Sequence record: NC_055708.1
Direction: 5' to 3' (one strand)
DNA length: 64,000 nucleotides
From: Enterobacteria phage ATK47
Part shown: positions 1-64,000 of the stretch, piece after piece
How the letters are laid out: each line of letters opens with the position of its first letter
Position numbering within the stretch: the first letter of the stretch is position 1
The notes under the pieces: model-generated
Told to the model about the DNA's origin: nothing
Database searches by the model: none
What the model saw: the letters and a program-made list of their open reading frames with translations, nothing else
Translations under genes and position numbers: made by a program

Positions 1-74
1 AGATTCGCGCAATAATTTTTGGATTTTACTCATTGCATTTTTTCCTTATGTGATATAGATTATTTATAAAGATT

Positions 75-104
75 GTTTACAACGTATTTGGTATGTGATA
101 CTAT
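75..104 (+). promoter_or_regulatory. T4-type early promoter
   Basis: GTTTAC (75-80), 18-nt spacer, TG-n-TACTAT (96-104); SD GAGGAG and ATG at 134 downstream. Confidence 0.55.
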
Positions 105-133
105 AGACTTATCAAAACATGAGGAGATTAAAA

Positions 134-400
134 ATGAACAAATTAAACTTTATCCGTACCACACTTTCTAACCTTGACAAAGACATCAAAGCTCTGGTAG
201 AAAAATTTGGTACCAATCCTAACGGTAATGCAGTTAATGCATTGGTTAAGAAATACGAAGCCCTGGCTTATGAAACTGACTTCTGGTGGAACGGTGAATA
301 TTCTACCCATACCAAAGACAAATCTGGTAACTGGCTGAAAATCCAAGAAAATCGTATTGACTTCCGTGATATCATCAACCGTCGTGTCAAAGCAGCGTAA
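134..400 (+). CDS. hypothetical protein (88 aa) co-transcribed with homing endonuclease
   Basis: ORF with SD GAGGAG 8 nt upstream of ATG 134; no recognisable motif. Confidence 0.5.
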   Translation: MNKLNFIRTTLSNLDKDIKALVEKFGTNPNGNAVNALVKKYEALAYETDFWWNGEYSTHTKDKSGNWLKIQENRIDFRDIINRRVKAA

Positions 401-403
401 AAT

Positions 404-1063
404 ATGAATTATTTAATTTACAAAATAACCAATCTCATTAATAACAAGATTTATGTTGGAGCCCATGCCACTACAGATGTTAACGATTCTTATATGGGTT
501 CCGGGGTTAACATAGTAAAATCCATAAAGAAATACGGCTTAGAGAATTTTAAAAAGGAAATCCTTTTCAATTTCGAAACATCTGAAGAGATGTATGCTAA
601 GGAAGCCGAACTAGTTGACGAGGCTTTTGTCATGAGAACAGATACTTATAATGCAGCCTTAGGCGGCAAGGGTAATCCTGTTATAGTAGCTTTACAGGAA
701 CCTGGGTATCGTGAGATGTTATCCGAAAAGACAAAAGCTGGTATGTCTGAAGAAGTTCGGGCCAAAATATCTAAAAAGAAATTAGGTTCTAAAGAATCTA
801 AAGAACATCGAGAAAACAAATCTATAGCAAATAAAAAGTTTTATAAAAATAGAGATTCTCATCTTAAAGGTAGAAAACTATCAGAAGAGCATAAAGCAAA
901 AATTAGAAAGAATTCTAATAAAGGTAAGAAATTTGTATTTGTGGATATTTCTATTAAAGGTCATGAATTTAACCACTACGATTACGCTGCCGAATTCTTT
1001 AACGTATCCGCAAAAACTATAAGAAATTGGATTAATGAACGCGATGATTGTTTTAAGCTATAG
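404..1063 (+). CDS. GIY-YIG homing endonuclease (Seg-like)
   Basis: N-terminal YLIYKITN...KIYVGAH (GIY-YIG signature), lysine-rich linker, C-terminal HTH-like DNA-binding tail (SAKTIRNWINER). Confidence 0.85.
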   Translation: MNYLIYKITNLINNKIYVGAHATTDVNDSYMGSGVNIVKSIKKYGLENFKKEILFNFETSEEMYAKEAELVDEAFVMRTDTYNAALGGKGNPVIVALQEPGYREMLSEKTKAGMSEEVRAKISKKKLGSKESKEHRENKSIANKKFYKNRDSHLKGRKLSEEHKAKIRKNSNKGKKFVFVDISIKGHEFNHYDYAAEFFNVSAKTIRNWINERDDCFKL

Positions 1064-1073
1064 AAACAAGAAT

Positions 1074-1091
1074 GGGAGACCGGAGTCTCCC
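1074..1091. terminator. GC-rich hairpin between convergent genes (GGGAGAC-CGGA-GTCTCCC)
   Basis: Perfect 7-bp stem with tetraloop between endonuclease stop (1063) and gene 23 stop (1121); could serve both strands. Confidence 0.5.
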
Positions 1092-1120
1092 ATAAGGTTA
1101 TGTATTTTATCGTTAAAGCA

Positions 1121-2689
1121 TTAAATTCCTTTAACGTAGACGCGTCTAAAGTAAGCGTTCTTACCAAGGCTGTTCAGGATAGACGGCATACCGGACTGGA
1201 TGCGAGCACCTGGAGCCTGCAGGGAACTTTCAGCAAACGGGTTAACACCGATACCGTAACGAGTTTTAAAGCCCATTACCGGCTGGAAGTTCTTAGGATC
1301 GGAACCACGCAGTGGGGTAAGTGCAACGTAAGGAGCATAGTAAATACCTGCATCCATTTCGTTAGCGCCTTTGTAACCAACGGTGAAGTAATCCTGTTTA
1401 GCATACTGGTCGATGTATACGCGGTATTTACCACCAAGTACACCGGCAAATACAGACTTAGTAGTGTCGGTATTAAAACCAGAAGCCAGACCCTGTGCAG
1501 CGTAAGAAATACCAGTATCAACTGAAGCCAGTACGTTAACTACGTTACGGGAAGCGATAATGAAGTTACCTTCACCACGACCGGTTTGACGAGCAATTTC
1601 AACTGCTTCTTTATCAATCTGGAACAACAGAGATTTAAAGCTTTCACCGGCCCAACGAGCACCACGGATATCAATCGGGTCCTGGAAGTCAAATACACCA
1701 GCTTTAGAACCCGGAGTCAGGGTCATACCAGATTTACCAACCTGTGCCGAGTAGTTAATCCAATCAACAACTTCACGGTTGATTTCTAGCATAATTTCTG
1801 TAGCCAGAATACCGCTCAGTTCAGCATCAGCATCCATACCGTGTACTGCACGGAGGTCTTGTGCCAATTCGATGGAGTAAGCAGCTTTCAGCTGGCGAGA
1901 TTTAGCTTCGATAACTTGTTTATCGATACGGAAGCCCATTTCGTTCCACGGGTTGTCGGTAGAACCGTTGAAACCTTCCTGGAGTTCAGCGATAGAAGTA
2001 GCCATACCTTCAGCGATTTCTACCAGTGCACCAGCTTCCATTTGTTTCTTAACTTCTGCATCTAATTTAGCTGCATCAGTTGCACCAGAATCAAGTGTTA
2101 CGATAGCAGAAGCTTGCAGATATACAGTACCAGTTTCTTGGAAGAAGTGAGTATAGATATCACCTACAACGGTAGTAGTGTCAGCAGCCAGAGCTGGGAA
2201 TTTCTTAGCAGCACCCTGACCAGAGAACATCGCGTCCGGGGCATACATCGGATGGAAAGCTTCTTTAGCGCCAGCAGCGATAGGGTCTTTACCATATACT
2301 GCACGGAGAGCAAATACCTGACCGGTAGGGCTGTTCATAGGCTGAACACCACAAATATCAAAAGCGATCAGATTAGGAATAGCACGACGAACCATACCCA
2401 TAACTGCCGGCCCAATTTGGGTTACTGCACCAGAGGTTTGACCTGCTGCGATGTTCTGAGCATTATAACCGTGGTCACCACCAATTTCAGCTTCGGTCAA
2501 GAAAGAACCAAATGCCTGAGCGATTTTCTCGTCTTTATATTCAGGGGATACTTCGAAATCTTTTTCCTGGTTTTCGAAGATTTTAGCGATAATAGCCTGC
2601 TTGCTATTAGCGATTTCCGGCAGGCCTTCACCTTCCAGCAGTTCTTTCCATTTGTCTACGAGCTGAGCTTTAGTTTTGATAGTAGTCAT
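1121..2689 (-). CDS. 23: major capsid protein gp23
   Basis: 521-aa product near-identical over full length to T4 gp23 as recalled (MTTIKTKA...FRRVYVKGI). Confidence 0.97.
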   Translation of the reverse strand: MTTIKTKAQLVDKWKELLEGEGLPEIANSKQAIIAKIFENQEKDFEVSPEYKDEKIAQAFGSFLTEAEIGGDHGYNAQNIAAGQTSGAVTQIGPAVMGMVRRAIPNLIAFDICGVQPMNSPTGQVFALRAVYGKDPIAAGAKEAFHPMYAPDAMFSGQGAAKKFPALAADTTTVVGDIYTHFFQETGTVYLQASAIVTLDSGATDAAKLDAEVKKQMEAGALVEIAEGMATSIAELQEGFNGSTDNPWNEMGFRIDKQVIEAKSRQLKAAYSIELAQDLRAVHGMDADAELSGILATEIMLEINREVVDWINYSAQVGKSGMTLTPGSKAGVFDFQDPIDIRGARWAGESFKSLLFQIDKEAVEIARQTGRGEGNFIIASRNVVNVLASVDTGISYAAQGLASGFNTDTTKSVFAGVLGGKYRVYIDQYAKQDYFTVGYKGANEMDAGIYYAPYVALTPLRGSDPKNFQPVMGFKTRYGIGVNPFAESSLQAPGARIQSGMPSILNSLGKNAYFRRVYVKGI

Positions 2690-2706
2690 TTGTGTTAACC
2701 TTTAAA

Positions 2707-3519
2707 TTAGAAACGAGATGCGACTTTCGCATATAAACTTACATTAGAATTCTGTTCTACCTGAGTTGTGGTAGTGTCAACTGCTTCGGCAACAAAATTA
2801 AGACCGGCAGCGTCATTGTCAACTGTATTTATACTTTCGGTAATAGCGGCTTCTTCTTTAGTAGAACCTTTAACCATTTCTACAATAGCAGTTAACTTAG
2901 TACCAAATGCGTCAGAATAATCCATACCTTCAACCAGGCCAATAACTTTTTCTTTCTGAGATTCAGTCAGGTCTTTTACGCTTTCATTAATAGCGGTTTC
3001 ACGCTGAACGTAATTGATATATGCATCACGTTTGGTAACTTCTTCGAACAAACGAGCGGTTTCTTCTTTATGTTCGGCCAGCTCTTCTTCCATTTCTGCT
3101 ACAACATCTACAGATTCTTCTGGAACAACAACGTTATGTTCAACAAACAGTTCTTTCAGACCACCAAGCATGGATTCGAACAAATCAGCTTTAATGCCTT
3201 TATCAACTGCGATTTGGTTTTCTGCGAGCCATTCTTTTGCAAGATGGTCTAGGAATTTAGAAGCTTGTTCAGCCAATTTTTTATCAGCTTTCTCTTCAGC
3301 ATCTTCTTTGGCCTTTTCAACTTCTTCTTCAGCCTTTTCGGCGATGGCTTTGATATGAGATTCAGCCAGTTTGACTGCTTCCTGCTTAACGGTGGCTTCG
3401 AATACAGTGCTGAAATTAGCTTTAACGTCCGGAGACAGTTCTACTGATTCGAAAACACTATTAAGAGCAACTGAAGTCTCGATGTTCTGAGCTTCTTTCA
3501 AAAGTTGTTCTTTGATCAT
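2707..3519 (-). CDS. 22: prohead core scaffold protein gp22
   Basis: 270 aa, acidic helical protein, immediately upstream of 23; size and synteny as T4 gp22. Confidence 0.85.
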   Translation of the reverse strand: MIKEQLLKEAQNIETSVALNSVFESVELSPDVKANFSTVFEATVKQEAVKLAESHIKAIAEKAEEEVEKAKEDAEEKADKKLAEQASKFLDHLAKEWLAENQIAVDKGIKADLFESMLGGLKELFVEHNVVVPEESVDVVAEMEEELAEHKEETARLFEEVTKRDAYINYVQRETAINESVKDLTESQKEKVIGLVEGMDYSDAFGTKLTAIVEMVKGSTKEEAAITESINTVDNDAAGLNFVAEAVDTTTTQVEQNSNVSLYAKVASRF

Positions 3520-3549
3520 TTTAGTGTCCTGTGGTTTAGATTACATTAT

Positions 3550-3557
3550 TATTTATA
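3550..3557 (-). promoter_or_regulatory. T4-type late promoter TATAAATA (gene 22)
   Basis: Exact TATAAATA on minus strand 30 nt upstream of gene 22 ATG. Confidence 0.6.
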
Positions 3558-4200
3558 ATGCTTTTAAACTCTCTGCGAGAGCTTTAAATGCTTCGTCAGC
3601 ACTGTTTTTGGTGATTTCCACCGAATTTTCTGATTCTGATTCTGATATTTGTTTAGGAGTAACCCAAGCATCTGGAGCAGAAGGTCCCCATACGGCATCT
3701 ACGCCGACGGTTAATTTAAATCCTTCGTTCACGATACGGTACCCTTTATTGGTGTCGGTTAAAGAACCAAGACCACGAGAGGAAACACCTGGAATCCAAC
3801 CAGCTCGTATATTAGCAGCTAATTTATCGCCGGGACCATGGTCACCTTCAATAATTCTAGCACGTCCATATACATCGTTTCCTTTCCACCACATATCTTC
3901 AATAATGATAGCGGCTTGCATAGGGTCAACATTTGCACGAGGTGGATGGTTTAATTCTCCAAGGGCTTGTTTGGTTGCGACTTGTTCTTTAATATAGTCA
4001 CTTACTGCTTTTTCCAAAACGCGTTTAGGATATAAACGTTTATTTCGGTTAACAACCTCTGCCTGAAGAAAAATACCTTCTATATAAAGCCCTGGTTTTA
4101 AGCCAGAATCTTTTCCATCATGAGATTCCAACATTGGAACGCCATCAATAATCTCACCGGGTTGACCCCAAGTTTCAATAAGTAACTCGGGTTTATTCAT
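3553..4200 (-). CDS. 21: prohead protease gp21
   Basis: 215 aa; position and size as T4 gp21. Confidence 0.85.
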   Translation of the reverse strand: MNKPELLIETWGQPGEIIDGVPMLESHDGKDSGLKPGLYIEGIFLQAEVVNRNKRLYPKRVLEKAVSDYIKEQVATKQALGELNHPPRANVDPMQAAIIIEDMWWKGNDVYGRARIIEGDHGPGDKLAANIRAGWIPGVSSRGLGSLTDTNKGYRIVNEGFKLTVGVDAVWGPSAPDAWVTPKQISESESENSVEITKNSADEAFKALAESLKAL

Positions 4201-4625
4201 TAGCTTAATCCTAATGCTTTACGACGTTTAAGAGCCTTTTTACGCTTACGCAAGCCTTTAACTTGGCCTGAAGGGTTAGCTTTTTTAGCTTTAACGACCT
4301 TACGAGCGATTTGTCTACGTTTTGCTTTAGAAAGACCAGTGGTTTGGAACGCGTTACGTTCACGAGTTTTACGGTCTTTAGTGCGGGTGACTTCACCACG
4401 AGAAGAAACATGTTTAACGATAAACTCATTTAACTGTTCTTCATTAATAATGGAAGCCATTGCAACAGCTAAATCCGTTTCAGTTTCAAGCATGTTCTCG
4501 ATAATAGTATTTATATCGTCAATATCGAGAGCAGAAGACAATGCATCGATTCGGCCCTGTGCTTCAGGAATAAGTGCTTCGACATTTTCGAGTACCAATT
4601 CATAAGATTCAGGGATAAGATACAT
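4200..4625 (-). CDS. 68: prohead core protein gp68
   Basis: 141 aa, same length and position as T4 gp68. Confidence 0.8.
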
Positions 4626-4864
4626 TATTCATCGTCCTCATCATCTTCGTCTTCGTCGTCATCGCCTTCATCAGCGTCGTCTTCCGAAGCTTTAGCTTTC
4701 TTTTCTTCTTCTTCAGGTTCTTCGCCTTCAATCAAAAATTGAGAAGCGATTTCTGCTTTGCGTGCTTCAATCAAACGAACCGCTTTTTCTGCCATTGCAC
4801 TTTCAAAAAACTTTCGAGTAGCAACGAGGTCGTTTGATTTAATAGCTTGAATTAAATCGTCCAT
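4625..4864 (-). CDS. 67: prohead core protein gp67
   Basis: 79 aa with poly-acidic C-terminus ([15 protein letters not shown]); position as T4 gp67. Confidence 0.8.
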
Positions 4865-6435
4865 TAAAAATCCTCTTGTTCTTGGTCGGGGTCTTGGAAA
4901 CGAGCCTCTTTCGACTCTTCTTCAATTTGCTTAGCCTCTTGTTCAATTTCCTCGTCAGACATCTGAAGAATATCTTTCATAGCTGTTCTGTGAGAAATAT
5001 ATTTACCAATAAATGGTTCGGCCATCTGAAGCATATTAATGCGACGCTCCAGAATCTCAGCATCCTTTAATTCCGAGAAATAACTATCCCGATGAAATTT
5101 TATCTTAATATTATTTATTTCATCATTCCACTCATCTTCTGTAATAATTCCTTTAAGAATTAAATTAGTTTTAAGCGGGTCTAGGAATATCTCTTCAAAT
5201 TTATGTTGCAGCTCACGAATAAATTTACCAAATGACAATTCATCTCGTGTAATAGAAGTACCAGCATCAAACTGTATACCACCTTGGTCACTTGGAATAC
5301 GGGTAATAGGAATACGTAAAGCCATATAAAGCGCATTACGGAACCAACGTACATCTTCCATATTTCCAGTATTATCTGCACCTGGTAATGTGTCAACTTC
5401 TGTTACTGCTTTACCATCACGTCGTTGTAACCAATAATCTTCGGTCATCGACATAATATGCTGCTGGTTTTTAATCTTGCCTGTAGTAGCATCATATGCA
5501 ATACGGTTTTTCATCGTATTCATAACATGCTGCATATGTTCTGCTGCTTTTCTTGAAGGCATATTACCTGTATCAACGTACCATACACGACGATCGGGAG
5601 CACGAGTAATACGATAAATTACGACGGCATCTTCAAGAAGTTTTAATTGGTTCGCCGGCTTAATAGCCCGATGCAAATAACCGATGATATTTTTACCACA
5701 ACAATCAACTAAACCAGAATGGGCATAAACAATCGCGGCTTTAGGGATTTTTATTTTTGTGCCAGCTTCATATATGCGGCCATCACAAGCATAAGATTCG
5801 TGTGATGTGTCATAAATGAAATATTCTTTATAACCCTTGACTATTTTAACACCGGCTTCAGTGGTTGTAATAACTTCACGGACATATTGAACTTGACGTG
5901 GGTCTAAACGACGAAGCTCTTTAATACCTTCTTTAGGGCGTTTAGGGTCAATAATTTTATGGAAGAAAATTCGAGAATCTACATACCAACGCCTAAAATG
6001 GTCTGAACCTTTACGTTGGAAAGATAAATGATTCAACACTTCGTTAAATTCATCCAACATCATTGATTTTATATTTGGACTAAATTTTGTGTTGTCTAAA
6101 TTTATAGAAACGACTTCTGTGTCATCTTCATATACGATAGCATCAGAAACTATTTCAGAGACTGCATTATCCACTTCATAGTTCGTCATCAAATTTCTAT
6201 ACGTATCGATTAATTCACGCGTTGATTTGAGCCCTGGTTCTTGGCTACCGAACATTCTCTGAAACATAGCATTATATGTTTGCTGTGCTTCATTTTCAGA
6301 TACTTCGTATTCTTTAGCACCGTCGTCTAATTTTGGTGAGGTGATCGATTCTAAATTTTCTTTTTCTTGGTCTTTGTAATCACGTTCGTCCATTTTTGCC
6401 CATGGAGCAAACAAACTTAAGATATTAAATTTCAT
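4864..6435 (-). CDS. 20: portal vertex protein gp20
   Basis: 523 aa; size and synteny as T4 gp20. Confidence 0.9.
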
Positions 6436-6463
6436 TGTATTCTCCGAATGGGAATTATAGTTA

Positions 6464-6471
6464 TATTTATA
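6464..6471 (-). promoter_or_regulatory. T4-type late promoter TATAAATA (gene 20)
   Basis: Exact TATAAATA on minus strand 28 nt upstream of gene 20 ATG. Confidence 0.6.
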
Positions 6472-6519
6472 TGGACTTCTCCGTCATCACGGGAAGCTGG
6501 GGATTTCTCCCCAACCAGA

Positions 6520-7011
6520 TTATTCCCACCAATCAAGAGCAAGAGTTACTTCGAACGTTTCAATCTCGTTATTACTGTCCCAGTCAAGAGATACTTCACC
6601 AACGTTAGTAGGCCACAAGCCAACAATTTCAACTTCTTTAGTGACCGTTTTAGCATCACGAGCAAATTGACGAACGATAGCAGACTTTTTATATTCAGCA
6701 GGTTTACCACCGGTAATTTCATTACCTTGTCCTGCTGCAATACCTTGCCAATCAACAAATTTCTGACGAATGCTATGAGCATCATCGTTCATTACTGTAA
6801 TAGTCCAATCATCAAATGTACGATCACCAGCCACATTAATTTTACGGTTCATATAAGAAACAGGAACCTTTTCAACGATCGCAGCAGGAAGAGCCGTAGC
6901 ACGACACTGGAAGCTAAAGTTTTGCCCAAGATAAGAGATTTCTACTTCGAACAGGTTAGGGCGAGCGAAATCACCAGATTCGAAGGCACGAGTTACGTCA
7001 TCTACAAACAT
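6520..7011 (-). CDS. 19: tail tube protein gp19
   Basis: 163 aa, identical length and position to T4 gp19. Confidence 0.88.
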   Translation of the reverse strand: MFVDDVTRAFESGDFARPNLFEVEISYLGQNFSFQCRATALPAAIVEKVPVSYMNRKINVAGDRTFDDWTITVMNDDAHSIRQKFVDWQGIAAGQGNEITGGKPAEYKKSAIVRQFARDAKTVTKEVEIVGLWPTNVGEVSLDWDSNNEIETFEVTLALDWWE

Positions 7012-7083
7012 ATTAGCCTCTGTAGTAATATGGGCTTAGGATTAACCGGATGCCCATAGAATTAATTTTTAAACGATATAGTA

Positions 7084-7091
7084 TATTTATA
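7084..7091 (-). promoter_or_regulatory. T4-type late promoter TATAAATA (gene 19)
   Basis: Exact TATAAATA on minus strand between genes 18 and 19. Confidence 0.55.
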
Positions 7092-7092
7092 T

Positions 7093-7110
7093 GGGCTACC
7101 GAAATAGCCC
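7093..7110 (-). terminator. hairpin after gene 18 (GGGCTA-N6-TAGCCC)
   Basis: 6-bp inverted repeat directly 3' of gene 18 stop and 5' of the gene 19 late promoter. Confidence 0.45.
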
Positions 7111-7123
7111 ATCAGGCGTCTTA

Positions 7124-9106
7124 TTAACCACCTACAGCACCAATCAGTTCGTCGAAATCGGCACCAGTTGCTGTTGCTACAAAGTTCAACGTAATATAAT
7201 TTATCGAGCGGGCAGGTTGTAAGTAGAAAGTAGCTACAAATTCATTACGGTCGATAACTGCTGGGGTGTTATTGGTAGTATCACAAACAACTTTAAAGTT
7301 ATATACACCACCGAGAGCTTTAATACCCTGTAGATATTGAGAAGTCTCTGTACGGAAAGAAGAACGGGTAAATGCGTTGTTCAATTCAAACAGGCGATAT
7401 TTAGATGCTGAACCAATGTTCGTTTTAACCATATTGAACAAACGACGAACGTTAATACGGTCAAATGGTGAAGGAACGGAAGTGGCAGTTTTATCACCAT
7501 ACAGAACATATCCGTCACCGCCGGTGCCAGTAACAGGGTTAATAGCTTCCTGATACAAACGATCACGTTGTGGTTGACGAGTTTCAATTGCAAGCTTAAT
7601 AACGTTAAGAATTTGTCCACGGTTATAACCGGCCGGAGACATCCAAGGTTGAGAAATATTGTCTGTGCGAGCACAAAGACCTGCAATATCAGCAGCTAAC
7701 GGAACCCAACGATTCACGTCATTATATTTGTCATATTGATATTTATAGTTACCGTCAATAGCAGCATAAGTAGAACTTACATTAAAGTTATTATCAGTGT
7801 AAGTTCCTGATGCAGTACGCCAATCAACCAGATTATCAACTGCACGATTAACAGGAATACCGACTATAGTTGAACGTGGTGGTGAGCAAAGAACCAAGCA
7901 ATCTTGGCGAGAATCACCAATTGCTACAACATGTTTCTGAACCGTGGAAGCAACTTCTAAAGATTCACCTGCACAAGAACCGGCAATAAACAACTGCGCA
8001 TTAACAGATTCGCGGTCAGCAAACAAATCCCAAGCTTCCATTAAATCACCAGCGTCAACCGTTTCATTAGATGATAAGCCACCACTCAGTTTGATTACGC
8101 CAGAGAAACCTTTTGGCCAACCTTGTGCAGTAGCGAAAATATAATTGCTTGCGCCTTTAGCAAAGAAATCATCAATAAAGATATTACTACCATAAATATC
8201 GCGTTCACCACGTTTAGTAGAAAGAACTACACTCTGGACTACAGCATCGTTACGACGAACGATAATTGCATATTGGTCATCTGTTTGTGGGCCATACCCA
8301 AAGATTGCTTTAGCCGTAGATGCACGAGTACCACCATCAGGATAAATTTTTAACTGGGCTGAAGCACCTTTGTCATAGTCTGCTTTAGATACGATTTCAA
8401 TTTCGAGCTGGTCCCCAAGTTCACCAGGATAAAGAGCAACTACGCCTGGGACACCATATTTTTTAATAGATTCTTGGAAAGTTACAGAAGTAATAGCTTC
8501 TTCAGAAGTTTCAACTTCAGTTAACAGAATACCAGAATCAGTTACGATAGAACCAATTGTAATAACGCCAGAGAGCCCAGAAGAAGAACTGGCTACTTCG
8601 GCGGTCCAGTTAGAACCCAATGCCGGATATTCATTAATTTCTTTTGCACGAGCAATAATTTTACCGGTTGGGATATAAATGTTAAGAATTTTACCATCGA
8701 CATCAACTGAAGTTACATAACCATCTGCTTCAACAGTTTCAGTCAAATACTTAACGATAATTTTATCACCAACCGCATAGTTACTACCAGCAGCAGAGAT
8801 TGTGAATTCAATATTGCCTGCTACAGGAGATGAGTTCTTAGCAGTATCACGATCAACTGCGCGTACAACACGAAGGTCATTACCATATTGAAGGAAGTTC
8901 ATAGCAGACATGAAATAATCTGCTGTATCTGTATTAGGAGTACCAAACATATCAACCAATGCAACTTCATCAGTGATTTGTTTAATCTGGAATGCAGGTC
9001 CCCATTGGAATTTTCCAGCCAGGGCAGCAGTACCAGTGGAGTTATTAACTACAGTACTCTGTACGGTAGTTTCTTTGAGCTCAACGCCCGGAGAGAGAAG
9101 TGCCAT
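7124..9106 (-). CDS. 18: contractile tail sheath protein gp18
   Basis: 660 aa; size and synteny as T4 gp18. Confidence 0.9.
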   Translation of the reverse strand: MALLSPGVELKETTVQSTVVNNSTGTAALAGKFQWGPAFQIKQITDEVALVDMFGTPNTDTADYFMSAMNFLQYGNDLRVVRAVDRDTAKNSSPVAGNIEFTISAAGSNYAVGDKIIVKYLTETVEADGYVTSVDVDGKILNIYIPTGKIIARAKEINEYPALGSNWTAEVASSSSGLSGVITIGSIVTDSGILLTEVETSEEAITSVTFQESIKKYGVPGVVALYPGELGDQLEIEIVSKADYDKGASAQLKIYPDGGTRASTAKAIFGYGPQTDDQYAIIVRRNDAVVQSVVLSTKRGERDIYGSNIFIDDFFAKGASNYIFATAQGWPKGFSGVIKLSGGLSSNETVDAGDLMEAWDLFADRESVNAQLFIAGSCAGESLEVASTVQKHVVAIGDSRQDCLVLCSPPRSTIVGIPVNRAVDNLVDWRTASGTYTDNNFNVSSTYAAIDGNYKYQYDKYNDVNRWVPLAADIAGLCARTDNISQPWMSPAGYNRGQILNVIKLAIETRQPQRDRLYQEAINPVTGTGGDGYVLYGDKTATSVPSPFDRINVRRLFNMVKTNIGSASKYRLFELNNAFTRSSFRTETSQYLQGIKALGGVYNFKVVCDTTNNTPAVIDRNEFVATFYLQPARSINYITLNFVATATGADFDELIGAVGG

Positions 9107-9133
9107 TTTAATTCCTCTTAATTTGCTTTATTT

Positions 9134-11450
<2,317 letters not shown>

Positions 11451-11459
11451 ATTTACCTC

Positions 11460-12284
11460 TTATTGTTTTCTAGGACCAGGAGGGGTTGGTGGAGTCGGGA
11501 TTGGAATATCATGAGTATAAGTTTGTTCAACTTCACCATTCCAATCTTGTGCTTCAACGTCTCTCGGTTTAATTTCTGTATCAACTGATTCAAAAACGCT
11601 GGCGGCTGTTTGAAGGTCTCGTTCGTTAGCATGAAAATCAAGATAAGTCGTTTTAATAAGGCCTTCAGCTGCGCCTACCGGAGGATACATCCATCCATTT
11701 ACTTCAAATGTTAATGACCACTCTAAACGTCGACGGGATAAATTATCACCGTCTATTTGTTCATCCATTGCTGCTGCCATCCATACGACTTTAATATCCC
11801 TTTCAAATGGAATATCCTGCCCATATTGCTCAATCATAGTCGTATTAAAATGCGGCTGAAAATATGGAATAATTTGCTCAACGATTTGGAACATATCATC
11901 TTCATAACGAGTAAAGATGCTCAGTTCAAAAATCATTTTAATTGGTGATGGGTTGTATTGGTCTACAATATCCTTAGTCGATTTACTCAAAAGAGAGTTA
12001 TTCAATATATTCGTTTTAAACGTTGGGTTATAAACGAAATCTACCATTTGAAGATTTATACGTGGTAGAATAGTTTCGACTTTAGCCACATCTTCTTGTG
12101 AGTTTATAGAGGTCCATTTATTAAGTTTCATCATAAAGTGCTCTTTAGATGCATACGTAATAGGAACTCTAATTAATTTATTGCCTGTAGACAATTGACG
12201 GTTAACTTGGATATTTGAAAACAAATCGCCCATCATTGTGATATATCGCCTGAACGACGAGTTGTAAAAATAACCAAACATCAT
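11460..12284 (-). CDS. 15: tail sheath stabiliser/completion protein gp15
   Basis: 274 aa; synteny with T4 gp15. Confidence 0.8.
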   Translation of the reverse strand: MMFGYFYNSSFRRYITMMGDLFSNIQVNRQLSTGNKLIRVPITYASKEHFMMKLNKWTSINSQEDVAKVETILPRINLQMVDFVYNPTFKTNILNNSLLSKSTKDIVDQYNPSPIKMIFELSIFTRYEDDMFQIVEQIIPYFQPHFNTTMIEQYGQDIPFERDIKVVWMAAAMDEQIDGDNLSRRRLEWSLTFEVNGWMYPPVGAAEGLIKTTYLDFHANERDLQTAASVFESVDTEIKPRDVEAQDWNGEVEQTYTHDIPIPTPPTPPGPRKQ

Positions 12285-12333
12285 TTCTCCTAACCGGCCT
12301 TTCGACCGGTGTTTGCTTTATCTTATCTATTTA

Positions 12334-13098
12334 TTAATTCATAAACCCATCGTCAAATGGTGAATTTTGTCTACCACGGTTGTTAACTACTACATACGGC
12401 TCAACGTATTCACTTGCCTCTGAATTGATTTGCTCAACTTCAGAATATTCATCGATATTAATGTCATGGATACCGTCAAGATTTCTAACAGGGTTAAGTT
12501 CCAAGTCACTAAATTCAGGTATATTGATACCTTCATTTTTCTGAAGCACCGGATTGATTTCTTCGCCAGAGTAAATAAACTTGCCTGCAGTAATTTTACG
12601 AATCGCATTTTTACCTACTTGATAGAATGGGTCGTATGGTTCAACCCAGTTAATCTCAAACAAACTGTTGTCCATTGGGAAGTATATTAAATCACCTTCC
12701 TTGGGCTCCTGATTGTTGACCTGGTGTTTGAAAAGACCTGGGTTAATAGATAATGTAACTTCGTCTTGAACTTGCATTCCGAAGTTGCTGAAGAACGATT
12801 TCGCTCCTTCATAACCTTCAAAAGAGTTCAGATATGCAGCAAATTTCCATGCTTTAGTAAATTTATTTTTAAGGTCCTCACCAAAGATAAGGTCCACGGC
12901 AACATATTCACGTGGAACATAAAAACATTCAATACCGCGCATCTGTATGCTTTCTGCCACTAGAACATCGGCTAATGTCTGACTATTCTCATAGTTATTA
13001 AAATTGACAAATGGATTGAGGATTTCGGTCTCATTTGTCTGAGAATACCCACCACGATTTTCTAGTTTGGCGAAAAGATTTTTATCATAAGTTGCCAT
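12334..13098 (-). CDS. 14: neck protein gp14
   Basis: 254 aa; synteny with T4 gp14. Confidence 0.8.
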
Positions 13099-13099
13099 A

Positions 13100-14026
13100 T
13101 TAACCTACCAAAATACCTGCAGGAGGGTCCAGTAAATATAACTCTTCTCGTAAAGCTTCTTTCTCTAAACGGGCTTCTTCAATTAATCGAACACCATCAA
13201 CAGTGACGCCACCGGGTAACATCATACCTTGATGTTTAGCAAGAATTTGTCCATTAAGCTCTTTAGCTAATGCAGTTGCATAATCTTTAACCCAGCGGTT
13301 GTTATATGCGCCTTGTTTAGTTGCAGGATCTTCACCGACTCGTCGTCCGACCAAATTATGGTCTGGATTATCATAACGTTCAGAAATAGACCATGAATCA
13401 CGAGGACCGACCTGACCGTACCCTACTGTATTTCCTACCATCTTATGGGTCTCGATATAAGAGCGAACATACGATTCAACGATAATGACATCTTTCTGTC
13501 TAAAGTTACCCATTACTTTTAATTGCTCGTTTGCAGAGTTAAACCAAAAATCTGGAAGAGGAGCAATCATATCTTGAAGCATACCCATATAAGATACTAA
13601 TTGAGAATAATACCCGAGATCAGCGCCAAAAGCGTTCGGGCCGTAGAATTTACCACAATTACTGCCCATACCACCTGAAACACCAGCCATTCCTAAAAGG
13701 AAATCAGTGAACCATGGATAAGTTGCGTTACCATCCATTGAAGTAATAGAGCCAACGTTTGTTCTTATAATTCTTGTTACAGCAAATACATTAGAACCAC
13801 GCATATCAAATACGCCGTGACGGTATTTTTCTTCGTCATCAACAAAAAATACATGGAAACCTTTATTCAACCCGTCAAAATGGTATTCGCCATAAAGTTC
13901 TAACGCTCGTGAAATACAATCATAAATTTGGTCTGTAGTTAATTCAACATTTACAATAGGAGCGCCTAAACGACGTAATATTACATCCTTTAATTCTTTA
14001 GGGTTTTGTGCATTATAACCTGACAT
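13100..14026 (-). CDS. 13: neck protein gp13
   Basis: 308 aa; synteny with T4 gp13. Confidence 0.8.
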
Positions 14027-14038
14027 ATAAATCCTTTA

Positions 14039-14056
14039 GGGCCCGAAGGCCCTTTT
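14039..14056. other. intercistronic stem-loop GGGCC-CGAA-GGCCC plus T4 between wac and 13
   Basis: Perfect 5-bp GC stem with tetraloop; U-tract on plus strand, so may stop antisense transcription or stabilise late mRNA. Confidence 0.45.
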
Positions 14057-14058
14057 CA

Positions 14059-15507
14059 TTAAGCTGTAGGAAGTTCAACCCATGCACCATCTTTGCGAAC
14101 ATAGAATTTACCGTCTGAAGGAGCATCTTCAATATATCCAGCTTCCTTAAGAGTTTGGATTTCAGCTTCTGCAGCGGCCAAATCAGTTTCAAGAGTAGCA
14201 ATTCTAGAAGTTAAACTATTAATTGTCGTATCATGACTTTTAACTGTAGGCAATATACCTCGTTCTTCAACGGTCGAACCATTTGGGTTGGTGCCATTTA
14301 TAAGAGTATTTAATGTGTTTACAGAACCCTTAATTCCTGTGGAATTAGTCCCAACATCAGTTTGAATGTTCTGAATGTCATTACTCATCCCACTGATAGT
14401 TCCTTCAAGCTCTCGAGTACGATAAAGCAAAGAGCCGTCTGGTTCTGGTTTACCGCCTGAAGCGTCAACACCAACTACGTTATTTAACCATGACACATTA
14501 AAACGCAGTCCTGACGAAGAATCAGAGCCGACAACGGTGTTCAATGCTCCGATAGCATCAGTATTGAGTTTAATACGACCTTGGATTGTAGTAGGCAAAT
14601 CATCAGCGCCAATGGCAGTTTCTACTGTGGTCAAACGAGGTTTAATACCGCCTGATTGATTGAGCTCAAGATTAATGTCGTTTATTGCTGAACTATTCGC
14701 ATTAGTTGTAGTAATAATAGAAGTCGTATTAGGATACCCAATAGACTGTTTAATGCCATCCAAGTCAGCATTTTGACGCGACAAAGTTAAATCAATACCG
14801 GAAAGACGACTAAACACTGGAGTAGTGAAAGAAGTACGAGGTCCCATTTCTTCGCGCAAGTGTTCAACTTCAATAGTTAAAGAGCCGACGTCAGAATCAG
14901 CAAATTTAGTTTCTAAATCAGTTAATCGAACACCATGGTCGACAATTACAGAGCTATTGGTCATAATACGGCGTTTCATACCGGTGCTATCATTTCCTGG
15001 AGTAGGAACCCCATTAATATCTTGACCGGTATATTGTCCTAATTCATTTTTAATCCAAAGCAGGTCATTACGAACCGTTCTATAAACTGAATCTGTTTCC
15101 TGATTATAAACACCAATATCATCAGTATTCGCATCAATATGTTCATTCAAATCATTCAATTCACTGGCATGGGTTTGAACTGTGACTTTAATGACATCGA
15201 TATCTTGGGTGTTCTGGCCTATCTGTGCAAGAGCATCAACATCCCCAGAAACATCTAAAATACCTTGAATAACTTTGATATCTTCATTGGCCGTATTCAA
15301 AGAAGATGCTATAGTTTTAATATTAACATCTAACGCTTCTACGTTACGTTGAACTTCAACAATAGGACGGTTCATTACACCTTCAGAACCGTATTTTGTT
15401 TCAGCACCTGTTATTTCTTCATCGTTTTTAATCCATTCAATACGACTCTGACCCGCGTCTGGCGGGCCGTCAACATATGGTAAATCTACCAGAGATATAT
15501 CAGCCAT
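14059..15507 (-). CDS. wac: fibritin (whisker/neck fibre)
   Basis: 482 aa, coiled-coil rich, C-terminal foldon-like GYIEDAPSDGKFYVRKDGAWVELPTA (T4 foldon recalled as [27 protein letters not shown]). Confidence 0.92.
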   Translation of the reverse strand: MADISLVDLPYVDGPPDAGQSRIEWIKNDEEITGAETKYGSEGVMNRPIVEVQRNVEALDVNIKTIASSLNTANEDIKVIQGILDVSGDVDALAQIGQNTQDIDVIKVTVQTHASELNDLNEHIDANTDDIGVYNQETDSVYRTVRNDLLWIKNELGQYTGQDINGVPTPGNDSTGMKRRIMTNSSVIVDHGVRLTDLETKFADSDVGSLTIEVEHLREEMGPRTSFTTPVFSRLSGIDLTLSRQNADLDGIKQSIGYPNTTSIITTTNANSSAINDINLELNQSGGIKPRLTTVETAIGADDLPTTIQGRIKLNTDAIGALNTVVGSDSSSGLRFNVSWLNNVVGVDASGGKPEPDGSLLYRTRELEGTISGMSNDIQNIQTDVGTNSTGIKGSVNTLNTLINGTNPNGSTVEERGILPTVKSHDTTINSLTSRIATLETDLAAAEAEIQTLKEAGYIEDAPSDGKFYVRKDGAWVELPTA

Positions 15508-17090
15508 TATTTTACCTTAATGATATAGTTTAAAGAAATGTTCCATGGGCGTGTTTCATTTCCAATTAATTCAGGACGATTTAATGTATATTTGGAATTT
15601 CGTTGTGATGCCGGGTCAATTTCATATCCGTCATTGGTGAAGTATGAACGGTTATCCCAGTCAAGTCCTTTACGTGTACCAACAAAATTTGATCTACGGG
15701 TATTACCGAATGCTCCAGAATCATCATGCTCACCAAATCCGCCAGCGTGTTTATGATAAGACATCTGTTGTTTCTGTACTTCACCAACATATCCACCAGT
15801 ACAACCTACACCTAATCTAGGCTTACCAAACTGGTCATTACCATTAACATTTGGATTTGTTAAGTGAGAGCCACGACCTGAGCCACGAACAAATAATCCA
15901 CGCATATCAGGCAAGCCTGGGTTAGAAGAACTACCACCATATCGTGTCCCAATTCTGGAAGCATATACCGGACATTCTGAAGCAGAAACGGTCCCACCAT
16001 GACAGAAGCGCCAGTCAGAACTCGGTAAACTATCTGCAGCCCACATTGTAATAGCGCCAACTGGAAGAATTCGGTCTAATTCATTTTGAGTCACAATACG
16101 ATTGCCTTGAATATAACCACCGGACATATTGACATTGCCCGTTATATTAGCGCCGCCAGAACCAACCGTCAACGTATTATTAATGCGAAGTGTGCCGTTA
16201 ATAGTTTGTCCGCCTCGTTGGTGGATAACATCAGCATTCCAAGCAAGAGCAGAAGAACCATCACCACCTGATTGGCTACCCGCTTGTGTAGTTAAACGAA
16301 CAACTCCACGTAAAGAAGTTGTAGCCCCACGCCCGTTTAATGTTGCGCCGGTCACTACAACTGAAGAGTTGTTACTATTTACTTCAGTCTGTGTCCCTAG
16401 TTTAACGACGCCTTTATTAGTTTCTGATGCTACTGAATTCATAAAGGTATAAGGTGAAATTGCATAGCCTTCACGCAGGGTGCCTTGTTGTGCTTGAGCA
16501 ACTGTAGCCAAACGAACAACACCGGTAATAGATTCGGTGGCGTCACTATTATTTGGAGCAATTTGTGAAATAAGTTTAATTGCTAATTGTTGCGTTTTTA
16601 ACGGAGTCATTGCCGTTGTATCGTCAGAACCAGCTAATGCCGCAGCAGAAGTTGAAATTTTAATTACACCATTTGTTGCTTCTGTTGACACTTTTGTCTG
16701 AAATACATTGTCTATTTTTTGATTCAATTTAAGCGGAGTAATTGATGCATCGTCAATAGTTCCGGTTACTGCTTCATCTTCAGTAGCATAACGAGTTAAG
16801 CCGTATTGAGTTTCGGTTGCATTAGGATATTGTAGACGAGCATTCAGTGATGCCGGAGTAACAGCTTTATTATTATCTAATCCATCAATAACTTCTTGTG
16901 GAGTAGCTATTTGAATAATTCCTGGTGTAGTAGTTGTTGCTTCCGGTACACCATTAACACCTGAAGGAGAAATAGCAGCTAATGCGGCTTGGACATTAGT
17001 GACTGTATCTGGAAAATTCGTCCCCGTAGGGTCGAATTCAACGTAAATGGATTCGTTTGAAACGTGTTGGTATGTATTGTTATTACTCAT
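15507..17090 (-). CDS. 12: short tail fibre protein gp12
   Basis: 527 aa, identical length and position to T4 gp12. Confidence 0.88.
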
Positions 17091-17746
17091 GAGGCTCTCA
17101 CAAAGTGGTAGAAAACGGTAGGAGTATCATGGTTATCAAGAGTAACCGTTTGGGCACCCAATAAATTCCATGTTCCGTATCCGGATTTTGCTTCAGACAA
17201 AATTTCTTGCGAAATTGTTACACCAAACGAAGCATATGTTGGCAACACATGACGTTGGTTATCTAAATATGTCACCTGAAGTTTATTACCTTCAGTTGGA
17301 TGGTCTTTATAAGAAGAAATAGCGATTTGATTAGCAATGGCCTCTTGTAAAGCTATACGAACTTGTGCCGTTAATTCGTTATCAGTCATACCGATTGTTG
17401 CTTTAACGGCAAGTCCAAATACGTTAATAACGACCGGCGTTCCAGTGTCCAAAGTATCGTCGAGAACATCACCGGAAAAAGTCCAATAATCAACTTGTGC
17501 TGCACCTTCAGGCGATACGCCTGAAGTGTTTGTGACAACAGTACCAATATCAGCTCGTGCCATATTATGGACATCATTTATTGCAGATTCTACGTTAGCA
17601 TCATAAAAACCGCGAGCTAACTGAGAAATAGTCACGGAACCTACAGCTTGGTTGTTTAAAACATCGATTTGAGCTGGATTTTTTCTGTAATTCAAAAAAT
17701 CAGCATGACGGGAAATAACTCCCGCCTTTGTATTAAGTACAGTCAT
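17087..17746 (-). CDS. 11: baseplate wedge protein gp11
   Basis: Start set at internal [13 protein letters not shown] (T4 gp11 begins MSLLNNKAGVISR); 219 aa. Confidence 0.88.
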
Positions 17747-19551
17747 TATGCAATCCTTACCCAACGGTATACAGTTATAGATGGCTGAATATTAGTTATA
17801 GAACGTGCTGGAACATGAGATCCATTAGTCTTTGCATGGTCTTCACGATATTTAGTGTAAATAGGACCTTCTGCATCTGGGTCATATTGACAACCGCCTA
17901 TAATTACTGTACCATTATCATCAGAAATAAGAACCTTTTCATCGGTTTGTGTAGCTGGTAAATCAGCATTTTCTAATGTGATAGTTGTTACACCAACGGT
18001 ACCACCTGCGGTATGAGTAGGGTTACCATTGATGTCAAGGTCATTATTATTTAATGCAAAATTAGGATCCGATGCGTCATCATTCCAACCGGCTAATACT
18101 TTGCCTTGTCCCCAAATTTTCCACGAACCAAAACCTAAATAAGTGGCCGGATTATTAGGGTTAACCGCATTTTCGTAAATAGTCCCGACAGGATAAATTG
18201 TATCAAATATTGCTGAGATAGTCGAGAATTCACGTTCATACTTAGGAACAGGTTCTACATTAGGCCATCCAATTTTATCGAAATCGGTTAATGCAACGTC
18301 ACCAGTAATTTCAATGTTAGACCCTTGAGAAACATATTTCTCATCAGCGACATCAAGGATTTCTTCCATTTCAAGAAGAGTTCCTAAATCGTTATTAAAC
18401 CATGTGATGGTAATAATGTCTTGGTCTTCAAATTGACGGTCAAACAGAATTGCGCTAGGGATATTATCAGTGTATTCGATAGCATAATCTGTATACGATT
18501 GAGTCCATGTCCCGCCGAGATTAGCGCATGACTCTTCAGAATCAGCATCCACACCTTCACAACGGAAAATAGGAGTTCCAACAGTACCAGCTAATTCTTG
18601 GAGAATACCATTGAAGCGAACTTCTAATGAATTCGGGTTAGGTGGTTCTGTAGGATTAATACCAAATGCTGTAAATGGAATAGACCTGAACGTACTCAAA
18701 TCAGTGACGTAAATACTTCCGTCAATAGACTTTTTAGCAGTCAATTTACTATCTAAAATGCGAACTTGGCGACGAGTATATGAACTACGCCACTGAGAAA
18801 CACCATCTAGGAATGTCTCAATTTGTACAGTATCCCCAACATTACATGGTTGGCGTAATCTAATATTAAATCCATCAAGTGCAACCAGTTCACCAGGATT
18901 AGCGCCCGGAGAACCAAAATCACTATTATCACTGAATACATCGCCATAATACAATTCGTTGCCACGATGTTTTACTCGAATGTTGTTAACGTTATAAGAG
19001 GTCCCGTTAAAAACATCCATGAAATCGGTCTGACCTTGGGTTTCAACCAGATATTCTCTACGAGCAACATTACTAATGTCAGAGCTAACTATTTTATCAA
19101 TTTGTTTGTTCTTGATGTATTCCCAACGTCCAGGAGCACAATAAACTAATTCTAAATCAGAGAACTGAACGTTAATTTCTACCGGAGATGAAGAACCTTT
19201 AATCGTGTCTCCGTTTGCCGGAATTAAAGTAACAGGGTTAATGTTCCAAGTTGCAAATACATCACGAGCACGAATAACTTTATTATAGTCTGCAATTGTC
19301 CCTTTAGGAAGATTTACCGAAACTCGCCCAGAAGTAGTATTAATTGCATAAGATTTACCCCAAGCGGCCTTAAGATTAAGACCATCAGCCGCATCATAAG
19401 TCTTCCATGCGCCAGCGGCATAAGGAACTTCACCATCACCTAATTCATAATAGATTTCGTCAAAGTTCTCATTTATCTTTTCACCACCTCGACGAAGGTA
19501 ATCGCCTTGTCCGTCATCAACGACGTTACCAATTTTAATATTTTGTTTCAT
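17746..19551 (-). CDS. 10: baseplate wedge protein gp10
   Basis: 601 aa; synteny with T4 gp10. Confidence 0.85.
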
Positions 19552-20423
19552 TATTGAGCGACCCCAATTTTCTGAGTTGAGATAATTTTAACTGCTGAAC
19601 GTAATCCAATAATATCGGATGTAATCGTCATAGTAGCAAAGTTGTTAATAATACTAAAGCTAATATTAGCAATCTCGTCGGTTTCATCTACATTACCAAC
19701 TCGCATTACTGCAAATTCGGTAGAAAGAACTTCTGAGTTAATTGTATCTATTAGAATATTTATTTCGCATGTTTTTATTTTTCTACCGTCGGCGGATTGG
19801 CATGTAACAAGCAATTTCGCCATGTTATAATCCGTGCGATAAAACAGAGGAATAGAAACTGTGTTTCCTGTAAGACTCCAAGTCCCATCTACAGGAGATT
19901 CTTTCTGTCCAAACATGCTATCAGTAGAATAATTCCATACTGAAGTCGGCCCATTAATTTCAACACAACGAAGAACAACATGGGTATAAGGTGTGGAAAT
20001 AACAAGATTATTAAGAACACCTTTAATCGAACCATCGGTTACTTGGATACTTAAAGGATTGTTAACAGAAATAGACCCATTAGAGTTTATGAATTCTACA
20101 GAGTCACCTAATTCAGGACGGTCAATAATAACAATCACACCACCGTCAGAAGCATCAATATCATGCATAGTGCCTGGTTTAATAGGAGTTTGATAATCGG
20201 CCGCCTTTCCTTTTTGATAATAACCTGTGGCATGAATAGTTTGACCTGTAGGTCCGGTTCCATCTGCTACGGCCATTTTACGTTGATCGCCAAATGCATT
20301 GTAAATAGCGTTGATATCGTCATTTATTTTATTACCACCGTCGAATAAGATATCACCTGTTGAGGCATTACCAATTTCGCCGGTATCGATTAATTGTTTA
20401 GGAGTTTGCTTAAAAAATGCCAT
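19551..20423 (-). CDS. 9: baseplate wedge protein gp9
   Basis: 290 aa; synteny with T4 gp9. Confidence 0.85.
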   Translation of the reverse strand: MAFFKQTPKQLIDTGEIGNASTGDILFDGGNKINDDINAIYNAFGDQRKMAVADGTGPTGQTIHATGYYQKGKAADYQTPIKPGTMHDIDASDGGVIVIIDRPELGDSVEFINSNGSISVNNPLSIQVTDGSIKGVLNNLVISTPYTHVVLRCVEINGPTSVWNYSTDSMFGQKESPVDGTWSLTGNTVSIPLFYRTDYNMAKLLVTCQSADGRKIKTCEINILIDTINSEVLSTEFAVMRVGNVDETDEIANISFSIINNFATMTITSDIIGLRSAVKIISTQKIGVAQ

Positions 20424-20455
20424 AATTCTGCCTTTTGTTGTCCGATATTATATTC

Positions 20456-20463
20456 TATTTATA
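20456..20463 (-). promoter_or_regulatory. T4-type late promoter TATAAATA (gene 9)
   Basis: Exact TATAAATA on minus strand 32 nt upstream of gene 9 ATG. Confidence 0.6.
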
Positions 20464-20467
20464 GATA

Positions 20468-20492
20468 CAAAAATGGGAGCCCGAAGGCTCCC
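20468..20492 (-). terminator. rho-independent terminator after gene 8 (GGGAGCC-UUCG-GGCUCCC plus U-tract on minus strand)
   Basis: Perfect 7-bp stem, UUCG tetraloop, followed by AUUUUUG on the coding strand. Confidence 0.65.
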
Positions 20493-20495
20493 TAA

Positions 20496-21500
20496 TTAAA
20501 ACATAAACAAAATGTTAATTTCTTCTGTTTGGTCCATTGCCATAATAACAGGTGGTCGGTTTTCCATATAAATCATTTCACCTGAATGACGTTGCAGGTC
20601 TCTAGGGTCGTAATAATCCTTTTCTGCTTTAACATTAGGGTCATTTGGATTTTTCTTAGCTTCTAATGGGTTTGCGATAATTGATATCTGTCTAAAACCC
20701 TTGTTACCAGGCAAAGCTGCCTCAGGGAAATAAACAGAATCAAAATATGCTTTAAACCGCATCGTATTGGCTTTAACACGGTAAATCAAGCCGTAGTCGT
20801 CTTGTTGCCAAGTTAAGTTATTTTCGTATCCCCAACGCGTAGGGTCTTCTTTAATTTCTTCCGGCCATGGAACTACAAGATATTCATTAGTGCAACGGTT
20901 AATTGACACATCGGCAGGAATCTCATAAAGGTATTCCCAAATATATCCATCACCGGTTTCGATAACCCCATTAGCATCGCCTCTGCCTTCAGGAGGAGAC
21001 ATAGAACGAACAGACGGGGTCCATTTACCACCTAATTTAAGACATTCATCTTTATTATCTAAAGATTCTATTGAACAGAGCCCTACGTCAGGGACGTCTA
21101 AACAACGGTAAATTAACCAACCGGCTCCAACTTCTGTCGCGTTGTACGGAGCAGTATTACATGCGACTATATCGTTAATTCTAAACGTGTAAGGGTCTGG
21201 ATATCGCACATCTCCCCAATCACGTCTAGGAATAACAGAATCTAACATTGAAGGTAAAACTTTAACGGTACCCATCATATGGGTCCACATATCAGTAACA
21301 CCAAGAACAGAATCTGTAGGATAAGGTGGGGCGAAGCCCACCTCATTTTCATTTGACGCCCAAGGCTCTGAACGTCCAAACGTAATATAAATGGAGTTCT
21401 TATCATCTCCATCCCCAACTGAATTATAAAAATTCAGCATTTTCTCTGTTCTAAATTTTGATGTAACTATTGCACGATAGATAACACTTGAATCATTCAT
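20496..21500 (-). CDS. 8: baseplate wedge protein gp8
   Basis: 334 aa, identical length and position to T4 gp8. Confidence 0.85.
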   Translation of the reverse strand: MNDSSVIYRAIVTSKFRTEKMLNFYNSVGDGDDKNSIYITFGRSEPWASNENEVGFAPPYPTDSVLGVTDMWTHMMGTVKVLPSMLDSVIPRRDWGDVRYPDPYTFRINDIVACNTAPYNATEVGAGWLIYRCLDVPDVGLCSIESLDNKDECLKLGGKWTPSVRSMSPPEGRGDANGVIETGDGYIWEYLYEIPADVSINRCTNEYLVVPWPEEIKEDPTRWGYENNLTWQQDDYGLIYRVKANTMRFKAYFDSVYFPEAALPGNKGFRQISIIANPLEAKKNPNDPNVKAEKDYYDPRDLQRHSGEMIYMENRPPVIMAMDQTEEINILFMF

Positions 21501-24500
21501 CTAATTTAACCTGTGGTGGATTCACGGGGTCTCTTGGATTTCCTACATTATCGATTAACCGTTGTTCAACCAAATCTCTAAATCTAGAGAATGTTGTTCC
21601 GGACGCATCAAATAATGGGCTCATCAGTTTACGACGTTCCGATGGAAGTTGACCTTGAAATATGGAGTTATTGTTTTCAGCGTTATAATCTTCAGGCAAT
21701 GGATAATCTTGACCAGCCATAGGGCCTATTTCATATATCGCTTTACCTGTAATAGGGTCAAACTCAACATTTCCTTGTGGGTCTAATTTAGCCACTCGGT
21801 CTGCATATTTAGTCGGTAATCCAGAATCCCACTTATAGTTTTTGTATTTATTAATAATGGTTTCAACATGTTTAAGTGTTAATCCGGTGTTAATAAACAT
21901 TGTGAGAAGGGTAATTGCGATAAATCCAAATCCAACCGGATGAACAAAACGTAATACGTCTGATTTCCAACGAGATGATGGAAGTTTAGATTTAATCTTC
22001 ATTACGTAGTATGCTCTACCACGATTTATGTAATCGATGTTGTTCTGAGAAAGCTCTTTACCTTTAATACCACGAACAATTTCACCTTCAAAACCCGGGA
22101 GTCTTTCAGCTTTAACTTCCTGTCCTTGGATTAAACGACCTAAGAGGTTGTGAATTGTTACAGTCCATTGTAATTTACCTTTAGAGTAACTTCTCTCGAT
22201 ATACGTCACATTACAACGTCCTGTAGCGGTGTATATGGTTTGTCCGACCAAATCTTCTGTCAACGAATCAGATTCAATGATGATATCATATTCGGTCCCG
22301 GAACTAGATTCAATTTCAATTTCAACATCTTCGTTATAAAGCACTTTAAACAAGAATTTATATGACGCTTCAGTTCCTTTAGTTGAATAGAAGTCATAAC
22401 TTCTTGATTCAAAGAAACGAGACACTAAATCGCGTTTTTCGGCGTTTAAGTAAATGTTTCGTTTATAAATCTCAGACCATAAATATTCCCACGCATGTTC
22501 TTCTCGCGGATATTGATTTTTAATAAGATTCAAAAGGTTGTTATAATGGGTCCCATAGCCATCAGAAAGATACTGAATATAAGCCTCGCAGAATGCTTCG
22601 AAGTTTGTATTATCTAAAAGATAAGACTCCGGCATCATTGTAGTGAGCAATGGTCGTAAATCTGGGTCCGCAATGCCGTTCTCTTCTACAGGAGTCCATG
22701 TGGTATCTTTTTCTTGGTTTTGTAACGATGCTGTTAAGAATATATTAGTAGGCTTCCAAATTATAGAAACATTATCTCTAACACGATAACTAAAATCATA
22801 ATAAGAAATAATCTCACCTGATGATTTATAGAAAATCATGCCGGATGCATATTTTTTAAATCCGGTGAAATCTACATTAGGCATCACTATTGTACAGTCA
22901 CCGTCCTTCCAATATTCATGAACTTCACGGTCTGAAGAACTAAGTGGATGATTCTCAATAACCTTAGTGTAAAGTAAATCAGAATAAATTACAACGGCCT
23001 TGTCCGAGTTATTAATCCAACAACGAGTACCAGACTTTCTAGAATAACTAAAGAATGGCTCAGCGTAGTATTCCATTGGTTGGGGAGTGAACGATTCCCA
23101 TTGAGAGTCTTCAGTTGAAATAAATGCCATCATATGATAATGTTTATCAGCCAGCCATTCACGAGGATACTCATATTTAACAGCACCGATTAAACCGTAC
23201 TTGACTTGTGTTTTTGGGTCATCAACAATATCCGATTCTAGAAATTTAAAATTACTAGATGAAATAGATAACTCAACACCATCAGTAGACATACTGGTGT
23301 ACCCTGGTTCAATACGACGGCGTTCTTCTTCAGTATTACCAAACACACGTTTAAATGTGCCAGCATCATGGTCTAGAACGTAAACACCCTTATCAGCAGA
23401 ATCAACAATAGGAGTGGTCCTCGGGTCGTCATTAAGATTAACAACTTCACCGATAATTAGTGCAAATATTTTGCCACCGACAGAATCCATTTTATAGCAA
23501 ACTGCCTTAGGGTTACCTGTGATGTTAAATGTTTCTTGTTCAAACAAACGTTCGGAATATGTCGGAGATAACGGGTCTGAATCAATAGGGGCATTACTAG
23601 TTTTAATAAAACGAACTTTATCTCGAGCAGCAACGTATACATAATCGTCGTTGCAAACGATAGCTTCTGCAATACGTGATACGTTAGCAGGTAATGATGC
23701 GTAGTTACCAAATATTTCTACATCAAATCCTAAATTTAACTGGTCACCAATTTTAGCAAATGTTATATCTTGAGAACTAAATCTCACATCATCAGCAGAC
23801 CAACGAACGTCAGTTGATTTACGGCCGTAAAATAATTTATCATACCCAAGAACATACGTGGTATAACCTGTCTGGTAATACACTGTTCTTGATACAGGGT
23901 ACCCTACACGGTCATTAAACAATTTAACCGATTTCCAGGTTTGTCCCTTATCATTAGAGACTTTAACCACAGGCTGATACCGTTCAAACAAATAAAGAAT
24001 TCCTTCAGATTCCATCAAATAAACACGGTTTATATCATGACACACTTGTTGAATCGAACCTTGAATTTCATGATACTCATTTTCACCAATAATGAAATTT
24101 TTAATAGATGAAATATCCGCATAAGCAGGGCTAAATTGGAATGATTCATTCATTAGAGCTGCCATTATAGTGTCGTTATTAAAATCGACATAAGCCATGT
24201 TGTTATTTGTAAATTTTTCTCTAATAAAAGTGTTAGCCAATTGCATTTCAATCATATGTTGAAATGTATACGCGTTAGTCTGAAATGATTCAAATATTTC
24301 GGTATATACCCAATCGGATCTCTCGAAGCCTTCGGCGGCAGTTGATACACGAATAATATAAGAAGTTAATGGGTCTAAGCTACTTTCGAACCAGTTGCTA
24401 TTAGGAGTATATCCTAAATTTATCCATCTGTAGCTGGCAGGGGGAATTATTTCCCCGTCTGCCGTTTTAGTCTCAGCGATTTCTACGAAATAGTAGAAAT

Positions 24501-24591
24501 TAGCACCAACGTCATCCCAGCGTATTTGAACTTGGTTAGCGGACAACTTGGATATTCTGAGACTTGTGACTGCTGGCGCTTTTACTGTCAT
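21493..24591 (-). CDS. 7: baseplate wedge protein gp7
   Basis: 1032 aa, identical length and position to T4 gp7. Confidence 0.88.
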   Translation of the reverse strand: MTVKAPAVTSLRISKLSANQVQIRWDDVGANFYYFVEIAETKTADGEIIPPASYRWINLGYTPNSNWFESSLDPLTSYIIRVSTAAEGFERSDWVYTEIFESFQTNAYTFQHMIEMQLANTFIREKFTNNNMAYVDFNNDTIMAALMNESFQFSPAYADISSIKNFIIGENEYHEIQGSIQQVCHDINRVYLMESEGILYLFERYQPVVKVSNDKGQTWKSVKLFNDRVGYPVSRTVYYQTGYTTYVLGYDKLFYGRKSTDVRWSADDVRFSSQDITFAKIGDQLNLGFDVEIFGNYASLPANVSRIAEAIVCNDDYVYVAARDKVRFIKTSNAPIDSDPLSPTYSERLFEQETFNITGNPKAVCYKMDSVGGKIFALIIGEVVNLNDDPRTTPIVDSADKGVYVLDHDAGTFKRVFGNTEEERRRIEPGYTSMSTDGVELSISSSNFKFLESDIVDDPKTQVKYGLIGAVKYEYPREWLADKHYHMMAFISTEDSQWESFTPQPMEYYAEPFFSYSRKSGTRCWINNSDKAVVIYSDLLYTKVIENHPLSSSDREVHEYWKDGDCTIVMPNVDFTGFKKYASGMIFYKSSGEIISYYDFSYRVRDNVSIIWKPTNIFLTASLQNQEKDTTWTPVEENGIADPDLRPLLTTMMPESYLLDNTNFEAFCEAYIQYLSDGYGTHYNNLLNLIKNQYPREEHAWEYLWSEIYKRNIYLNAEKRDLVSRFFESRSYDFYSTKGTEASYKFLFKVLYNEDVEIEIESSSGTEYDIIIESDSLTEDLVGQTIYTATGRCNVTYIERSYSKGKLQWTVTIHNLLGRLIQGQEVKAERLPGFEGEIVRGIKGKELSQNNIDYINRGRAYYVMKIKSKLPSSRWKSDVLRFVHPVGFGFIAITLLTMFINTGLTLKHVETIINKYKNYKWDSGLPTKYADRVAKLDPQGNVEFDPITGKAIYEIGPMAGQDYPLPEDYNAENNNSIFQGQLPSERRKLMSPLFDASGTTFSRFRDLVEQRLIDNVGNPRDPVNPPQVKLDE

Positions 24592-26561
24592 TGTGAAATA
24601 GGCTCCAAATCTATAGTTAAGTACTGAGGACGTAAGTCATTTTCGAATACGATTAACGAACCATCCTTTGTAAAAATAATATCATCTGCAGGGTCGGAAT
24701 AAAGTTCAATTGTTTGAACTTCAAAACGGTCTGAAGTGAGGTCAATTTTAGCAATGTTCCAATAAATCGAATCGGCAGGATAATTCACTTCACCAATTGA
24801 ATAGTATTTGTTTCGTCCGTCAGTAACAGTAAGTTTATTAAAATCATTACCTGTATAAGGTTGTATATTTTCGTTTTCAACAACATCACCGTCTGCAAAT
24901 GGACCAATAATAACTTGACCTATGCCACGGTCATTACGGTCAGAAGATACTATGCGAACACCGTATTTAATAGTTTCGTTTGCATTTTCTGGATTAGGTC
25001 TGTGCGAATCAAACGAGAATATATTAGATTCCATCGATCTATCTTTAATCTGATTATTGTATTTAATACCGGCCTCAGGCGTTTTATAGAAGTTTTGTAC
25101 TTCGCGAACCATTTGAATAGTAGCTGAAGAACCAATAATAGAAATATCTGCATCATCGACATAAGTTAGCATTTTAGATTTTGCAAACGATGAGTTAAAA
25201 ATTTCTACATCTTCAATATAATATCGGTCAATTTTATTAATAATTTGCCCTTCAAGATATTGTTCTGATTCTTGGAGTTTATTCAACGCGTATGTAACTT
25301 TGATATTCATTTTGATAAACAAATAATCAGGCGAAATAACAACAGGTGTAATAGTCCCTAAGTTATAATCATTCAAATAGTTTTTGATATCATCACGTTG
25401 GACAGAAGTCAAATACAATCCAGATTTAGGCTTAGCAGCAATATAGGCGTACCCTGGTTTAGATGAATCTGTAAATGTTTGAACCGCTTGAATAATAGAA
25501 CCAAACCGCTCAGAAACGAATGTGTCATAGTCGGAAGCGGTTACACAACGTTGTTGAGTTTCGCGTTTAATTGTGCCTAATTCGCGGATACGTTCAATAT
25601 CTTCAGGGTCACCACCGCCATCGGCCCCGACAAAGTCTGGGTTATTGCTAGGGTTCTCGTTAATATCGATTACCGTGATATTAGCTAATGTATCAGCATA
25701 AGAAAATCCTACAGCACCGTTAGCATCTGCGCCATTAGTAGAAATATACTCAATTACGATTTTAGAACCCTGAACAGGTTTAAGGCCACCAATATAGTTG
25801 GATGTTAACGCGCCTTCTGATGTGTTAATAGAGATTTCGCCTTCACCAAAATAAAATTCGGTGTTCCCATCAACTGTTTCACGCATATAATAGATTGTTG
25901 ACGTAGAACCAGCGTGAACCATCGACTTACGAGTCCAGTTAATCCATTCTGCTCCATCAACGTACAACTTAACCAAATTACGGTCAATGTTCTTATCACG
26001 AATAATGATAGGTTTTAATTTATCAAATGTTAATTCAGTGCGAACAATACGACCCTGAGCTAATCGAAGACGTGGGAAATATTGATTATTTTTGTCTTTA
26101 ACTACAATGACATCTTCAGTAGAAACAAAGTTATACGGGTTAACAGAAGTATCTTTAGCATATGCTAAGAAACGAGTGCCACGTGGAATGGTGATATAGT
26201 TTCTATTTAATGCATCTGTACATGTGAGCATAATTTCTGTTTGTGCTGCTGATTTAGATGAAGGCAGATATCCGTTATCTTGAGCCGCTTGTACAACAGA
26301 GCTACGCAAGTTTGCAGTGCGCATAAAACTTTCATACACTGCGCTATTACTAAACTGTTGGATGTAAAGAGTGTTATATGCTAAAAGGTCGCACAATACG
26401 TTTAAGCGTGAACCTTCAAAATCATAATCAAGAAATTCATTCTGTCCATGGAGCCATTCGATAATGTTTTGTTTGATTTCGGCAAATGTGCCCCCGATAA
26501 AAATCTCGGGAATAGCATTCGCTGTTCGGGTTAATTGATAATTTACAGGAGTGTTTGCCAT
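24588..26561 (-). CDS. 6: baseplate wedge protein gp6
   Basis: Start at internal MANTPVNYQLTRTANAIPEIF, matching the recalled T4 gp6 N-terminus; 657 aa. Confidence 0.9.
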   Translation of the reverse strand: MANTPVNYQLTRTANAIPEIFIGGTFAEIKQNIIEWLHGQNEFLDYDFEGSRLNVLCDLLAYNTLYIQQFSNSAVYESFMRTANLRSSVVQAAQDNGYLPSSKSAAQTEIMLTCTDALNRNYITIPRGTRFLAYAKDTSVNPYNFVSTEDVIVVKDKNNQYFPRLRLAQGRIVRTELTFDKLKPIIIRDKNIDRNLVKLYVDGAEWINWTRKSMVHAGSTSTIYYMRETVDGNTEFYFGEGEISINTSEGALTSNYIGGLKPVQGSKIVIEYISTNGADANGAVGFSYADTLANITVIDINENPSNNPDFVGADGGGDPEDIERIRELGTIKRETQQRCVTASDYDTFVSERFGSIIQAVQTFTDSSKPGYAYIAAKPKSGLYLTSVQRDDIKNYLNDYNLGTITPVVISPDYLFIKMNIKVTYALNKLQESEQYLEGQIINKIDRYYIEDVEIFNSSFAKSKMLTYVDDADISIIGSSATIQMVREVQNFYKTPEAGIKYNNQIKDRSMESNIFSFDSHRPNPENANETIKYGVRIVSSDRNDRGIGQVIIGPFADGDVVENENIQPYTGNDFNKLTVTDGRNKYYSIGEVNYPADSIYWNIAKIDLTSDRFEVQTIELYSDPADDIIFTKDGSLIVFENDLRPQYLTIDLEPISQ

Positions 26562-26569
26562 TTTAATTC

Positions 26570-26863
26570 CTATTTTATAAAGACTTTTGACGAGGCCTGA
26601 GAAACAGTATCCCCGCATGAAATTGGGTCAGCCATTTGAACGGCCTTTTTACCGGTGACGTATACTTTAGATGTACGAGGTTCAGTAACACCTCCATGAG
26701 TCTCGTATGGTTTTTTAATTTCTGTATGAGGTGTTATTTGGTCTCCTGCTACAAGAACAGGAATACCACCGGTGAATACTTTAGATTGAGAAGCGTTAAT
26801 TACCGTAGGAGGCCATGCTTCATGACCTGTTGTAACGCACTGGTCGTAACTTAAGCCAGACAT
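26570..26863 (-). CDS. 5.4: gp5.4 PAAR-like spike tip protein
   Basis: 97 aa from internal [19 protein letters not shown]..., near-identical to recalled T4 gp5.4. Confidence 0.9.
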
Positions 26864-26865
26864 TT

Positions 26866-27381
26866 TTATGGCCTCATATAAACATAGTTTCGTAATTGTT
26901 GTGCCCATTTGCTCCAATTTCCTACTATAGTTTTTGTATAAACCTTAGTAAGAGTTTTTTGTACTGGAGTTGGTGGAGGTTCTGTACCAGAGTCACTTCT
27001 AGAACCGCCTGATGAACTTTCTTCTTGGTAGTTATAAATCATTTCAACCGTATAACTAAACACTTTACGAAGATTCTGAGGAGCTCTCCACAAATATAAC
27101 TGTGTGGATTCATCTTTCGGTAAATCATCCCATGAAGATGCAGTTTTAAAATCATCATTTAATCGATATTTCAATGCATCCGAAGAAAAGCTAAACACAC
27201 TTTCATATGTCCCATATAAACGATTACCATCTACCGTAATGCCTTGTGTTGGTTCATAATCTATTATATTTATTGACACTAAAGTTTCGGACGTTTCTAA
27301 CTGTGGAGTAAAAAGGACGTCAATAGACGCCCCTTCCATGTCTTCTCCTAAGTCGGTATTTAAAGGAAGTATTTGTGCCAT
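26866..27381 (-). CDS. 5.1: gp5.1-position protein
   Basis: 171-aa ORF between 5 and 5.4; assignment by synteny only. Confidence 0.6.
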
Positions 27382-27384
27382 ATA

Positions 27385-29118
27385 TTACCCAATATCAATA
27401 CGAGATCCGTCAACAGTGTATTGTCCTGAAGCTATTGAGCTCATTGTAGACATTGTTTCTGCCCAATCCCCGGCAACAGTCATATCAACATTACCATTAA
27501 CAGTCCATTTAACGTTTCCGTTGACGGTGTAATCATGATTCCCTTCGACCTGAGTTTTAGCATCACCTTTAACAAGAATATCTGCATTTCCGTCAACAAC
27601 TATTTTGATATTACCCTTAACGTAAAGAGTTCCATCACCTTCAACAGTTTTAGTTTGGTTACCACGAATAAAGATTGTGTCATTGCCGTCTATTTGATGG
27701 AGGCGGTCTGCCATGTTATAATATATTTCATTAGCACCAACGTTAACAAGCTTATCGCCAGAAATCAAGAAGTTCCCATCACCATTAGTGATGTCAAAAA
27801 GGTCTTCTACAGTTTTACGAGTACGACGCCCAGACGGAGAAACTTCCTCATATGACCCTGTTGGATGAACTAAGCGATAACGTTCATTACCTGGAGTATC
27901 GTCAAACTCTTGGATATGACCACTTTCTGTTTCCATAGCATGAACGTATGGATACTCACCACGATAACTTGATTCCGGTTCTTTAAAAAGGATACGTGAA
28001 TCTAATGGAACAGGAGGACCAGCAGGGTCTTCTGGATCGGTATTTCTAGTAACTAAATCGGCACCAACTCCTGGTGAAGGCGGCGTTTTAACAGGAACAC
28101 CATATGATTCCATGTTACCGGTTAAAATAATTGTTGTTACACGTGAAGCGCGTCCTTTAGTCTGTTGGAACCATAATGAATCGCGTCCAGATTTGTATGC
28201 AGTTTTCCAATCGCCTGTGGCCATTGCTTTAAGCATAGTATTGAATTTTGCTACACCACCAACGCCCATTTGGAAGCACATGTTTTCTAATGCCATTTGA
28301 CGAGACCTGTTCATTTTAGCATAAACAGGACCTACTTTAGAATTAGAACGAATGTCTTTCTGCATCTTAGCAAGGTCTTTCTCAAATAACGCTGTTGCTT
28401 CTTCTAATGTAATAGTTCCCGGATTTCCTGTTACTTCACGCCCTACTTGATCAGATAACAATTTATTAATTCGAGACATATCTCGGGTTTTTTCCATTAC
28501 GATAAGGTGTCCAATACCTACTGTAGGATACCCGAGATGGTCCCAATACACTTTATCACGAAGTCCTTCGTCACGACGTAACATTTCTGTTATTGTAAAA
28601 TTAGGGTCATCATCTTCCGGAATATTTGCTAAATCTGTATCATCTGGGTTTATACCGTAATCCAAGTTGTTATCTTGAATTACGTTAGAGTTTGAATAAT
28701 AACCAGCTTCACCGCCTTGGTTTAATACGTTCGTATCATTACCTAAACGCCGTGGATACTGGCCTGTCGGGTCTGAAAAACCTTCAAGTCTATTAGGCTT
28801 TTCACGTACAATCCCGCCGTATGTACCAAGTACAATCCCGTTTGTTTTCCATTTGTCTAAGAAATGACCATATACTCGAGTTCCTTCAACAGGACCTGTA
28901 ACAGAACCACCAATACCTGACATTGATGCAGACGTAATAGGTTGAATAACAGTCATCCATGGAAGTTTTTCTGTAGGAATACCTTGTACATCACCTTGTG
29001 CTCTCTGTGCCGGATGAAGTCCAACTACTCGCACTCGAACTCGCCCTTGTTTTAATGGGTCCATTCTGTCCTCGACAACACCCACGAACCAATTAAGGCT
29101 ACTGCTAATCATTTCCAT
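27385..29118 (-). CDS. 5: baseplate hub spike and tail lysozyme gp5
   Basis: 577 aa; internal lysozyme motif DEGLRDKVYWDHLGYPTVGIGHL resembling T4 lysozyme; synteny. Confidence 0.9.
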   Translation of the reverse strand: MEMISSSLNWFVGVVEDRMDPLKQGRVRVRVVGLHPAQRAQGDVQGIPTEKLPWMTVIQPITSASMSGIGGSVTGPVEGTRVYGHFLDKWKTNGIVLGTYGGIVREKPNRLEGFSDPTGQYPRRLGNDTNVLNQGGEAGYYSNSNVIQDNNLDYGINPDDTDLANIPEDDDPNFTITEMLRRDEGLRDKVYWDHLGYPTVGIGHLIVMEKTRDMSRINKLLSDQVGREVTGNPGTITLEEATALFEKDLAKMQKDIRSNSKVGPVYAKMNRSRQMALENMCFQMGVGGVAKFNTMLKAMATGDWKTAYKSGRDSLWFQQTKGRASRVTTIILTGNMESYGVPVKTPPSPGVGADLVTRNTDPEDPAGPPVPLDSRILFKEPESSYRGEYPYVHAMETESGHIQEFDDTPGNERYRLVHPTGSYEEVSPSGRRTRKTVEDLFDITNGDGNFLISGDKLVNVGANEIYYNMADRLHQIDGNDTIFIRGNQTKTVEGDGTLYVKGNIKIVVDGNADILVKGDAKTQVEGNHDYTVNGNVKWTVNGNVDMTVAGDWAETMSTMSSIASGQYTVDGSRIDIG

Positions 29119-29693
29119 TATGCAATCTCCATCTCACGAATCAAATCAGTAATAAACGAGTTTATATCTTCTTTTGCAACAATTTTTATTTTACGAAGTT
29201 TTTCATTATCTAATACTGCAGCTTCATAAATATCTACTGCAGCTAAAGGTCCTTTATATTGTGGATACTTACGAGCTTCATCACCTTTATCGTACCACAC
29301 TAAAGGCTCGTCTGGATATGAAACTAAATTGTAAAATTTCTCACGGTTCTCGTTAATATGATAAAGAATTTGGTCGCCGCCAGCATTAGCATATTTCTGA
29401 ATAGAAGCTTGATACGCTGCTTCCTGAGATGTAATCCAACCATAATACGGGTCGTAGTTATCGTTGCACATCAAAAGAACCCAGTATAATTGCGGGTTGC
29501 CATAAATGATATTCGCTAGTTCTTCAGGACGCGGAGAGCCTTTAATGTAATAAGAACGTAATCTATAATTGGCAGCAACACGCTTAAAGTACTCTTTATA
29601 GTTACGAAATATGTCTGTCATAGGAATAGTAGGTGCATTCTTATCAACTGTTTTAGCACTATATCCTATTGGGTCGAAGAATGTAAATAACAA
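29118..29693 (-). CDS. 53: baseplate wedge protein gp53
   Basis: 191 aa; synteny with T4 gp53. Confidence 0.8.
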   Translation of the reverse strand: MLFTFFDPIGYSAKTVDKNAPTIPMTDIFRNYKEYFKRVAANYRLRSYYIKGSPRPEELANIIYGNPQLYWVLLMCNDNYDPYYGWITSQEAAYQASIQKYANAGGDQILYHINENREKFYNLVSYPDEPLVWYDKGDEARKYPQYKGPLAAVDIYEAAVLDNEKLRKIKIVAKEDINSFITDLIREMEIA

Positions 29694-29720
29694 GATAGTC
29701 TCCTTCCAATATGAAATTGG

Positions 29721-29728
29721 TATAAATA
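29721..29728 (+). promoter_or_regulatory. T4-type late promoter TATAAATA (gene 4)
   Basis: Exact TATAAATA 27 nt upstream of gene 4 ATG. Confidence 0.6.
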
Positions 29729-29735
29729 ATAATAC

Positions 29736-29743
29736 TATTTATA
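29736..29743 (-). promoter_or_regulatory. T4-type late promoter TATAAATA (gene 53)
   Basis: Exact TATAAATA on minus strand, back-to-back with the gene 4 promoter. Confidence 0.6.
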
Positions 29744-29754
29744 AGGAGGACAAC

Positions 29755-30204
29755 ATGGCCTACTCTGGTAAATGGGTCCCAAAAAATTTAAAAAAATACC
29801 GTGGAGACCATACCAAAATAACGTATCGTTCAAACTGGGAAAAATTCTTTTTCGAATGGTTGGATAAAAATCCAGAAATTATTGCATGGGGTAGTGAAAC
29901 AGCAGTAATTCCATATTTTTGTAATGCTGAAGGTAAGAAACGTCGATACTATATGGACATATGGATGAAAGATGCATCAGGTCAAGAGTTCTTTGTAGAA
30001 ATAAAACCAAAGAAAGAAACTCAACCACCTATTAAACCGGTGAATCTTACAACTGCGGCTAAGAAACGTTATATGAATGAAATCTACACGTGGTCTGTGA
30101 ACTGTGACAAATGGAAAGCTGCTTCTGCTGTTGCAGAAAAGAGAAATATAAAATTTCGAGTTCTTACCGAAGACGGACTTAGGAAACTCGGATACAAGGG
30201 GTAA
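29755..30204 (+). CDS. 4: head completion protein gp4
   Basis: 149 aa from ATG 29755 with SD AAGGAGG; synteny (divergent from 53). Confidence 0.85.
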
Positions 30205-30206
30205 TT

Positions 30207-31028
30207 ATGAGCATATTCCAAGTTATATCTGAAGGCGTACAAGCCCCCAAGATTGCTCAGTCTATGAATGAAAGAAAATGGATTGAGATAGGATTAGAAT
30301 ACAAGAAAGCTAAAGAGAAAGGAATCACTGCAAAAGCATTTGCAGAATCAAAAGGAATAAAATACTCGTCGTTTACATCTGCAATGTCTAGATATGCATC
30401 ATCTATTAAGACTGCACAGAAAATTGAAACGCTTGAATCTAAACCTAAAAATAAACTCAATAAGCAAGAACGTCAACTTCTGATGATAAACTCGTTTCGC
30501 AGTTCAATACGAGAAAAGATTAGAAATGAAGGCGCAGCAGTAAACAACAAATCATCTAAGTGGTTTGTTGAAACAATTAAGAAAAGTGTAAAAGGTCATA
30601 AAGTAGTCAAGCCTACGCCAGGCAAAATTTATACTTACGTGTATGATGCTAAACATAAAGATACTCTGCCGTATTGGGACAGATATCCTTTGATTATTTA
30701 TTTAGGATTAGGTAAACATAATTTGATGTACGGGTTAAACTTGCACTATATCCCACCTAAAGCACGTCAACAGTTTCTTGAAGAATTGCTGAAGCAATAC
30801 GCTAGCACAACTACTATTACTAATAACACAAAGTTGAAGATAGACTGGAGCAAGGTGAAAGGATTTCAAGGTGCTGACAAAATGATTAAAGCATACCTGC
30901 CAGGCCACATTAGAGGAACAATAACAGAAATAGCTCCTAAAGACTGGGCTAACATAATCATGTTACCTACTCAGCAGTTTATGTCAAAAGGAAAACGTTT
31001 CTCTGCGAATACTGTTTGGAAATCTTAA
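30207..31028 (+). CDS. 2: DNA end protector protein gp2
   Basis: 273 aa; size and synteny as T4 gp2. Confidence 0.8.
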
Positions 31029-31130
31029 TTCTATTCTCTTCCGTTCTTCTGATATTCTGTTGAACCGGATTAATGGAAGAGACCTAAAACCATTATACTG
31101 CATTTTTATTAAAGCGTTTTTGAGGTGCTT

Positions 31131-31715
31131 ATGACTCGTCCAACGAGACAGATTTTTAACCAAACAAATATAACAAACTTTGTTGTGGATATCCCAGATA
31201 GTACACGAACTTCAGGTTTTGTGCTCAATGCCCAAACGGCTCCATTGCCAGGTGTGAGAATTCCTGTTGTTGAAACTGTGACAGGCACGATGGGGTTAGG
31301 ACGTGCAATGCGTGCAGGCACCACATTTGAATATGACCCTTTTGTTGTACGATTTATAGTTGATGAAGACATGACGTCCTGGATGAACATGTATAAATGG
31401 ATGCTCAGCACTAATAACTATATAACCGGATATAATACTGCCCACTCCGATGGTCCTGAGTTTGTTACTTTGCACATTTTAAACAACAATAAGACAGAAG
31501 TAGTTTTGACGGCAAATTTCTATAAACCATGGATTTCTGATTTGAGTGAAATTGAATTTAGTTACACCGAAGACTCTGACCCTGCCGTTACGTGCGTAGC
31601 AACTATTCACTATGCGTATATGACGATAGAAAAGGATGGTGAAGTCATTGTATCTCAACAACCACGTCAAGCAGTCGAATCTAAATCCATTTCTAGACAC
31701 CCTTCCTTGCGTTAA
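31131..31715 (+). CDS. 3: tail completion protein gp3
   Basis: Start at ATG 31131 (MTRPTRQ...) with SD; synteny with T4 gp3. Confidence 0.75.
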   Translation: MTRPTRQIFNQTNITNFVVDIPDSTRTSGFVLNAQTAPLPGVRIPVVETVTGTMGLGRAMRAGTTFEYDPFVVRFIVDEDMTSWMNMYKWMLSTNNYITGYNTAHSDGPEFVTLHILNNNKTEVVLTANFYKPWISDLSEIEFSYTEDSDPAVTCVATIHYAYMTIEKDGEVIVSQQPRQAVESKSISRHPSLR

Positions 31716-31768
31716 TCGCTTCTAGCTCCGTATGTTATAATCACTCATAAATTATATGAGGAAAACCT

Positions 31769-32503
31769 ATGGAGCTAATCTTTTTAAGTGGCATCAAACG
31801 TAGTGGTAAAGACACTACTGCTGATTACATCAATTCAAACTTTAAATCCGTAAAATACCAATTAGCATATCCAATTAAAGACGCTCTAGCAATAGCCTGG
31901 GGACGTAGGCATGCTGAAAATCCTGATGTATTCACAGAGTTGAAATACGAATACTTTGAAGGCATTGGATACGACCGTGAAACACCATTAAATCTCAATA
32001 AGTTGGATGTTATTGAATTATTGGAAGAAGCGCTAATTTATTTGCAAAGTCAATATTTACCGATTAATAATGTTAAAGTATTATCATCGTTAGAAGGTGG
32101 ATATTCGTATCTAGATATTAAACCATATGAAGCCCTGCGTGAAGCTATAAATAATATCAACGACACATGGTCAATCCGCCGTCTTATGCAAGCCCTCGGT
32201 ACGGATGTTGTCGTTAATTTATTTGACCGTATGTATTGGGTTAAACTTTTTGCATTAAACTATATGGATTATATTGGAAGTGATTTCGATTACTATGTTG
32301 TGACCGATACACGCCAAGTCCATGAAATGGAAACCGCTAGAGCGATGGGTGCTACAGTTATTCATGTGGTTCGCTCTGGTACGGAATCCACCGATAAACA
32401 TATTACAGAAGCTGGGTTGCCTATTGAAGAAGGTGATTTAGTTATTACAAACGACGGCTCTTTAGAAGAGCTTTATTCTAAAATTGAAACAATCTTAAGG
32501 TAA
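31769..32503 (+). CDS. 1: deoxynucleoside monophosphate kinase gp1
   Basis: 244 aa; P-loop GIKRSGKDTTAD; close to recalled T4 gp1. Confidence 0.9.
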   Translation: MELIFLSGIKRSGKDTTADYINSNFKSVKYQLAYPIKDALAIAWGRRHAENPDVFTELKYEYFEGIGYDRETPLNLNKLDVIELLEEALIYLQSQYLPINNVKVLSSLEGGYSYLDIKPYEALREAINNINDTWSIRRLMQALGTDVVVNLFDRMYWVKLFALNYMDYIGSDFDYYVVTDTRQVHEMETARAMGATVIHVVRSGTESTDKHITEAGLPIEEGDLVITNDGSLEELYSKIETILR

Positions 32504-32507
32504 TAAA

Positions 32508-33193
<686 letters not shown>

Positions 33194-33205
33194 TTTTACA
33201 AAACA

Positions 33206-33235
33206 GTTTACATAAGGATGATGGCGTGTTACTAT
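33206..33235 (+). promoter_or_regulatory. T4-type early promoter within palindrome
   Basis: GTTTAC, 18 nt, TACTAT; GGATGAT/ATCATCC inverted repeat flanks the -10. Confidence 0.6.
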
Positions 33236-33269
33236 CATCCTATCAAATAAACGACCTCAAGGAAATAAA

Positions 33270-33557
33270 ATGAAAACCTATAAAGAATTTATATCACCTG
33301 ATGCTAACGTTTCTACTCTGACCGAAGCGACCCTTACTTCCGAAGTTATTAAAGCAAATAAAGGACGTGAGGGTAAACCAATGATTAGTCTGGTTGACGG
33401 CGAAGAAGTAAAAGGTACTGTTTACTTAGGGGATGGATGGTCTGCTAAGAAAGATGGCGCTACTATTGTTATCTCTCCGGCTGAAGAGACTGCACTGTTT
33501 AAAGCTAAGCATATTTCTGTAGCTCAGCTTAAAATTATTGCAAAAACCCTTCTGTAA
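33270..33557 (+). CDS. internal protein with capsid-targeting leader (ipI position)
   Basis: 95 aa; N-terminus MKTYKEFI matches T4 internal-protein CTS consensus MKTYQEFIAE; adjacent to 57B as T4 ipI. Confidence 0.75.
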   Translation: MKTYKEFISPDANVSTLTEATLTSEVIKANKGREGKPMISLVDGEEVKGTVYLGDGWSAKKDGATIVISPAEETALFKAKHISVAQLKIIAKTLL

Positions 33558-33560
33558 GTA

Positions 33561-33590
33561 GTTTACATGCTGATAGGATTATGGTATAGT
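33561..33590 (+). promoter_or_regulatory. T4-type early promoter within palindrome
   Basis: GTTTAC, 18 nt, TATAGT; ATAGGA...TCCTAT inverted repeat. Confidence 0.6.
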
Positions 33591-33620
33591 AGTCCTATCA
33601 AAATTAATTAGGAAAATAAA

Positions 33621-33929
33621 ATGAAAACTTTCAAAGAATTTATCAATGAAGCGGCTGCACCAAAGACATTCGTTATTAATACTCAAGCGAGTCTTGATGA
33701 TGAGTACGCGGATGCAATTCTGAGGTCACTTGCTAAGAACGGCGTTGAAGTATCTGCATCAGACTTTAAGAAAGGGTCTTCCGAGATGTTTATTTCTATA
33801 GTTAAAGGATCTAAAGCTAAGATTAAATCATCATTCGGAGTTGCTCGTACCGATCAAATCGACAGTCATGACTTTAAACAAACCGGCGTTAAACGGCAGA
33901 ATACGATTGCATCACGCGGAATAAAATAG
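33621..33929 (+). CDS. internal protein-like (CTS leader)
   Basis: 102 aa; N-terminus MKTFKEFINE with I-N-E site resembling prohead protease motif. Confidence 0.7.
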   Translation: MKTFKEFINEAAAPKTFVINTQASLDDEYADAILRSLAKNGVEVSASDFKKGSSEMFISIVKGSKAKIKSSFGVARTDQIDSHDFKQTGVKRQNTIASRGIK

Positions 33930-33940
33930 TTTATAAAACC

Positions 33941-33970
33941 GTTTACTTTTAGATAGGGTAGTGATACTAT
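33941..33970 (+). promoter_or_regulatory. T4-type early promoter within palindrome
   Basis: GTTTAC, 18 nt, TG-a-TACTAT; ATAGGGTA...TACCCTAT inverted repeat. Confidence 0.6.
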
Positions 33971-33998
33971 TACCCTATCAACTACTGAGGAGAATAAA

Positions 33999-34184
33999 AT
34001 GAAACGCGCTGAACTGATTCGTAATGTTGCTGTAGTAATTGCTTCAATGGCTTTTAGTTTTTCGATGTTTGTAGGATTCATTTGTGGACTACTGACAACA
34101 ACTGAAAATTCTATCTCATTGGTAGTAGCATTTCTAATCGGTTTAATCGCTATTGTTATGGATAAAATTGCAAAAGGTGAGTAA
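33999..34184 (+). CDS. small membrane protein (61 aa, two hydrophobic helices)
   Basis: SD GAGGAGA; hydrophobic segments VAVVIASMAFSFSMFVGFICGLL and LVVAFLIGLIAIV. Confidence 0.55.
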   Translation: MKRAELIRNVAVVIASMAFSFSMFVGFICGLLTTTENSISLVVAFLIGLIAIVMDKIAKGE

Positions 34185-34185
34185 A

Positions 34186-34548
34186 ATGAAATATCACGTA
34201 TATGCGGATTTTGAAGCAAATCCTTCTAAAGACCCGGATTGTCGTTTATTCCGTAATCCGTTTGATTCAGCAGCTCAAGCATGGGCCTGGATTAAAACTT
34301 GTACTCCTTCTTACACTTTCTTTGAAGTGGTAGATGATAATGGTGTTTTGCATCCAGAACCTACAGAAACTATTAATTTCCTTCTGTTTGCTGGTTATGA
34401 CTGTTATCCTCTTGGTGGTATTGACGACCTTGTTGCTACAGGAAAAACTGTTGAAGCTCTTCGCGAAATTTATAAAAACGCAGAAGAAAATTTTGACTGG
34501 TATCATATTGTTGATGCTCATACCTTTGAAGTGGTGGAACATTCATGA
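34186..34548 (+). CDS. hypothetical protein (120 aa)
   Basis: ATG 34186 with SD AGGTGAG; ORF in operon context. Confidence 0.55.
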   Translation: MKYHVYADFEANPSKDPDCRLFRNPFDSAAQAWAWIKTCTPSYTFFEVVDDNGVLHPEPTETINFLLFAGYDCYPLGGIDDLVATGKTVEALREIYKNAEENFDWYHIVDAHTFEVVEHS

Positions 34549-34835
34549 TTCTTTATGCTAAGGTAAAATCCGTTGAGAATGGATATGAAAGCGATCAACG
34601 TGCAGCTAAAGCACTAGTCGATTACTATGGTATTTTGACCCACTTTGAAGTTGAAAAGGTTTACGTCGACCGTTCATCTTCACAGGTTAAATTACTTTGG
34701 GAAGACCGCAAATTTAATAGTGTGAACTTTGATTTCTTTATTGAAACAGAAAAAGGTCCTCTTGAATATGATATTTTCAAGAATCCTTTAAATCTTGAAT
34801 GTATTGAGTATAATTACATTAATATGGTACGGTGA
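34545..34835 (+). CDS. hypothetical protein (96 aa)
   Basis: Overlapping ATGA junction with upstream gene. Confidence 0.55.
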   Translation: MILYAKVKSVENGYESDQRAAKALVDYYGILTHFEVEKVYVDRSSSQVKLLWEDRKFNSVNFDFFIETEKGPLEYDIFKNPLNLECIEYNYINMVR

Positions 34836-34839
34836 GTAA

Positions 34840-35355
34840 ATGAATATTTGTTTAGGCAGTACAATTCCTAAGGGTTATGTAATTGATGTCACTACCTATG
34901 AAAATGACGGGGACAACTATAAAACCAAAACATTGTTTGAAGTGGAAGAGCATGAGCTCCAACAGTTTAAATATCTCTTGAAGAAATTTAAGAGTCGTCA
35001 TTCCAGCACTAAAGCTGAACGTTACTGTGGTAATACACCATTCAGTGACTGCTCGCTTATTATCTACGAATATCTGGTTGAAGGGCTGTTCTCAGACCAA
35101 CTCCGACCAGAATTTATTAAAAAGGTCTTTGGCATCGAAGTAGACCTTGGTGATAAATCTGAAGAAGACGAAGCCCGCGTATTCGACCTGTTCTTTGTGA
35201 AAGGCGATGAGATATCTCAAGGACTTATTGATATTCTTGGCTATGCTTCTGAATACTATGATTACGATTTCTTGCGTGTAGTTGAACGTGTCGAATTTGC
35301 TTATATTGAAGAAGAAATTGTTTTGCCAACTGTTAAAATGATTGATTTGCTTTAA
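34840..35355 (+). CDS. hypothetical protein (171 aa)
   Basis: SD GGTGAG; acidic ORF. Confidence 0.55.
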   Translation: MNICLGSTIPKGYVIDVTTYENDGDNYKTKTLFEVEEHELQQFKYLLKKFKSRHSSTKAERYCGNTPFSDCSLIIYEYLVEGLFSDQLRPEFIKKVFGIEVDLGDKSEEDEARVFDLFFVKGDEISQGLIDILGYASEYYDYDFLRVVERVEFAYIEEEIVLPTVKMIDLL

Positions 35356-35434
35356 GAATTATGTGTTATTATTAATTCATACCCTCTATTACCAAAGGTG
35401 CTCTAAAGTGCCTTTCATAATAGAAAGTTATTAA

Positions 35435-35509
35435 GGCCCTGTAGCTCAATGGGAGAGCTGTCAGCTCATAACTGATAGGTAGCTGGATCGAAACCAGCCA
35501 GGGTCACCA
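35435..35509 (+). tRNA. tRNA, anticodon CAT (Met, or Ile2 if lysidine-modified as in T4 tRNA-Ile)
   Basis: Cloverleaf folded by hand: acceptor GGCCCTG/CAGGGTC, D-stem GCTC/GAGC, anticodon loop CTCATAA, T-stem GCTGG/CCAGC, encoded CCA. Confidence 0.8.
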
Positions 35510-35512
35510 ATT

Positions 35513-35589
<77 letters not shown>

Positions 35590-35607
35590 ACTTCAAGTGA
35601 GGAAAAT

Positions 35608-35952
35608 ATGAAAGGTAATATTTATCTGGTAGTTCATGATTTAACGTTTTATTTTAACGAACAGGATACAGTTATTTCCGACCGGTTGATTAATTCATTA
35701 TATCAACACGCTGATTACGTTTATTTCCAAAATGAATTTGGCCATTGGAAGTTTCTTAAAAACCGTTCCGGGTTAACTAGTTTTGAATACTTTGACCGTA
35801 AAGACCTTTTAAACGAAATCCCATTGCAACATCGGTTCCAGAAACGCGAATCACTATACTATTGTCGCCATATACCAAATGCTGAATGTGTTTATGAAGC
35901 GATTAATCTATGGCGTCGGCGTCGAGAGCAAATTGATGATATGCCAAAATAA
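35608..35952 (+). CDS. hypothetical protein (114 aa) downstream of tRNAs
   Basis: SD GAGGAAA 4 nt from tRNA end, ATG 35608; could alternatively be non-coding. Confidence 0.45.
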   Translation: MKGNIYLVVHDLTFYFNEQDTVISDRLINSLYQHADYVYFQNEFGHWKFLKNRSGLTSFEYFDRKDLLNEIPLQHRFQKRESLYYCRHIPNAECVYEAINLWRRRREQIDDMPK

Positions 35953-36264
35953 GAAGCCGGGTCGCTACCGGCAAGTCGTCGGACTGATGTTCCCTGAGTA
36001 AGGACTGGTCTTAATAAATCTTTATGATTTGTTAATATCCCCTTACATCACAGCAGAAACGGCGCACAAAATTATCGATTCGAGGAAATATCTTTGCCGT
36101 AATCCGAGTAGCGTTTTTGACGGAACGTTCGGATATGGTCGAGATATGGCCTTTTAAAAATATTGAGTAGCGTCAACTGCTTAATAACCAGGTTCAAATC
36201 CCGGCGTTTCGTACAAACACTTGCCTTAGCAGGTGGAACCCCGACAAGGTTGCCGCAAGGCTTA
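35953..36264 (+). ncRNA. candidate stable structured RNA (position analogous to T4 species 1/2 RNAs)
   Basis: About 310 nt without ORF, GC-balanced with several local inverted repeats and a T-loop-like GGTTCAAATCC, ending at a terminator. Confidence 0.3.
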
Positions 36265-36290
36265 GCCCCTTCCGAAAGGTTGGGGCTTTT
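36265..36290 (+). terminator. rho-independent terminator
   Basis: GCCCC...GGGGC stem with GAAA loop followed by TTTT. Confidence 0.65.
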
Positions 36291-36335
36291 GGCATAATAA
36301 TAAATAGATAAGTTAATTAACTTAGGAAAAGCAAC

Positions 36336-36800
36336 ATGAAATCATACGCTGAATTTTTGACTGAACAATCTAGTTCAGATGTAAAAGCCGCTGCGATTGC
36401 AGCAATTCAAGCAGGTAAATATTCTTACAAAGACGCCTCTGATGAAGAACGTTTCCGTTTTATTAGAGATTTTAAAGCCGAAGGTTTTACTAATGCTAAT
36501 ACTGTTAGCCGAGTTTTTAAAAGCCTAGCTGCATCAGGTGAATTGTTCCAGAAAGCTACAGGTAAAGCACCTGCGCCAAAAACAGACCCTAAAGCAGCTC
36601 AAGAAAAAAATATCGCCAAAGGAATTATTTCTAAGTATGAAGCAATTCTTAAAGAGCTTTTAGTAATCAAAACAGAAGGCCAGAAACTGGCACGAGCACA
36701 TAGCTTCAAAGATAATCCTCACGCTCATAGCCTTGAGTATGTTGAAGATATCCAAAAACTTATTAAAGACCGTATCTGGTCTGCTAAACAAATTAAATAA
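36336..36800 (+). CDS. internal protein-like (CTS leader)
   Basis: 154 aa; N-terminus MKSYAEFLTE matches CTS pattern. Confidence 0.7.
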   Translation: MKSYAEFLTEQSSSDVKAAAIAAIQAGKYSYKDASDEERFRFIRDFKAEGFTNANTVSRVFKSLAASGELFQKATGKAPAPKTDPKAAQEKNIAKGIISKYEAILKELLVIKTEGQKLARAHSFKDNPHAHSLEYVEDIQKLIKDRIWSAKQIK

Positions 36801-36806
36801 TAGAAT

Positions 36807-36835
36807 GCCCCTTCCTTATGGTTGGGGCCTTTTGG
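36807..36835 (+). terminator. rho-independent terminator (repeat copy 2)
   Basis: GCCCCTTCCTTATGGTTGGGGC followed by CTTTTGG. Confidence 0.65.
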
Positions 36836-36866
36836 TATCTAGGGCATAAAAATATTTCATAAAGAT

Positions 36867-36895
36867 GTTTACTTCTTCCCTAGATGTGTTACTAT
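36867..36895 (+). promoter_or_regulatory. T4-type early promoter
   Basis: GTTTAC, 17 nt, TG-t-TACTAT. Confidence 0.6.
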
Positions 36896-36923
36896 AGATT
36901 TATCAACCACAGAGGAAAATATT

Positions 36924-37427
36924 ATGAGTCTTTACACTGAACTGAATAAAAAATCTGAAGAATCTGCTGAAACTATTTTTAAAAACGTGCAAAAGCGTAT
37001 TTTGGAAAAGATGTACGATGCAGCATCTAAAGGTGAAAAATCTTGCCGGTTTCCGATGAGGTGTTCTTCTGATTTATGCGCAAATACTATTGAATGGCTG
37101 GAAAGTGAAGGTCTTACGGTAGAGAAAAACCCGGCGACTTCTATTGACAGTGAATCATATATTAGTATTTCTTGGGATAAATCAAGGGTAGAAGAGAAAG
37201 ATGGTGATTGGGTTGTAGATGTTAAAACTTCTGATGGTGGACGTTCTGTTGAAGTTTCAGCTGTAGTTAAAGGTACCCACGGACAAAGGACTTGGGGTTG
37301 GGGTGGTGAAGAAAAAGAAATTGTTCTTAGTGTGATTGCAAGGTCTACTAGCAATAAAATTGCCCAGAGCATCATCTATGCTGCATGTATCGAAGCTGGA
37401 AAAATTTGCAAAATTAAAAATAAATGA
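36924..37427 (+). CDS. hypothetical protein (167 aa)
   Basis: SD GAGGAAA; ORF. Confidence 0.6.
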   Translation: MSLYTELNKKSEESAETIFKNVQKRILEKMYDAASKGEKSCRFPMRCSSDLCANTIEWLESEGLTVEKNPATSIDSESYISISWDKSRVEEKDGDWVVDVKTSDGGRSVEVSAVVKGTHGQRTWGWGGEEKEIVLSVIARSTSNKIAQSIIYAACIEAGKICKIKNK

Positions 37428-37456
37428 TGTACAAACACCATGGACGGTGTTACTAT
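37427..37456 (+). promoter_or_regulatory. T4-type early promoter (variant -35 ATGTAC)
   Basis: ATGTAC, 18 nt, TG-t-TACTAT; overlaps stop of upstream gene. Confidence 0.5.
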
Positions 37457-37485
37457 AGACCTATCAAATCAAGAGGAGAAACAAA

Positions 37486-37713
37486 ATGGCTAAAGTTAGT
37501 ATTGATGTCGTTGATTATGAATACACAGAAGAAGTTATTCGCAACCGTCACCCTGAAGTTCGTATCGATTCAGTACAAGATTCCAAGTTCTGGACAACTG
37601 AGCTTAATCTGAGTGGTCCTTATGAAGCTGTTAAGAAGTTCATGGTTGAAGAATACTGCGAAGGAATGCACCCGGAAGACGCCAAGTTTTATGTCAATTT
37701 GATTAAAAAATAA
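37486..37713 (+). CDS. hypothetical protein (75 aa)
   Basis: SD GAGGAGA. Confidence 0.6.
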   Translation: MAKVSIDVVDYEYTEEVIRNRHPEVRIDSVQDSKFWTTELNLSGPYEAVKKFMVEEYCEGMHPEDAKFYVNLIKK

Positions 37714-37742
37714 TTTACAAACTCTTGAGAGCAGAGTATAAT
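37713..37742 (+). promoter_or_regulatory. early promoter within palindrome
   Basis: ATTTAC, 18 nt, TATAAT; GAGAGC...GCTCTC inverted repeat flanks the -10. Confidence 0.55.
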
Positions 37743-37783
37743 GCTCTCATTGGATAATAAACCACCAATTGAAAGGTAATAAT

Positions 37784-38377
37784 ATGAACACACTGAAGAA
37801 ACTTGTTGAATTCATCCGCACTAAACTGGGTACTGCTATGGCTAAAAATCTGACTGTCGAAGAACAGTATAACGCAGCTGCAGATAAGTTGATTACCCAA
37901 ATCAAAGAACTAAAAACGGCTTCTGTTAAATCTATTAATGAAGAAAAACGTATTCGCGAACTTGTTAATGAAAAGAACAAGCAAGCCGCTTCTAAGGAAC
38001 GTGAAATTCGTAAGCTCCTGGCTGAAGGACAAGATGTTACCATGCATGCTAAGCTTGGTCTTCTGTATCGTCGAACTGCCGAACAACTTAATACAAAAGC
38101 TGACGGGTATGCCGCTATGCGAATTGAAATTGCTCGTAAGGTGGTTGAACTTGATGATGCTCGTCAGAACCTGGCAATCAAACTCGAATACATTCGTGAA
38201 ACTCGAGCAGCCAATGCCCTTGGTATCTCTACGGCTGATGATGTAATTGAAATCGCTGCACTGACTAAGGTTGATATCGAAGACACTCTGACTCGTGTTG
38301 AAACGTTCAATGGCACTCCAGCTGGTGTCGAAACCACTTCTGCTGATGTACAAGAATATATTAACTCTTTGAAATAA
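37784..38377 (+). CDS. coiled-coil protein (197 aa)
   Basis: ATG 37784 with SD; heptad-rich helical sequence. Confidence 0.6.
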
Positions 38378-38385
38378 AATAATAC

Positions 38386-38407
38386 GGAGGACTCCGGTCC
38401 TCCTTTT
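38386..38407 (+). terminator. rho-independent terminator
   Basis: GGAGGAC-TCCG-GTCCTCC followed by TTTT. Confidence 0.7.
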
Positions 38408-38426
38408 GGATAATAAAGGAGTTAAC

Positions 38427-39029
38427 ATGCGAAACCAAAATAATGATATTGACTCAATGTTCGAAGAGTTCCGAGATAAGGTAAATCCACCTACGTCCTT
38501 AGTTGATTCATTACGATATGTTGCAACCGGACGTAAATGGTACTGGTCGTCTTCTTATGAGACCACCGAGAAAACGGCTAGCCATAGCAGAAAATCTTTA
38601 TTAGCCCCAGGTATTATGATTCATGATATCGGAGCTATTGCTAAACTAGTTGCAGACCATGATATTAGATTCACTGATTTCGTTGCTCCTACGTGGTCTG
38701 TTTGTTGTTTAAACACTGAATGGGAATATATCAGCGAACGCTCTGAAGATTATTATGGTTTTAGAGATAAGCTTCTGAGGTCTAATATGTTTTATATCGA
38801 TACAGAAGTTCTAGTCGATAATAAAAAATATTACTTTACGTTAATCATCGATTCTGAAACTATGTATGAAGGCAAGCCTTTGCTTAAAAGAGTTGATGCT
38901 TTAAGTGCTATTGATGCGCTTTATGAAACTATGGTTGTTAGTCCTAATTTCACTAACAATTTAATCCTTGAGCAATTTATTATGGAATGTAGAGAATATG
39001 TCAAAGCCAACCCTATACATGCCAAGTAA
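38427..39029 (+). CDS. hypothetical protein (200 aa) with C-terminal FIMECR motif
   Basis: ATG 38427 with SD AAGGAG; C-terminus LILEQFIMECREY. Confidence 0.6.
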   Translation: MRNQNNDIDSMFEEFRDKVNPPTSLVDSLRYVATGRKWYWSSSYETTEKTASHSRKSLLAPGIMIHDIGAIAKLVADHDIRFTDFVAPTWSVCCLNTEWEYISERSEDYYGFRDKLLRSNMFYIDTEVLVDNKKYYFTLIIDSETMYEGKPLLKRVDALSAIDALYETMVVSPNFTNNLILEQFIMECREYVKANPIHAK

Positions 39030-39393
39030 GCCCTGGGCGTATGAATACAAGCGTAAATTAATCCCAAATGAAGTACTATTTGGCCCTATTTTAGCTTTAG
39101 CATTTTTAATCTTTATGATTATAGGAGCTGTTTTAGATTCTAGTGAAGTTATATCGTCTGATGCAGCATTTTCATTAATGTTCGTCGCACCACTTATTGT
39201 ACCGTTTTTATTAATGCCTATTAATTGGGCGGGATATTGGCACCAAGGCCGTCATCACAGAGCCCGATTAAGAGAATGGAAAGTTCAGTGCGCAAAAGCC
39301 CAAGCTCAGTATGATGAAGCTGTTAAAAAGTATGAATATGAAGAAGCTATGGAATTCGTTAAGGAAATAAGATGCAAAAGCCTCAACTCTTAA
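38998..39393 (+). CDS. small membrane protein (131 aa), two TM helices
   Basis: Weak RBS, overlaps upstream gene by 32 nt; hydrophobic helices; C-terminus EFVKEIRCK. Confidence 0.5.
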   Translation: MSKPTLYMPSKPWAYEYKRKLIPNEVLFGPILALAFLIFMIIGAVLDSSEVISSDAAFSLMFVAPLIVPFLLMPINWAGYWHQGRHHRARLREWKVQCAKAQAQYDEAVKKYEYEEAMEFVKEIRCKSLNS

Positions 39394-39731
39394 CCGTATG
39401 GCCTTCTCTTGGTGAGAACATTCTAATTTTTATTATGAGTATTGGCATGGGATTTGCCTTTGGATTAGTTGGATTTCTTATTGACGGCGTTGTGTTAGGA
39501 TTTATAGGGAACACTGGTGGATTCACAGACCAATGGCAGGACTTACGGTATACCCAAGCCTTTGCATCCATCGCATCATTTTGTACTGTAGTCTATTTTT
39601 ACTACGATTTTATAAACCACAACAAGAAAAATAAAAAGGTTTACGCTTCTCAAATGATTAGTTATAATGAACTCCTAGCTAGACGTGAAAATGAAACAAT
39701 CGAAAACTTTATTAAGGAATGTAGAAAATGA
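39372..39731 (+). CDS. small membrane protein (119 aa) ending ENFIKECRK
   Basis: SD AAGGAA; two hydrophobic helices; conserved C-terminal tail. Confidence 0.6.
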   Translation: MQKPQLLTVWPSLGENILIFIMSIGMGFAFGLVGFLIDGVVLGFIGNTGGFTDQWQDLRYTQAFASIASFCTVVYFYYDFINHNKKNKKVYASQMISYNELLARRENETIENFIKECRK

Positions 39732-40033
39732 GTAAGATTATTGAAATTAAAGTACCAGAGTTTAATGATGCCAAATCCGCTTCAGATGCAATTTATAAAC
39801 TTCTGAATCAAGCTGAACGTATCGAAGAAGAAGCAACAAAGATCGCAGACCAATATGCCGTATCATTTTCTGTAGGTGATTATGGTAGTGGTCGTACTTA
39901 TTATCCTAAGGGTGAAATCGTATCCCAGTGGATGAAAGATGAAATTGAAAATAATGGCGGCGATGTTAAGCGTGAAGGTAATGGATACGTTATTACTGAA
40001 GGTGCTTGGGTTTCGTCTTCTGCGTTGTGCTAA
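39728..40033 (+). CDS. tandem paralogue A (101 aa), C-terminal GAWVSSSALC
   Basis: SD AAGGAA overlapping previous stop; shares YG-x-G-x-TY and GxWVxSSxxC with next two genes. Confidence 0.65.
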   Translation: MSKIIEIKVPEFNDAKSASDAIYKLLNQAERIEEEATKIADQYAVSFSVGDYGSGRTYYPKGEIVSQWMKDEIENNGGDVKREGNGYVITEGAWVSSSALC

Positions 40034-40042
40034 GGAATCATT

Positions 40043-40315
40043 ATGTCTAAAGAACAAACCGAACTGGCTGAAGCTGTAGCAAAAATCTATGCAGCTATTG
40101 AGGCTGCCAAAGAAATTGCTGATAAACAAAACACAACATTCGACTTGTATCCAGCTTATGGTATGGGTGGAACCTATCATTCACCAGGACATCTTAAAGC
40201 CGATCTTGAACGTTGTACAAAAAACGGTTATGCCGAATGGGCTGACGTTTACCAATACGACTACAACCTGAGCCTCGAAACTGGTGGTTGGGTCGCATCT
40301 TCTCACACTTGCTAA
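40043..40315 (+). CDS. tandem paralogue B (90 aa), C-terminal GGWVASSHTC
   Basis: Junction TGCTAAGGAA-N5-ATG shared with paralogue A. Confidence 0.65.
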   Translation: MSKEQTELAEAVAKIYAAIEAAKEIADKQNTTFDLYPAYGMGGTYHSPGHLKADLERCTKNGYAEWADVYQYDYNLSLETGGWVASSHTC

Positions 40316-40324
40316 GGAAACAAT

Positions 40325-40522
40325 ATGTCTCGTGAATTAGATTGTGCTGTACGTACGGCAGTAGCTGCTCTGGAAAACCTGTTCCAAATTGCAACAGAAG
40401 AACGCGAAGAAGTTACATTATGGATTGAAGATAACGCAGGTCTGAATCTCCAGGACGCGATCTCATTATCCCACAATAGTATCACTGTTCAAGGCTGGGT
40501 ATCATCTAGTTATTCTTGCTAA
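40325..40522 (+). CDS. tandem paralogue C (65 aa), C-terminal QGWVSSSYSC
   Basis: Same junction sequence and C-terminal motif as A and B. Confidence 0.6.
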   Translation: MSRELDCAVRTAVAALENLFQIATEEREEVTLWIEDNAGLNLQDAISLSHNSITVQGWVSSSYSC

Positions 40523-40526
40523 AACA

Positions 40527-40556
40527 GTTTACAACAAGATAGGGCTATGTTATAGT
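40527..40556 (+). promoter_or_regulatory. T4-type early promoter within palindrome
   Basis: GTTTAC, 18 nt, TG-t-TATAGT; ATAGGGCTA...TAGTCCTAT inverted repeat. Confidence 0.6.
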
Positions 40557-40584
40557 AGTCCTATCAAAACAAATGGAGTCCACA

Positions 40585-40824
40585 ATGATTTATTACGAAA
40601 GTATCGGAACCAAAGTGGTTGGTAAAACCATTACTCGTGAAAAGTTTGCAAAGATATTCGATATGCGTTATAAAAAATCTGAACACAAAGGCATCCGATT
40701 CGAAGATGCGCACTGTACAATTTGCCCTTATAATGAAGACATAAACGGTACAATCGTTCCATTGGTAGAGGCTTCACATGATGACCTCTGGGATGAATAT
40801 AATATCGCATGTCGTGAAATTTAA
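40585..40824 (+). CDS. hypothetical protein (79 aa)
   Basis: ATG 40585 preceded by GGAG; His and Cys residues near the C-terminus (possible metal site). Confidence 0.5.
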   Translation: MIYYESIGTKVVGKTITREKFAKIFDMRYKKSEHKGIRFEDAHCTICPYNEDINGTIVPLVEASHDDLWDEYNIACREI

Positions 40825-40852
40825 GTTAATGAATTAATCCGAGGAAAATATT

Positions 40853-41809
40853 ATGATGTTAGTTATTGGTTCTCGTGCACTTCACTATCACGGTCTTATT
40901 GATTCTAGCGCTATTAAAAATAGTGATTGGGACTTTATTGCGGACCAAGGTTCTTGGAATGTATTCAAAAATCAAATGATGGGTGTATATGTTCACCAAG
41001 ATAACCCTGATGTCCAAGTTTTCAAATGCTTCCATAACGGACGCGAAACTCATTTTGAAGCATACATCGTTCCGGCTATCACTAACGTTCGCGAACTAGT
41101 CGGTGAACTCACTCCTGAAGATTTCACGTCTTCTTATGACCTTTTAAAATACGCCAAGAAAAATTTGACTAAAGACCGTTTGAACGGGTTTTACTGGGCA
41201 ACTCCTGAGATATGTCTTGCAATTAAGATGTCTCATCGTTTCAAGAAAAATAATCCATTCTTTTTAAAGACTATGAACCATATTCAGTATCTTCGTGGTA
41301 AAGGTGTTACACTGAACGATGAACTTACTGAAATTATGCTGAAACGCCAGAAAGAAACCTTGAATTATGCTCACCCAGTTCTTGACACTTCTAAAAGTGC
41401 GTTCTTTAAAGATGACATCTATACATATGACCATGATACTATTCATGAAGCCATTGCACTAACAGACCGTCCAGCGTATACATTTTATATGAAAGATGGT
41501 TCTGAAGTCATGACCTCACGCGAGAAGTTCGAATCATTACCAGAAATGGTCAAATTGGCCGGCGTATACGAAGAATCATGTGTACTAGCGTTAGAACGTT
41601 CTCAGATTCCTAATAACTTTGAAATCCATCCACGTGATAGTTTTATGATGGCCCTTGAAAAGGTCTGCACATCAATCACATCAGGATGGTTCCGTGAGTT
41701 CGCTTGGGAAAATTATAGCAAAGTAGTAAGTATGTACCAAAGCTTAGGACACGACGATTACGTCAAGCGTTTCAAACAAAACTTTCATATGGTAAAACCT
41801 TTCAAATAA
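40853..41809 (+). CDS. Pol-beta-fold nucleotidyltransferase-like protein (318 aa)
   Basis: N-terminal VIGSRALHYHG...NSDWDFIAD fits the hG[GS]-x(9-13)-D-x-[DE] NTase signature; rest uncharacterised. Confidence 0.45.
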   Translation: MMLVIGSRALHYHGLIDSSAIKNSDWDFIADQGSWNVFKNQMMGVYVHQDNPDVQVFKCFHNGRETHFEAYIVPAITNVRELVGELTPEDFTSSYDLLKYAKKNLTKDRLNGFYWATPEICLAIKMSHRFKKNNPFFLKTMNHIQYLRGKGVTLNDELTEIMLKRQKETLNYAHPVLDTSKSAFFKDDIYTYDHDTIHEAIALTDRPAYTFYMKDGSEVMTSREKFESLPEMVKLAGVYEESCVLALERSQIPNNFEIHPRDSFMMALEKVCTSITSGWFREFAWENYSKVVSMYQSLGHDDYVKRFKQNFHMVKPFK

Positions 41810-41822
41810 TTTCACAAAACAG

Positions 41823-41851
41823 TTTACAAGGTCTGTAGTTGTTGATACTAT
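41823..41851 (+). promoter_or_regulatory. T4-type early promoter within palindrome
   Basis: GTTTAC, 17 nt, TG-a-TACTAT; GGTCT...AGACC inverted repeat. Confidence 0.6.
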
Positions 41852-41889
41852 AGACCTATCAAAACAAATGAGTGAATGGAGATATAAAA

Positions 41890-42090
41890 ATGACTACTTT
41901 GAATAAACGTTTCGGTAAAGCTAAACCTGGTTGTGCAGCAGAACGTCGTTATGTTTTCGCTCAGTTAGAAGATGTAGAGTATCAGATTAATCAAGTTCAC
42001 ATTACTGGTATCGAGCCTATGTGTGGCCTTGAAGCTCTTCGTGAAGTTCGTGATGGGTATCGTCGTGACATCGAAGAAATGTCAAAATAA
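41890..42090 (+). CDS. hypothetical protein (66 aa)
   Basis: ATG 41890 preceded by GGAGA. Confidence 0.5.
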   Translation: MTTLNKRFGKAKPGCAAERRYVFAQLEDVEYQINQVHITGIEPMCGLEALREVRDGYRRDIEEMSK

Positions 42091-42120
42091 GTGTACAAAC
42101 TGATAGGACTATGTTATAGT
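42091..42120 (+). promoter_or_regulatory. T4-type early promoter within palindrome (variant -35 GTGTAC)
   Basis: GTGTAC, 18 nt, TG-t-TATAGT; ATAGGACTA...TAGTCCTAT inverted repeat. Confidence 0.6.
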
Positions 42121-42148
42121 AGTCCTATTAAAACATGAGGAGAATATT

Positions 42149-42454
42149 ATGAAATTAGGCGAAACCAACCGAATTGGTCTTTTAACAATATTTGTATCAC
42201 TTTTTTACGCAGCTCTTTCTGTTGCAGTATTACAAAAGGCTTACAGTATGGATGGTGTTCCTGGTTTTGTATTCTTATCGCCGTTTTTGCTATTCGTTGG
42301 AGCATTGTTATTATATGCCACGACTAGTTTCGACCATAACGTCTGGGTCAATTATAAATGTAAATTGTCTGAAGAAGAACACGCAGAAGCTCGTAAAAAA
42401 GCTATTGAATCTACCAATCTAGAAAATTTCATTAAAGAATGTCGAGGAAAATAA
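42149..42454 (+). CDS. small membrane protein (101 aa) ending NFIKECRGK
   Basis: SD GAGGAGA; two hydrophobic helices; conserved C-terminal tail. Confidence 0.6.
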   Translation: MKLGETNRIGLLTIFVSLFYAALSVAVLQKAYSMDGVPGFVFLSPFLLFVGALLLYATTSFDHNVWVNYKCKLSEEEHAEARKKAIESTNLENFIKECRGK

Positions 42455-42455
42455 T

Positions 42456-43142
42456 ATGAATAGTTCTAAAGTGTTTAATAGTCAAGCTCGTGCAGTAGGT
42501 GGTTTTGCTCATGCGATTAAAAATGACCAGATTAAAAACGAGCCTATGTTCTTTAATTGCGATTTGAATTTTGCTTTTGATAACGGCGGTCCAATTACTC
42601 GTAGCTTTATCCAAAATCTCCCTGACGATTGGAAAGACTCGGATGTAGTATTTGATTCACGAGTCCATATGCTGATGCCTGGTTGGTATCCTGCTATTCC
42701 TGGTTATCACCATGATGACGTACCACGCCCGGATATTCCGGTTGGTCAACATTTTATTACTGCAGGACAACCTGACTATGACAATCCTCGCTATTTGTCT
42801 GAACATATTCTTGGTCTTGTTAACGCTGATGTGTGTCCTACTCATTTTGCAACAGGAACTGCAGAGTTCAGTCAGATTCCTGATGGCGAACTTATCTATC
42901 GCCAGTGTCACAAAGAAGTCCTCGAAAAAATTGAAAAAGGTGAACTAGAGAAATGGGAAGCTCCAGATCGTACTCTTCTTCAGTTTGATTGGCAAACATG
43001 GCACACTGGTTCTCGTGCAATTAGTAATGGATGGCGTTGGTTCGGACGTGTATCTCGTAATACAGACCGAGTTAAAAAGATTACCAATGAAATTCGTGTC
43101 AATGCTCAAGTTTATCTGGAATTCCCTATGGAAGGCTGGTAA
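42456..43142 (+). CDS. putative 2OG-Fe(II) oxygenase-like protein (228 aa)
   Basis: H85-x-D87 ... H183 ... R198-x-S200 spacing fits the 2OG oxygenase facial triad plus RxS 2OG-binding motif; not verified. Confidence 0.35.
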   Translation: MNSSKVFNSQARAVGGFAHAIKNDQIKNEPMFFNCDLNFAFDNGGPITRSFIQNLPDDWKDSDVVFDSRVHMLMPGWYPAIPGYHHDDVPRPDIPVGQHFITAGQPDYDNPRYLSEHILGLVNADVCPTHFATGTAEFSQIPDGELIYRQCHKEVLEKIEKGELEKWEAPDRTLLQFDWQTWHTGSRAISNGWRWFGRVSRNTDRVKKITNEIRVNAQVYLEFPMEGW

Positions 43143-43633
43143 TGATTAACAAAACATATTGGTCTAATATAGACGATGGCAACGAAGGTATTTCGTACTA
43201 TTCAGTGGATTGGACAGGATGTCCATCCTACTTAGTGAAACGTATTTGCCAAGAATTTAAAATCGACCAGCCAGCAGGTATTATCGTGAACAGATACATT
43301 AATGGATATCAACCTATCGATGAAGTAATACGAACAACTCAAGCTGAGCTTGAAAAGTTTTTCAATAAGTGCCAATGGATAACAGGATGGATTATATTTG
43401 TACCGTCGGTATGGTTTTTCAGTACTAAGGTGAGTTCTTTCGGATTTGTTGATATTATTGCTATCTTATTAGCATCTAGTATCGTAAGTGTTGTTGGTGG
43501 CATCATTGGCGGCGGTACCGCCGCCATCATTATTAATCTTATTAAAAGTAGTTTACAAGAACATAAAGACAAGATAAAAGCCAAGAATAATGAAGTTGAA
43601 CGTTTTATTACCGAATGCAGGAATTTGAGATGA
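43142..43633 (+). CDS. membrane protein (163 aa) ending ERFITECRNLR
   Basis: C-terminal hydrophobic helices and conserved tail; ATGA overlap with neighbours. Confidence 0.6.
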   Translation: MINKTYWSNIDDGNEGISYYSVDWTGCPSYLVKRICQEFKIDQPAGIIVNRYINGYQPIDEVIRTTQAELEKFFNKCQWITGWIIFVPSVWFFSTKVSSFGFVDIIAILLASSIVSVVGGIIGGGTAAIIINLIKSSLQEHKDKIKAKNNEVERFITECRNLR

Positions 43634-43866
43634 GTATAGCAATTTACATTAAATCAGAATCATGTGATAGTTATCTGTACACATATGATAAAGATGTGTC
43701 AGAAGAAAAAATCAAAGACGACCTTAATACGGACCTTGATATGTTCTGTCCTATTGCAGATTACAAACTTGCGGTCTCTAATAGTGAAAGTCCATCTAAA
43801 GAAACGCGCATTGAAGAATTTATGTCTGAATTAATGGCCAAATCATGGGACCGAGATGATGAGTAA
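43630..43866 (+). CDS. hypothetical acidic protein (78 aa)
   Basis: ATG 43630 overlapping previous stop. Confidence 0.55.
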   Translation: MSIAIYIKSESCDSYLYTYDKDVSEEKIKDDLNTDLDMFCPIADYKLAVSNSESPSKETRIEEFMSELMAKSWDRDDE

Positions 43867-44314
43867 GAAAAATAAAGTGAAAGAGCTATCAGCCGGTATT
43901 ATTTTCCTTACCGAAGATAAAGAGTTATTCATGGGGCGTGTAACTGGTTCTCGTCCTAAAGGTGCATTAACTCATCGGTGGGATATTCCTAAAGGCCGTG
44001 TCGAACCTGGCGAATCTCCTATTGAAGCCGCTATTCGTGAATGCGAAGAAGAAACTGGGTTTACACAATATGACCCTGCCTTCCTGAAAGACCTAGGTGA
44101 ACATCATTACTCAGACAATAAGAATATTCATCTGTTCCTATATACCATCCCTGTAGAGCACGAGCAATTCAGAAACAGTGTTTGTAATTCCTATCATACA
44201 TTCCAAGACGGACGACAGATTCCTGAATTTGATGCATTCGCTTTAATTAAACCTTCTCAATGGGAATATGTAATGGGCAAATCGTTATATAAGGTGCTCA
44301 CTACCCTCCTATAA
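43856..44314 (+). CDS. nudE: Nudix hydrolase
   Basis: Nudix box GRVEPGESPIEAAIRECEEETGF; immediately upstream of lysozyme as T4 e.1. Confidence 0.85.
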   Translation: MMSKKNKVKELSAGIIFLTEDKELFMGRVTGSRPKGALTHRWDIPKGRVEPGESPIEAAIRECEEETGFTQYDPAFLKDLGEHHYSDNKNIHLFLYTIPVEHEQFRNSVCNSYHTFQDGRQIPEFDAFALIKPSQWEYVMGKSLYKVLTTLL

Positions 44315-44320
44315 GTAATA

Positions 44321-44348
44321 AATACCTCCTATAAACGTGGGAGGTATT
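44321..44348 (+). promoter_or_regulatory. SD-sequestering hairpin with late-promoter-like element for lysozyme gene
   Basis: AATACCTCC / GGAGGTATT 9-bp stem pairs the SD; AATAAATA (44317-44324) and TATAAACG in the loop region. Confidence 0.6.
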
Positions 44349-44837
44349 ATGAATATATTTGAAATGCTTCGTAATGACGAAGGTCTTAGACTGACTTTAT
44401 ACAAAGACACTGAAGGCTTTTGGACGATTGGCATAGGCCATTTAGTAACAAAGAACCCGTCTTTAGCCGTAGCTAAAGCTGAACTTGACAGAATGATCGG
44501 CCGTAAATGCAACGGTACAATTACCCTTGATGAGGCTGAAAAGCTATTTAATGAAGACGTTGATAAAGCTGTCCGCGGAATCTTGGGTAATGCTAAACTT
44601 AAACCGGTATATGATTCTTTAGATGCAGTTCGTCGGTGTGCATTGGTCAATATGGTCTTCCAAATGGGTGTAGCAGGAGTCGCCGGTTTTACTAATTCTC
44701 TTCGTATGCTTAAACAGAAACGTTGGGATGAAGCGGCAGTAAATCTAGCTCAATCTAAATGGTATCGTCAGACACCTAATCGCGCGAAACGCGTAATCTC
44801 AACATTTAAAACAGGAACTTGGAAAGCGTATATATGA
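44349..44837 (+). CDS. e: lysozyme (endolysin)
   Basis: [31 protein letters not shown]; about 85 percent identical to T4 lysozyme as recalled. Confidence 0.97.
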
Positions 44838-45115
44838 AAACATATAGTGAATTTTTATCAGAATCTATTCTTAACGAAGCTACTGACACATTTGCAACTA
44901 AGCTAGGTGCAGCTTTGGTTGAAGCTGAAAGTCTATTAGCACGTATTTCTGAACTTGCTAGTAAGATAGATACTCGCAAATTTGAACGTACCAGCGATAT
45001 CGCTAAGCTTGAAGCCTTGTTGCGTATGTGCGATAAACCAGAAGAAATCGCTAAGAACGGCTCGCTGATGAAACAACGTCTTGAAAAATATATTTCAGGC
45101 GCTTCAGAAAAATAG
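44834..45115 (+). CDS. internal protein-like (CTS leader)
   Basis: 93 aa from ATG 44834; N-terminus [15 protein letters not shown]. Confidence 0.7.
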
Positions 45116-45116
45116 T

Positions 45117-45146
45117 GTTTACTTCCTCCAAGGGTTTTGATACTAT
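45117..45146 (+). promoter_or_regulatory. T4-type early promoter for denV, spanned by anti-SD hairpin
   Basis: GTTTAC, 18 nt, TG-a-TACTAT; TTCCTCCAAG (45123-45132) is perfect complement of SD region CTTGGAGGAA (45161-45170). Confidence 0.6.
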
Positions 45147-45173
45147 ACATTCATCAACTACTTGGAGGAAATT

Positions 45174-45587
45174 ATGACTCGTATCAATTTAACACTTGTT
45201 TCTGAACTGTCCGACCAACATCTTATGGCTGAGTATCGTGAATTACCACGCGTATTTGGTGCAGTCCGTAAACATGTTCAAAACGGTAAACGTGTAAAGG
45301 ATTTTAAAATCTCTCCAACATTTATCTTAGGCACAGGTCACGTAACATTCTTTTACGACAAACTCGAATTTTTACGTTTACGTCAAATCGAGCTAATCGC
45401 TGAATGTTTGAAACGTGGTTTCAAAATCAAGGACACGACAGTCCAGGATATTTCCGACATCCCTGCCGAATTTCGTAATAATTATGTCCCGTCCGAAGCG
45501 TCCATTGCGATAAGTCAAGCACGCTTAGATGAAAAAATTGCTCAACGTCCGACTTGGTACAAATACTATGGTAAATCAATTTACTAA
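45174..45587 (+). CDS. denV: endonuclease V (pyrimidine dimer DNA glycosylase)
   Basis: [34 protein letters not shown]; near-identical to recalled T4 endo V. Confidence 0.97.
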
Positions 45588-45594
45588 GGAAAAA

Positions 45595-45924
45595 ATGAAA
45601 ACATATCAAGAGTTTATCACTGAAGTTACATTATCTGCGGAACAGAAAGCTGCTATCGAAGAAAGTAAAAATCCCAAAGTAACATATAAAGTAAATAGTA
45701 AAGGCGTTTTTGATGGCTTGGTTCAAGACCCTGAATTGAAAAAAGCTCTTTCTAAAACTAATGCGTACTTTGCTCCTAAATTTAACACAGCCGGTGTACT
45801 TATTGGATTGGATGTATTCAACTCTAAAGGTGTTCTATCTAATGCCTTTGGCTATGCCGCTAACAAAATTACCAAAGCCGCATGGGAATCCAATACCAAA
45901 CAAGCTCAAAAGCCTAGAGTATAA
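45595..45924 (+). CDS. internal protein-like (CTS leader)
   Basis: 109 aa from ATG 45595; N-terminus MKTYQEFITE. Confidence 0.7.
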   Translation: MKTYQEFITEVTLSAEQKAAIEESKNPKVTYKVNSKGVFDGLVQDPELKKALSKTNAYFAPKFNTAGVLIGLDVFNSKGVLSNAFGYAANKITKAAWESNTKQAQKPRV

Positions 45925-46030
45925 TTCTTGTCTAATAAAGGGAAACGCAACCTCTCCTTATGAACGTCGAGTCCTCTGAGTGATGTACCTTTTCCAACCT
46001 GTAATAAGGTCGAGCGCAATGCGGTAATGG

Positions 46031-46060
46031 GTTTACATAGCGAGTCGAAGGACCTAACAT
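46031..46060 (+). promoter_or_regulatory. possible early promoter (weak -10)
   Basis: GTTTAC, 18 nt, TAACAT. Confidence 0.3.
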
Positions 46061-46096
46061 GTGCCACGGAATGGCCCAAACCTTAAGAGAAATAAT

Positions 46097-46636
46097 ATGA
46101 GAACATTTTTAACTGGACCTTATCTATCCCTGATGAATGCTTTTACACACCATTCTGATGCTAGAGTAGAAGAAATTTGTAAGAACGGTTATATCCCACC
46201 ATTTGAAGACGTACTCAAGCAGTACTGTACACTTCGTTTAGACGGCGGCAGACAATCAGGTAAATCAATTGCTGTGACTAACTTTGCTGCTAATTGGCTG
46301 TACGATGGTGGAACAGTTATTATTCTTTCTAATACTTCAGCTTATGCTAAAATTTCTGCTGGCAACATTGAAAAAGAATTTTCTCGTTATTCTAGCGACA
46401 ATATTCGATTCCGTTTATTTACTGATTCTGTCCGTAGTTTTATTGGCAATGAAGGTTCTAAATTCCGTGGATTAACGCTTTCTCGTATTCTGTATATAAT
46501 TGACGAGCCTATTAAAGCTCCTGATATGGATAAGATTTACAATGTCCATATTAAAACAGTACAGTACTGCTGCAAAAGCAAATATTGCATCGGCGGTAAT
46601 TCTCGTCCTCAATTTTTTGTGATTGGAATGCAATGA
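46097..46636 (+). CDS. small P-loop NTPase-like protein (179 aa)
   Basis: Walker A-like GGRQSGKS and Walker B-like ILYIIDEP. Confidence 0.5.
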   Translation: MRTFLTGPYLSLMNAFTHHSDARVEEICKNGYIPPFEDVLKQYCTLRLDGGRQSGKSIAVTNFAANWLYDGGTVIILSNTSAYAKISAGNIEKEFSRYSSDNIRFRLFTDSVRSFIGNEGSKFRGLTLSRILYIIDEPIKAPDMDKIYNVHIKTVQYCCKSKYCIGGNSRPQFFVIGMQ

Positions 46637-46941
46637 TGACCACTATTGAAGTTTTTGAATATTGTTATAACAGCCCAGTATGCAATAAAAGGGCTCTTGT
46701 AGAAAATTATGAGATTTACCATTTTAAACCTAAACGATATCGTTTGACTAAAGGCCCGTTCGCAGGGCAGCAGGTTCTTTGTACTGCTCCTAATGCACGG
46801 TTGATGACTAGTATTCCGCATTTCAAAATGGAATTTATTGATGGGCCATTTAAGGGATTAATCACTCAAAGTTTAATGGCGTTTAATTCCGACCCATTTT
46901 TGATTAAAGAAAAATCTTGGATAAATTTATTTTCTAATTGA
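46633..46941 (+). CDS. hypothetical protein (102 aa)
   Basis: ATGA overlap with upstream P-loop gene. Confidence 0.5.
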   Translation: MMTTIEVFEYCYNSPVCNKRALVENYEIYHFKPKRYRLTKGPFAGQQVLCTAPNARLMTSIPHFKMEFIDGPFKGLITQSLMAFNSDPFLIKEKSWINLFSN

Positions 46942-46947
46942 GGTTAT

Positions 46948-47310
46948 ATGAAAGCATATCAAATTCTTGAAGGTGAACATAAAGGCACTATTTATTTTGA
47001 AGACTGTACTCAAGCCCGGATTATTGTCTCTAAGACTTTTAAAGAAGACGCTATTGTAGATCCAGAAATTTTCTACGGTTTGAATGCTCGTGAAATTGAA
47101 ATTGAACATCAACCTAAAGTTAAAATTGAAGGTGGTCAACACCTGAACGTTAACGTTCTGCGTCGCGAAACTCTGGAAGATGCAGTTAAGCATCCAGAAA
47201 AATATCCGCAGCTGACCATCCGTGTATCCGGTTATGCAGTTCGCTTTAACTCTCTGACTCCGGAACAGCAGCGCGACGTTATCGCTCGTACCTTTACCGA
47301 GAGTCTATAA
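46948..47310 (+). CDS. autonomous glycyl radical cofactor (GrcA/YfiD-like)
   Basis: C-terminal [25 protein letters not shown] glycyl-radical motif. Confidence 0.85.
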
Positions 47311-47534
47311 TGGCTAAATTGATTATAGAAGGGTCTGAAGATGTTTTAAAATGTTTTGCCGCCTGGTTTAGTTGCTCAGGCGAGCAATCATTCATTGAAG
47401 CATTTAGAATGGGTGATATTACTGGAAACTATCCGACAACTGATATCACTGTACGTGGATATGGTATTAATGAGCCTATCCAATTGGTCGAATATGACCT
47501 TGCCACAGATGAGGAAATTCCTTATGTCGATTGA
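47310..47534 (+). CDS. hypothetical protein (74 aa)
   Basis: SD GAGAG; ATGA junction. Confidence 0.5.
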   Translation: MAKLIIEGSEDVLKCFAAWFSCSGEQSFIEAFRMGDITGNYPTTDITVRGYGINEPIQLVEYDLATDEEIPYVD

Positions 47535-47790
47535 AGATATTAAAGGCTACAAGCCACATACCGACGATAAAATCAGTAAAGTGAACGCTATTAAAGATGC
47601 AGAAGTCCGTCTTGGATTGATGTTTGATGCTCTGATTGAAGAAGCATATATCTTAAAAGAAAATGAAACAGAGCAACAAACCAAAGAAGATATGGATGCA
47701 GTGCAGGCTCTTAAGTATGCTAAGCAACATCTAAAAGAAGCTAGTATGTGGGCTTGTCGTGCGGTATTTCAACCAGAGGAAAAATACTAA
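47524..47790 (+). CDS. hypothetical protein (88 aa)
   Basis: ATG 47524 with SD GAGGAAA. Confidence 0.5.
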
Positions 47791-48089
47791 TGGCTCAAAT
47801 CCTATCAGGCTTTGGAACTCATTATGAAGCATCTCGACGCATAACTGAAAGCAATCCTTTTGGCCTTGTTCCGAAGCACAAGAAAATTCAAAGCCTTGAT
47901 GACTTTGAGAATCGCCTATGGGCCCTCTTTAATGAGTACAAGGCATATCTGAAAGAAGACGCTGACGATTGTCTTGAAGAAGATGAGATTGCGTATTACG
48001 AACAACGCCTTGAACAGCTCAAGAACTTCCACCAGGTTCGTGACGAAGTATCTAAAGCAGTTAAAAAGTTAATTCCTTTCAAAGAGTAG
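47790..48089 (+). CDS. hypothetical protein (99 aa)
   Basis: ATG 47790 with SD GAGGAAA. Confidence 0.55.
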
Positions 48090-48117
48090 TTTACTTCTCC
48101 TCTAGTTGTGTTACTAT
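48089..48117 (+). promoter_or_regulatory. T4-type early promoter for regB, spanned by 14-bp anti-SD hairpin
   Basis: GTTTAC, 17 nt, TG-t-TACTAT; TTCTCCTCTAGTTG (48095-48108) is perfect complement of CAACTAGAGGAGAA (48126-48139) containing the SD. Confidence 0.65.
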
Positions 48118-48145
48118 AGACCTGTCAACTAGAGGAGAAATCAAA

Positions 48146-48604
48146 ATGACTATCAATTCAGACGTTTTTATCCGCCGCAATAAACTCCGTCGAATCTTTG
48201 AAACGGAGTTCCGCAAAATAAATGCCAGTATAAAAGATGCTGCAAAGTCTCTTGGACTACCAGGCTTTCATATCAAGTATTCTCAACATCTCTTAGATCG
48301 TGCCATCCAGAGAGAAATAGATGAGAATTACGTTTTTGAATTATTTCGTAAAGTAAAAAATCATGTTAAAGAAGTTGCAGAATTTTTATCAATGCCGGCA
48401 CGTCCAGATGTTGATGAAGATTTTGTCGAAGGTGTAGAATATCGCCCAGGCCGTTTAGAAATAACTGATGGAAATCTTTGGTTAGGACTTACAGTTTGTC
48501 GCGAAAATCCGGCATTCAAAATGAAGACTCTTCAATGCAGAATGGCTATTATTAACAATAAACGACTACCAGGAAAAGCTTCTAAAGCAGTGATTAAAAT
48601 CTAG
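48146..48604 (+). CDS. regB: RegB endoribonuclease
   Basis: MTINSDVFIRRNKLRR...YSQHLLDRAIQREIDE; near-identical to recalled T4 RegB. Confidence 0.95.
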   Translation: MTINSDVFIRRNKLRRIFETEFRKINASIKDAAKSLGLPGFHIKYSQHLLDRAIQREIDENYVFELFRKVKNHVKEVAEFLSMPARPDVDEDFVEGVEYRPGRLEITDGNLWLGLTVCRENPAFKMKTLQCRMAIINNKRLPGKASKAVIKI

Positions 48605-48612
48605 AGGTAAAC

Positions 48613-49155
48613 ATGAGAAAAGCACTACTCGCTGGTCTATTTGCTCTTTCATTATCAGCACATAGCTCCGAGCATACTTTTAGTAATGTCCAACTCGATA
48701 ACTTGAATTATGCTTATCAGTTTGGGGAACAGTTTTCTAAGGATGGAAAATTTAAAACGCATGAAAATATGCATAAGAAAGGACTTGGATACATAATGGC
48801 CGCAATACTATGGCAGGAATCATCTGCTGGTATTAATCTTAAAGATAAGAAAGGTCACCATGCGTATGGAATGTTCCAAAATTATCTACCAACAATGAGG
48901 GCAAGAATTAACCAGCTTGGTTATAATATGACTGATGCCCAAATTAAGAAAATGCTATCTAAGCGGTCTAATTCAACCAGATGGGCTTATATCGAATTTT
49001 CTTATTGGTTAAATATACATAATGGGGATATAAGAAAAGCTATATCCTCATACAATGCGGGATGGAAGACAAGTGCTGGAAGTAAATATGCTTCTGAAGT
49101 CCTAGAAAAGGCTAATTACCTTAAATCAAATAAACTACTGGAAATAAAAGAATGA
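48613..49155 (+). CDS. secreted lytic transglycosylase-like protein (SLT domain)
   Basis: N-terminal signal peptide (LLAGLFALSLSAHS); motifs WQESS, YGMFQ, SYNAGW resembling SLT family E-S / GLMQ / AYNxG. Confidence 0.55.
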   Translation: MRKALLAGLFALSLSAHSSEHTFSNVQLDNLNYAYQFGEQFSKDGKFKTHENMHKKGLGYIMAAILWQESSAGINLKDKKGHHAYGMFQNYLPTMRARINQLGYNMTDAQIKKMLSKRSNSTRWAYIEFSYWLNIHNGDIRKAISSYNAGWKTSAGSKYASEVLEKANYLKSNKLLEIKE

Positions 49156-49499
49156 CCAAAATGTTAGCTTTAATAGTTGGCTTGGTTTCATTTAACGCTC
49201 TTGCTAATACTACATATACTGATGTAACGGAGTATACAAACAGAACGGCGTCTGATTATTGTGGTAAAAGTCAAGAGTGTAAAGTAGATTTTTCACAAAA
49301 ATTGTTATATGCGTATAAAGACGGAGAAAAAGATGGGGCGTCTAGTAGGTTCAAGGCGTCTACCTTAATTAAAAGATACTATAAAAAATGGCAAATATTA
49401 GAATGCTCGGTGGCGGAACCTAAAGATAAGGCAGCATGCAATTCTATGGTGGACCGCCTAGTTGACTCTTATACTAGAGGACTTGCAGCAAGTGATTAA
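49152..49499 (+). CDS. secreted Cys-containing protein (115 aa)
   Basis: Signal peptide MLALIVGLVSFNALA; four Cys in mature part. Confidence 0.55.
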   Translation: MTKMLALIVGLVSFNALANTTYTDVTEYTNRTASDYCGKSQECKVDFSQKLLYAYKDGEKDGASSRFKASTLIKRYYKKWQILECSVAEPKDKAACNSMVDRLVDSYTRGLAASD

Positions 49500-49959
49500 A
49501 AACTATATCAAGGGCGATATTGTCGCCCTGTTTTCTAAAGGTAATAATATTGCTCATGGGTGTAATTGTTTTCATACAATGGGCGCCGGTGTGGCAGGAC
49601 AATTAGCAAAGGCTTATCCAAAAATTCTGGAAGCCGATAAACTTCAAACCGAATTCGGAGACGAGTCTAAACTCGGGACTTATTCGGTTTATGAAAAATA
49701 TTTTAAGACCCATAAAGCTTATTGCTTTAATCTTTATACGCAGTTTGAGCCGGGACCTAATTTTGAGTACTCTGCTTTAATGAATTGTATAATAGAATTA
49801 AATGAATTTGGAAAGAATAAGATAACAAAGCCTGTAATTTATATGCCAAGAATTGGTGCAGGTATTGGTGGTGGAAACTGGGATGTCATCGAAGAGATTT
49901 TAGATACGTATTCCACTAAACTAGAAATTGTGATTGTTGATTGGGAACCGTTATTATGA
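49492..49959 (+). CDS. macro-domain-like protein
   Basis: GDIV...IAHGCNCFHTMGAGVAGQLAKAYP and PRIGAGIGGGNWDVIEEIL resemble macrodomain motifs; start GTG 49492 proposed (ORF track start TTG 49462). Confidence 0.45.
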   Translation: MIKNYIKGDIVALFSKGNNIAHGCNCFHTMGAGVAGQLAKAYPKILEADKLQTEFGDESKLGTYSVYEKYFKTHKAYCFNLYTQFEPGPNFEYSALMNCIIELNEFGKNKITKPVIYMPRIGAGIGGGNWDVIEEILDTYSTKLEIVIVDWEPLL

Positions 49960-50168
49960 ATATACATTATCCACATCCATATGATCCAAAGAATAAGGCA
50001 GTAATTATTCGTCAATGGGAACGCATTTGTCGTACTAAATGTCCAATTAATAGTCCACATGATGTAGATAAAGACTACATCGGAACATTCGTTGAATATA
50101 CCTTTATTGATAAGAAAGGCCGTAAACAACATGTAGAAGAATATTGCTTAAAGGTGACATGGCTATGA
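49956..50168 (+). CDS. hypothetical protein (70 aa)
   Basis: ATG 49956 overlapping previous stop. Confidence 0.5.
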   Translation: MNIHYPHPYDPKNKAVIIRQWERICRTKCPINSPHDVDKDYIGTFVEYTFIDKKGRKQHVEEYCLKVTWL

Positions 50169-50371
50169 GTCAAACAAAAATTCTTACAGGTGCTAAATGC
50201 GAAAAATGCGAATGGCCTGTAGTTTTTGCTTTATGCAATGACGAAATGGCTTGTGATTTTGATTATTGGTGTTACTGTTCGAACAAAGGTTGTAGCAATC
50301 ATAAAGGTGAAGGGTTTTACTCAGGATTTTACCCTTACCCAGATTTCGTTAAAGAAGGTGAACCTAAATGA
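50165..50371 (+). CDS. Cys-rich small protein (68 aa)
   Basis: Nine Cys in CEKCEW...CNDEMACDFDYWCYCSNKGC; SD AAGGTGA. Confidence 0.5.
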   Translation: MSQTKILTGAKCEKCEWPVVFALCNDEMACDFDYWCYCSNKGCSNHKGEGFYSGFYPYPDFVKEGEPK

Positions 50372-50550
50372 AATTGACTAAAGAAGAGAAAACTAAACTG
50401 TTTGAACTTATCCATGACCTATTGGATGAGCAAGCAGCCACCAATGCGTATGATGAATATGCTCCTTTGACGGACGAAGAATATCAAGCATTGTTGGAAT
50501 CATTTGACAGGAAAGAACAAGAACTCATTGACTACGTGAATTCGTTATGA
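50368..50550 (+). CDS. hypothetical acidic protein (60 aa)
   Basis: SD AAGGTGA; ATGA junction. Confidence 0.5.
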   Translation: MKLTKEEKTKLFELIHDLLDEQAATNAYDEYAPLTDEEYQALLESFDRKEQELIDYVNSL

Positions 50551-50732
50551 TTACTCGCCAACAGAAAGAAGAAATAATTTATTTGTCTAATGAAATACGG
50601 TTAGCAGAACAAGCTTATGAATGGGAACATTCATCGTATTTCTCGTCTAAACTGGCAAAACAACTTGCAACACAAGAATTGGAAGATGCTCAAAAAGCAT
50701 TGGATGATTATTTAGAACGAATTACCGAATAA
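50547..50732 (+). CDS. hypothetical protein (61 aa)
   Basis: ATGA junction. Confidence 0.45.
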   Translation: MITRQQKEEIIYLSNEIRLAEQAYEWEHSSYFSSKLAKQLATQELEDAQKALDDYLERITE

Positions 50733-50740
50733 GGACTCTT

Positions 50741-51322
50741 ATGGCTAGTTTAATTTTTACATATGCCGCTATGAACGCTGGTAAGTCTGCTTCATTACTT
50801 ACTGCTGCACATAACTATAAAGAACGTGGCATGGGTGTATTAGTTCTTAAACCGGCTATTGATACTCGTGATTCAAAAGGTGAAATAGTCTCTCGTATTG
50901 GTATTCGTCAGGATGCCAATATAATTACAAAAGACATGGATATCTTTGAATTCTATAAATGGGCTGCAGCACAAAAGGATATTCACTGTGTATTTGTTGA
51001 CGAAGCTCAGTTCTTAACTACTGAAAAGGTGTATCAACTTAGTCGTATTGTTGACGTATACAATGTGCCGGTAATGGCATATGGACTACGAACAGATTTT
51101 AAAGGTAATCTATTTGAAGGTTCTCAAGCATTAATGGCTATTGCCGATAAGCTTGTTGAACTTAAAGGTGTCTGTCATTGCGGTAAAAAGGCCACAATGG
51201 TAGCTAGAGTCACGGAAGACGGACTTCCAATTACAGATGGCAGTCAAATTGAAATTGGTGATACCGATAGATACGTGTCATTATGCCGGAAGCATTGGAA
51301 TGATTTGACAGGGTTGTTATAA
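50741..51322 (+). CDS. tk: thymidine kinase
   Basis: MASLIFTYAAMNAGKSASLL...; near-identical to recalled T4 Tk. Confidence 0.95.
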   Translation: MASLIFTYAAMNAGKSASLLTAAHNYKERGMGVLVLKPAIDTRDSKGEIVSRIGIRQDANIITKDMDIFEFYKWAAAQKDIHCVFVDEAQFLTTEKVYQLSRIVDVYNVPVMAYGLRTDFKGNLFEGSQALMAIADKLVELKGVCHCGKKATMVARVTEDGLPITDGSQIEIGDTDRYVSLCRKHWNDLTGLL

Positions 51323-51325
51323 ATA
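51318..51325 (+). promoter_or_regulatory. T4-type late promoter TATAAATA
   Basis: Exact TATAAATA overlapping tk stop, 25 nt upstream of next ATG. Confidence 0.5.
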
Positions 51326-51349
51326 CTAATATCTAACCAAGAGGTATAT

Positions 51350-51562
51350 ATGCAGCAATTAAACGAAAGACAACTTCGTAATCTTACTGTAACCCAATTG
51401 GATGAAATCCGAAGAGAATTAGGACATTCTATTTCTCATTTAAACGAGGATATCCGTCAAACTGGTTCTAAAGCTGATTATACACGCAAGCGCAAGCTGG
51501 AAAAATACCTCGCAGATGTTAAGGCCGTCCAAAGGCGAAAAATAAATACTGGCCAAAATTAA
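51350..51562 (+). CDS. hypothetical basic protein (70 aa)
   Basis: SD AGAGGTA. Confidence 0.55.
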
Positions 51563-51574
51563 CAGGAGGCCTAT

Positions 51575-51877
51575 ATGGCCTTAAGAGCGATAGCTGTCAT
51601 GGCGATGCTGGGGTTTTTTGCAGCAACAACTCCTATCGTTGGTACTGCACATATTGACCCATATTTTGATAACTTTATGGAATCAGGGATTAAAAACGTA
51701 TATACTTTGTTTGAAATTCAAAATGTCGAGAATTCTGAAAAATTCTATAAGTATATGGCAAAGCATTACAAAAATAGCCCCTGTGATGATGCATTTGAAT
51801 GTCATGAACAAGGCATAAAAACTGCCAGACAATTTGCTGAGTTCATGAAAATAAAATTAGAGCCTACATCTATCTAA
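51575..51877 (+). CDS. rI: lysis inhibition antiholin RI
   Basis: MALRAIAVMAMLGFF...DPYFDNFMESGIKNVYTLFE; close to recalled T4 RI. Confidence 0.9.
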   Translation: MALRAIAVMAMLGFFAATTPIVGTAHIDPYFDNFMESGIKNVYTLFEIQNVENSEKFYKYMAKHYKNSPCDDAFECHEQGIKTARQFAEFMKIKLEPTSI

Positions 51878-51883
51878 TTTACT

Positions 51884-51913
51884 AGCCCCTTCCTTATGGT
51901 TGGGGCTTTTTGG
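51884..51913 (+). terminator. rho-independent terminator (repeat copy 3)
   Basis: GCCCCTTCCTTATGGTTGGGGC plus TTTTTGG; identical core to 36807 copy. Confidence 0.65.
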
Positions 51914-51923
51914 CATTTAACAG

Positions 51924-51952
51924 TTTACTTCTCCTTGAGATGTGTTATAGTA
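51924..51952 (+). promoter_or_regulatory. T4-type early promoter
   Basis: GTTTAC, 17 nt, TG-t-TATAGT; TTCTCCT after -35 complementary to SD AGGAGAA. Confidence 0.6.
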
Positions 51953-51978
51953 GTCCTTACTTACTAGAGGAGAACGTT

Positions 51979-52158
51979 ATGACACGTAAAGAAAAGATTT
52001 CTAAGTTGATGTTTTTGATTGAAGAGTACGCTAATGCGGTATCTGATTGGGAAAATGCTCATGGTTGCGAAGATGGAGACATCGACATTAACAGAGCTAT
52101 GAAAAAGATGGCCGACGCTCACACCGAATTGCAAATGTATGTTAACGAGATTATGTGA
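51979..52158 (+). CDS. hypothetical protein (59 aa)
   Basis: SD GAGGAGA. Confidence 0.5.
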   Translation: MTRKEKISKLMFLIEEYANAVSDWENAHGCEDGDIDINRAMKKMADAHTELQMYVNEIM

Positions 52159-52165
52159 GGATATT

Positions 52166-52372
52166 ATGCTTTACGATTATACTGGAAAATCTGAAGACGG
52201 TGTGCTTGAACTTTTACCTGAAAGCGCTGAAGATGATGATATGGTGGCAATGTTTTGTAAAAATGGTCCTGGGGATAAGGGATGGATTTATCTTCGCCAA
52301 GAAAATGACCTAATTGTTTTAGACCCAAAACAAGTTGAAGAACTTTATCAACATTTAAAACACAATCGGTAG
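52166..52372 (+). CDS. hypothetical acidic protein (68 aa)
   Basis: ATG 52166 with SD GAGGA. Confidence 0.5.
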   Translation: MLYDYTGKSEDGVLELLPESAEDDDMVAMFCKNGPGDKGWIYLRQENDLIVLDPKQVEELYQHLKHNR

Positions 52373-52401
52373 TTTACATCTTGGTAGGACTATGTTATAG
52401 T
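52373..52401 (+). promoter_or_regulatory. T4-type early promoter within palindrome
   Basis: GTTTAC, 17 nt, TG-t-TATAGT; GGTAGGACTA...TAGTCCTACC inverted repeat. Confidence 0.6.
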
Positions 52402-52429
52402 AGTCCTACCAAAACAAACGGAGAACAAA

Positions 52430-52540
52430 ATGAAACTTTTGCTTATCGCTTATGTTGTAGTACAATACAATTATCCGATGTTTACTTATAACATGGTAAA
52501 CGGCATAGTGAATCTTATTGAAACGAGTATGGTAAAATGA
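52430..52540 (+). CDS. possible hydrophobic micro-protein (36 aa)
   Basis: ATG with SD GGAGAA right after promoter; below the 60-aa ORF track cutoff. Confidence 0.35.
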   Translation: MKLLLIAYVVVQYNYPMFTYNMVNGIVNLIETSMVK

Positions 52541-52716
52541 CCCGTGAACAAGCTAATAAATTGATGGACCTTATCCGTGACCTACGTGAAGCCGATTCAG
52601 ATTTGAATGATGTAGCTTATCACGCGGTAAATGATAACGGAGACTTTTATGAAAATCAGGTTGATGCGTGCCAGAATGCTTTGGTGAATTTTGTTGAAAC
52701 TTTAATTGGTGAATAA
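52537..52716 (+). CDS. hypothetical acidic protein (59 aa)
   Basis: ATGA overlap with previous; below ORF track cutoff. Confidence 0.4.
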   Translation: MTREQANKLMDLIRDLREADSDLNDVAYHAVNDNGDFYENQVDACQNALVNFVETLIGE

Positions 52717-52717
52717 T

Positions 52718-53248
52718 ATGAAAATTGTAATTGAAACAACCGAGTTGTTTGGTGATTTATGTATCGAAAAACGTGGTTATGCTTACGTTCTGACACAAGA
52801 AGATGATTCTGTTACTATTCTTCCTATGGAACTGGACAAGATTTTGAAACTCAATCCGCCAGGCCATGCATCTGTAATTAACATCGATGAAGACCTTCAA
52901 GTTCGTTTTTATCACGGTCTTTATAGTGGGGTTAATATCGAAACAGAAGATGAATGCCTTTCTATCAATAATTGGAAAACATTCGTCACTAAGGTGAAAG
53001 AATTAATGGAATCTGAAATAGCCAAAAAGGCCAAACTTCAATGGGCTAAATGCCGTAATGCTTTTATTACAAATCAGGACCGCCCTGACTATACAACGGT
53101 CCTAGGCGTTAATCCTTCTTATGAAGATGGCGATGTTGTAGTTATTCGTCAAATTGATGACCTTCGTCAACATATCGTTACATTAGACAAAGATGAAGCA
53201 GTTGCTCTTAAAGCTTATCTCGATTCTATTATCCCAACTTTGAAATAA
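52718..53248 (+). CDS. hypothetical protein (176 aa)
   Basis: ATG 52718 with SD GGTGA. Confidence 0.6.
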   Translation: MKIVIETTELFGDLCIEKRGYAYVLTQEDDSVTILPMELDKILKLNPPGHASVINIDEDLQVRFYHGLYSGVNIETEDECLSINNWKTFVTKVKELMESEIAKKAKLQWAKCRNAFITNQDRPDYTTVLGVNPSYEDGDVVVIRQIDDLRQHIVTLDKDEAVALKAYLDSIIPTLK

Positions 53249-53257
53249 GGAATTATT

Positions 53258-53731
53258 ATGATTATCAATGAAAACTCTTGGCACTTTAAAATTTATGCCG
53301 CGTTCAATAGTACATGGAATCGTCCGAAAACGTTGTGTGCTTATTTTTGGAAAACGTTAATCCCGGTATTGGCTGTTTCAATTATTGGATTTGCGATTTT
53401 AGCAGCAGTCACAATCATTGGCCAGGAAATTTTAACTAAATTCTTTGTTTTTAGCAGTCTATGGACATTAGTTCCAGCCTCAATTGGTGTAGGCATTTTA
53501 ATTGTAGCAGTCATGGCTTTTATTGCTACCGGGTTAGTAATTGGTCCGTCTTGGTTGTTAGACAAATATAACGACAGAAAATATTATAAAGAAATTGAGC
53601 TCATTGCGCAAAACCAAGAACGAATTAAAAATGGACTTGAGCCTATTGAACGTAAGAAATCATTAATAGGTGAATACCTTAAAGCTCGTAAAGAAAAAGT
53701 CTGTCCTACTCTTGAATATAAGGCTAAATGA
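53258..53731 (+). CDS. polytopic membrane protein (157 aa)
   Basis: Three to four hydrophobic helices; SD AAGGAA. Confidence 0.6.
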   Translation: MIINENSWHFKIYAAFNSTWNRPKTLCAYFWKTLIPVLAVSIIGFAILAAVTIIGQEILTKFFVFSSLWTLVPASIGVGILIVAVMAFIATGLVIGPSWLLDKYNDRKYYKEIELIAQNQERIKNGLEPIERKKSLIGEYLKARKEKVCPTLEYKAK

Positions 53732-54717
53732 TGAAAACAATTATGAAAGGCTACTTTGGTAGCCACCTTTATGGAACGTCTACTCCTGAATCTGACGTCG
53801 ATTTTAAAGAAATTTATGTCCCTCATGCTCGTGATATTTTGACCGGTAACGTTAAAGAACATATGAGCAAGAACACGAATAACACATCTTCTAAGAACAC
53901 AAAAGACGACGTAGACCATGAGTTGTATAGTCTAAAATATTTCTTTAAACTAGCTGCGGATGGTGAAACCGTCGCATTAGATATGCTTCATACTCCACCA
54001 AGTCTAGTAGTTAAATCTGATTTGCCTGATGTATGGAAGTATATTCAAGATAACAGGTCTCGTTTCTATACCACTAACATGAAATCTTATTTAGGGTACG
54101 TCCGTAAGCAAGCTTCTAAATACGGTGTCAAGGGTTCTCGACTGGCTGTTCTTCGTCAAGCCCTTAAACGTTCTAATGAATGGGGACAATACTTTGATAA
54201 TGGTGCAGTAATTCGTTTATCACATATGAAGAATGTTCTACCTGTAGGTGAATTTGCTTCATGGGTTGAAACCGAAAACGAGAAAACAGGTAAGCAAACA
54301 TTCTATAGTCTGTTAGACCGTAAATTCCAAGACACGTTAACCAATAAAGAGTTCAATGCTATCCTGGTTAAACTGGAAGAGAACTATGGTGAACGTGCTC
54401 GTAAAGCAGAAGCTAACGAAGGTATTGACTGGAAAGCATTGAGTCATGCATGTCGTGGTGGACTTCAATTATTGGAAATTTACAAAACCGGCGACCTGGT
54501 TTACCCACTTCAGGATGCTCCATTTATTCTCGATGTTAAGCTTGGTAAACATACGTTTAAAACTGTACAAGAATTCCTAGAAGATATCGTTGACCAAGTT
54601 GAACATGCGTCAGAACAAGCTGCCAAGAATGGTATGCAACAAAAAGTAGATACGAGTTTCTGGGATGATTTCCTTGAGCAAGTCTATCTCGAAAATCATA
54701 ATTCTTACTATAAATAA
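53728..54717 (+). CDS. nucleotidyltransferase-domain protein (329 aa)
   Basis: N-terminal GYFGSHLYGTSTPESDVDF matches minimal-NTase signature GS-x(9)-SDhDh; about 230-aa helical C-terminal extension. Confidence 0.5.
   Translation: MMKTIMKGYFGSHLYGTSTPESDVDFKEIYVPHARDILTGNVKEHMSKNTNNTSSKNTKDDVDHELYSLKYFFKLAADGETVALDMLHTPPSLVVKSDLPDVWKYIQDNRSRFYTTNMKSYLGYVRKQASKYGVKGSRLAVLRQALKRSNEWGQYFDNGAVIRLSHMKNVLPVGEFASWVETENEKTGKQTFYSLLDRKFQDTLTNKEFNAILVKLEENYGERARKAEANEGIDWKALSHACRGGLQLLEIYKTGDLVYPLQDAPFILDVKLGKHTFKTVQEFLEDIVDQVEHASEQAAKNGMQQKVDTSFWDDFLEQVYLENHNSYYK
54709..54716 (+). promoter_or_regulatory. T4-type late promoter TATAAATA
   Basis: Exact TATAAATA overlapping NTase stop, 32 nt upstream of ATG 54749. 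Confidence 0.5.
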
Positions 54718-54748
54718 GTAGATAAATAACCCTTAACTTGAGGTAAAT

Positions 54749-55009
54749 ATGAAAAAATTAGCAATTGGTTTATTCGCAGTAATGATGGCATTCTCTGTTG
54801 GTGCTACCACAGGAGCTGGTGGTAACCAGTCTTCTGGGCCTTCCAACGGTTCGGTAAATGCATCACATTCTCAGGGTATTGAGAATATCAAATCGAGCTA
54901 TATTAATAGCACTGCCGGACAAGCAACTGAAGCATGGTCAAAGGGTCGAGTAGTTACACGCTCCGTATTCTGTGATATGCCTAATTATGTTGCTAAGTGC
55001 GATAAGTAA
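54749..55009 (+). CDS. secreted Gly/Ser-rich small protein (86 aa)
   Basis: Signal peptide MKKLAIGLFAVMMAFSVGA; two Cys near C-terminus. Confidence 0.6.
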   Translation: MKKLAIGLFAVMMAFSVGATTGAGGNQSSGPSNGSVNASHSQGIENIKSSYINSTAGQATEAWSKGRVVTRSVFCDMPNYVAKCDK

Positions 55010-55023
55010 ATGTGGGGACCTTC

Positions 55024-55043
55024 GGGTCCCTTTAGGGGGTCAA
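55024..55043 (+). terminator. rho-independent terminator
   Basis: GGGGACC-TTCG-GGTCCC followed by TTT. Confidence 0.7.
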
Positions 55044-55060
55044 AATATTTTTAAAAAGTA

Positions 55061-55089
55061 GTGTACATGCTTTTAGGATATGATACTAT
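55061..55089 (+). promoter_or_regulatory. T4-type early promoter (variant -35 GTGTAC)
   Basis: GTGTAC, 17 nt, TG-a-TACTAT. Confidence 0.55.
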
Positions 55090-55127
55090 AGACCTATCGA
55101 AACGAAATGAGTAAATTGGAGAATAAA

Positions 55128-56108
55128 ATGTTCAACGTTCAAATCAAAAAAGGTATCTATCGTAATAACGAAATCTCTGGTTCTTATGTTGCCACAAAGA
55201 CATGGTTCCCGGCAAAGCTTAATCCTGAATGTTCCCACTTAGGTGATGGTAAAATTTTCGTTATGATTGATGGTTCTGAACGTGGAGTATGGGTCTTCAA
55301 ATCAGACATCGTAATGGAAGGAGTTGAGACGTCACCAGTTGCAGTTGTTGAAAGCACTGAAGATATGAAAACTCGTATCAACAAACGCTTTAAAGTAATG
55401 AACATGATGACGAATGGCATTATTGATGGCAAAATTCGTTCACTCATTATTTCAGGTGCAGCTGGTATTGGTAAGACGTATTCTCTGGATAAAGCACTTA
55501 ATAATGCTAATGATAATGGTTTCATCAAATACAAAAGCATTAATGGTAAAATCTCCGGTATTGGCCTTTACGAACAACTTTGGCTCAACCGTGATGAAGA
55601 CAGCGTTCTCTTAATCGATGACGTTGACGTATTCTCAGATATGGACATCCTGAACCTTCTTAAAGCAGCATTAGATACCGGAGATAAACGCAAAGTTTGT
55701 TGGAGCACTGCGTCATCTTATCTCGAGGATAAGGGTATTGATAAAGAATTTGAGTTTGAAGGTACTATCGTTTTCATTACAAACGTTGATATCGATAAAG
55801 AGTTAGAACGGGGTTCGAAACTTGCTCCACACCTTCAAGCTTTAGTATCTCGTTCAGTGTATCTCGACCTTGGAGTACACTCTAATGAAGAGATTATGGT
55901 TCGAGTTGAAGATGTAATATTATCTACTGATATGATGCAGAAACGTGGCTTGACTGATGCTGAAACGTATAAAGCATTGTCCTGGATGAAGGCTAATGTA
56001 TCTCGTCTTCGCAATGTATCATTACGTACGGCTCTTTATGTAGCAGATTTTATTTCAACCGATAAAGATGGTTGGGAGGAAATCTCCGAAGTAACTTTAC
56101 TGAAATAA
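55128..56108 (+). CDS. AAA+ family ATPase (326 aa)
   Basis: Walker A ISGAAGIGKT, Walker B VLLIDDVD, sensor-like FITN; start at ATG 55128 with SD GGAGA. Confidence 0.7.
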   Translation: MFNVQIKKGIYRNNEISGSYVATKTWFPAKLNPECSHLGDGKIFVMIDGSERGVWVFKSDIVMEGVETSPVAVVESTEDMKTRINKRFKVMNMMTNGIIDGKIRSLIISGAAGIGKTYSLDKALNNANDNGFIKYKSINGKISGIGLYEQLWLNRDEDSVLLIDDVDVFSDMDILNLLKAALDTGDKRKVCWSTASSYLEDKGIDKEFEFEGTIVFITNVDIDKELERGSKLAPHLQALVSRSVYLDLGVHSNEEIMVRVEDVILSTDMMQKRGLTDAETYKALSWMKANVSRLRNVSLRTALYVADFISTDKDGWEEISEVTLLK

Positions 56109-56123
56109 GCTTATAGGAAGTTC

Positions 56124-56167
56124 TGAGGTAACAAAAGCCATAAAGATGAATAATCATATGGCTTACC
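56124..56167 (+). other. long imperfect hairpin in intergenic region
   Basis: GAGGTAA/TTACCTC plus GCCATA/TATGGC arms (13 bp with 5-nt bulge) around 13-nt loop. Confidence 0.4.
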
Positions 56168-56245
56168 TCAAAGAAGGACACCAGGAACCTACTGAGGGCA
56201 TAGAAATATTTAAAATAATGATGTACAAATCAAAGAGGATATGTT

Positions 56246-56533
56246 ATGGATTTTATGCAAAAAATTAAAGCCGCAGTCGAACTCTATGCTCATCGTATGG
56301 TTAGTTCTACGATGCAATATAGCGAGGAGGTTCGCCAGGACTCTTCCTTGAAAGGAAAAACTAAAGCCTTAATTACCTTAGATCGTTTGCAAAAGAATGC
56401 CATAGAGATGCTCCAGTACGACAAGGGTGTATATAAGAAAGAACAGGAAGAGAAACTTAAATCTGAAAAATTACAAAAAATCCCGAAGTCGGTTTGGTTC
56501 AGTGGAAAAAATACCGAAAAAAGTTTCTTTTAG
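56246..56533 (+). CDS. hypothetical protein (95 aa)
   Basis: SD AGAGGA. Confidence 0.55.
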   Translation: MDFMQKIKAAVELYAHRMVSSTMQYSEEVRQDSSLKGKTKALITLDRLQKNAIEMLQYDKGVYKKEQEEKLKSEKLQKIPKSVWFSGKNTEKSFF

Positions 56534-56535
56534 TT

Positions 56536-56564
56536 GTTTACAAGGTCTATGGTTATGTTATTAT
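56536..56564 (+). promoter_or_regulatory. T4-type early promoter within palindrome
   Basis: GTTTAC, 17 nt, TG-t-TATTAT; GGTCTAT...ATAGACC inverted repeat. Confidence 0.6.
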
Positions 56565-56591
56565 AGACCTATCAACTACTGGAGGTAAAAC

Positions 56592-57119
56592 ATGAACGCT
56601 AAAGATATTTTCAACCTGGTAAATTATAACGACGGTAAATTTAAATCTGAAGCACAAAGCAAGTTCTTTAATGACGTTGCTTATGGTAACGAGATTACCG
56701 TAGATGGAGGTCAGATTTTCAAATCTCGCTGGAATTGGATTGTTATCATCGATTCAGTTGGAATTGTGGAAGTCTACAAAAACACTAACAAAAACCGTAC
56801 ATTATTCTGGTCTCGTGAAACTAACGAGCAGTACAAAAAGGATAAAGCATCTCGTTTATCCAAAGTAACCCAGGAAGATATCGAGTTTATTAAGAAAGAT
56901 ATCGAGATGTACGAAAATTTAATCGCTGAAGACCAGGCAGTACTCGATAAGTTTGATGAAATTAAAGCTTCTCGTGAAATCCCTGACTTCATGAAAGAAA
57001 CAGTAAACGAACGATACGCTCTCACTTCAGAACGTATTGCAAACTATACAAAACAGAAAGCAGAACGTATTAGTACTCTTCGGAAATTTGAAGAACGTTT
57101 AAAGACGGTTCACGCATAA
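56592..57119 (+). CDS. hypothetical protein (175 aa)
   Basis: SD GGAGGT. Confidence 0.6.
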   Translation: MNAKDIFNLVNYNDGKFKSEAQSKFFNDVAYGNEITVDGGQIFKSRWNWIVIIDSVGIVEVYKNTNKNRTLFWSRETNEQYKKDKASRLSKVTQEDIEFIKKDIEMYENLIAEDQAVLDKFDEIKASREIPDFMKETVNERYALTSERIANYTKQKAERISTLRKFEERLKTVHA

Positions 57120-57120
57120 A

Positions 57121-57146
57121 CGCTTTACCCAAGGACGGGTTATAAT
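57121..57146 (+). promoter_or_regulatory. candidate middle (MotA-box-like) promoter
   Basis: CGCTTTA (resembles MotA box TGCTTtA) 13 nt upstream of TATAAT (57141-57146). Confidence 0.35.
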
Positions 57147-57181
57147 GGTTTTGAGTTCCAATTCAATCTGAGGAAATAGTT

Positions 57182-58177
57182 ATGAGCATTACATCTGATG
57201 CGATAAAACATGAAATTAACGGTTTATGTGCTTCACAGATTAAAGTGTGGTTTAAAGACCATAATGATCGCAGAGCGCTTAATTATGAACGAATTGCTAT
57301 CCAAGTTCATCAATTACTGGTTAGTAAATTTGATTTTCATATGCCGTCTGAAATCTATACTAATCTACCGCGAGCGCTTATTAAAGCGTGTAAAGGCTAC
57401 GGAAAATCAATGGCTGACGGAATCTTCAGCGCGCTGAATAAACTTAACGTTCTGTCGATGATTAACTCTAACAATATCCTGCGTAATCTAGGACGTACTG
57501 ATTTGTTCGGTCGTGAACAGTGTAAAATGCCTTTGAAACGGATTGTTGCTCATCTTAACGAGAACCAAACACGTTTTATGGCCGTAACAGCACGTTTACA
57601 AATGGGCCTAGATCGTCAGATGAACTTTAAAACTCATCCACGTTATTCAGGTTCAACAGACTTTTATAAATGTGAGCTTCAAAAGGTTGGTGGTAAAACT
57701 GTCTTAGTAGTTCGTGTAACGTTTGAAGGACGACGTCAAGGATATTTTGACATAATCGGCTCTGGTCTTAAACATTGTGGATTTATCGACGAAGTTGATA
57801 TCAAGCGAGACGGCATTGGATACCGTATTGGGTATGTTTGTACTCTTAAAGAAGAGATTTCAGGACCAGCTCCAGGACTAAAAGACGTTAGATATAAAGA
57901 CGAGCTCGTTGAAGAAATAAAAGAAGTTGAATATGATATCAACCAAGAAGATGCTCTTAAAGACCTTATTGATGAACTGAACCAAGATGTTATTCCTGTT
58001 CAGAAATTTGAATCAAAACATGCTGAGCAAATCAAATACTTTGAAGCTTTGATTAACGAACTTAATGTAACTATTCAACAGACTGACGATGAAATCTCAC
58101 GATTAGCAGGCTTAAACGGTAAAAATAAAACAGAACGAGCTAATCTTATTCAAGTAGTAAAACTTCTTAAGGAATGA
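57182..58177 (+). CDS. hypothetical protein (331 aa) with C-terminal coiled coil; array member 1
   Basis: SD GAGGAAA; last about 60 aa heptad-rich. Confidence 0.65.
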   Translation: MSITSDAIKHEINGLCASQIKVWFKDHNDRRALNYERIAIQVHQLLVSKFDFHMPSEIYTNLPRALIKACKGYGKSMADGIFSALNKLNVLSMINSNNILRNLGRTDLFGREQCKMPLKRIVAHLNENQTRFMAVTARLQMGLDRQMNFKTHPRYSGSTDFYKCELQKVGGKTVLVVRVTFEGRRQGYFDIIGSGLKHCGFIDEVDIKRDGIGYRIGYVCTLKEEISGPAPGLKDVRYKDELVEEIKEVEYDINQEDALKDLIDELNQDVIPVQKFESKHAEQIKYFEALINELNVTIQQTDDEISRLAGLNGKNKTERANLIQVVKLLKE

Positions 58178-58206
58178 TGTACAACCAAGGATGGTTGGAG
58201 TATAAT
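58177..58206 (+). promoter_or_regulatory. early promoter (ATGTAC, 18 nt, TATAAT)
   Basis: Shares 24-nt core ACAACCAAGGAYGGTTGGAGTATAAT with promoter at 59197. Confidence 0.6.
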
Positions 58207-58232
58207 AAATTTTTCAACATGAGGAATATAAA

Positions 58233-59192
58233 ATGGCTTTTATTACACGTAGAGAACTTATCAAAGAATTTACCTCGAACGCATATACTCCAGGACCTAA
58301 TCCTATCCGTATGCCTGTAAAGACTCCTGAAGAGATTGAGGAAATCTGTTCATATTATGGGATTACTTCTCGTATGTTTACCCAATTTGAATGCGTTACT
58401 AACACACCCGTTAAAGAGTTCATTAAAAATGGTGAGTTCAGCCGTTTATTGGCCAAACAGAAACTTCGTAATTTTTGTATTGGCGGTGAAGGTCAATATT
58501 TCGCTAAGCAGTTCCGGAATAACCTTAACAATCTGATGGCCATTGCTTCTCGTATTCGTCCTCAAGCAATTAACATGAAACATTTGAAATATACTTACGA
58601 TAAGTTAGAAATCATGGTTATCAGTGAGAACGAGTTCACTCTTACGTATAAACCTAAGAATGATAACGTTGCTCGTGTATTCCACCAAGCGTTGGAAGTT
58701 TTAGGTGATAATATCCACCAGATTAAAGCAATTTATTCTCGTGAGCTTAATATTATCGACCCTATCAAGAATAAGGGCCATATCGCTATCCAGGCTCGTG
58801 TATCTATTGGTAAAAAGGTTCCTGCACCATGGTGGCACAAAGACTCTGAATATTATCAAAATCTTAAAAAGGAAAATGCAACATTTGAAGCGTCAATTAC
58901 TGCAACCCCAATTGGTAATGCTGAAGTTCTAGGTTCATATTCTACTTCGGGTAAATCAATGTTTAAAGGTTTGCCAAATGTGTGCAAACTGTCTGCAGTA
59001 AAACTAAATGTTTCTAATGACCTTCTTCCGGTCGAAGATTACCATTACAATCAAATCAAGGCCACTATGGACCAACTGTCTGTTGAACTTGACAAAGCAC
59101 AAGCTAAGCTTCGTGATGCTCAAAGTGTTGTAACGAATCTCCAGTTGCAGTACTCTAAACTTTTTAACGCAATGAATGCATTAAAATCATAA
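58233..59192 (+). CDS. hypothetical protein (319 aa) with C-terminal coiled coil; array member 2
   Basis: SD GAGGAA; C-terminal heptad-rich tail. Confidence 0.65.
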   Translation: MAFITRRELIKEFTSNAYTPGPNPIRMPVKTPEEIEEICSYYGITSRMFTQFECVTNTPVKEFIKNGEFSRLLAKQKLRNFCIGGEGQYFAKQFRNNLNNLMAIASRIRPQAINMKHLKYTYDKLEIMVISENEFTLTYKPKNDNVARVFHQALEVLGDNIHQIKAIYSRELNIIDPIKNKGHIAIQARVSIGKKVPAPWWHKDSEYYQNLKKENATFEASITATPIGNAEVLGSYSTSGKSMFKGLPNVCKLSAVKLNVSNDLLPVEDYHYNQIKATMDQLSVELDKAQAKLRDAQSVVTNLQLQYSKLFNAMNALKS

Positions 59193-59196
59193 AACG

Positions 59197-59226
59197 GTTT
59201 ACAACCAAGGACGGTTGGAGTATAAT
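59197..59226 (+). promoter_or_regulatory. early promoter (GTTTAC, 18 nt, TATAAT)
   Basis: Same conserved core as promoter at 58177. Confidence 0.6.
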
Positions 59227-59254
59227 GAATCTATCTTAACGAGAGGAAAATATT

Positions 59255-60205
59255 ATGACACGTTCACATTACATTGAATACTTTGCCGGGCTTATCGCTA
59301 ACGTTCATGCTCAGCGCGCTACTGGTGCACTAGGATTTGATGTTCCACACCGAGATGTAGTAAGTGGTATTCTTCGCGATTTTGGTACATACACAGGCCA
59401 AGAAAATCATATCTGTAAAGATACTCAAAATGCATATTCTCATTCATTAGGGACGCTGCTTCAATGGTTCAAACGTTCTCGTTTATTATCTTCTACTGTA
59501 GCTCGCGATAACATTAAAAACTTTATGAAGCCGAGCTTTATTAAATCTGTGACATCTAAAACCGATTTGGTTGAATTCACTATTGTTAATGATGTTAAAA
59601 AGACTCATTTGGCTGATTGGTTATCTACCATTCCTGAAACTAAATTTGCTGATAAATTTGCTTGTGAATTCAATAACCAAGTGAATATGCTTTTTAAACA
59701 TTCTCGTAAATTATTCACGGGCGGTGATGGTCGTACAAATAAAGTTCATGTTAAAGATTGGGTTACTGCAGTATTCAAACCGACCGGTAATGGTAACGCA
59801 TCATTATCAATTGATATCCAGGTTCCTTATTACTACTCACGTAATCTCGGTACCATGAAAGCCGAAGAAATTAATAAGCACAACAAAACCGTTCGTTCAT
59901 TGTCTTATAAACTTATTACATTGTTAGAGACTATGGATGTTGTTGAAACGTTCGACGAATCCGAAGATAACGGTTCAATGTTATACAGTTCTCGTACCAG
60001 AATTAAGCTGAAGAACCCTAACGAGTATAAACTTAAGACTATTAAAGAACCTAAAGTAGAAAAAGTTGACAACTTGAGCGAAGAACGTGAATACCTCAAA
60101 TCTCGTCTGAAAGAAGTCGAAGCCCAGATTAAAGAACAAACTAAATCGTTAAAAGCTCTTAATGCGAAAGCGGATGGTTTACGAAATGCCATTGAGGTTT
60201 TATAA
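59255..60205 (+). CDS. hypothetical protein (316 aa) with C-terminal coiled coil; array member 3
   Basis: SD GAGGAAA; C-terminal EEREYLKSRLKEVEAQIKEQTKSLKALNAKADGLRNAIEVL. Confidence 0.65.
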   Translation: MTRSHYIEYFAGLIANVHAQRATGALGFDVPHRDVVSGILRDFGTYTGQENHICKDTQNAYSHSLGTLLQWFKRSRLLSSTVARDNIKNFMKPSFIKSVTSKTDLVEFTIVNDVKKTHLADWLSTIPETKFADKFACEFNNQVNMLFKHSRKLFTGGDGRTNKVHVKDWVTAVFKPTGNGNASLSIDIQVPYYYSRNLGTMKAEEINKHNKTVRSLSYKLITLLETMDVVETFDESEDNGSMLYSSRTRIKLKNPNEYKLKTIKEPKVEKVDNLSEEREYLKSRLKEVEAQIKEQTKSLKALNAKADGLRNAIEVL

Positions 60206-60510
60206 TGAAACTACGTCTTTTAGAGGATATTGATATGAACACTAATCACAGCTTGGTTAAGTTTATTGACGATAGTTCAAAGATTGAATTTGTTCAGCGA
60301 GATAAAATCCACGGTGAAGAAGAGTTCGTTCCTCCAGCATGGAACGAAATCATGAAAATGGTTGAACGACGTGAAAATGCTGCCAAATCGGCAGCAAAAC
60401 ACCCATGTCCGGAATGTGGAACTATCCAAGTCCAACTGGTTAACTGGACCACTGATAACTTGAAATTGAAATGCCGTAAATGCTTCCACAATTTTGAGAG
60501 AACATTATAA
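60205..60510 (+). CDS. zinc-ribbon protein (101 aa)
   Basis: C-terminal CPECG-x(17)-CRKC four-Cys motif. Confidence 0.6.
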   Translation: MKLRLLEDIDMNTNHSLVKFIDDSSKIEFVQRDKIHGEEEFVPPAWNEIMKMVERRENAAKSAAKHPCPECGTIQVQLVNWTTDNLKLKCRKCFHNFERTL

Positions 60511-60923
60511 TGAGATATAGCCTTCGTTGTTTTATCGCAGCTTTAGTTTTTGCTATTATTCCATTCATTTGGAACAGCCAGAATACTTACATGGAAACTA
60601 AAGTAATTCCTGTGGAGGTAGTGGAATTAATCTCAGGACAATCTACAGGAAAATATTCTAAATTGGAATTTATTGCAGTCTATAAAGATGAGCAAGGACG
60701 AGTTTTTGACAGGCGTGTATCGCCATCGTTTTATACGCTTCTGAATAAAGGTGATACGATAGCTATAGAAATTCGTGAGATGGATATCAAACAAACTACT
60801 AAAGATAACTTGATTTGGTTCTTTGGTACAGTGTTGTTGGTTTCTATCTGTATCACAGGTTTTATTACATGTATTGTATTTGGCGTTGCATATTTAATCG
60901 ATGAAAGGAAAAATAATGTTTAA
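60510..60923 (+). CDS. membrane protein (137 aa)
   Basis: N- and C-terminal hydrophobic helices. Confidence 0.55.
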   Translation: MRYSLRCFIAALVFAIIPFIWNSQNTYMETKVIPVEVVELISGQSTGKYSKLEFIAVYKDEQGRVFDRRVSPSFYTLLNKGDTIAIEIREMDIKQTTKDNLIWFFGTVLLVSICITGFITCIVFGVAYLIDERKNNV

Positions 60924-61179
60924 AGTGTACGGGTACGACTCTACTATTCATAAATGCATTTATTGCGATAATGCGAAACGATTGCTGACTGTTAAGAAAC
61001 AGCCATTCGAATTCATTAATGTTATGCCGGAAAAAGGTGTTTTTGATGATGAGAAAATTGCTGAGCTTCTGGCTAAGCTTGGACGTGAAACACATGTTGG
61101 ATTGACGATGCCTCAGGTGTTTGCTCCTGACGGAAGTCACATTGGTGGATTTGACCAACTACGAGAATATTTTAAATGA
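60916..61179 (+). CDS. nrdC: glutaredoxin (NrdC)
   Basis: MFKVYGYDSTIHKCIYCDNAKRLL; near-identical to recalled T4 NrdC; CxxC active site. Confidence 0.95.
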   Translation: MFKVYGYDSTIHKCIYCDNAKRLLTVKKQPFEFINVMPEKGVFDDEKIAELLAKLGRETHVGLTMPQVFAPDGSHIGGFDQLREYFK

Positions 61180-61472
61180 GTATTGATTTAACTTTCCCTG
61201 GCCCTTATGACCAGGGTGAATTAGAAGCTTTATTATATCAAGAAATGTGCTCTCGTGCCAAGAACGATATTCAGTATGCTATCGATAATCCATGGGGCGA
61301 ATTTCGAGTAATGATGGGTAATCGAATCATCGGTGTCCAATGGCGATTCGTTGGCCTTGAGCCTGAGGACTATGAAGAAAACGAGCACGGTGACTGGATT
61401 CCCGTTGGTGAATATCACTGGGAATACGGTGGTCCTGATTTTGAAGTCTCTTGTTCATGGGTAGAACAATAA
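61176..61472 (+). CDS. hypothetical protein (98 aa)
   Basis: ATGA overlap with nrdC. Confidence 0.55.
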   Translation: MSIDLTFPGPYDQGELEALLYQEMCSRAKNDIQYAIDNPWGEFRVMMGNRIIGVQWRFVGLEPEDYEENEHGDWIPVGEYHWEYGGPDFEVSCSWVEQ

Positions 61473-61490
61473 CCTGCGAGAAAATTTTAA

Positions 61491-61847
61491 ATGACATATT
61501 CATTAAATCTTAAAGATTTCCAGGATGTATACGAAGTTTGTGCCAATGAACTTGGTCCTGATGCTCCAACTATTATTGAAGTTTTAAATGTGCTACCTTC
61601 AACATTAGCTTACGAAGCCAAATCATGGGGATGGAACGACACTGTCGTTCGTGATGACCTTTACATCCTGATGAACGATATGATTGTTAAAAAGGCAGAA
61701 CCGGTTGCACCAATGGTTACCATTACCGTTGAAGAATATAATCGCCTGCAAGCCATTGAAGAGCTTCTGTGGAACATTGAATGTGACCTGCCGTCAGGGC
61801 TAGAATCCTGGATTGATTATGAAGAGCTCAATAAACTCCGGGGTTAA
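61491..61847 (+). CDS. hypothetical protein (118 aa)
   Basis: ORF in operon context, weak SD. Confidence 0.55.
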   Translation: MTYSLNLKDFQDVYEVCANELGPDAPTIIEVLNVLPSTLAYEAKSWGWNDTVVRDDLYILMNDMIVKKAEPVAPMVTITVEEYNRLQAIEELLWNIECDLPSGLESWIDYEELNKLRG

Positions 61848-61975
61848 ACCGTGGTATTCTGCTCGATGGGAGACTGTCGAGCCAGACGTTGAAACGGTTT
61901 ACAACGACGAAGAACCATGTTATGATGAACCTTCAATAAATGAATTAATTGATATGGAAATGGGAAGAGATTATT

Positions 61976-62146
61976 ATGCAAGTTAAATTATTGTACCGTT
62001 TATTAAAAAACGGCAAACATGATTGGTATTTGCTTATTAAAACCGATCCGAATTTTTTCTCTGGACAACCATTTACAGTTCGTCCTACTAAACGTCAGCT
62101 TCGCAAAGCTAAACGTTCTCATCGTAACTTTTATAGAGAATATTGA
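61976..62146 (+). CDS. small basic protein (56 aa), paralogue of 62571 ORF
   Basis: ATG 61976 with SD GGGAAGAG; shares KNG-x3-W...RPTKR-x-hR-x2-KR-x-HR-x-FY with 62571 ORF. Confidence 0.45.
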   Translation: MQVKLLYRLLKNGKHDWYLLIKTDPNFFSGQPFTVRPTKRQLRKAKRSHRNFYREY

Positions 62147-62147
62147 T

Positions 62148-62561
62148 ATGAATATTTCTGAAACTCGCGGTAAATGGTTCAAGATTGTTAAAGAAGATGA
62201 AGAACTACAAGTCAAGTTTCCTGAATTAAAGAAAGGAACAATCATCAAGGTAATTGGTACTACTACCGAAGATGGTTATGGCGACCATGGCATTATCGAA
62301 GTGATGTTGAACACAGGTGAGAAACTTTGCATCTATGACCGTGATACTTCTCTTTGGTGCTTCTGGGAATCCCATTCAATAGATGAACTCGAAGAAATTG
62401 ACCAAGTAGTTTGTGATGGTGGACTTGGCGAATTCGAAGGTGAACGTATTTCTTATGCTTTAGCTAAATTAGCTGGTCAAGAAAATAATGACGGTTATGA
62501 AGGTAATCTGATGCAAGCCGCAGCGGAATACATTGAATACTTAGAAAGACGTTTAAGTTAA
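62148..62561 (+). CDS. hypothetical acidic protein (137 aa)
   Basis: Flanked by the two small basic paralogues. Confidence 0.55.
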   Translation: MNISETRGKWFKIVKEDEELQVKFPELKKGTIIKVIGTTTEDGYGDHGIIEVMLNTGEKLCIYDRDTSLWCFWESHSIDELEEIDQVVCDGGLGEFEGERISYALAKLAGQENNDGYEGNLMQAAAEYIEYLERRLS

Positions 62562-62570
62562 AGGTTTATT

Positions 62571-62750
62571 ATGAAAACTGAACTATTTTATGGTGAAAGA
62601 AAAAATGGGCAAAAATCCTGGAAATTTATTATGATTGGGGCCCCAAACAATCCAAATATGAGGACTTCAATTATTTCAGAAACTCGTCCTACTAAAAGAA
62701 TGATTCGTCAGTATAAGCGTTTCCATCGAGACTTTTATAACGTTTACTAA
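62571..62750 (+). CDS. small basic protein (59 aa), paralogue of 61976 ORF
   Basis: SD AAAGG; below ORF track cutoff; conserved RPTKR...FY motif. Confidence 0.45.
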   Translation: MKTELFYGERKNGQKSWKFIMIGAPNNPNMRTSIISETRPTKRMIRQYKRFHRDFYNVY

Positions 62751-62752
62751 AT

Positions 62753-62760
62753 TATAAATA
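62753..62760 (+). promoter_or_regulatory. T4-type late promoter TATAAATA (gene 49)
   Basis: Exact TATAAATA 29 nt upstream of gene 49 ATG. Confidence 0.6.
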
Positions 62761-62783
62761 CCCTTATCTATTTAAGGTAAGGG
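62761..62783 (+). promoter_or_regulatory. SD-occluding hairpin upstream of gene 49
   Basis: CCCTTA / TAAGGG 6-bp stem, 11-nt loop; right arm is the SD region 6 nt before ATG. Confidence 0.5.
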
Positions 62784-62789
62784 TTTATC

Positions 62790-63263
62790 ATGTTATTATC
62801 AGGCGCAAAATATAAAGAAGAAAAACAAAAATTTTATGATGCACAGAACGGTAAGTGTCCTATTTGCCACCGTGAATTAGACCCTGATGTTCAAGGTAAC
62901 CATCTTGACCATGACCACGAATTAAAAGGGCCAAAAGCCGGTAGAGTTCGTGGTTTACTATGTAACCTGTGCAATGCAGCAGAAGGTCAAATGAAGCATA
63001 AGTTCAACCGTTCCGGTTTGAAAGGTCAAAACGTTGACTACTTAGAATGGCTTGAAGCTCTTCTTGCTTATTTGAAACAAGATTATTCTGATAATAATAT
63101 CCATCCTAATTTTGTTCCGGATAAAACTAAAGAGTTCTCAAGACTAGGTAAAGAGGAAATGATGACCGAGATGCTTCAAAGAGGATTTGAATATAATGAA
63201 TCTGATACTAAAACACAATTAATAGCTTCATTCAAAAAGCAGCTTAGAAAGAGTTTAAAATGA
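62790..63263 (+). CDS. 49: endonuclease VII (Holliday junction resolvase)
   Basis: MLLSGAKYKEEKQKFYDAQNGKCPICHREL...; near-identical to recalled T4 gp49. Confidence 0.95.
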   Translation: MLLSGAKYKEEKQKFYDAQNGKCPICHRELDPDVQGNHLDHDHELKGPKAGRVRGLLCNLCNAAEGQMKHKFNRSGLKGQNVDYLEWLEALLAYLKQDYSDNNIHPNFVPDKTKEFSRLGKEEMMTEMLQRGFEYNESDTKTQLIASFKKQLRKSLK

Positions 63264-64000
63264 AAATTGAAAAAGAAATTGAAGGATTAATTTATAAAAC
63301 TAATAAAGATCTTTTGAACGAGAATGCTAATAAAGATTCTCGTGTTTTTCCAACTCAACGGGACCTTATGGCTGGTATTGTGTCTAAGCACATTGCCAAA
63401 AATATGGTCCCGTCTTTTATTATGAATGCGCATGAAAGCGGAATCATTCATATGCATGATATTGATTATTCTCCTGCTCTTCCATTTACTAATTGCTGTT
63501 TAGTCGATTTAAAGGGGATGCTTGAGAATGGATTTAAATTAGGCAATGCTCAAATTGAAACGCCTAAATCGATTGGTGTTGCTACTGCAATTATGGCACA
63601 AATTACTGCACAAGTTGCTTCCCATCAATACGGCGGAACGACTTTTGCTAATGTAGATAAAGTACTTTCTCCTTATGTTAAACGCACCTATGCAAAACAT
63701 ATTGAGGATGCAGAAAAATGGCAAATCGCTGATGCGTTGAATTATGCTCAATCCAAAACAGAAAAAGATGTCTATGACGCATTCCAAGCTTATGAATATG
63801 AAGTAAATACTCTCTTTAGTTCAAACGGACAAACGCCTTTTGTAACAATTACATTTGGTACTGGAACTGATTGGACCGAACGAATGATTCAGAAGGCAAT
63901 TCTTAAAAACCGCATTAAAGGTCTTGGTCGTGATGGAATAACTCCTATTTTCCCTAAACTTGTTATGTTTGTCGAAGAGGGTGTTAATCTTTATAAAGAC
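63260..64000 (+). CDS. nrdD: anaerobic ribonucleoside-triphosphate reductase, 5' part (runs off window)
   Basis: MKIEKEIEGLIYKTNKDLLNENANKDSRVFPTQRDLMAG...; matches recalled T4 NrdD N-terminus. Confidence 0.93.
   Translation, partial: MKIEKEIEGLIYKTNKDLLNENANKDSRVFPTQRDLMAGIVSKHIAKNMVPSFIMNAHESGIIHMHDIDYSPALPFTNCCLVDLKGMLENGFKLGNAQIETPKSIGVATAIMAQITAQVASHQYGGTTFANVDKVLSPYVKRTYAKHIEDAEKWQIADALNYAQSKTEKDVYDAFQAYEYEVNTLFSSNGQTPFVTITFGTGTDWTERMIQKAILKNRIKGLGRDGITPIFPKLVMFVEEGVNLYKD

Follow-up and report, generated by a model that had tools for sequence, protein, structure and literature searches.

PeSL cassettes have been described in RB49/phi1 (Arbiol et al. 2010, PMC2839356) and in T4/PST and KVP40/nt-1 (Comeau et al. 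2014, PMC4122927), and PMC2839356 cites Repoila et al. 1994 for PeSL-like elements at T-even internal-protein loci. They consist of an A/T-rich stretch, an early promoter, an overlapping stem-loop (mostly from -35 to -10 or over the -10), a Shine-Dalgarno sequence (SD) and a start codon, and cluster in hyperplastic early regions, 5′ of small ORFs. A second system is found in the T4 genes e, soc, 49 and I-TevI (McPheeters et al. 1986 and others, reviewed in PMC3014915), where a hairpin that masks the ribosome-binding site (RBS) contains an internal promoter. The T4/RB69 early promoters themselves have a published consensus (Nolan et al. 2006, PMC1524935; Hinton 2010, PMC2988021); palindrome, hairpin and inverted repeat were not found in the text of PMC1524935, nor was a stem-loop at early promoters in that of PMC2988021.

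We analyzed a window of 64,000 nucleotides (the whole stretch of DNA) of an RB69-like coliphage; Enterobacteria phage ATK48 (Mosigvirus, RB69-like) matches it at 100% over 40000-52000. Mosigvirus lies outside the genera analyzed in PMC2839356 and PMC4122927, but all sequence-level defining parts of their cassettes are present, as the original prediction of PeSL-like elements had it, and the feature is the published PeSL arrangement, real but ordinary. Judged by their sequence, the elements, each about 70 bp long, are putative cassettes of T4-type early promoters (host sigma70), with predicted promoter activity and start sites. Their order is that of PeSLs: A/T-rich stretch, -35 GTTTAC, TGn, -10 TAnnnT, AGnCCT-ATCAA start region, short A-rich leader, SD and ATG. 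They cluster 5′ of small ORFs in an early region that is hyperplastic.

A strict pattern, GTTTAC-N18-TAnnnT, has 13 matches in the whole window, each of them on the + strand (0.91 expected; 13 reached in 0 of 100 shuffles). When GTGTAC, ATGTAC and ATTTAC are also admitted as -35, together with 17-nt spacers, 33206-59226 holds 19 early-promoter candidates (17 solid, two doubtful), on the + strand only, which bears out the predicted number of at least 16. An SD and a start codon stand 3′ of each of the 17 solid promoters, 15 of the 18 copies aligned have TGn directly 5′ of the -10, and the 3′ motif AGnCCTATCAA (15 matches vs. 0.88 expected) is retained even in copies that lack the 5′ arm of the hairpin. 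The consensus alignment agrees with that of PMC1524935 and PMC2988021 in the GTTTAC -35, the TGn, a -10 with A-11 and T-7, an A-rich upstream element and a preference for C at -3 to -1, with many copies 5′ of novel ORFs in both cases; the -35/-10 consensus is also that reported for T4/PST (TTTACW N17 TAYWAT). The further claim that cassettes delimit nearly every accessory gene fails: 69 + strand genes share about 19 early promoters, and gene runs such as 42149-45115 and 48146-51877 have no promoter inside.

An inverted repeat of at least six perfect pairs bridges the -10 in 12 of the 19 candidates. This falls short of the at least 16 palindrome-embedded copies predicted, but the excess is real: nine promoters have stems of at least 8 perfect pairs, compared with 0.42 expected in the shuffled-sequence control (spacers shuffled; maximum 3 in 300), about 0.6 at random positions and 1.1 with spacers swapped between promoters. 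RNA folding gave z at or below -2.6 in 11 of 22 copies, and predicted hairpin stabilities range from -13 to -22 kcal/mol. Among 311 unique promoters from 62 T4-like loci, 41% had a score of at least 8, vs. 3.5% of random positions; native spacer/downstream pairs gave 35% and swapped pairs 3.4% (0 of 200 permutations reaching native), and the arms of each promoter pair only with each other. Hairpin centers fell within -10 to +19 of the first -10 base in 133 of 200 cases, compared with stem-loops just 5′ of the promoter in the figure legend for the PST PeSLs. The 3′ ends of the 128 strong hairpins are bimodal (+1 to +8 and +15 to +20), and there are, unlike in the published PeSLs, two discrete classes. 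In class A the spacer pairs with the promoter's own -6 to +3 region, with the symmetry center at -11 to -15; in class B it pairs with the SD of the driven gene (SD inside the 3′ arm in 43 of the 128), with the center at about +1.

Class A begins with P33206 (33206-33272, 5′ of an ipI-like gene; -35 GTTTAC at 33206-33211, -10 TACTAT at 33230-33235), whose arms are 33215-33222 AGGATGAT and 33234-33241 ATCATCCT (folding z -2.8). P33561 (33561-33623, z -4.7) pairs 33571-33581 TGATAGGATTA with 33590-33600 TAGTCCTATCA, including one U.G pair, and P33941 (33941-34001; -16.4 kcal/mol, z -4.5) pairs 33952-33960 GATAGGGTA with 33971-33979 TACCCTATC. The arms of P37713 (ATTTAC, TATAAT; 37713-37786; -13.8 kcal/mol, z -3.3), 37726-37733 TGAGAGCA and 37742-37749 TGCTCTCA, are unlike all others. 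P40527 (40527-40587, z -3.4) has arms 40538-40547 GATAGGGCTA and 40556-40565 TAGTCCTATC with one G.U pair, and P41822 (41822-41892, z -2.6) has arms 41829-41839 and 41847-41857 with the core AGGTCT/AGACCT. P42091 (GTGTAC; 42091-42151; -15.5 kcal/mol, z -5.6) follows with 42103-42111 ATAGGACTA and 42120-42128 TAGTCCTAT, then P52372 (52372-52432; -20.6 kcal/mol, z -7.2) with 52381-52392 TTGGTAGGACTA and 52401-52412 TAGTCCTACCAA, and P56536 (56536-56594; -13.4 kcal/mol, z -4.4) with 56543-56550 AGGTCTAT and 56563-56570 ATAGACCT.

Class B comprises P45117 of denV (45117-45176; -19.1 kcal/mol, z -4.8), where spacer positions 45123-45132 TTCCTCCAAG pair with the SD-containing arm 45161-45170 CTTGGAGGAA; P48089 of regB (48089-48148; -21.6 kcal/mol, z -4.75), with 48095-48108 TTCTCCTCTAGTTG and 48126-48139 CAACTAGAGGAGAA, the latter including the SD GGAG; and the weaker P51923 (51923-51981, z -1.9), with 51929-51935 TTCTCCT and 51968-51974 AGGAGAA (the SD). 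The three palindromes quoted in the original prediction, those of P42091, P52372 and P48089, were all recovered in place. A -10-bridging hairpin is absent from P36867 (36867-36926, z 0.1), which lies 66 nt from the upstream stop codon, from P37427 (ATGTAC; 37427-37488; a small intra-spacer repeat only), P55061 (GTGTAC; 55061-55130), P58177 (ATGTAC, TATAAT; 58177-58235; only the intra-spacer repeat CCAAGGATGGTTGG) and P59197 (GTTTAC, TATAAT; 59197-59257), whose spacer is nearly identical to that of P58177. Both doubtful candidates also lack a hairpin: P39639 (39639-39730) has good hexamers but lies within the 3′ end of an e.3-like ORF, and P46031 (46031-46135, z -0.3), which lies inside a G+C-rich spacer some 200 nt long, has a poor -10 (TAACAT).

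Arm sequences were predicted to differ between copies, which holds in part: six window copies share GATAGGnCT/AGnCCTATC arms, and three share anti-SD/SD arms (TTC(T/C)TCC.../...GGAGGAA or ...AGGAGAA). These arm families are the window's own, in A/T-rich stems, whereas the published stems have GGGG/CCCC. Across genera, orthologous promoters retain the stem with unrelated arm sequences, and the regB promoter keeps it through at least eight different inner-arm sequences with many compensatory variants; P56536, class A here, has a class B hairpin in its T4-type orthologue. The swap test, the peak of centers on the -10 and the compensatory regB arms support selection of the hairpin as a structure. 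The original observation is partly confirmed and its interpretation supported.

The hairpin is linked to gene spacing. The distance from the upstream stop codon to the -35 has a median of 2 nt with an embedded hairpin and 40 nt without (P = 1.4e-7), and a separate upstream terminator-like hairpin accompanies 27 of 85 promoters without an embedded hairpin vs. 6 of 76 with one (P = 1.7e-4); 17 of those 27 have a T-tract. We consider it fairly probable that the embedded hairpin is an RNA element of read-through transcripts that insulates the cassette, and that class B masks the RBS. The predicted start site lies 3′ of the 5′ arm, so RNA from the promoter itself could not form the hairpin and only RNA from an upstream promoter could. 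Its place of action would then be the upstream cistron's end in read-through RNA, where it would serve as an attenuator, as a barrier against 3′ decay, or as both; wherever the upstream stop codon directly adjoins the -35, it would take the place of a separate inter-cistronic hairpin of the terminator type. Class A fits neither RBS masking nor canonical termination, because its hairpins stop about 10 nt short of the SD and no T-tract follows them.

Class B may additionally hide the RBS and the RegB target GGAG; RNA structure is known to shield GGAG from RegB (PMC3014915). The logic would be that of T4 e, soc, 49 and I-TevI (PMC3014915), in which likewise the 5′ strand of the SD-sequestering hairpin lies 5′ of the promoter start site and masking is confined to long transcripts, the promoter-proximal ones being open; the RBS-masking hairpin of gene e is itself in the window (44320-44350, -16.3 kcal/mol), with a stability like that of the embedded hairpins. 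In the T4 genes, however, the internal promoter is late and expression is delayed to late, whereas an early internal promoter is predicted to have the reverse effect and to limit expression to an early burst of the gene's own; for expression, regB, denV and genes like them would depend on their own early promoters alone. Neither regB nor denV is among the RBS-masking examples listed in PMC3014915.

That the embedded stem-loops are instead efficient terminators, so that each cassette would be a genuine unit of promoter and terminator in line with the first description of PeSLs, is unlikely, although a phi1 PeSL stem-loop reduced expression of a downstream lacZ to the same extent as rrnB T1 (PMC2839356). 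The hairpins resemble intrinsic terminators in being stable and placed at the cistron end, and their trade-off with upstream T-tract hairpins suggests equivalent roles. However, a T-tract follows none of the 128 strong embedded hairpins, the 3′ flank being the conserved A-rich leader ATCAAAAC, so the label "terminator" is unsupported by sequence here; the stems are A/T-rich where those of RB49/phi1 have G/C runs, class B loops (17-32 nt) do not resemble those of terminators, and read-through expression of T4-type early genes is also known (PMC2988021).

Translational coupling, in which a ribosome ending at the abutting stop would open the hairpin and free the class B SD, is improbable. It would mean that translation of the downstream gene in a read-through RNA depends on translation of the upstream gene; a stop 0-4 nt from the -35 puts the start of the 5′ arm about 6-14 nt past the stop, and class B arms do hold the SD. 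Unwinding by a ribosome at termination should extend no more than about 5-9 nt beyond the stop codon and so reach just 0-3 bp of stems of 8-14 bp; moreover, the SD lies outside class A hairpins, which leaves coupling to account for a third of cases at best.

It is very improbable that the palindromes act in duplex DNA, as operators for a dimeric protein of phage or host or as cruciforms that alter promoter melting, for example in early-promoter shut-off, the mechanism of which is still unexplained (PMC2988021, PMC3014915). The six copies with common arms, whose symmetry center is at -12/-11, would fit such a role, and strand asymmetry is indecisive: the ratio of internal G.T to A.C pairs is 22:8, which speaks for RNA, but 14:8, not significant, once pairs touching -10 hexamer bases are removed (hand count). 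The + strand folds more stably than the - strand even in hairpin-less promoters, which leaves room for a DNA-level role of class A. Against this, the arms vary and co-vary between promoters and genera, so there is no single recognition sequence; the center shifts within class A and again in class B; the SD, an RNA signal, is paired in a third of hairpins; and dependence on the upstream stop distance and trade-off with upstream terminators are not what a promoter operator would show. Cruciform extrusion is expected to be poor for 8-12 bp arms around loops of 6-12 nt.

Functionless palindromes, arising by chance, from promoter-consensus composition or as by-products of recombination or templated (quasi-palindrome) mutation, are already disfavored and highly improbable: about 40% of promoters are hairpin-less (P37427, P58177 and P59197 despite an abutting stop codon) and several inner pairs are conserved promoter bases (G/T-rich spacer end with T-rich -10), but the swap control preserves composition and consensus and still shows a 10-fold deficit, hairpin position is sharply fixed, stems persist across genera with unrelated arms, and the association with gene spacing is strong.

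The proposal that the elements serve as recombination joints is supported for the cassette and fails for its palindrome. As with PeSLs, chimeric cassettes occur at indels between close relatives, here with four clean hybrid promoters (33604-33988, 37463-37492, 41829-42090 and 55080-55104). P33561 heads a cassette with one internal-head-protein gene (33621-33929) that is missing or replaced in relatives, the right-hand joint of the indel being P33941; P37427 is a hybrid joint where three relatives (L018, L019 and L020) carry one more small gene together with a second promoter. In the relative L004, the gene deletion 41829-42090 has P41822 and P42091 as its left and right joints, and P55061 is a hybrid of two promoters that bracket an extra gene there. 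A replaced segment (36291-36860) is bounded on the right by P36867, and a 250-bp difference from L004 by P39639. With 10 clades pooled, an indel boundary falls at 49% of promoter junctions vs. 25% of others (odds ratio 2.8, P = 8e-5); the window alone gave 9 of 19 vs. 13 of 49 (P = 0.09, not significant). Breakpoints thus are enriched at promoter junctions in the comparison with relatives, but 74% of junction breakpoints lie away from promoters, and, unlike in the PeSL proposal, the palindrome does not predict them (16 of 41 hairpin vs. 17 of 43 hairpin-less promoters). The many near-identical cassettes probably serve as short homology patches between which phage recombination deletes, inserts or swaps genes. 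Crossovers lie in the -35, the -10/discriminator or the leader, which argues for ordinary homologous recombination.

We investigated early promoters and their hairpins across the early region of the window, which runs from just past genes 1/57A up to the nrdC cluster (~33-60 kb) and in which all genes (ipI-like, tRNAs, e, denV, regB, vs, tk, rI, nrdC.x) lie on the + strand. The record of phage ATK48 (KT184310.1; Mosigvirus, RB69 group) is 100% identical to window 40000-52000; KT184310.1 position + 7496 gives the window position, and the window begins ahead of KT184310.1 base 1, which would make its source a differently permuted copy or a second, near-identical genome. The relatives were four Mosigvirus genomes and, from IMG/VR, 58 T4-like loci that surround regB and tk. 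Promoter and hairpin statistics refer to 62 sequences (1.29 Mb), made up of the window, all 58 IMG/VR loci, and three Mosigvirus genomes; the fourth, APCEc01, was used in breakpoint comparisons only. Several KT184310.1 product names (~window 55100-61000 and 51350-51562) look copied from neighboring genes (nine consecutive nrdC.x ORFs and nrdC are all named "thioredoxin", and rI.1 has a RegB note), and they are unfit as evidence of function.

The original prediction of at least 16 early promoters agrees with the sequence evidence. Within 33206-59226 we found 19 candidates, named here by the window position of the first base of the -35: 17 are solid, all 17 with a Shine-Dalgarno (SD) sequence and a start codon, and two are doubtful (P39639, within a coding 3′ end, and P46031, with a poor -10). 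In a loose scan the + strand carried the promoter pattern far more often than the - strand, and the strict pattern GTTTAC-N18-TAnnnT had 13 matches, all 13 on the + strand, against 0.91 expected. A generic sigma70 scan showed no enrichment (76 found vs. 66 expected); the T4-type consensus alone is informative. The cassettes align as an A/T-rich stretch, GTTTAC, N17/18 ending in TGn, TAcTAT, AGaCCTATCAAA, AGAGGAGAA, and ATG, and the consensus of the alignment (A1) is AAA..TTT.AAAAAATA-GTTTAC ... AGAGGAGAA.A.AATG. As read from sequence, these are sigma70-type early promoters with hexamers 17-18 nt apart, facing a downstream ORF. They had also been said to delimit nearly every accessory gene, which is incompatible with ~19 promoters for 69 genes.

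The three palindromes quoted in the original prediction were found where it had placed them, and the excess of palindromes is real; the number of palindromic copies, put at 16 or more, is lower, with a repeat bridging the -10 in only 12 of 19 promoters (~60%). A perfect inverted repeat across the -10 reaches at least 6 bp in these 12 and at least 8 bp in nine, and the remaining seven copies are promoter-only. Nine stems of at least 8 bp compare with 0.42 expected from shuffled spacers, ~0.6 at random + strand positions, and 1.1 after promoters exchange spacers. Arm sequences are less varied than had been claimed: six copies share GATAGGnCT/AGnCCTATC, and the AGnCCTATC 3′ half is kept even in copies without the 5′ arm.

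The 5′ arm always lies within the spacer and starts at about -30 to -26, and the position of the 3′ arm defines two classes. In class A (P33206, P33561, P33941, P37713, P40527, P41822, P42091, P52372, and P56536, all on the + strand) the 3′ arm is -6 to +3, which places the -10 in the loop. In class B (P45117 at denV, P48089 at regB, and P51923, also on the + strand) the 3′ arm holds the SD, 15-20 nt past the predicted start. Folding energies range from -13 to -22 kcal/mol (z from -3.3 to -7.2), and in 12 of 19 copies a sequence able to fold into a stable stem-loop adjoins or overlaps the promoter boxes. An Rfam search of the window returned two tRNAs at 35435-35586 and nothing else; a small stable RNA, rnaC, is annotated in the ATK48 record at window 36075-36213 (+), where there is no Rfam family match.

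The arrangement is found in every T4-like clade sampled. Among 311 unique early promoters from the 62 sequences, 41% have a -10-bridging stem score of at least 8, in comparison with 3.5% of random positions, and an unbiased search from -100 to +100 placed 133 of 200 hairpin centers within -10 to +19 of the first base of the -10. In a set of 194 non-redundant promoters, at least 8 bp formed in 35% of native spacer/downstream pairs vs. 3.4% of swapped pairs, and none of 200 permutations came near the native level. Neither composition nor the promoter consensus is altered by the swap, so the arms of a promoter are complementary specifically to one another. At regB, the stem is mostly kept among 35 different upstream sequences (RegB identity 39-98%); around its anti-SD/SD core, the inner pairs vary between clades yet stay complementary (CTAGTTG/CAACTAG, CTTGACTG/CAGTTAAG, CTTTATG/CATAAAG, GTAAGT/ACTTAC, TTTAGT/ACTAAA, GTAG/CTAC, ATTTG/CAAAT, and CTTG/CAAG). 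In some clades the regB stem is of class A instead, and P56536, class A in the window, is class B in its T4-type orthologue. When 13 regB promoters were aligned with MAFFT, RNAalifold returned zero pairs, the stems being in different registers; per-sequence stems and the swap test were used in its place. Precise placement on the -10, covariation of arm with arm, and the swap test bear out the proposed selection on structure: the hairpins are selected, not incidental.

On the role of the hairpins, their link with gene spacing was the most informative result. An intrinsic terminator is a G+C-rich hairpin followed by a U-tract, and in the 62 sequences none of 128 strong embedded hairpins (those bridging the -10) is followed by a T-tract; likewise, none of the promoter hairpins falls on a terminator-like site among those listed in 33000-52999. 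Embedded hairpins thus do not qualify as canonical intrinsic terminators. The distribution of their 3′ ends has two distinct modes, and in 43 of 128 the stable helix includes the SD, a target at the RNA level, as at P45117, P48089, and P51923. The distance from the upstream stop codon to the -35 has a median of 2 nt (interquartile range 0-4) with an embedded hairpin vs. 40 nt without (P = 1.4e-7). A separate hairpin upstream of the -35 occurs in 27 of 85 hairpin-less promoters, 17 of these 27 with a T-tract, vs. six of 76 promoters with an embedded hairpin (P = 1.7e-4). On a terminator or attenuator role for the embedded hairpins, the missing T-tract and this trade-off pull in opposite directions. 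Given this spacing and this trade-off, the embedded hairpin looks like a compact end-of-cistron hairpin substitute where intergenic room is absent. The missing T-tract, the abutting upstream gene, and the trade-off with terminators together point to embedded hairpins acting on read-through RNA. A literature search for T4 start-site or termination-site mapping returned nothing usable.

An alternative to a role on RNA is that the class A hairpin acts at the DNA level, which we consider unlikely. Internal G·T pairs exceed A·C pairs (22:8, P = 0.016), an excess that falls to 14:8 in a hand count without pairs touching the -10 hexamer and is suggestive only. Folding of the + strand is more stable than that of the - strand, equally so in hairpin-less promoters, and was dropped as evidence. 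With the G·T excess weak and the strand difference common to hairpin-less promoters, unlikely is the most that can be said against a DNA-level role for class A. Translational coupling is a minor candidate as the explanation of the hairpin.

Action on read-through RNA would follow from the predicted position of the start. The 5′ arm occupies -30 to -17, and the predicted +1 lies 7 nt past the -10, between the two strands of the stem, so that the promoter's own transcript is predicted to lack the 5′ strand. Folding would then be possible only in RNA arriving from upstream, and the promoter's own RNA, beginning AUCAA..., would be open; in class B, expression of the gene would be confined to its own early burst. 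We tentatively propose, at a little less than an even chance, that the spacer serves as an anti-Shine-Dalgarno strand, such that translation of regB, denV, and other early genes, and RegB cleavage of their GGAG, could take place only on RNA from their own early promoter, and, as a wider rule, that embedded hairpins replace inter-cistronic terminators wherever two genes abut. Among Tevenvirinae genera the regB stem is conserved, with many compensatory changes in its arms. RNA structure is known to protect GGAG from RegB (PMC3014915). On the regulation of regB, the same review mentions an early promoter and self-cleavage at the SD; neither its regB section nor the one on structure at ribosome-binding sites (RBS) mentions a regB hairpin. 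For RegB, an enzyme already known to be under tight regulation, the class B hairpin suggests a further layer of control.

Such an early-only gate, if true, would mirror gene e, whose gate is late-only. The leader of gene e (lysozyme) at 44320-44350 (+) forms a hairpin, AAUACCUCC...GGAGGUAUU, that masks the SD (-16.3 kcal/mol, z = -5.4) and whose loop carries TATAAA, similar to a late promoter; the ATK48 record labels it "putative terminator". It has the classic T4 e arrangement and is the true late-type case in the window. RBS-masking hairpins of this type have been much studied in T4. Class B follows the same logic as T4 e, soc, 49, and I-TevI (PMC3014915), with the start between the strands and the SD masked, but their internal promoter is late (TATAAATA), whereas that of class B is early (GTTTAC-N17/18-TAnnnT).

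The cassettes had further been proposed as recombination joints, and this holds for the cassette as a substrate of exchange, given hybrid promoters and a pooled test; the palindrome is irrelevant. Among the indels that separate the window from seven Mosigvirus relatives, several run cleanly from one promoter to another and leave a hybrid promoter behind, and there are four clean hybrids. An internal-head-protein gene at 33621-33929 (+) (phrog_2667, E = 4e-41), between P33561 and P33941, is missing in two relatives (L019 and L020), and FP43 has a different gene in its place; a deletion between P41822 and P42091 removes gene 41890-42090 (+); and relatives have extra genes with a second promoter at P37427 and P55061. 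Crossovers fall at the -35, the -10/discriminator, or the leader, and the process is homologous exchange inside a repeated cassette rather than cleavage at one fixed position. Within the window by itself, indel boundaries occur at nine of 19 promoter junctions vs. 13 of 49 other junctions (P = 0.09); with 10 clades pooled, the counts are 35 of 72 vs. 98 of 391 (odds ratio 2.8, P = 8e-5). APCEc01 was added to the window's clade in the pooled test, and the window row stayed near the window-only result. About three quarters of junction breakpoints lie away from promoters. Palindrome-specific recombination was rejected, with breakpoints at 16 of 41 hairpin and 17 of 43 hairpin-less promoters. A 61-aa ORF of the window (phrog_653, function unknown; ORF 50547-50732, segment 50544-50728 (+)) gives way to 3 bp in every Mosigvirus relative compared; there is no promoter at either of its boundaries, so that gain and loss also occur at plain gene junctions.

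The feature is therefore real, non-random, and selected, and its arrangement is already known as the promoter-early stem-loop (PeSL) cassette (Arbiol et al. 2010; Comeau et al. 2014; PMC2839356, PMC4122927). The window cassettes share all its sequence-level traits: they lie in a hyperplastic region with mostly hypothetical ORFs 3′ of them, and they bound indels and replacements among close relatives, leaving chimeric cassettes; a T-tract, the proxy taken for termination, is lacking. Shuffling at the internal-protein locus, traced by the PeSL authors to Repoila et al. 1994 (PMC2839356), is likewise seen in the window. The catalogue of RB69 early promoters in Nolan et al. 2006 (PMC1524935) makes no mention of hairpins. 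Our results are mainly confirmation, extending the arrangement of RB49/phi1, T4/PST, and KVP40/nt-1 to an RB69-like coliphage, with modest additions: two hairpin classes, absence of the T-tract, the trade-off with upstream terminators, a putative, conserved gate at regB, and recombination that uses the cassette as its substrate and not the palindrome. In annotation, embedded hairpins should not be labeled terminators, and a short ORF flanked by two cassettes may be regarded as a mobile unit.

Other sites resemble parts of the cassette. Good early-promoter matches on the + strand, hairpin-less and inside coding sequence, lie at 39639-39668, 60177-60206, and 61897-61926, either close to the 3′ end of an upstream gene or in a gene; the first, P39639, falls at a 250-bp difference between the window and relative L004. 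A further full cassette without a bridging hairpin (GTTTAC-N18-TACTAT-AGACTTATCAAAAC, then SD and ATG) occupies 75-136 (+), at the window start, far from the early cluster and adjoining mostly - strand genes. After the ORF downstream of denV, 45925-46135 (+) is an unusually long, G+C-rich non-coding stretch of ~200 nt, with the poor P46031 as its sole promoter match and no Rfam match at gathering score; several relatives have a replacement or an expansion of the segment on its left, 45626-45993.

Follow-up and report, generated by a model that had tools for sequence, protein, structure and literature searches.

In Enterobacteria phage ATK47, the interval between gene 57B and trna.4 is very probably the first of the two internal-protein (IP) loci of an RB69-like, T-even Mosigvirus, and comprises two self-contained cassettes, ipI followed by ip7. 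No evidence contradicts these gene identities. Neither gene is new to the literature or to GenBank annotation, and the same holds for the leaders, the promoter-hairpin repeats and the variable nature of the locus. The first-pass annotation of this DNA had described two capsid-targeted internal proteins where T4 has one. That reading is partly supported: it was right in kind, and wrong in holding that both proteins are unlike IPI and in implying that they are new.

Organization of the locus

The window, that is, the whole 64-kb stretch of ATK47 DNA that was analysed, contains two adjacent plus-strand ORFs within 33188-33998. They occupy 33270-33557 (95 aa) and 33621-33929 (102 aa), where the first-pass annotation had placed its two genes. 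The gene order is 4 / 2 / 3 / 1 / 57A / 57B / ipI / ip7 / trna.4 / trna.3 / trna.2. Apart from one extra gene, this order is that of T4: the 57B-trna.4 interval of T4 holds ipI alone, in agreement with the initial description of a single T4 gene at this position. According to a profile match, the neighbouring gene 57B encodes Acb1, an anti-CBASS nuclease. The features of the locus are as follows.

32738-33193: gene 57B, upstream flank of the IP array
33188-33269, plus strand: cassette 1, upstream of ipI, comprising an AT-rich stretch, a -35 element, a hairpin, a -10 element, a CCTATCA box and the Shine-Dalgarno sequence AAGGAAA
33206-33212, plus strand: -35 element GTTTACA of cassette 1
33215-33241, plus strand: hairpin AGGATGATGG/CTATCATCCT of cassette 1, enclosing the -10 element TACTAT (33230-33235)
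33270-33557, plus strand: ipI, precursor of internal protein I, 95 aa, starting MKTYKEFISPDANVSTLTE...
33270-33326, plus strand: leader and propeptide of ipI, residues 1-19, with predicted gp21 cleavage after LTE19
33327-33554, plus strand: mature IPI*, 76 aa, 8.0 kDa, pI 9.0, predicted N-terminus ATLTSEVIK...
33558-33620, plus strand: cassette 2, upstream of ip7, with -35 element GTTTACA (33561-33567) and Shine-Dalgarno sequence TAGGAAAA
33571-33600, plus strand: hairpin TGATAGGATTA/TAGTCCTATCA of cassette 2, overlapping the TG-extended -10 element TATAGT (33585-33590)
33621-33929, plus strand: ip7, precursor of internal head protein Ip7, 102 aa
33621-33650, plus strand: leader of ip7, residues 1-10 (MKTFKEFINE), with predicted cleavage after INE10
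From the residue after E10: mature Ip7, 92 aa, 9.9 kDa, pI 9.7, predicted N-terminus AAAPKTFVINTQ...
33930-33998, plus strand: cassette 3, upstream of trna.4 and bounding the IP array, with -35 element GTTTACT (33941) and -10 element TACTAT
33952-33979, plus strand: hairpin GATAGGGTA/TACCCTATC of cassette 3, an inverted repeat
33999-34184: trna.4, downstream flank of the IP array

A 117-aa minus-strand ORF (33866-34219) overlaps the ip7 ORF.

Nucleotides 32700-34250 match Enterobacteria phage ATK48 (KT184310; genus Mosigvirus, RB69 group) at 100% identity, and LF82-41, SHSML-52-1 and Shf125875 at 98-99.9%. Over 44300-46800, the match to ATK48 is again 100%, and the identity of the window to this phage refers to these two compared stretches. 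The exact arrangement seen here is common to approximately 30 sequenced phages.

The first gene is ipI

The two proteins were compared with the T4 internal proteins, as the first-pass annotation had proposed. Along its full length of 95 residues, the product of the first ORF shares 88% identity with T4 IPI. It matches the Pfam family PF11634 (IPI_T4) with an E-value of 1.4e-50 and a score of 169.6 bits (cut-off, 25), with residues 20-95 spanning profile positions 1-76 of 76, and also matches phrog_4363. Its mature part is identical to the solved structure of mature IPI* (PDB 2JUB) at 72/76 positions. The protein is 99% identical to RB69 IPI, the sole difference being in the propeptide, such that the mature parts are identical at 76/76 positions. 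IPI* sequences were found in 290 phage records, and in 278 of these the identity is ≥90%.

The remaining features of the gene are also those of T4 ipI: it lies between 57B and trna.4 and encodes 95 aa, of which 19 form a propeptide that ends in (I/L)TE and 76 the mature part. LTE19 of the ATK47 protein aligns with ITE19 of T4 IPI. Thus, the profile, the leader and propeptide sequence and the genomic position all place this gene in the IPI_T4 family. Between the ATK47 and T4 genes, 28 codon differences are synonymous and 11 are non-synonymous. Judged by its sequence, the first gene is ipI, a clear orthologue of T4 IPI. The initial description had taken the mature parts of both proteins to be unlike T4 IPI; the Pfam, 2JUB and RB69 comparisons overturn this for the first protein, whose mature region is orthologous to that of T4, the outcome that the initial description had itself named as refuting it, and rule out its being a non-IPI effector.

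The mature part differs from that of T4 IPI by four substitutions (I to V, A to V, H to Q and N to T). The same four have been described for RB69 IPI, and the question has been raised whether they change the specificity of the protein, for instance with respect to the UTI89 enzyme (PMC6024577). The phages themselves differ in DNA modification, cytosines being arabinosylated in the Mosigvirus host phage and glucosylated in T4 (PMC6024577, PMC13390438). T4 IPI* blocks the CT596-type GmrSD, a modification-dependent type IV restriction nuclease (PMC3012670, PMC4437046, PMC6024577, PMC12373910), and a single statement in PMC6024577 has RB69 IPI protecting infection from GmrSD-type enzymes. By analogy with the T4 protein, IPI* of ATK47 would inhibit CT596-type GmrSD nucleases.

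The second gene is ip7

The product of the second ORF matches phrog_2667, annotated 'internal head protein', with an E-value of 3.8e-41, its residues 1-102 aligning to profile positions 1-101 of 101. In phage Shf125875, the same gene (98% identity) is labelled 'internal head protein 7; similar to RB15 Ip7 CAA84464'. We take the RB15 entry to derive from a 1994 study of T-even polymorphism. Ip7 is annotated in Shf125875, T2, CC31, VR20 and other phages, and the source names in the protein database agree ('Ip7 protein'). Using tblastn, homologues were found in 282 phage records. Identity to the ATK47 protein is 92% in T2 ('internal head protein 7'), 92% in CC31 (gene ip7), 66% in RB69 and approximately 50% in JS98, VR5, VR7, VR20 ('ip7') and Klebsiella phages. 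The ATK47 protein agrees with those of T2 and CC31 in its 10-residue leader and in its length, and nothing of substance differs. On sequence grounds, the second gene is therefore Ip7, a named and widely annotated T-even internal head protein, and the novelty implied for it by the first-pass annotation is not borne out. The record of ATK48 lacks an ip7 annotation despite the identical sequence; this is an annotation gap and not a discovery.

For this protein, the described lack of resemblance to T4 IPI stands. In BLASTP and profile comparisons, it had no similarity to T4 IPI, IPII or IPIII past the first ∼11 residues, and when profiles were compared, the Ip7 family aligned with T4 IPII, and with another leader-bearing protein of the window (109 aa), in the leader region alone. 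An exhaustive HMMER search of 1.8 billion representative proteins recovered only the Ip7 family itself, in three clusters at 50% identity. We therefore consider the family to be narrow and seemingly restricted to the Tevenvirinae. A repeat-protein match in that search (E = 1e-3) was marginal and was treated as chance. Matches of the Ip7 sequence to the PDB were likewise at chance level (designed ankyrin repeats and a GGDEF protein, E ≥ 0.008).

Between ip7 alleles, the ratios of synonymous to non-synonymous changes were 24:8, 13:8 and 7:2. This synonymous excess indicates that ip7 is a real gene under purifying selection and, together with its conservation across genera, led us to reject a chance ORF. 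Consistent with membership of the T-even internal proteins, the gene has the leader sequence and lies in a variable IP locus behind an early promoter and stem-loop. Like IPII and IPIII, whose leader is MKTYQEFIAE, Ip7 has a 10-residue leader, cleavage predicted after E10, and a small, basic product encoded in a variable IP locus (PMC12373910, PMC9026906). By contrast, it has no likeness to either T4 protein past the leader. Virion proteomics reports naming Ip7 were not found in the accessible literature, where searches for this protein brought up unrelated papers only.

To obtain a view of the fold, we examined an AlphaFold model of Ip7 built from a 29-sequence alignment (pLDDT of 74). The modelled core, residues 13-80, is arranged beta-alpha-beta-beta-alpha-beta with a pLDDT of 86-90 and contains the conserved motifs KGSxAKI and F/W-GV. 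In the model, this core is a generic ferredoxin-like domain that carries no functional signature and is unrelated to IPI*. The C-terminal tail, residues 81-102, is basic and of low model confidence, yet has a conserved R-Q/M-N-T-I/L motif; it is predicted to be flexible.

Leaders and predicted packaging

As first described, the two proteins start with the capsid-targeting sequences MKTYKEFI (IPI) and MKTFKEFINE (Ip7). The leader motif is rare: a six-frame scan of the 64 kb gave just five ORFs of ≥30 aa that start with it. The I/L-x-E sites also described are present, each protein having a single [LIVM]-x-E site, LTE at residue 19 in IPI and INE at residue 10 in Ip7. In the T4 IPIII leader, targeting depends on residues 4 and 7, and processing on residues 8 and 10 (PMC9026906). 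At these positions, Ip7 has F4, F7, I8 and E10, as expected of a capsid-targeting sequence, and its leader is identical to that of IPII at 8 of 11 residues. IPI has Y4, F7, I8 and P10, with its sole LxE site at residue 19, as in T4 IPI.

In T4, the mature, basic internal proteins stay with the DNA in hundreds of copies and are then injected (PMC3012670, PMC4437046). By analogy, the leaders of the ATK47 precursors, with aromatic residues at positions 4 and 7, would direct them into the prohead scaffolding core. The prohead protease gp21 would then cut the leader after Glu19 in IPI (LTE|A) and after Glu10 in Ip7 (INE|A), and the small, basic mature proteins would stay with the packaged DNA and be injected together with it. 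Most likely, then, the products of both genes are packed into the head and enter the cell with the DNA, as their leaders and the T4 precedent suggest.

Promoter-hairpin cassettes

Each gene has its own palindromic early promoter, as the first-pass annotation had noted, with GTTTAC and TAnnnT elements and a hairpin. The start coordinate given there, 33206, coincides exactly with the first -35 element. In cassette 1, the promoter scan matched 33207-33235 with a TG extension, and the hairpin folds at -13.2 kcal/mol (z = -3.93 against dinucleotide shuffles). The cassette can be aligned with those upstream of T4 ipI and of the first RB69 IP gene. The promoter of cassette 2 is the top match of the region, at 10/12; an inverted repeat was detected, and the hairpin folds at -15.4 kcal/mol (z = -3.84 on the same basis). 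Cassette 3, whose hairpin folds at -16.4 kcal/mol (z = -4.57, again against dinucleotide shuffles), can be aligned with the T4 cassette upstream of trna.4.

All three cassettes are built from the T4-early -35 element GTTTAC, a hairpin of 10-12 bp lying over the -10 element (TAnnnT), the CCTATCA box and a Shine-Dalgarno sequence. In the window, six copies of the composite motif GTTTAC-N15-19-TANNNT-N0-12-CCTATCA were counted where 0.01 would be expected by chance, and three of the six are consecutive, at 33206, 33561 and 33941. Together with the rarity of the leader motif, this count indicates that the features described are not a chance pattern. A late promoter (TATAAATA) was not found directly upstream of either ipI or ip7, the nearest plus-strand copy being at 32146, inside gene 1. 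We therefore only infer that enough protein is synthesized late, at the time of prohead assembly.

The cassettes resemble the PeSL cassettes of RB49/phi1 and other T4-like phages in that a promoter and stem-loop are repeated before small accessory genes in hyperplastic regions, and in the modular shuffling through recombination between copies that has been proposed for them (Arbiol et al. 2010, PMC2839356; PMC4122927). They differ in their elements: PeSLs have a sigma-70-like promoter and a G/C-rich polyG...polyC stem, whereas the elements described here have a GTTTAC -35 and AT-rich stems. The IP-locus elements have been described as analogues, not homologues, of PeSLs, with T4 early promoters and weaker, AT-rich stem-loops (PMC2839356). 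The stem composition in ATK47 agrees with that description. The elements are thus not PeSLs in the sense of Arbiol et al. 2010, their stems being of the form GATAGG.../...CCTATC and folding at -13 to -16 kcal/mol.

Variation and shuffling of the locus

In RB69, of the same genus, the order is 57B / ip7-like / ipI / trna.4, and in T2 it is 57B / another leader-bearing ORF / ip7. The CC31 locus holds ip7 alone and the T4 locus ipI alone. In Gaprivervirus VR20 and Jiaodavirus FRZ284, an Ip7 homologue (∼50% identity) is in the other IP locus, where it adjoins vs.8; this second locus also holds genes annotated ip5 and ip10.

Relative to RB69 DNA, the flanks of the array are 98.5% and 98.8% identical and the ipI cassette 95.6%, whereas ip7 is just 68% identical. 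By contrast, ip7 of the window is 86-89% identical to the T2 and CC31 genes. The ATK47 allele is thus T2/CC31-like and not RB69-like (66% at the protein level), and it follows ipI, whereas in RB69 it precedes it. The homology breakpoints fall in the promoter-hairpin repeats and in the first 25-30 nt of the leader coding sequence. These stretches, namely the ∼85-bp promoter-hairpin cassettes plus the first 25-30 nt of leader coding sequence, would be a likely substrate for homologous recombination, by which IP ORFs could be inserted, deleted and swapped.

More than 30 IP variants are known (PMC2839356). According to that paper, Repoila et al. (1994) saw promoter/stem-loop elements at both variable IP loci, and tandem, shuffled IP cassettes with promoter-hairpin repeats, as the same account presents them, go back to that study and were discussed again in 2010 (PMC2839356). 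The two-gene arrangement of ATK47 is one state of this known shuffling system.

Candidate roles of Ip7

By analogy with Ip1, Ip2 and Ip3, the most likely role of Ip7 is that of a second anti-defence protein that is injected and has a target other than that of IPI. Ip1, Ip2 and Ip3 each block one GmrSD variant with no cross-protection, T4 IPII and IPIII being injected inhibitors of GmrSD-ECOR21 and GmrSD-ECOR17, respectively, and at least 10 further Ips have been cited (PMC12373910). The suggestion in the first-pass annotation of an injected effector with a different target is, for Ip7, plausible and agrees with this literature (PMC12373910). Since each of Ip1-3 was recently paired with one GmrSD variant, Ip7 is the obvious next candidate for a screen of this type, and it is a widespread internal protein, the 282 phage records belonging to several Tevenvirinae genera.

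The T2 phage bears on the identity of the target. Its deposited genome encodes Ip7 (92% identical) and lacks IPI, yet T2 is restricted by the GmrSD enzymes of CT596, ECOR21, ECOR17 and UTI89 (PMC4437046, PMC12373910). These four enzymes, which include the best-characterised candidates, are therefore unlikely targets of Ip7, with the qualifications that the T2 grown in laboratories may not match the deposited genome and that enzyme dosage matters. For the same reason, we have not filed Ip7 as a GmrSD inhibitor. We tentatively propose that Ip7 might be an injected inhibitor of a defence that has no known phage counter-measure, either an uncharacterised GmrSD clade or an early-acting non-GmrSD system, and that it might dock via the motif of its flexible tail. 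If this proposal is true, tandem IPI and Ip7 would constitute a two-enzyme anti-restriction kit for this Mosigvirus. The search for the target is in any event narrowed: four GmrSD enzymes are unlikely, the ferredoxin-like core is unlike IPI*, and the conserved, flexible tail provides a testable interaction element.

A narrower version, in which Ip7 inhibits a defence other than GmrSD, such as another early-acting nuclease or a DNA sensor, is unlikely. The restriction of Ip7-bearing T2 by four different GmrSD enzymes is consistent with it (PMC4437046, PMC12373910), as is the range of carriers, which include glucosylated T2, arabinosylated Mosigvirus and phages of Klebsiella and Enterobacter (PMC13390438). 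Because these carriers differ in DNA modification, the target need not be a nuclease that reads one sugar. The anti-CBASS product of the neighbouring 57B further indicates that the region already has anti-defence genes of different kinds. However, all three internal proteins with known targets act on GmrSD-family enzymes, and an untested GmrSD variant is the simplest guess, since the family is very diverse and many of its clades are untested (PMC12373910).

It is improbable that Ip7 has no specific host target and is instead a basic filler of the head core or DNA that aids charge neutralisation, core assembly or ejection. A similar role was long discussed for IPII and IPIII. The physical properties of mature Ip7 fit such a role, the protein being small and basic (15 K+R versus 10 D+E), as does the generic fold that carries no functional signature. 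In T4 heads, internal-protein lysines contact DNA phosphates, and IPIII mutants have head-assembly aberrations (PMC3012670, PMC9026906); the continued restriction of Ip7-bearing T2 by four GmrSD enzymes also accords with a filler (PMC4437046, PMC12373910). Nevertheless, IPII and IPIII, formerly viewed likewise, are now recognized as specific GmrSD inhibitors (PMC12373910). Moreover, Ip7 is patchy among T-even phages and moves between loci, which is the pattern of an accessory arms-race gene and not of a structural requirement, and its conserved, non-compositional motifs in the core and tail suggest a specific interaction surface.

Finally, the idea that both genes are new leader-bearing effectors that are unrelated to IPI and replace ipI at this locus can practically be dismissed: the leaders and locus position are as described and Ip7 is indeed unrelated to IPI past the leader, but the first protein is 88% identical to T4 IPI with a mature part identical to that of RB69 IPI, and the second is the catalogued Ip7.

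Annotation and placement of ip7

In the GenBank record of ATK48 (KT184310), which is 100% identical to the window over the stretches compared, there is a CDS for ipI and none for ip7, the latter gene (window 33621-33929) occupying positions 5422-5730 of the ATK48 locus stretch. By contrast, ip7 is annotated in the records of Shf125875, LF82-41, T2 and CC31. Comparison with other genomes located the following counterparts (positions are those of the locus stretches compared).

RB69, 2501-3161: stretch with an ip7 allele and ipI
VR20 (Gaprivervirus), 1801-2100: Ip7 homologue, second-locus position
FRZ284 (Jiaodavirus), 1801-2106: Ip7 homologue, second-locus position

A divergent ip7 allele (66% identity) precedes ipI in RB69, whereas ip7 comes after ipI in the window. 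Gaprivervirus and Jiaodavirus carry their Ip7 homologue in the e/denV/vs.8 locus, beside genes annotated ip5 and ip10. The RB69 gene order and the placement in these two genera therefore indicate that IP cassettes move within and between both loci.

The second IP locus

In the window, the second locus consists of two ORFs flanking denV.

44834-45115, plus strand: 93-aa ORF, phrog_3499 ("internal head protein")
45595-45924, plus strand: 109-aa ORF with a leader, phrog_3966 ("unknown function")

The 93-aa ORF shares 48% identity with the T2 ORF lying between 57B and ip7, so members of one cassette family occur at each of the IP loci. A perfect capsid-targeting leader, MKTYQEFITE, opens the 109-aa ORF, which related genomes annotate as hypothetical. 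Certain relatives within Mosigvirus, such as APCEc01, differ from the window in having ~660 bp of additional sequence between denV and the gene for the 109-aa ORF; this stretch holds one more "internal head protein".

Gene 57B

32738-33193, plus strand: gene 57B, directly upstream of ipI

The 57B product matched the Pfam family Acb1 (anti-CBASS nuclease, PF23474; E = 1.3e-58), in agreement with the annotation of phage Mizar. Based on this similarity, 57B is likely an anti-CBASS gene. A probable anti-CBASS gene is therefore the direct neighbour of the genes for a GmrSD inhibitor and Ip7.

Promoters

The promoter-hairpin cassette (GTTTAC ... TAnnnT ... CCTATCA) occurs in three more copies elsewhere in the window, presumably preceding other early accessory genes.

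40527-40566, plus strand: cassette copy
41822-41861, plus strand: cassette copy
56536-56574, plus strand: cassette copy
32146-32153, plus strand: T4 late-promoter motif TATAAATA

Neither ipI nor ip7 has a late promoter directly ahead of it; the closest TATAAATA motif on the coding strand falls within gene 1, upstream of 57A. To supply IPI and Ip7 late, when the prohead is loaded, either read-through of the hairpins would have to occur or protein made early would have to persist.

A leader-like ORF past the tRNA genes

35435-35509, plus strand: tRNA-Met(CAU) gene
35513-35589, plus strand: tRNA-Arg(UCU) gene
36336-36800, plus strand: 154-aa ORF with a leader-like start, phrog_2280 match

A search of positions 33000-37000 yielded these two tRNA genes, as compared to the eight-gene cluster of T4; the same pair is annotated at the corresponding position in RB69 and Shf125875. 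The 154-aa ORF sits past this pair, outside either classical IP locus, and the GTTTAC/hairpin cassette is absent upstream of it. Of the 510 phage records that contain it, the 25 listed all name it "hypothetical protein" or give no product name. The family phrog_2280 is itself of "unknown function". The N-terminus, MKSYAEFLTE followed by Q, resembles a capsid-targeting leader with an LTE10 cleavage motif, and the predicted mature part has a pI of 9.6. Judging from these sequence features, the product may be an unrecognised internal protein.

Follow-up and report, generated by a model that had tools for sequence, protein, structure and literature searches.

Probable orthologues of the T4 stable RNAs rnaD and rnaC downstream of the tRNA genes of a T4-like phage

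Identification of the stable RNA locus

Our analysis indicated that positions 35953-36290 of the window (the whole 64,000-nt stretch of DNA analysed here) correspond to orthologues of T4 rnaD (about 35949-36068) and rnaC (36075-36213), with a trailer and the tRNA-operon terminator behind them; we assign this reading a probability of about 0.85. The stretch could be aligned end to end with T4 rnaD plus rnaC. It also shares their strand and their place between tRNA-Arg and the operon terminator, and GenBank records carry the labels rnaC in ATK48 and rnaC and/or rnaD in RB7 and T4 at the equivalent places. The preliminary description had proposed a single stable RNA, perhaps an analogue of the two stable RNAs of T4. 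A structured stable-RNA locus was indeed present; the count was revised to two RNA genes plus a trailer, and the comparison with T4 proved understated, as alignment, position and annotation make these RNAs orthologues of both. The ends of rnaD and rnaC in this phage were carried over from the T4 annotation.

In sequence searches the region 35953-36290 matched the Mosigvirus phages Shf125875, SHSML-52-1 and ATK48 at 100%, and the source of the window is, judging by its sequence, a T4-like phage (Mosigvirus). T4 species 1 RNA (rnaC) and species 2 RNA (rnaD) have been known as small stable RNAs since the 1970s. The find is therefore an ordinary one and of little weight as a discovery, because both genes are already known in T4 and annotated in related genomes.

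The region 35940-36300 gave an MFE z-score of -7.3 against dinucleotide shuffles. Its GC content, earlier described as normal, was high: 46.4% versus a window mean of 38.1% (sd 3.0), at the 99th percentile of 338-nt windows. Structured-RNA genes of AT-rich phages typically show such an excess. Rfam searches returned only the two tRNAs and chance matches (34000-38000, and 35940-36300 at E up to 10), and neither rnaC nor rnaD matched any Rfam 15 model. Covariation with related phages, which had been suggested as a check, was strong in both RNAs across many genera.

Structure and covariation of rnaC

The rnaC orthologue folds as a tRNA-shaped cloverleaf with the following parts:

36075-36213, + strand: rnaC orthologue, tRNA-shaped cloverleaf; 134 of 139 positions identical to T4 rnaC, without gaps; labelled rnaC in the ATK48 record
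36076-36082, + strand: 5' strand of the acceptor stem (7 bp), pairing with 36205-36211; covariation
36083-36152, + strand: arm 1, a 70-nt irregular hairpin at the D-arm position, with five helices
36153-36160, + strand: single-stranded linker UUAAAAAU; AAAAU invariant in 23 sequences
36161-36186, + strand: arm 2, a 10-bp stem with the 6-nt loop CGUCAA (36171-36176); compensatory changes in 7 of the 10 stem pairs
36188-36204, + strand: T arm, a 5-bp stem with the 7-nt loop UUCAAAU; two covarying pairs
36205-36217, + strand: 3' strand of the acceptor stem (36205-36211) and tail U-A-CAAA; no encoded CCA

The rnaC part had an MFE z-score of -4.2 (dinucleotide shuffles), and a covariance model from 23 homologues matched 36075-36217 with 162 bits (E about 1e-36). 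Pattern scans of IMG/VR were used to find rnaC copies. Across the 41 pairs of rnaC, 94.1% of cells were paired, compared with 40-50% in slid controls, and 22 pairs showed compensatory change, compared with 3-7 in the controls; none of 500 shuffles reached the observed pairing or compensation values. The third pair of the acceptor stem switches between A-U and G-C (11 and 12 sequences, respectively), and two positions that are U.U in most lineages are U-A and C-G in Tegunavirus. Arm 1 contains 12 compensatory pairs distributed over four helices, whilst its basal 3-bp helix is invariant. The T arm stacks directly on the acceptor 3' strand, and the T-loop-like sequence already noticed in the preliminary description, GGTTCAAATCC, lies in it at 36191-36201. 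In the tail, G, U, C, A and A are invariant in the 23 sequences. The copy in the window forms all pairs of the model except the third pair of the T stem (an A.C mismatch, 36190/36202) and the two U.U positions of the acceptor stem. The T-loop consensus has been lost in the Winklervirus clade and the L009 clade (UGCAUUC and UGCAUGC), so a canonical T loop is not universally required. An alternative acceptor, in which CGGAACG of arm 1 pairs with the 3' strand, is broken in Tegunavirus and Marfavirus and was judged incidental; in one IMG/VR copy this pairing leads ARAGORN to report a 95-nt 'tRNA-Met'.

The apical loop of arm 1 (UUGACG, 36117-36122) is complementary to the loop of arm 2 (CGUCAA), and no other complementary 6-mer occurs in the unpaired segments of rnaC. 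The pairing was retained in 138 of 138 cells, with two independent double changes, UUGAUG/CAUCAA in the Tegunavirus lineage and UUGGCG/CGCCAA in a Marfavirus-like lineage. This pattern predicts a kissing contact between the apical loops, based on only two independent compensatory events, and the contact could be intermolecular instead of intramolecular. Kissing complexes of two hairpin loops are familiar from TAR-TAR* and from ColE1 RNA I/RNA II. As in those complexes, Watson-Crick complementarity extends over the whole of two 6-nt loops, and it is maintained by compensatory changes. However, both loops of rnaC lie in one molecule, on two arms of one junction, and their geometry is a predicted one.

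Structure of rnaD

The features of the rnaD orthologue are as follows:

35949-36068, + strand: rnaD orthologue; 85.8% identity to T4 rnaD; MFE z-score -3.9 (dinucleotide shuffles)
35956-35972, + strand: 5' hairpin, 5 bp with the 7-nt loop GUCGCUA; closing pair varies among homologues
35975-35996, + strand: invariant 5' shell (17 close homologues)
35975-35981, 35988-35990 and 35991-35996, + strand: P1 5' strand, P2 5' strand and UCCCUG motif, respectively
35997-36046, + strand: variable apical hairpin; three unrelated versions, each folding as a hairpin
36047-36067, + strand: invariant 3' shell with AUCACAGC; homologue conservation and covariation
36053-36055 and 36060-36067, + strand: P2 3' strand and P1 3' strand, respectively

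The 5' hairpin contains the inverted repeat pointed out earlier, which was located at 35957-35971 as CCGG-GTCGCTA-CCGG; its closing pair is AU in 12 homologues, GC in 4 and GU in 1. The shell in this phage is identical to that of T4, and the apical hairpin occurs in a T4/Mosigvirus type, a Dhaka/Gapriver type and a T2 type. Overall, 91.9% of cells were paired compared with 25-55% in slid controls. P1 was 100% paired and showed a switch between G-C and C-G; P2 covaried as well, with GU/GC replaced by AA/UU. The P2 register with covariation pairs GU of GUUCCCUG with GC of CACAGC, and the MFE register CUG/CAG was unsupported in divergent homologues. A pairing of GAAACG at the 3' end of rnaD with CGUUUC at the 3' end of rnaC, found in the MFE fold of the whole precursor, was by eye not kept in Moon or F48 and was rejected. 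The rnaD core was recovered in six further lineages, including Moonvirus, Kanagawavirus, Marfavirus and metagenomic phages, and rnaD is more widely distributed than BLAST reveals, with rnaD-like RNAs well beyond Tequatrovirus and Mosigvirus.

The T4 counterpart (species II RNA, T4s002), for which alone a discrete RNA of about 120 nt has been reported (PMC9697503, PMC3014915), has the same invariant 5' hairpin and basal shell. It differs in several substitutions and indels of the apical hairpin and in its 3' end, which is CACC(A) in T4 and CACA in this phage. The spacer between rnaD and rnaC is 6 nt, as in T4. In T4 and RB7, rnaD follows directly on the CCA of tRNA-Arg (in T4 it starts 1 nt after the tRNA), whereas in this phage a 345-nt ORF of 114 aa lies between them. 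Because T2, SG1 and IME340 also carry the intervening ORF, adjacency to tRNA-Arg is a trait of T4 and RB7 and not of the family.

Distribution, gain and loss

In other genera rnaC is found within tRNA arrays, 5-6 nt after the preceding CCA and 1-5 nt before the next tRNA, and at most of these loci no rnaD-like core was seen in the flanking sequence examined. In the Dhakavirus AnYang, rnaC has been cleanly deleted. The two RNAs are therefore separable and non-essential. BLAST against 5,426 complete E. coli genomes gave no match to rnaC or rnaD, and a pattern scan of bacterial genomes gave 7 loci, none of them rnaC, with a top model score of 14.5 bits (E 0.11).

The clean deletion in AnYang might suggest that the locus is debris, that is, degenerated tRNA genes and processing spacers which are transcribed and trimmed and have no function of their own. 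It would also fit this idea that the tRNA/stable-RNA region is dispensable in T4 in laboratory hosts (PMC2330249), that rnaC retains only the top half of a tRNA and is called neither by the Rfam tRNA model nor by ARAGORN, and that one T-stem pair is mismatched in the window copy. However, the 22 compensatory pairs of rnaC and the covarying P1 and P2 of rnaD point to purifying selection on structure, which for the two RNAs spans more than 10 genera. Loops and linkers outside the helices are invariant, and the apical loops of rnaC covary with each other. Furthermore, one shared rnaD SNP arose in three independent lines while a T4-like phage was being adapted to a semi-permissive host (PMC12685909). 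We therefore consider debris improbable, although it is the best of the rivals to two selected stable RNAs.

The operon around the RNAs

The RNAs lie in a putative operon with the following elements:

35346-35372, + strand: putative MotA-type middle promoter (TTTGCTTTA, 12 nt, TATTAT); motif and flanks near base-for-base as upstream of T4 tRNA-Gln
35435-35589, + strand: tRNA-Met(CAU) and tRNA-Arg(UCU), upstream in the same transcription unit; ARAGORN; Rfam tRNA 59.4 and 71.1 bits
35608-35952, + strand: 114-aa ORF (345 nt) between tRNA-Arg and rnaD; phrog_3355, E 1.9e-50
36214-36264, + strand: 3' trailer (about 50 nt) with a 7-bp hairpin at 36218-36235; kept in T4 and AnYang
36265-36290, + strand: predicted intrinsic terminator of the operon; homologous to the hairpin and U-tract after T4 rnaC

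The T4-type middle-promoter motif sits 5' of tRNA-Met and probably drives the tRNA/stable-RNA operon in this phage. In T4, a middle promoter immediately 5' of the tRNA cluster drives its transcription, and a primary transcript of about 1.75 kb, ending after species I, is the precursor of eight tRNAs and the species I and II RNAs (PMC2330249).

The stop codon of the 114-aa ORF (TAA, 35950-35952) falls inside the T4-equivalent 5' end of rnaD, and the same ORF occupies the same place in T2, SG1 and IME340. The ORF had no Pfam match. It appears to be the 'trna.2 ORF' of T2L, because the probe primer published for the latter resembles positions 35610-35638 of the window (PMC2330249).

The trailer is kept in AnYang though rnaC is missing there, and in other genera a tRNA stands directly 3' of rnaC in its place. 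For the latter reason we do not regard the trailer as part of rnaC. The terminator had been described as strong. A GC-rich hairpin followed by TTTT was confirmed at 36265-36290, but its strength was not: the hairpin (36265-36286) is capped by a GAAA loop, its stem combines 7 Watson-Crick pairs with two U.U mismatches, and the hairpin, with only UUUU behind it, stayed uncalled in a consensus scan with a threshold of 5 U. The mismatched positions are G.U and A-U in T4, and the stem covaries in AnYang. It is apparently a weakened copy of the T4 terminator.

Structured 3' ends block exonucleases. In this phage the RNAs lie directly 3' of the ORF, whose stop overlaps the start of rnaD, so they might instead be cis-acting elements that protect or process the 3' end of the phrog_3355 message or insulate it from the downstream gene, and not free RNAs. 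This is very unlikely. No ORF precedes the RNAs in T4 and RB7, and in other genera tRNAs flank rnaC on both sides. T4 RNAC has been detected by Northern blot during infection (PMC9697503), and the T4 record annotates both rnaC and rnaD as small stable RNAs. Moreover, a simple protective hairpin would leave the sequence-invariant loops unexplained.

Similarity to tRNA and other known RNAs

The closest relative, T4 rnaC (species I RNA, T4s001), likewise stands at the end of the tRNA operon, as the final gene ahead of the terminator, lies on the same strand and has the same predicted cloverleaf. Five substitutions separate the two; one of them creates the A.C mismatch in the T stem, and the T loop is UUCGAAU in T4 and UUCAAAU in this phage. 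With canonical tRNA (RF00005) rnaC shares a 7-bp acceptor stem that runs on into a 5-bp T stem, a 7-nt UUCRAAU loop, a four-way junction, and the setting in tRNA arrays with tRNA-like spacing. However, a 70-nt irregular arm replaces the D arm, an 8-nt linker is present, the 'anticodon' arm is a 10-bp stem with a 6-nt loop, and there is neither a variable region nor an encoded CCA. Consistent with this, the rnaC model matched genuine tRNAs only via the T arm and acceptor stem; RF00005 had no match in 35940-36300 at E up to 10, and ARAGORN called only the two upstream tRNAs. As in rnaC, the acceptor/T-arm half of a tRNA is reused in two other stable non-coding RNAs, namely in the tRNA-like domain of tmRNA and in the corresponding module of bacterial Y RNA (YrlA), and tRNA-processing enzymes therefore act on them. 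The tag ORF and pseudoknot ring of tmRNA are missing in rnaC, as is the Ro-binding stem that the two ends of YrlA form. Neither ARAGORN nor Rfam called a tmRNA in the region, and Rfam gave no YrlA match there.

RNase P and the CCA-adding enzyme recognise the acceptor-T minihelix. The presence of this element might suggest that rnaC is a tRNA-like adaptor, aminoacylated after CCA addition and entering the ribosome or another aminoacyl-transfer pathway like the tmRNA domain. In fact, the N-CAA of the rnaC tail occupies the place of N-CCA, and T4 tRNA-Pro and tRNA-Ser do not encode CCA either, which is supplied by the host (PMC11143913). Nevertheless, rnaC has no anticodon-type 7-nt loop, no tag reading frame, no ARAGORN tmRNA call and no identity pair of the G3.U70 type; the T4 annotation ends rnaC before any CCA, and in most lineages two positions of the acceptor stem are U.U mismatches. 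There is thus little chance that rnaC acts as an adaptor.

Possible processing and role

In T4, the two stable RNAs share a primary transcript with the tRNAs and accumulate as discrete species (PMC2330249, PMC9697503). In this phage, a single transcript would run through tRNA-Met, tRNA-Arg, the ORF, rnaD and rnaC and would be cut up by the tRNA-maturation enzymes of the host. rnaC would offer RNase P a canonical 12-bp minihelix, with the acceptor stacked on the T stem, and exonucleases would trim the 3' ends to just past the closing stems, probably halting at C residues. Features counted against our preferred explanation were the ORF separating rnaD from tRNA-Arg, the A.C mismatch in the T stem of rnaC and the imperfect terminator.

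The roles of RNAC and RNAD were stated as unknown (PMC3014915), and likewise in reviews and omics papers up to 2025. We suggest, with low confidence, that rnaC is a tRNA mimic and not a decoder, because it is without a 7-nt anticodon loop, a D arm and an encoded CCA. Within that low confidence, its most likely target would be a tRNA-binding factor of the host or the phage, for which it would serve as a stable ligand or decoy of tRNA shape, whilst rnaD is likely a hairpin RNA whose invariant base would be the functional or recognition part. Equally tentatively, the two may provide host-specific accessory functions. We make no claim for CsrA-type GGA motifs, for a decoy of an anticodon nuclease or for K-turn/loop-E motifs in the internal loops, because no conserved signature was found for any of them.

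A more specific proposal, which is unlikely, is that intramolecular kissing between the two lower arms locks the fold of rnaC, and that this RNA either serves as decoy or inhibitor of a host tRNA-directed enzyme or of an anti-phage tRNA nuclease, or titrates RNase P or the CCA-adding enzyme; its partner would be rnaD, with the invariant base binding protein, and the two would jointly set host-specific virulence. If true, such a role would explain conservation throughout the Tevenvirinae despite dispensability in laboratory strains.

The covariation-backed cloverleaf of rnaC with its predicted loop-loop contact and the evidence for rnaD-like RNAs beyond Tequatrovirus and Mosigvirus are testable outcomes. 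The rnaC covariance model could seed family definitions and correct annotations, and the comparative results, together with the rnaD SNP reported in host adaptation, point to precise mutants worth making.

Coding potential

As had been stated in the preliminary description, no credible reading frame was present, here from the TAA at 35950-35952 to the next ATG at 36336. Stop-free stretches reached at most 76 codons on either strand and 58 on the + strand, and among close homologues 1-2-nt indels alter both the length and the frame of these stretches. Two TTG-initiated ORFs of 42 and 44 aa (36029-36157 and 36163-36297) and automatic CDS calls in several GenBank records ('hypothetical protein x2') are what speaks for one or two small proteins, a reading we rejected as highly improbable, because neither ORF is ATG-initiated, the stop-free layout is inconsistent across homologues, substitutions are pairwise compensatory in RNA helices without a third-codon-position bias, and the centre of rnaD is exchanged for unrelated sequence in three versions. 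In many phage records the region is wrongly labelled as hypothetical proteins.

Identity of the stretch

The ORF-free structured stretch at 35953-36290 (plus strand) aligned end to end with T4 rnaD (species 2 RNA), rnaC (species 1 RNA) and the sequence 3' of rnaC. The preliminary description had proposed a stable RNA, possibly an analogue of the T4 pair. The alignment and the record annotations identify orthologues of both rnaD and rnaC, and this interpretation was right and less specific than the evidence permits. Both RNAs are already known, and the observation was largely right. The remaining interest lies in the open question of their function and in the absence of a matching Rfam model: in a search of Rfam 15 with E up to 10, no family matched rnaC or rnaD. 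Complete E. coli genomes held no sequence related to either RNA.

Features of the locus
35346-35372, plus strand: putative middle promoter of the T4 MotA-dependent form (TTTGCTTTA, 12 nt, TATTAT)
35435-35509, plus strand: tRNA-Met(CAU), by ARAGORN and Rfam
35513-35589, plus strand: tRNA-Arg(UCU), by ARAGORN and Rfam
35608-35952, plus strand: 114-aa ORF (phrog_3355, function unknown), between tRNA-Arg and rnaD
about 35949-36068, plus strand: rnaD orthologue, 85.8% identity to T4 rnaD
36075-36213, plus strand: rnaC orthologue, 134/139 identities to T4 rnaC, no gaps
36336-36800: 154-aa ORF (phrog_2280, function unknown), between two copies of the terminator hairpin

The 941 bases at 35400-36340 were 100% identical to Shigella phages Shf125875 and SHSML-52-1 and Enterobacteria phage ATK48 (Mosigvirus, Tevenvirinae), and about 780 T4-like phage records matched them at 80-100% identity. 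In the record of ATK48, whose sequence is identical, exactly 36075-36213 carries the annotation 'rnaC; small stable RNA; species 1 RNA', and the RB7 record places both rnaD and rnaC directly 3' of tRNA-Arg; several further records wrongly list hypothetical proteins here. The tRNA cluster (35435-35589) holds tRNA-Met(CAU) and tRNA-Arg(UCU) only, at a locus where T4 has eight tRNAs and RB7 ten. The 114-aa ORF, for which a Pfam search gave no match, occurs in T2, SG1 and IME340 and in neither T4 nor RB7. It is apparently the 'trna.2 ORF' that PMC2330249 describes in T2L, and its TAA (35950-35952) falls within the T4-equivalent 5' end of rnaD.

Structure of rnaC

Homologues of rnaC came from GenBank phages, IMG/VR and metagenomes, and covered Tequatrovirus, Mosigvirus, Gaprivervirus, Moonvirus, Karamvirus, Winklervirus, Tegunavirus, Gelderlandvirus, Kanagawavirus and Marfavirus as well as uncultured phages. 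From 23 distinct sequences, RNAalifold predicted a four-way junction. Its 41 pairs were formed in 94.1% of cells, compared with 40-50% once the pairing partners were slid, and 22 of them showed compensatory double changes, compared with 3-7 after sliding; none of 500 shuffles reached these values. As modelled, rnaC is a modified tRNA cloverleaf.

Elements of the predicted rnaC fold
36076-36082 with 36205-36211, plus strand: acceptor stem, 7 bp, continuous with the T stem
36188-36204, plus strand: T arm, 5-bp stem and 7-nt UUCRAAU loop
In place of the D arm, plus strand: arm 1, irregular, 70 nt
Between arms 1 and 2, plus strand: conserved single-stranded linker UUAAAAAU
In place of the anticodon arm, plus strand: arm 2, 10-bp hairpin with a 6-nt loop
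36117-36122 and 36171-36176, plus strand: apical loops of arm 1 (UUGACG) and arm 2 (CGUCAA), exact complements

The T-loop-like sequence already noticed, GGTTCAAATCC, was found at 36191-36201. In Tegunavirus, the two U.U positions of the acceptor stem are replaced by U-A and C-G, in support of this stem. A variable region and an encoded CCA are both lacking, and the tail, U-A-CAAA, is conserved. rnaC does carry an acceptor/T minihelix, the element recognised by RNase P and the CCA-adding enzyme, as a chargeable tmRNA-like adaptor would; however, all other features of such an adaptor are missing, and rnaC cannot be a decoding tRNA.

A covariance model of the 23-sequence alignment had a single hit in the window and a single hit in each of 49 of the 50 loci searched, and in 11 further loci genuine tRNAs matched it at 26-27 bits, solely via the T arm and acceptor stem. 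Inside the rnaC copy of one uncultured-virus locus (IMGVR_UViG_2700989062_000001, 8491-8585, minus strand), ARAGORN called a 95-nt 'tRNA-Met' because the 3' acceptor strand has a second possible partner in an internal CGGAACG; this alternative pairing is not kept in Tegunavirus or Marfavirus.

The apical loops are the sole complementary 6-mer among the unpaired segments of rnaC, and 138 of 138 cells were paired in the 23 sequences. The loops changed in two lineages only, with compensation in both (UUGAUG/CAUCAA in Tegunavirus, UUGGCG/CGCCAA in a Marfavirus-like clade). Since these are two independent events, the comparison is suggestive rather than conclusive of a kissing contact, whether intramolecular or intermolecular. 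The predicted kissing loop and the models backed by covariation make concrete experiments possible.

Structure and distribution of rnaD

Among 17 close homologues, an invariant shell surrounded an apical hairpin that occurred in three unrelated sequence versions.

Conserved parts of rnaD
Shell, 5' side, plus strand: CCGG-GUCGCUA-CCGG hairpin, then AAGUCGUCGGACUGAWGUUCCCUG (17 close homologues)
Shell, 3' side, plus strand: UCACAGCWGAAACGGCGCAC (17 close homologues)
Core, in order: AAGUCGUCN, NNUCCCUG, variable hairpin, CACANN, NGGCGCA

BLAST found rnaD in Tequatrovirus, Mosigvirus, Gaprivervirus and Dhakavirus only; profile and motif searches located its core also in Moonvirus, Kanagawavirus, Marfavirus and several uncultured phages, in these added lineages always 5' of rnaC and in the tRNA region. 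Across 11 diverse sequences, pairing in the closing helix P1 was 100%, including one switch from G-C to C-G, and the second helix changed from GU/GC to AA/UU in four. Overall, 91.9% of cells were paired versus 25-55% in slid controls, and the covariation score was 0.42 versus at most 0.14. The single-sequence MFE register of T4-type rnaD differed from the covarying register and was rejected. Structural covariation, which the preliminary description had proposed to look for, was thus strong in both rnaC and rnaD; together with the invariance of unpaired segments, it contradicts the view that the stretch is functionless tRNA-gene debris.

The two RNAs are separable. In Escherichia phage AnYang (Dhakavirus; 1201-1400 of its locus), rnaC was cleanly deleted at the junction of GCGCACCGAA and CACTTGCC, with rnaD, trailer and terminator kept, and no rnaD-like core was found in most rnaC-bearing loci of other genera within the flanks fetched. 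Further conserved ORF-free sequence was seen in tRNA regions of other genera, in the loci of Klebsiella phage F48 (L027, 1110-1356) and Citrobacter phage Moon (1267-1425), and similarly in comparison loci L008, L009, L019/L026, L022, L024, L028 and L045. Lying between the rnaD-like core and the tRNA preceding rnaC, it had no Rfam match, is missing from T4 and the window, and may represent a third stable RNA. In Moon (L004, KM236240), the GenBank tRNA strand is opposite to Rfam's, and an unannotated tRNA found by Rfam (L004:1039-1111) overlaps an annotated CDS just 5' of the rnaD-like core.

Processing and function

The rnaC and rnaD genes lie within the tRNA operon. In other genera rnaC is packed closely among tRNA genes, starting 5-6 nt past the CCA of the upstream tRNA and ending 1-5 nt short of the downstream one. 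Host RNase P, exonucleases and nucleotidyltransferase process the tRNA precursors of T4 (PMC11143913). RNase P would make the rnaC 5' end; 3' exonucleases would remove the AAAUUA spacer, so that the 3' terminus of rnaD lies at the base of P1, and the rnaC 3' end would be trimmed to 1-3 nt past the acceptor stem. The T4 annotation, which ends rnaD in ...CACC and rnaC in ...GUA (then C), would fit exonuclease stalling at C residues.

The function of both RNAs is unknown in the literature (PMC3014915, 2010; PMC9697503, 2022; PMC12685909, 2025). A role purely in cis, as a 3' element serving the upstream ORF, is contradicted by the lack of this ORF in T4 and RB7 and by Northern blots that show RNAC, accumulating late, in T4 (PMC9697503). 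During adaptation of a T4-like phage to a semi-permissive E. coli host, a single shared rnaD SNP arose in 3 of 3 lines (PMC12685909), which hints at a host-specific accessory role. At low confidence, our best guess is that rnaC acts as a stable mimic of tRNA and occupies a tRNA-binding factor, with the invariant basal part of rnaD as a recognition site.

Coding potential and composition

As had been described, no credible reading frame was found between the ORF stop at 35950-35952 and the next start codon at 36336; the sole ORFs between 35952 and 36336 were TTG-initiated and of 42-44 aa, and the pattern of stop-free stretches differed among close homologues of the rnaD/rnaC region. Such frame instability, together with RNA-type substitutions, excludes small proteins. 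The inverted repeat was confirmed at 35957-35971. The GC content had been taken as normal, but at 46.4% versus 38.1% for the genome it lies at the 99th percentile. Folding z-scores (-3.9, -4.2 and -7.3) were far better than those of shuffled sequence. A minus-strand terminator-like site called by the scan at 35956-35972 is the rnaD 5' hairpin read backwards, with the T-rich complement of AAAATAAGAA after it; no convergent minus-strand gene was seen among the ORFs listed for 34500-37500.

Transcription unit

In T4, transcription proceeds from a middle promoter just 5' of the tRNA cluster through the entire cluster (PMC2330249, citing Broida and Abelson) and ends 3' of the species I RNA gene, and the primary transcript of about 1.75 kb yields eight tRNAs and the species I and II RNAs (PMC2330249). 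The promoter motif at 35346-35372 matched the sequence upstream of T4 tRNA-Gln nearly base for base, though the first tRNA after it is tRNA-Met; it overlaps the stop codon of the ORF that precedes it. By homology, we infer a unit of about 0.9 kb comprising promoter, tRNA-Met, tRNA-Arg, ORF, rnaD, rnaC, trailer and terminator. The terminator at 36265-36290 had been called strong: the hairpin and TTTT are present, but it is an imperfect copy of that in T4, with two U.U mismatches and four U, and a consensus terminator scan made no call there. A second copy of the hairpin (36807-36832, 85% identity) lies on the other side of ORF 36336-36800, and the sequence after T4's single terminator (GGTATCTAAGCC) matches that after this second copy (GGTATCTAGGGC). 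ORF 36336-36800 thus has the look of a cassette whose insertion at the terminator duplicated the hairpin.

Follow-up and report, generated by a model that had tools for sequence, protein, structure and literature searches.

ORF154, a putative T4-type internal head protein gene downstream of rnaC in Enterobacteria phage ATK47

Introduction

Does the short gene that follows the tRNA genes and stable RNAs of Enterobacteria phage ATK47, at a site where T4 has no gene, encode a protein that is packed into the phage head and injected with the DNA? An earlier note, made from the letters of this DNA, described it as the third gene with a capsid-targeting leader and as a candidate novel injected protein. 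We followed up this proposal computationally in the window, i.e. the whole analysed stretch of 64,000 nt (record NC_055708.1), and in related phage genomes.

In T4, residues 1-10 of the internal protein IPIII are all that a foreign protein needs to enter the head (PMC9026906). Targeting rests mainly on residues 4 and 7 and processing on residues 8 and 10, and the gp21 protease cleaves after L/I-x-E (PMC9026906). All four characterised leader-bearing internal proteins (IPs) are specific inhibitors of type IV restriction (PMC12373910; 10.1101/2025.11.20.689424): T4 Ip1, Ip2 and Ip3 act against GmrSD enzymes, a different one in each case (PMC12373910), and the leader-bearing Bas37_0260 blocks McrBC (preprint 10.1101/2025.11.20.689424).

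Results

ORF154 and its conservation

The 154-aa protein with the start MKSYAEFLTE, as described in the earlier note, was confirmed at 36336-36800 on the plus strand, with L-T-E as residues 8-10. We refer to it as ORF154. The gene and its surroundings comprise the following features.

35435-35509: tRNA-Met
35513-35589: tRNA-Arg
35608-35952: conserved 114-aa ORF (phrog_3355, RB69 ORF150c-like), between tRNA-Arg and rnaD/rnaC
36075..36213, plus strand: rnaC (species 1 RNA), mapped from the ATK48 annotation; context, outside the ORF154 gene
36265..36290, plus strand: upstream hairpin with U-run (-19.2 kcal/mol), terminator of the tRNA-rnaC unit; left border of the cassette
36299..36306, plus strand: late-promoter-like AATAAATA, agreeing with the T4 late consensus TATAAATA at 7 of 8 positions, 29 nt upstream of the ATG
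36336..36800 including the stop codon, plus strand: ORF154, putative internal head protein precursor (154 aa, 17.2 kDa, pI 9.5, 21 Lys)
36807..36832, plus strand: downstream hairpin with U-run (-16.4 kcal/mol, z -2.6), ORF154's own terminator; right border of the cassette

The start codon, ATG, is preceded at 8 nt by the ribosome-binding site AGGA, and the sequence begins MKSYAEFLTEQSSS. The 2.1 kb around ORF154 were 100% identical to Enterobacteria phage ATK48 (Mosigvirus, RB69 group). The ATK48 record, KT184310, leaves ORF154 unannotated, together with the 102-aa IP gene at 33621 and the 167-aa gene at 36924. The missing annotation would suit a spurious ORF in an intergenic spacer, but this reading is already refuted by the conservation pattern and its probability is negligible. 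Compared with the orthologue in phage RB68 (~73% amino acid identity), dN/dS was ~0.07 (pS 0.69, pN 0.125), with synonymous divergence that is saturating. In addition, full-length homologues occur in ~510 phage genomes of several genera, the AlphaFold (AF2) model is confident, and peptides of the homologue in phage fD1 have been observed. ORF154 is thus a real gene under purifying selection.

The two halves of the gene diverged unevenly from RB68. The C-half had a pN of 0.01-0.05 and the N-half a pN of 0.2; synonymous divergence was equal in both, so the unevenness reflects differential constraint. Recent recombination as the source of the near-identical C-half was ruled out, because synonymous divergence there is as high as in the N-half. 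Between Mosigvirus and Tequatrovirus, codons 96-154 were 94-97% identical and codons 1-95 were 67-70% identical. Across genera, by contrast, the N-domain is the most recognisable part.

Family and distribution

ORF154 matched phrog_2280 at 1.4e-53, a family labelled as function unknown in PHROGs. A tblastn search revealed a homologue in ~510 phage records: 69 at ≥95% identity (Mosigvirus), ~400 at 60-80% (Tequatrovirus, including RB68, AR1, wV7, ime09 and Yersinia phiD1) and 41 that were more distant (Klebsiella phages and others). Nearly all of them sit at the same site as ORF154. When 1.84 billion representative proteins were searched exhaustively with an HMM, only 11 clusters were retrieved, none tied to a characterised family. 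Nine of these were relatives or fragments from T4-like enterobacterial phages (among them phages of Klebsiella, Yersinia, Serratia and Cronobacter), and the remaining two were a chimeric sequence and a weak match to a 1529-aa repetitive protein. The family aligns end to end via intermediates such as P0021. The database name is "hypothetical protein" throughout, with the exception of a UniRef relative from a Klebsiella phage that is named "Internal head protein". The gene holds up as a leader-bearing candidate for an injected protein, and its novelty is relative, considering that phrog_2280 is present in ~510 phages. It is an essentially unannotated addition to a well-known kind of protein, not a new principle.

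Protein architecture and similarity searches

In the AlphaFold models, the leader is disordered and the three-helix N-domain confident (pLDDT 91 when it is modelled by itself); a Lys/Pro linker and a long helical hairpin come after it.

36336..36365, plus strand: leader MKSYAEFLTE, codons 1-10; predicted gp21 cleavage after Glu10, Q follows
36366..36560, plus strand: N-domain, residues 11-75; predicted three-helix bundle, best kept across genera
36561..36611, plus strand: Lys/Pro/Ala-rich linker, residues 76-92, GKAPAPKTDPKAAQEKN; low pLDDT of 62-69
36612..36797, plus strand: C-domain, residues 93-154; predicted long helical hairpin, very strong constraint between Mosigvirus and Tequatrovirus

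The N-domain carries the motif GKYSYKD.SDESRFQF.RDMKAEGF...AWKS and, according to the AF2 model and the fold search, would be a helix-turn-helix-like (HTH-like) three-helix bundle.

Searches with ORF154 retrieved few informative matches. Pfam gave none above threshold; GemA, MerR_1 and BKRF4 were rejected as sub-threshold noise. Searching PDB sequences with a profile of the family yielded nothing but streptavidin noise (E ≥ 0.03). Foldseek against viral models found its own family only, and the fold searches returned generic helical matches only. No fold or sequence match to an anti-defence activity appeared in the Pfam, PDB and fold searches. Similarity to IPI* (Pfam IPI_T4), Ip2 or Ip3 was likewise not detected by sequence or fold. 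With hhalign, the comparison with IPII gave E 0.014 and 3% probability over residues 2-46, and the comparison with IPIII gave nothing. Homology to T4 IPII, for which phrog_7857 matched with E 0.007 over residues 1-43, was not accepted in view of the 3% hhalign probability. The known type IV restriction inhibitors among the IPs are themselves mutually unrelated (PMC12373910). Therefore, the missing similarity to Ip1-3 leaves the same function possible for ORF154.

The capsid-targeting leader

Residues Y4, F7, L8 and E10 of ORF154 are the four positions mapped in T4 IPIII: an aromatic residue at 4, Phe at the hydrophobic position 7, and L-T-E in agreement with the L/I-x-E motif of gp21. Cleavage after Glu10 would leave a predicted mature product of 144 aa (16.0 kDa, pI 9.6, 13.6% Lys) with the N-terminus QSSSDVK, while an intact leader would give the N-terminal peptide SYAEFLTEQSSSDVK. 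The AF2 model shows residues 1-8 as disordered.

The pattern of an aromatic residue at 4, a hydrophobic one at 7, Leu8 and Glu10, with A, G, Q or S as the next residue, holds for every family sequence examined except P0002, a rare variant in a single-member cluster, which reads FLMTE and in which the L-x-E register is shifted. It persists in members just 23-38% identical to ORF154. The leaders of relatives, with the predicted cut shown by a slash, include MKFKEFLAE/A, MITFNDILVE/G, MLNFNELLSE/G, MKSFSSFLNE/G and MLKFNEFLAE/G. Between ATK48 and RB68, Tyr4 (TAC/TAT) and Leu8 (TTG/TTA) are preserved by synonymous changes. The survival of the critical residues through both divergence and synonymous changes indicates that selection acts on the leader peptide, and that the leader is not leftover recombination homology.

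A loose six-frame scan of the 64 kb with MK[TSN][YF]..F[ILVM] gave exactly five matches, and all five were the start codons of plus-strand ORFs of 93-154 aa. The ORF154 leader is therefore not a chance match. ORF154 is the third of these genes in order, as the earlier note had counted; the scan makes it the third of five, not of three. The five genes are spread over three loci in the window, and the four others are as follows.

33270-33557, plus strand: ipI (Pfam IPI_T4 at 1.4e-50), 57B-side locus
33621-33929, plus strand: second IP, 102 aa, MKTFKEFINE/AAAP (cut at the slash), phrog_2667 "internal head protein" at 3.8e-41, 57B-side locus
44834-45115, plus strand: leader-bearing 93-aa gene, leader ending SILNE and followed by A (phrog_3499); its start overlaps the stop of e
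45595-45924, plus strand: leader-bearing 109-aa gene, MKTYQEFITE followed by V (phrog_3966 over its full length, "unknown function")

The last two flank denV beside the lysozyme gene e, which is the second classical IP locus. The four ORFs thus occupy the two classical IP loci; three have an IP family as their match (IPI_T4, phrog_2667, phrog_3499).

The machinery on which CTS-bearing IPs depend in T4, namely the gp21 protease and the gp22/gp67/gp68 core, is encoded in the same genome.

3553..4200, minus strand: gp21 prohead protease, the expected leader-removing enzyme (Pfam Peptidase_S77 at 3e-107)

Its neighbours in the window are gp22 scaffold, gp67, gp68, gp20 portal and gp23. Within 2707-4864 (minus strand), the Pfam matches were Peptidase_S77 (3e-107), T4_CASP (1.5e-89) and GP67 (4.7e-19).

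Detection of a homologue in virions

Yersinia phage fD1 (phiD1) has a 157-aa homologue, g140, that is ~73% identical to ORF154 and located at the same site. In ultracentrifugation-purified fD1 virions, g140 passed the strict LC-MS/MS threshold and was listed without a T4 counterpart (PMC8309999 Table S3). The phage's two other leader-bearing products, g129 (T2 Ip4-like) and g146 (ipI locus), also passed, and the neighbours g138, g139 and g145 were below the threshold (PMC8309999 Table S3). The fD1 list covers 113-137 of the 277 gene products (41-49%), including DenV, NudE and lysozyme (PMC8309999). Because the list is this unspecific, the detection of g140 is modest support and raises the odds only about twofold. 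A g140 peptide that begins at Ala11 would read AVLNEASSTEIQAVAK.

A cassette absent from T4

The earlier note placed the gene after a block of tRNAs and structured RNA and gave it its own terminator. Both points were borne out: tRNA-Met, tRNA-Arg, the 114-aa ORF and rnaC lie upstream, and a hairpin with a U-run follows the stop codon at 36807-36832. Rfam matched the two tRNAs only, and rnaC scored below every Rfam model; it is nearly identical to T4 rnaC. The 114-aa ORF sits inside the stable-RNA transcription unit, and the end of the RB68 version overlaps the annotated rnaD. The downstream hairpin is an 85% copy of the rnaC-trailer hairpin.

The gene order of the window is that of T4 read backwards: 2, 3, 1, 57A, 57B, ipI and the second IP, then trna.4-/trna.3-like genes, tRNAs, rnaC, ORF154, ORF167, frd.3, e.6 and e.5. 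ORF167, at 36924-37427, encodes a conserved 167-aa protein that matches phrog_6869 at 8.5e-91. In T4, the interval from rnaC to e.8 is free of genes, in agreement with the earlier note, and we found no gene at the post-rnaC site of T2 and T6 either. RB68 shows the same layout as the window (hairpin-gene-hairpin). In T4, a single hairpin runs straight into the sequence that is found after the second hairpin of RB68. It follows that T4 lacks exactly the unit of promoter, gene and hairpin. What had been called an isolated cassette is therefore a self-contained promoter-gene-terminator unit, and the comparison of this site among genomes, which had been proposed as a check, showed it to be empty in T2, T4 and T6 and filled in RB68, fD1 and one further genome, L010.

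The site also holds other genes. In the IMG/VR contigs L007 and L009, the ORF154-family gene is followed by a second cassette with a 187-aa protein (N-terminus MKTYAEFLTE/AAKLPSE). RB69 has the 187-aa type only, and L008 has no cassette at the site. The 187-aa type was found in 165 phage records and is intact in L007 and L009. In RB69 (L004, NC_004928; 9429-9991, minus strand), ORF149c (146 aa, MKTYAEFLTE...) and the overlapping ORF148c are apparently one 187-aa leader-bearing gene split by a frameshift; the reference genome would have either a sequencing error here or a true pseudogene. In L006 (IMGVR_UViG_2706795408_000001), a gene ~100 nt 3′ of the rnaC trailer encodes a leaderless, hydrophobic, membrane-like protein of 184 aa (MKLLKYLSWILLVPLDF...), accompanied by a perfect TATAAATA. 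The site therefore accepts cargo other than head proteins.

The 187-aa form resembles ORF154 in its type of leader (MKTYAEFLTE), in its locus, where the two are sometimes in tandem, in its assignment to phrog_2280 by PHROGs, and in its arrangement of a helical N-part, a K/P-rich middle and a helical C-part. Beyond the leader, by contrast, there is weak collinear similarity. The homology suggested by PHROGs was unconfirmed by hhalign, which aligned the leader only, and by BLASTP of the mature part against P0023 (E 0.03). From these sequence comparisons, homology between the two types is plausible.

Promoter and timing of expression

A perfect TATAAATA lies directly after the upstream hairpin in RB68, L007, L009, L011 and a Klebsiella phage. 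In the window, perfect copies occur 24-32 nt before several ORFs, including the Pfam-confirmed portal and scaffold genes. The variant AATAAATA, which stands before ORF154, is also present 24 nt before lysozyme e (44317-44324) and 43 nt before a gp15-like gene (12328-12335, minus strand), a 274-aa ORF identified by its N-terminal sequence only. Since e and the gp15-like gene carry AATAAATA instead of TATAAATA at the usual distance, this suggests that the late transcription machinery tolerates the variant at the first position. A sigma-70 promoter scan found nothing between the upstream hairpin and the ATG of ORF154. Overall, AATAAATA is no commoner in the window than expected by chance, and late transcription of ORF154 in this phage is likely.

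A T4 early-type promoter (GTTTAC ... TAnnnT) that overlaps an inverted repeat recurs at 33205-33245, 33558-33600, 33940-33985 and 36837-36900, in front of ipI, the 102-aa IP gene, the gene after it and ORF167, respectively. These early-promoter/stem-loop units resemble the shuffling cassettes described for T4-type IP loci, whereas ORF154 has a terminator hairpin and a late-type promoter instead.

Discussion

Comparison with known internal proteins

Like the T4 IPs, which are small, basic and non-essential and vary in presence among relatives, the predicted product of ORF154 is small and basic (16 kDa, pI 9.6) and is variably present. It shares with them a 10-residue leader in which the critical residues agree (Y4, F7, L/I8, E10), the presence of gp21 and gp22 in the phage and, in its relatives, a late promoter. 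It differs in a mature part without significant similarity to any of the three, in its two-domain build and in its position after rnaC instead of at the 57B-trna.4 or e-denV loci. With 16 kDa and two domains, the mature product would be larger than most IPs; T4 IPIII has 20 kDa. Bas37_0260 is, in the same way, a formerly uncharacterised leader-bearing protein of a T-even relative other than T4, and it proved to be an injected inhibitor of type IV restriction (10.1101/2025.11.20.689424). It belongs to the ipI locus, unlike ORF154. It nevertheless sets a precedent for a possible role of ORF154.

Polymorphic IP loci of T-even phages, with Ip4-Ip13, were described by Repoila et al. (1994, EMBO J 13:4181), as reported in PMC12373910 and PMC3012670. 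In these accounts, the number and identity of leader-bearing genes vary between close relatives, and short bounding repeats could mediate gain and loss. At the level of sequence comparison, the post-rnaC site behaves like these classical loci. A difference lies in the borders. The repeat that bounds the ORF154 cassette is a copy of the terminator hairpin of the rnaC trailer, and a late promoter comes after it, whereas the classical loci, including those in the window, have flanks of an early promoter and a stem-loop. As the literature consulted speaks of two IP loci (PMC12373910), the post-rnaC site would be the third. All of T2, T4 and T6 are empty there, which explains why the locus and the family were overlooked.

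A likely internal head protein and its alternatives

We consider it likely that ORF154 is a T4-type internal head protein, loaded by its leader, cleaved by gp21, packaged and injected, and probably directed against a host defence. This reading draws on the conserved leader residues, the late promoter in relatives, gp21 and the scaffold in the window, the cassette absent from T4 and the detection in fD1. In the proposed course of events, late transcription of the gene would start at a gp55-type promoter of its own, just past the rnaC terminator. The leader MKSYAEFLTE would then dock the precursor on the gp22 scaffolding core during prohead assembly, and gp21 would cut after Leu8-Thr9-Glu10. The basic mature protein of 144 aa would remain in the head with the DNA and be ejected with the genome into the next host cell. 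There, by analogy with its class only, it would most likely neutralise a host defence against the incoming modified DNA; the counter-defence target is a guess. Mosigvirus DNA contains arabinosylated 5-hydroxycytosine, and BrxU, an enzyme of the GmrSD family, attacks this DNA (PMC13390438); defences of the type IV kind are therefore a real threat to this phage.

The protein might instead be packaged without being a weapon, with a role inside the head (neutralising the charge of the DNA, organising the genome or assisting the scaffold core) and no host target. Its basic, Lys-rich mature part (pI 9.6) would suit such a role, and so would the modelled HTH-like bundle of its N-domain. For the T4 IPs, DNA binding at low salt is described, and an association with DNA was long assumed (PMC9026906). 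The C-half, nearly invariant between genera (pN 0.01-0.05), is also unlike the fast evolution of an inhibitor in an arms race, although the N-half does evolve quickly (pN 0.2). Against a role in the head, the gene is dispensable in nature, being missing in T2, T4, T6 and about one third of the relatives that share the region, and every one of the four characterised leader-bearing IPs inhibits type IV restriction. Overall, we regard this alternative as unlikely.

Much less probable still is an unpackaged, cytoplasmic protein that acts during infection and whose leader likeness stems from shared ancestry or recombination at the 5′ ends of IP genes. The position of ORF154 at neither classical IP locus could be taken this way, as could the many clearly non-structural proteins that the fD1 virion proteome also includes. 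Such an origin does not fit the survival of the four critical leader residues at 23-38% identity and through synonymous substitutions, nor the late promoter in relatives. Moreover, as residues 1-10 of IPIII are enough for loading in T4 (PMC9026906), any leader-bearing protein that is produced late should enter the head, irrespective of where it came from.

Possible target and use of the family

Within the preferred reading of an injected internal head protein, a more specific one is possible but doubtful: the post-rnaC site would be a third, so far undescribed IP locus, with one or two copies of larger, phrog_2280-type injected proteins of two domains whose target is a defence beyond those of Ip1-3 and the McrBC inhibitor. 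If so, the target might be an enzyme acting on DNA with arabinosylated or glucosylated cytosine, or a defence that senses the ends of incoming DNA, and the HTH-like N-domain together with the coiled-coil hairpin would represent a new counter-defence mechanism.

As every tested CTS-bearing IP inhibits type IV restriction, the ORF154 family is a ready candidate for counter-defence proteins and determinants of host range. The candidate family spans ~500 sequenced coliphages of the therapeutic type and phages of Shigella, Yersinia and Klebsiella, and the natural presence or absence of the cassette offers near-isogenic comparisons. Genome records of such phages, that of ATK48 included, under-annotate internal proteins. 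The leader provides a rule for their annotation: an aromatic residue at position 4, Phe at position 7 and L-x-E at positions 8-10.
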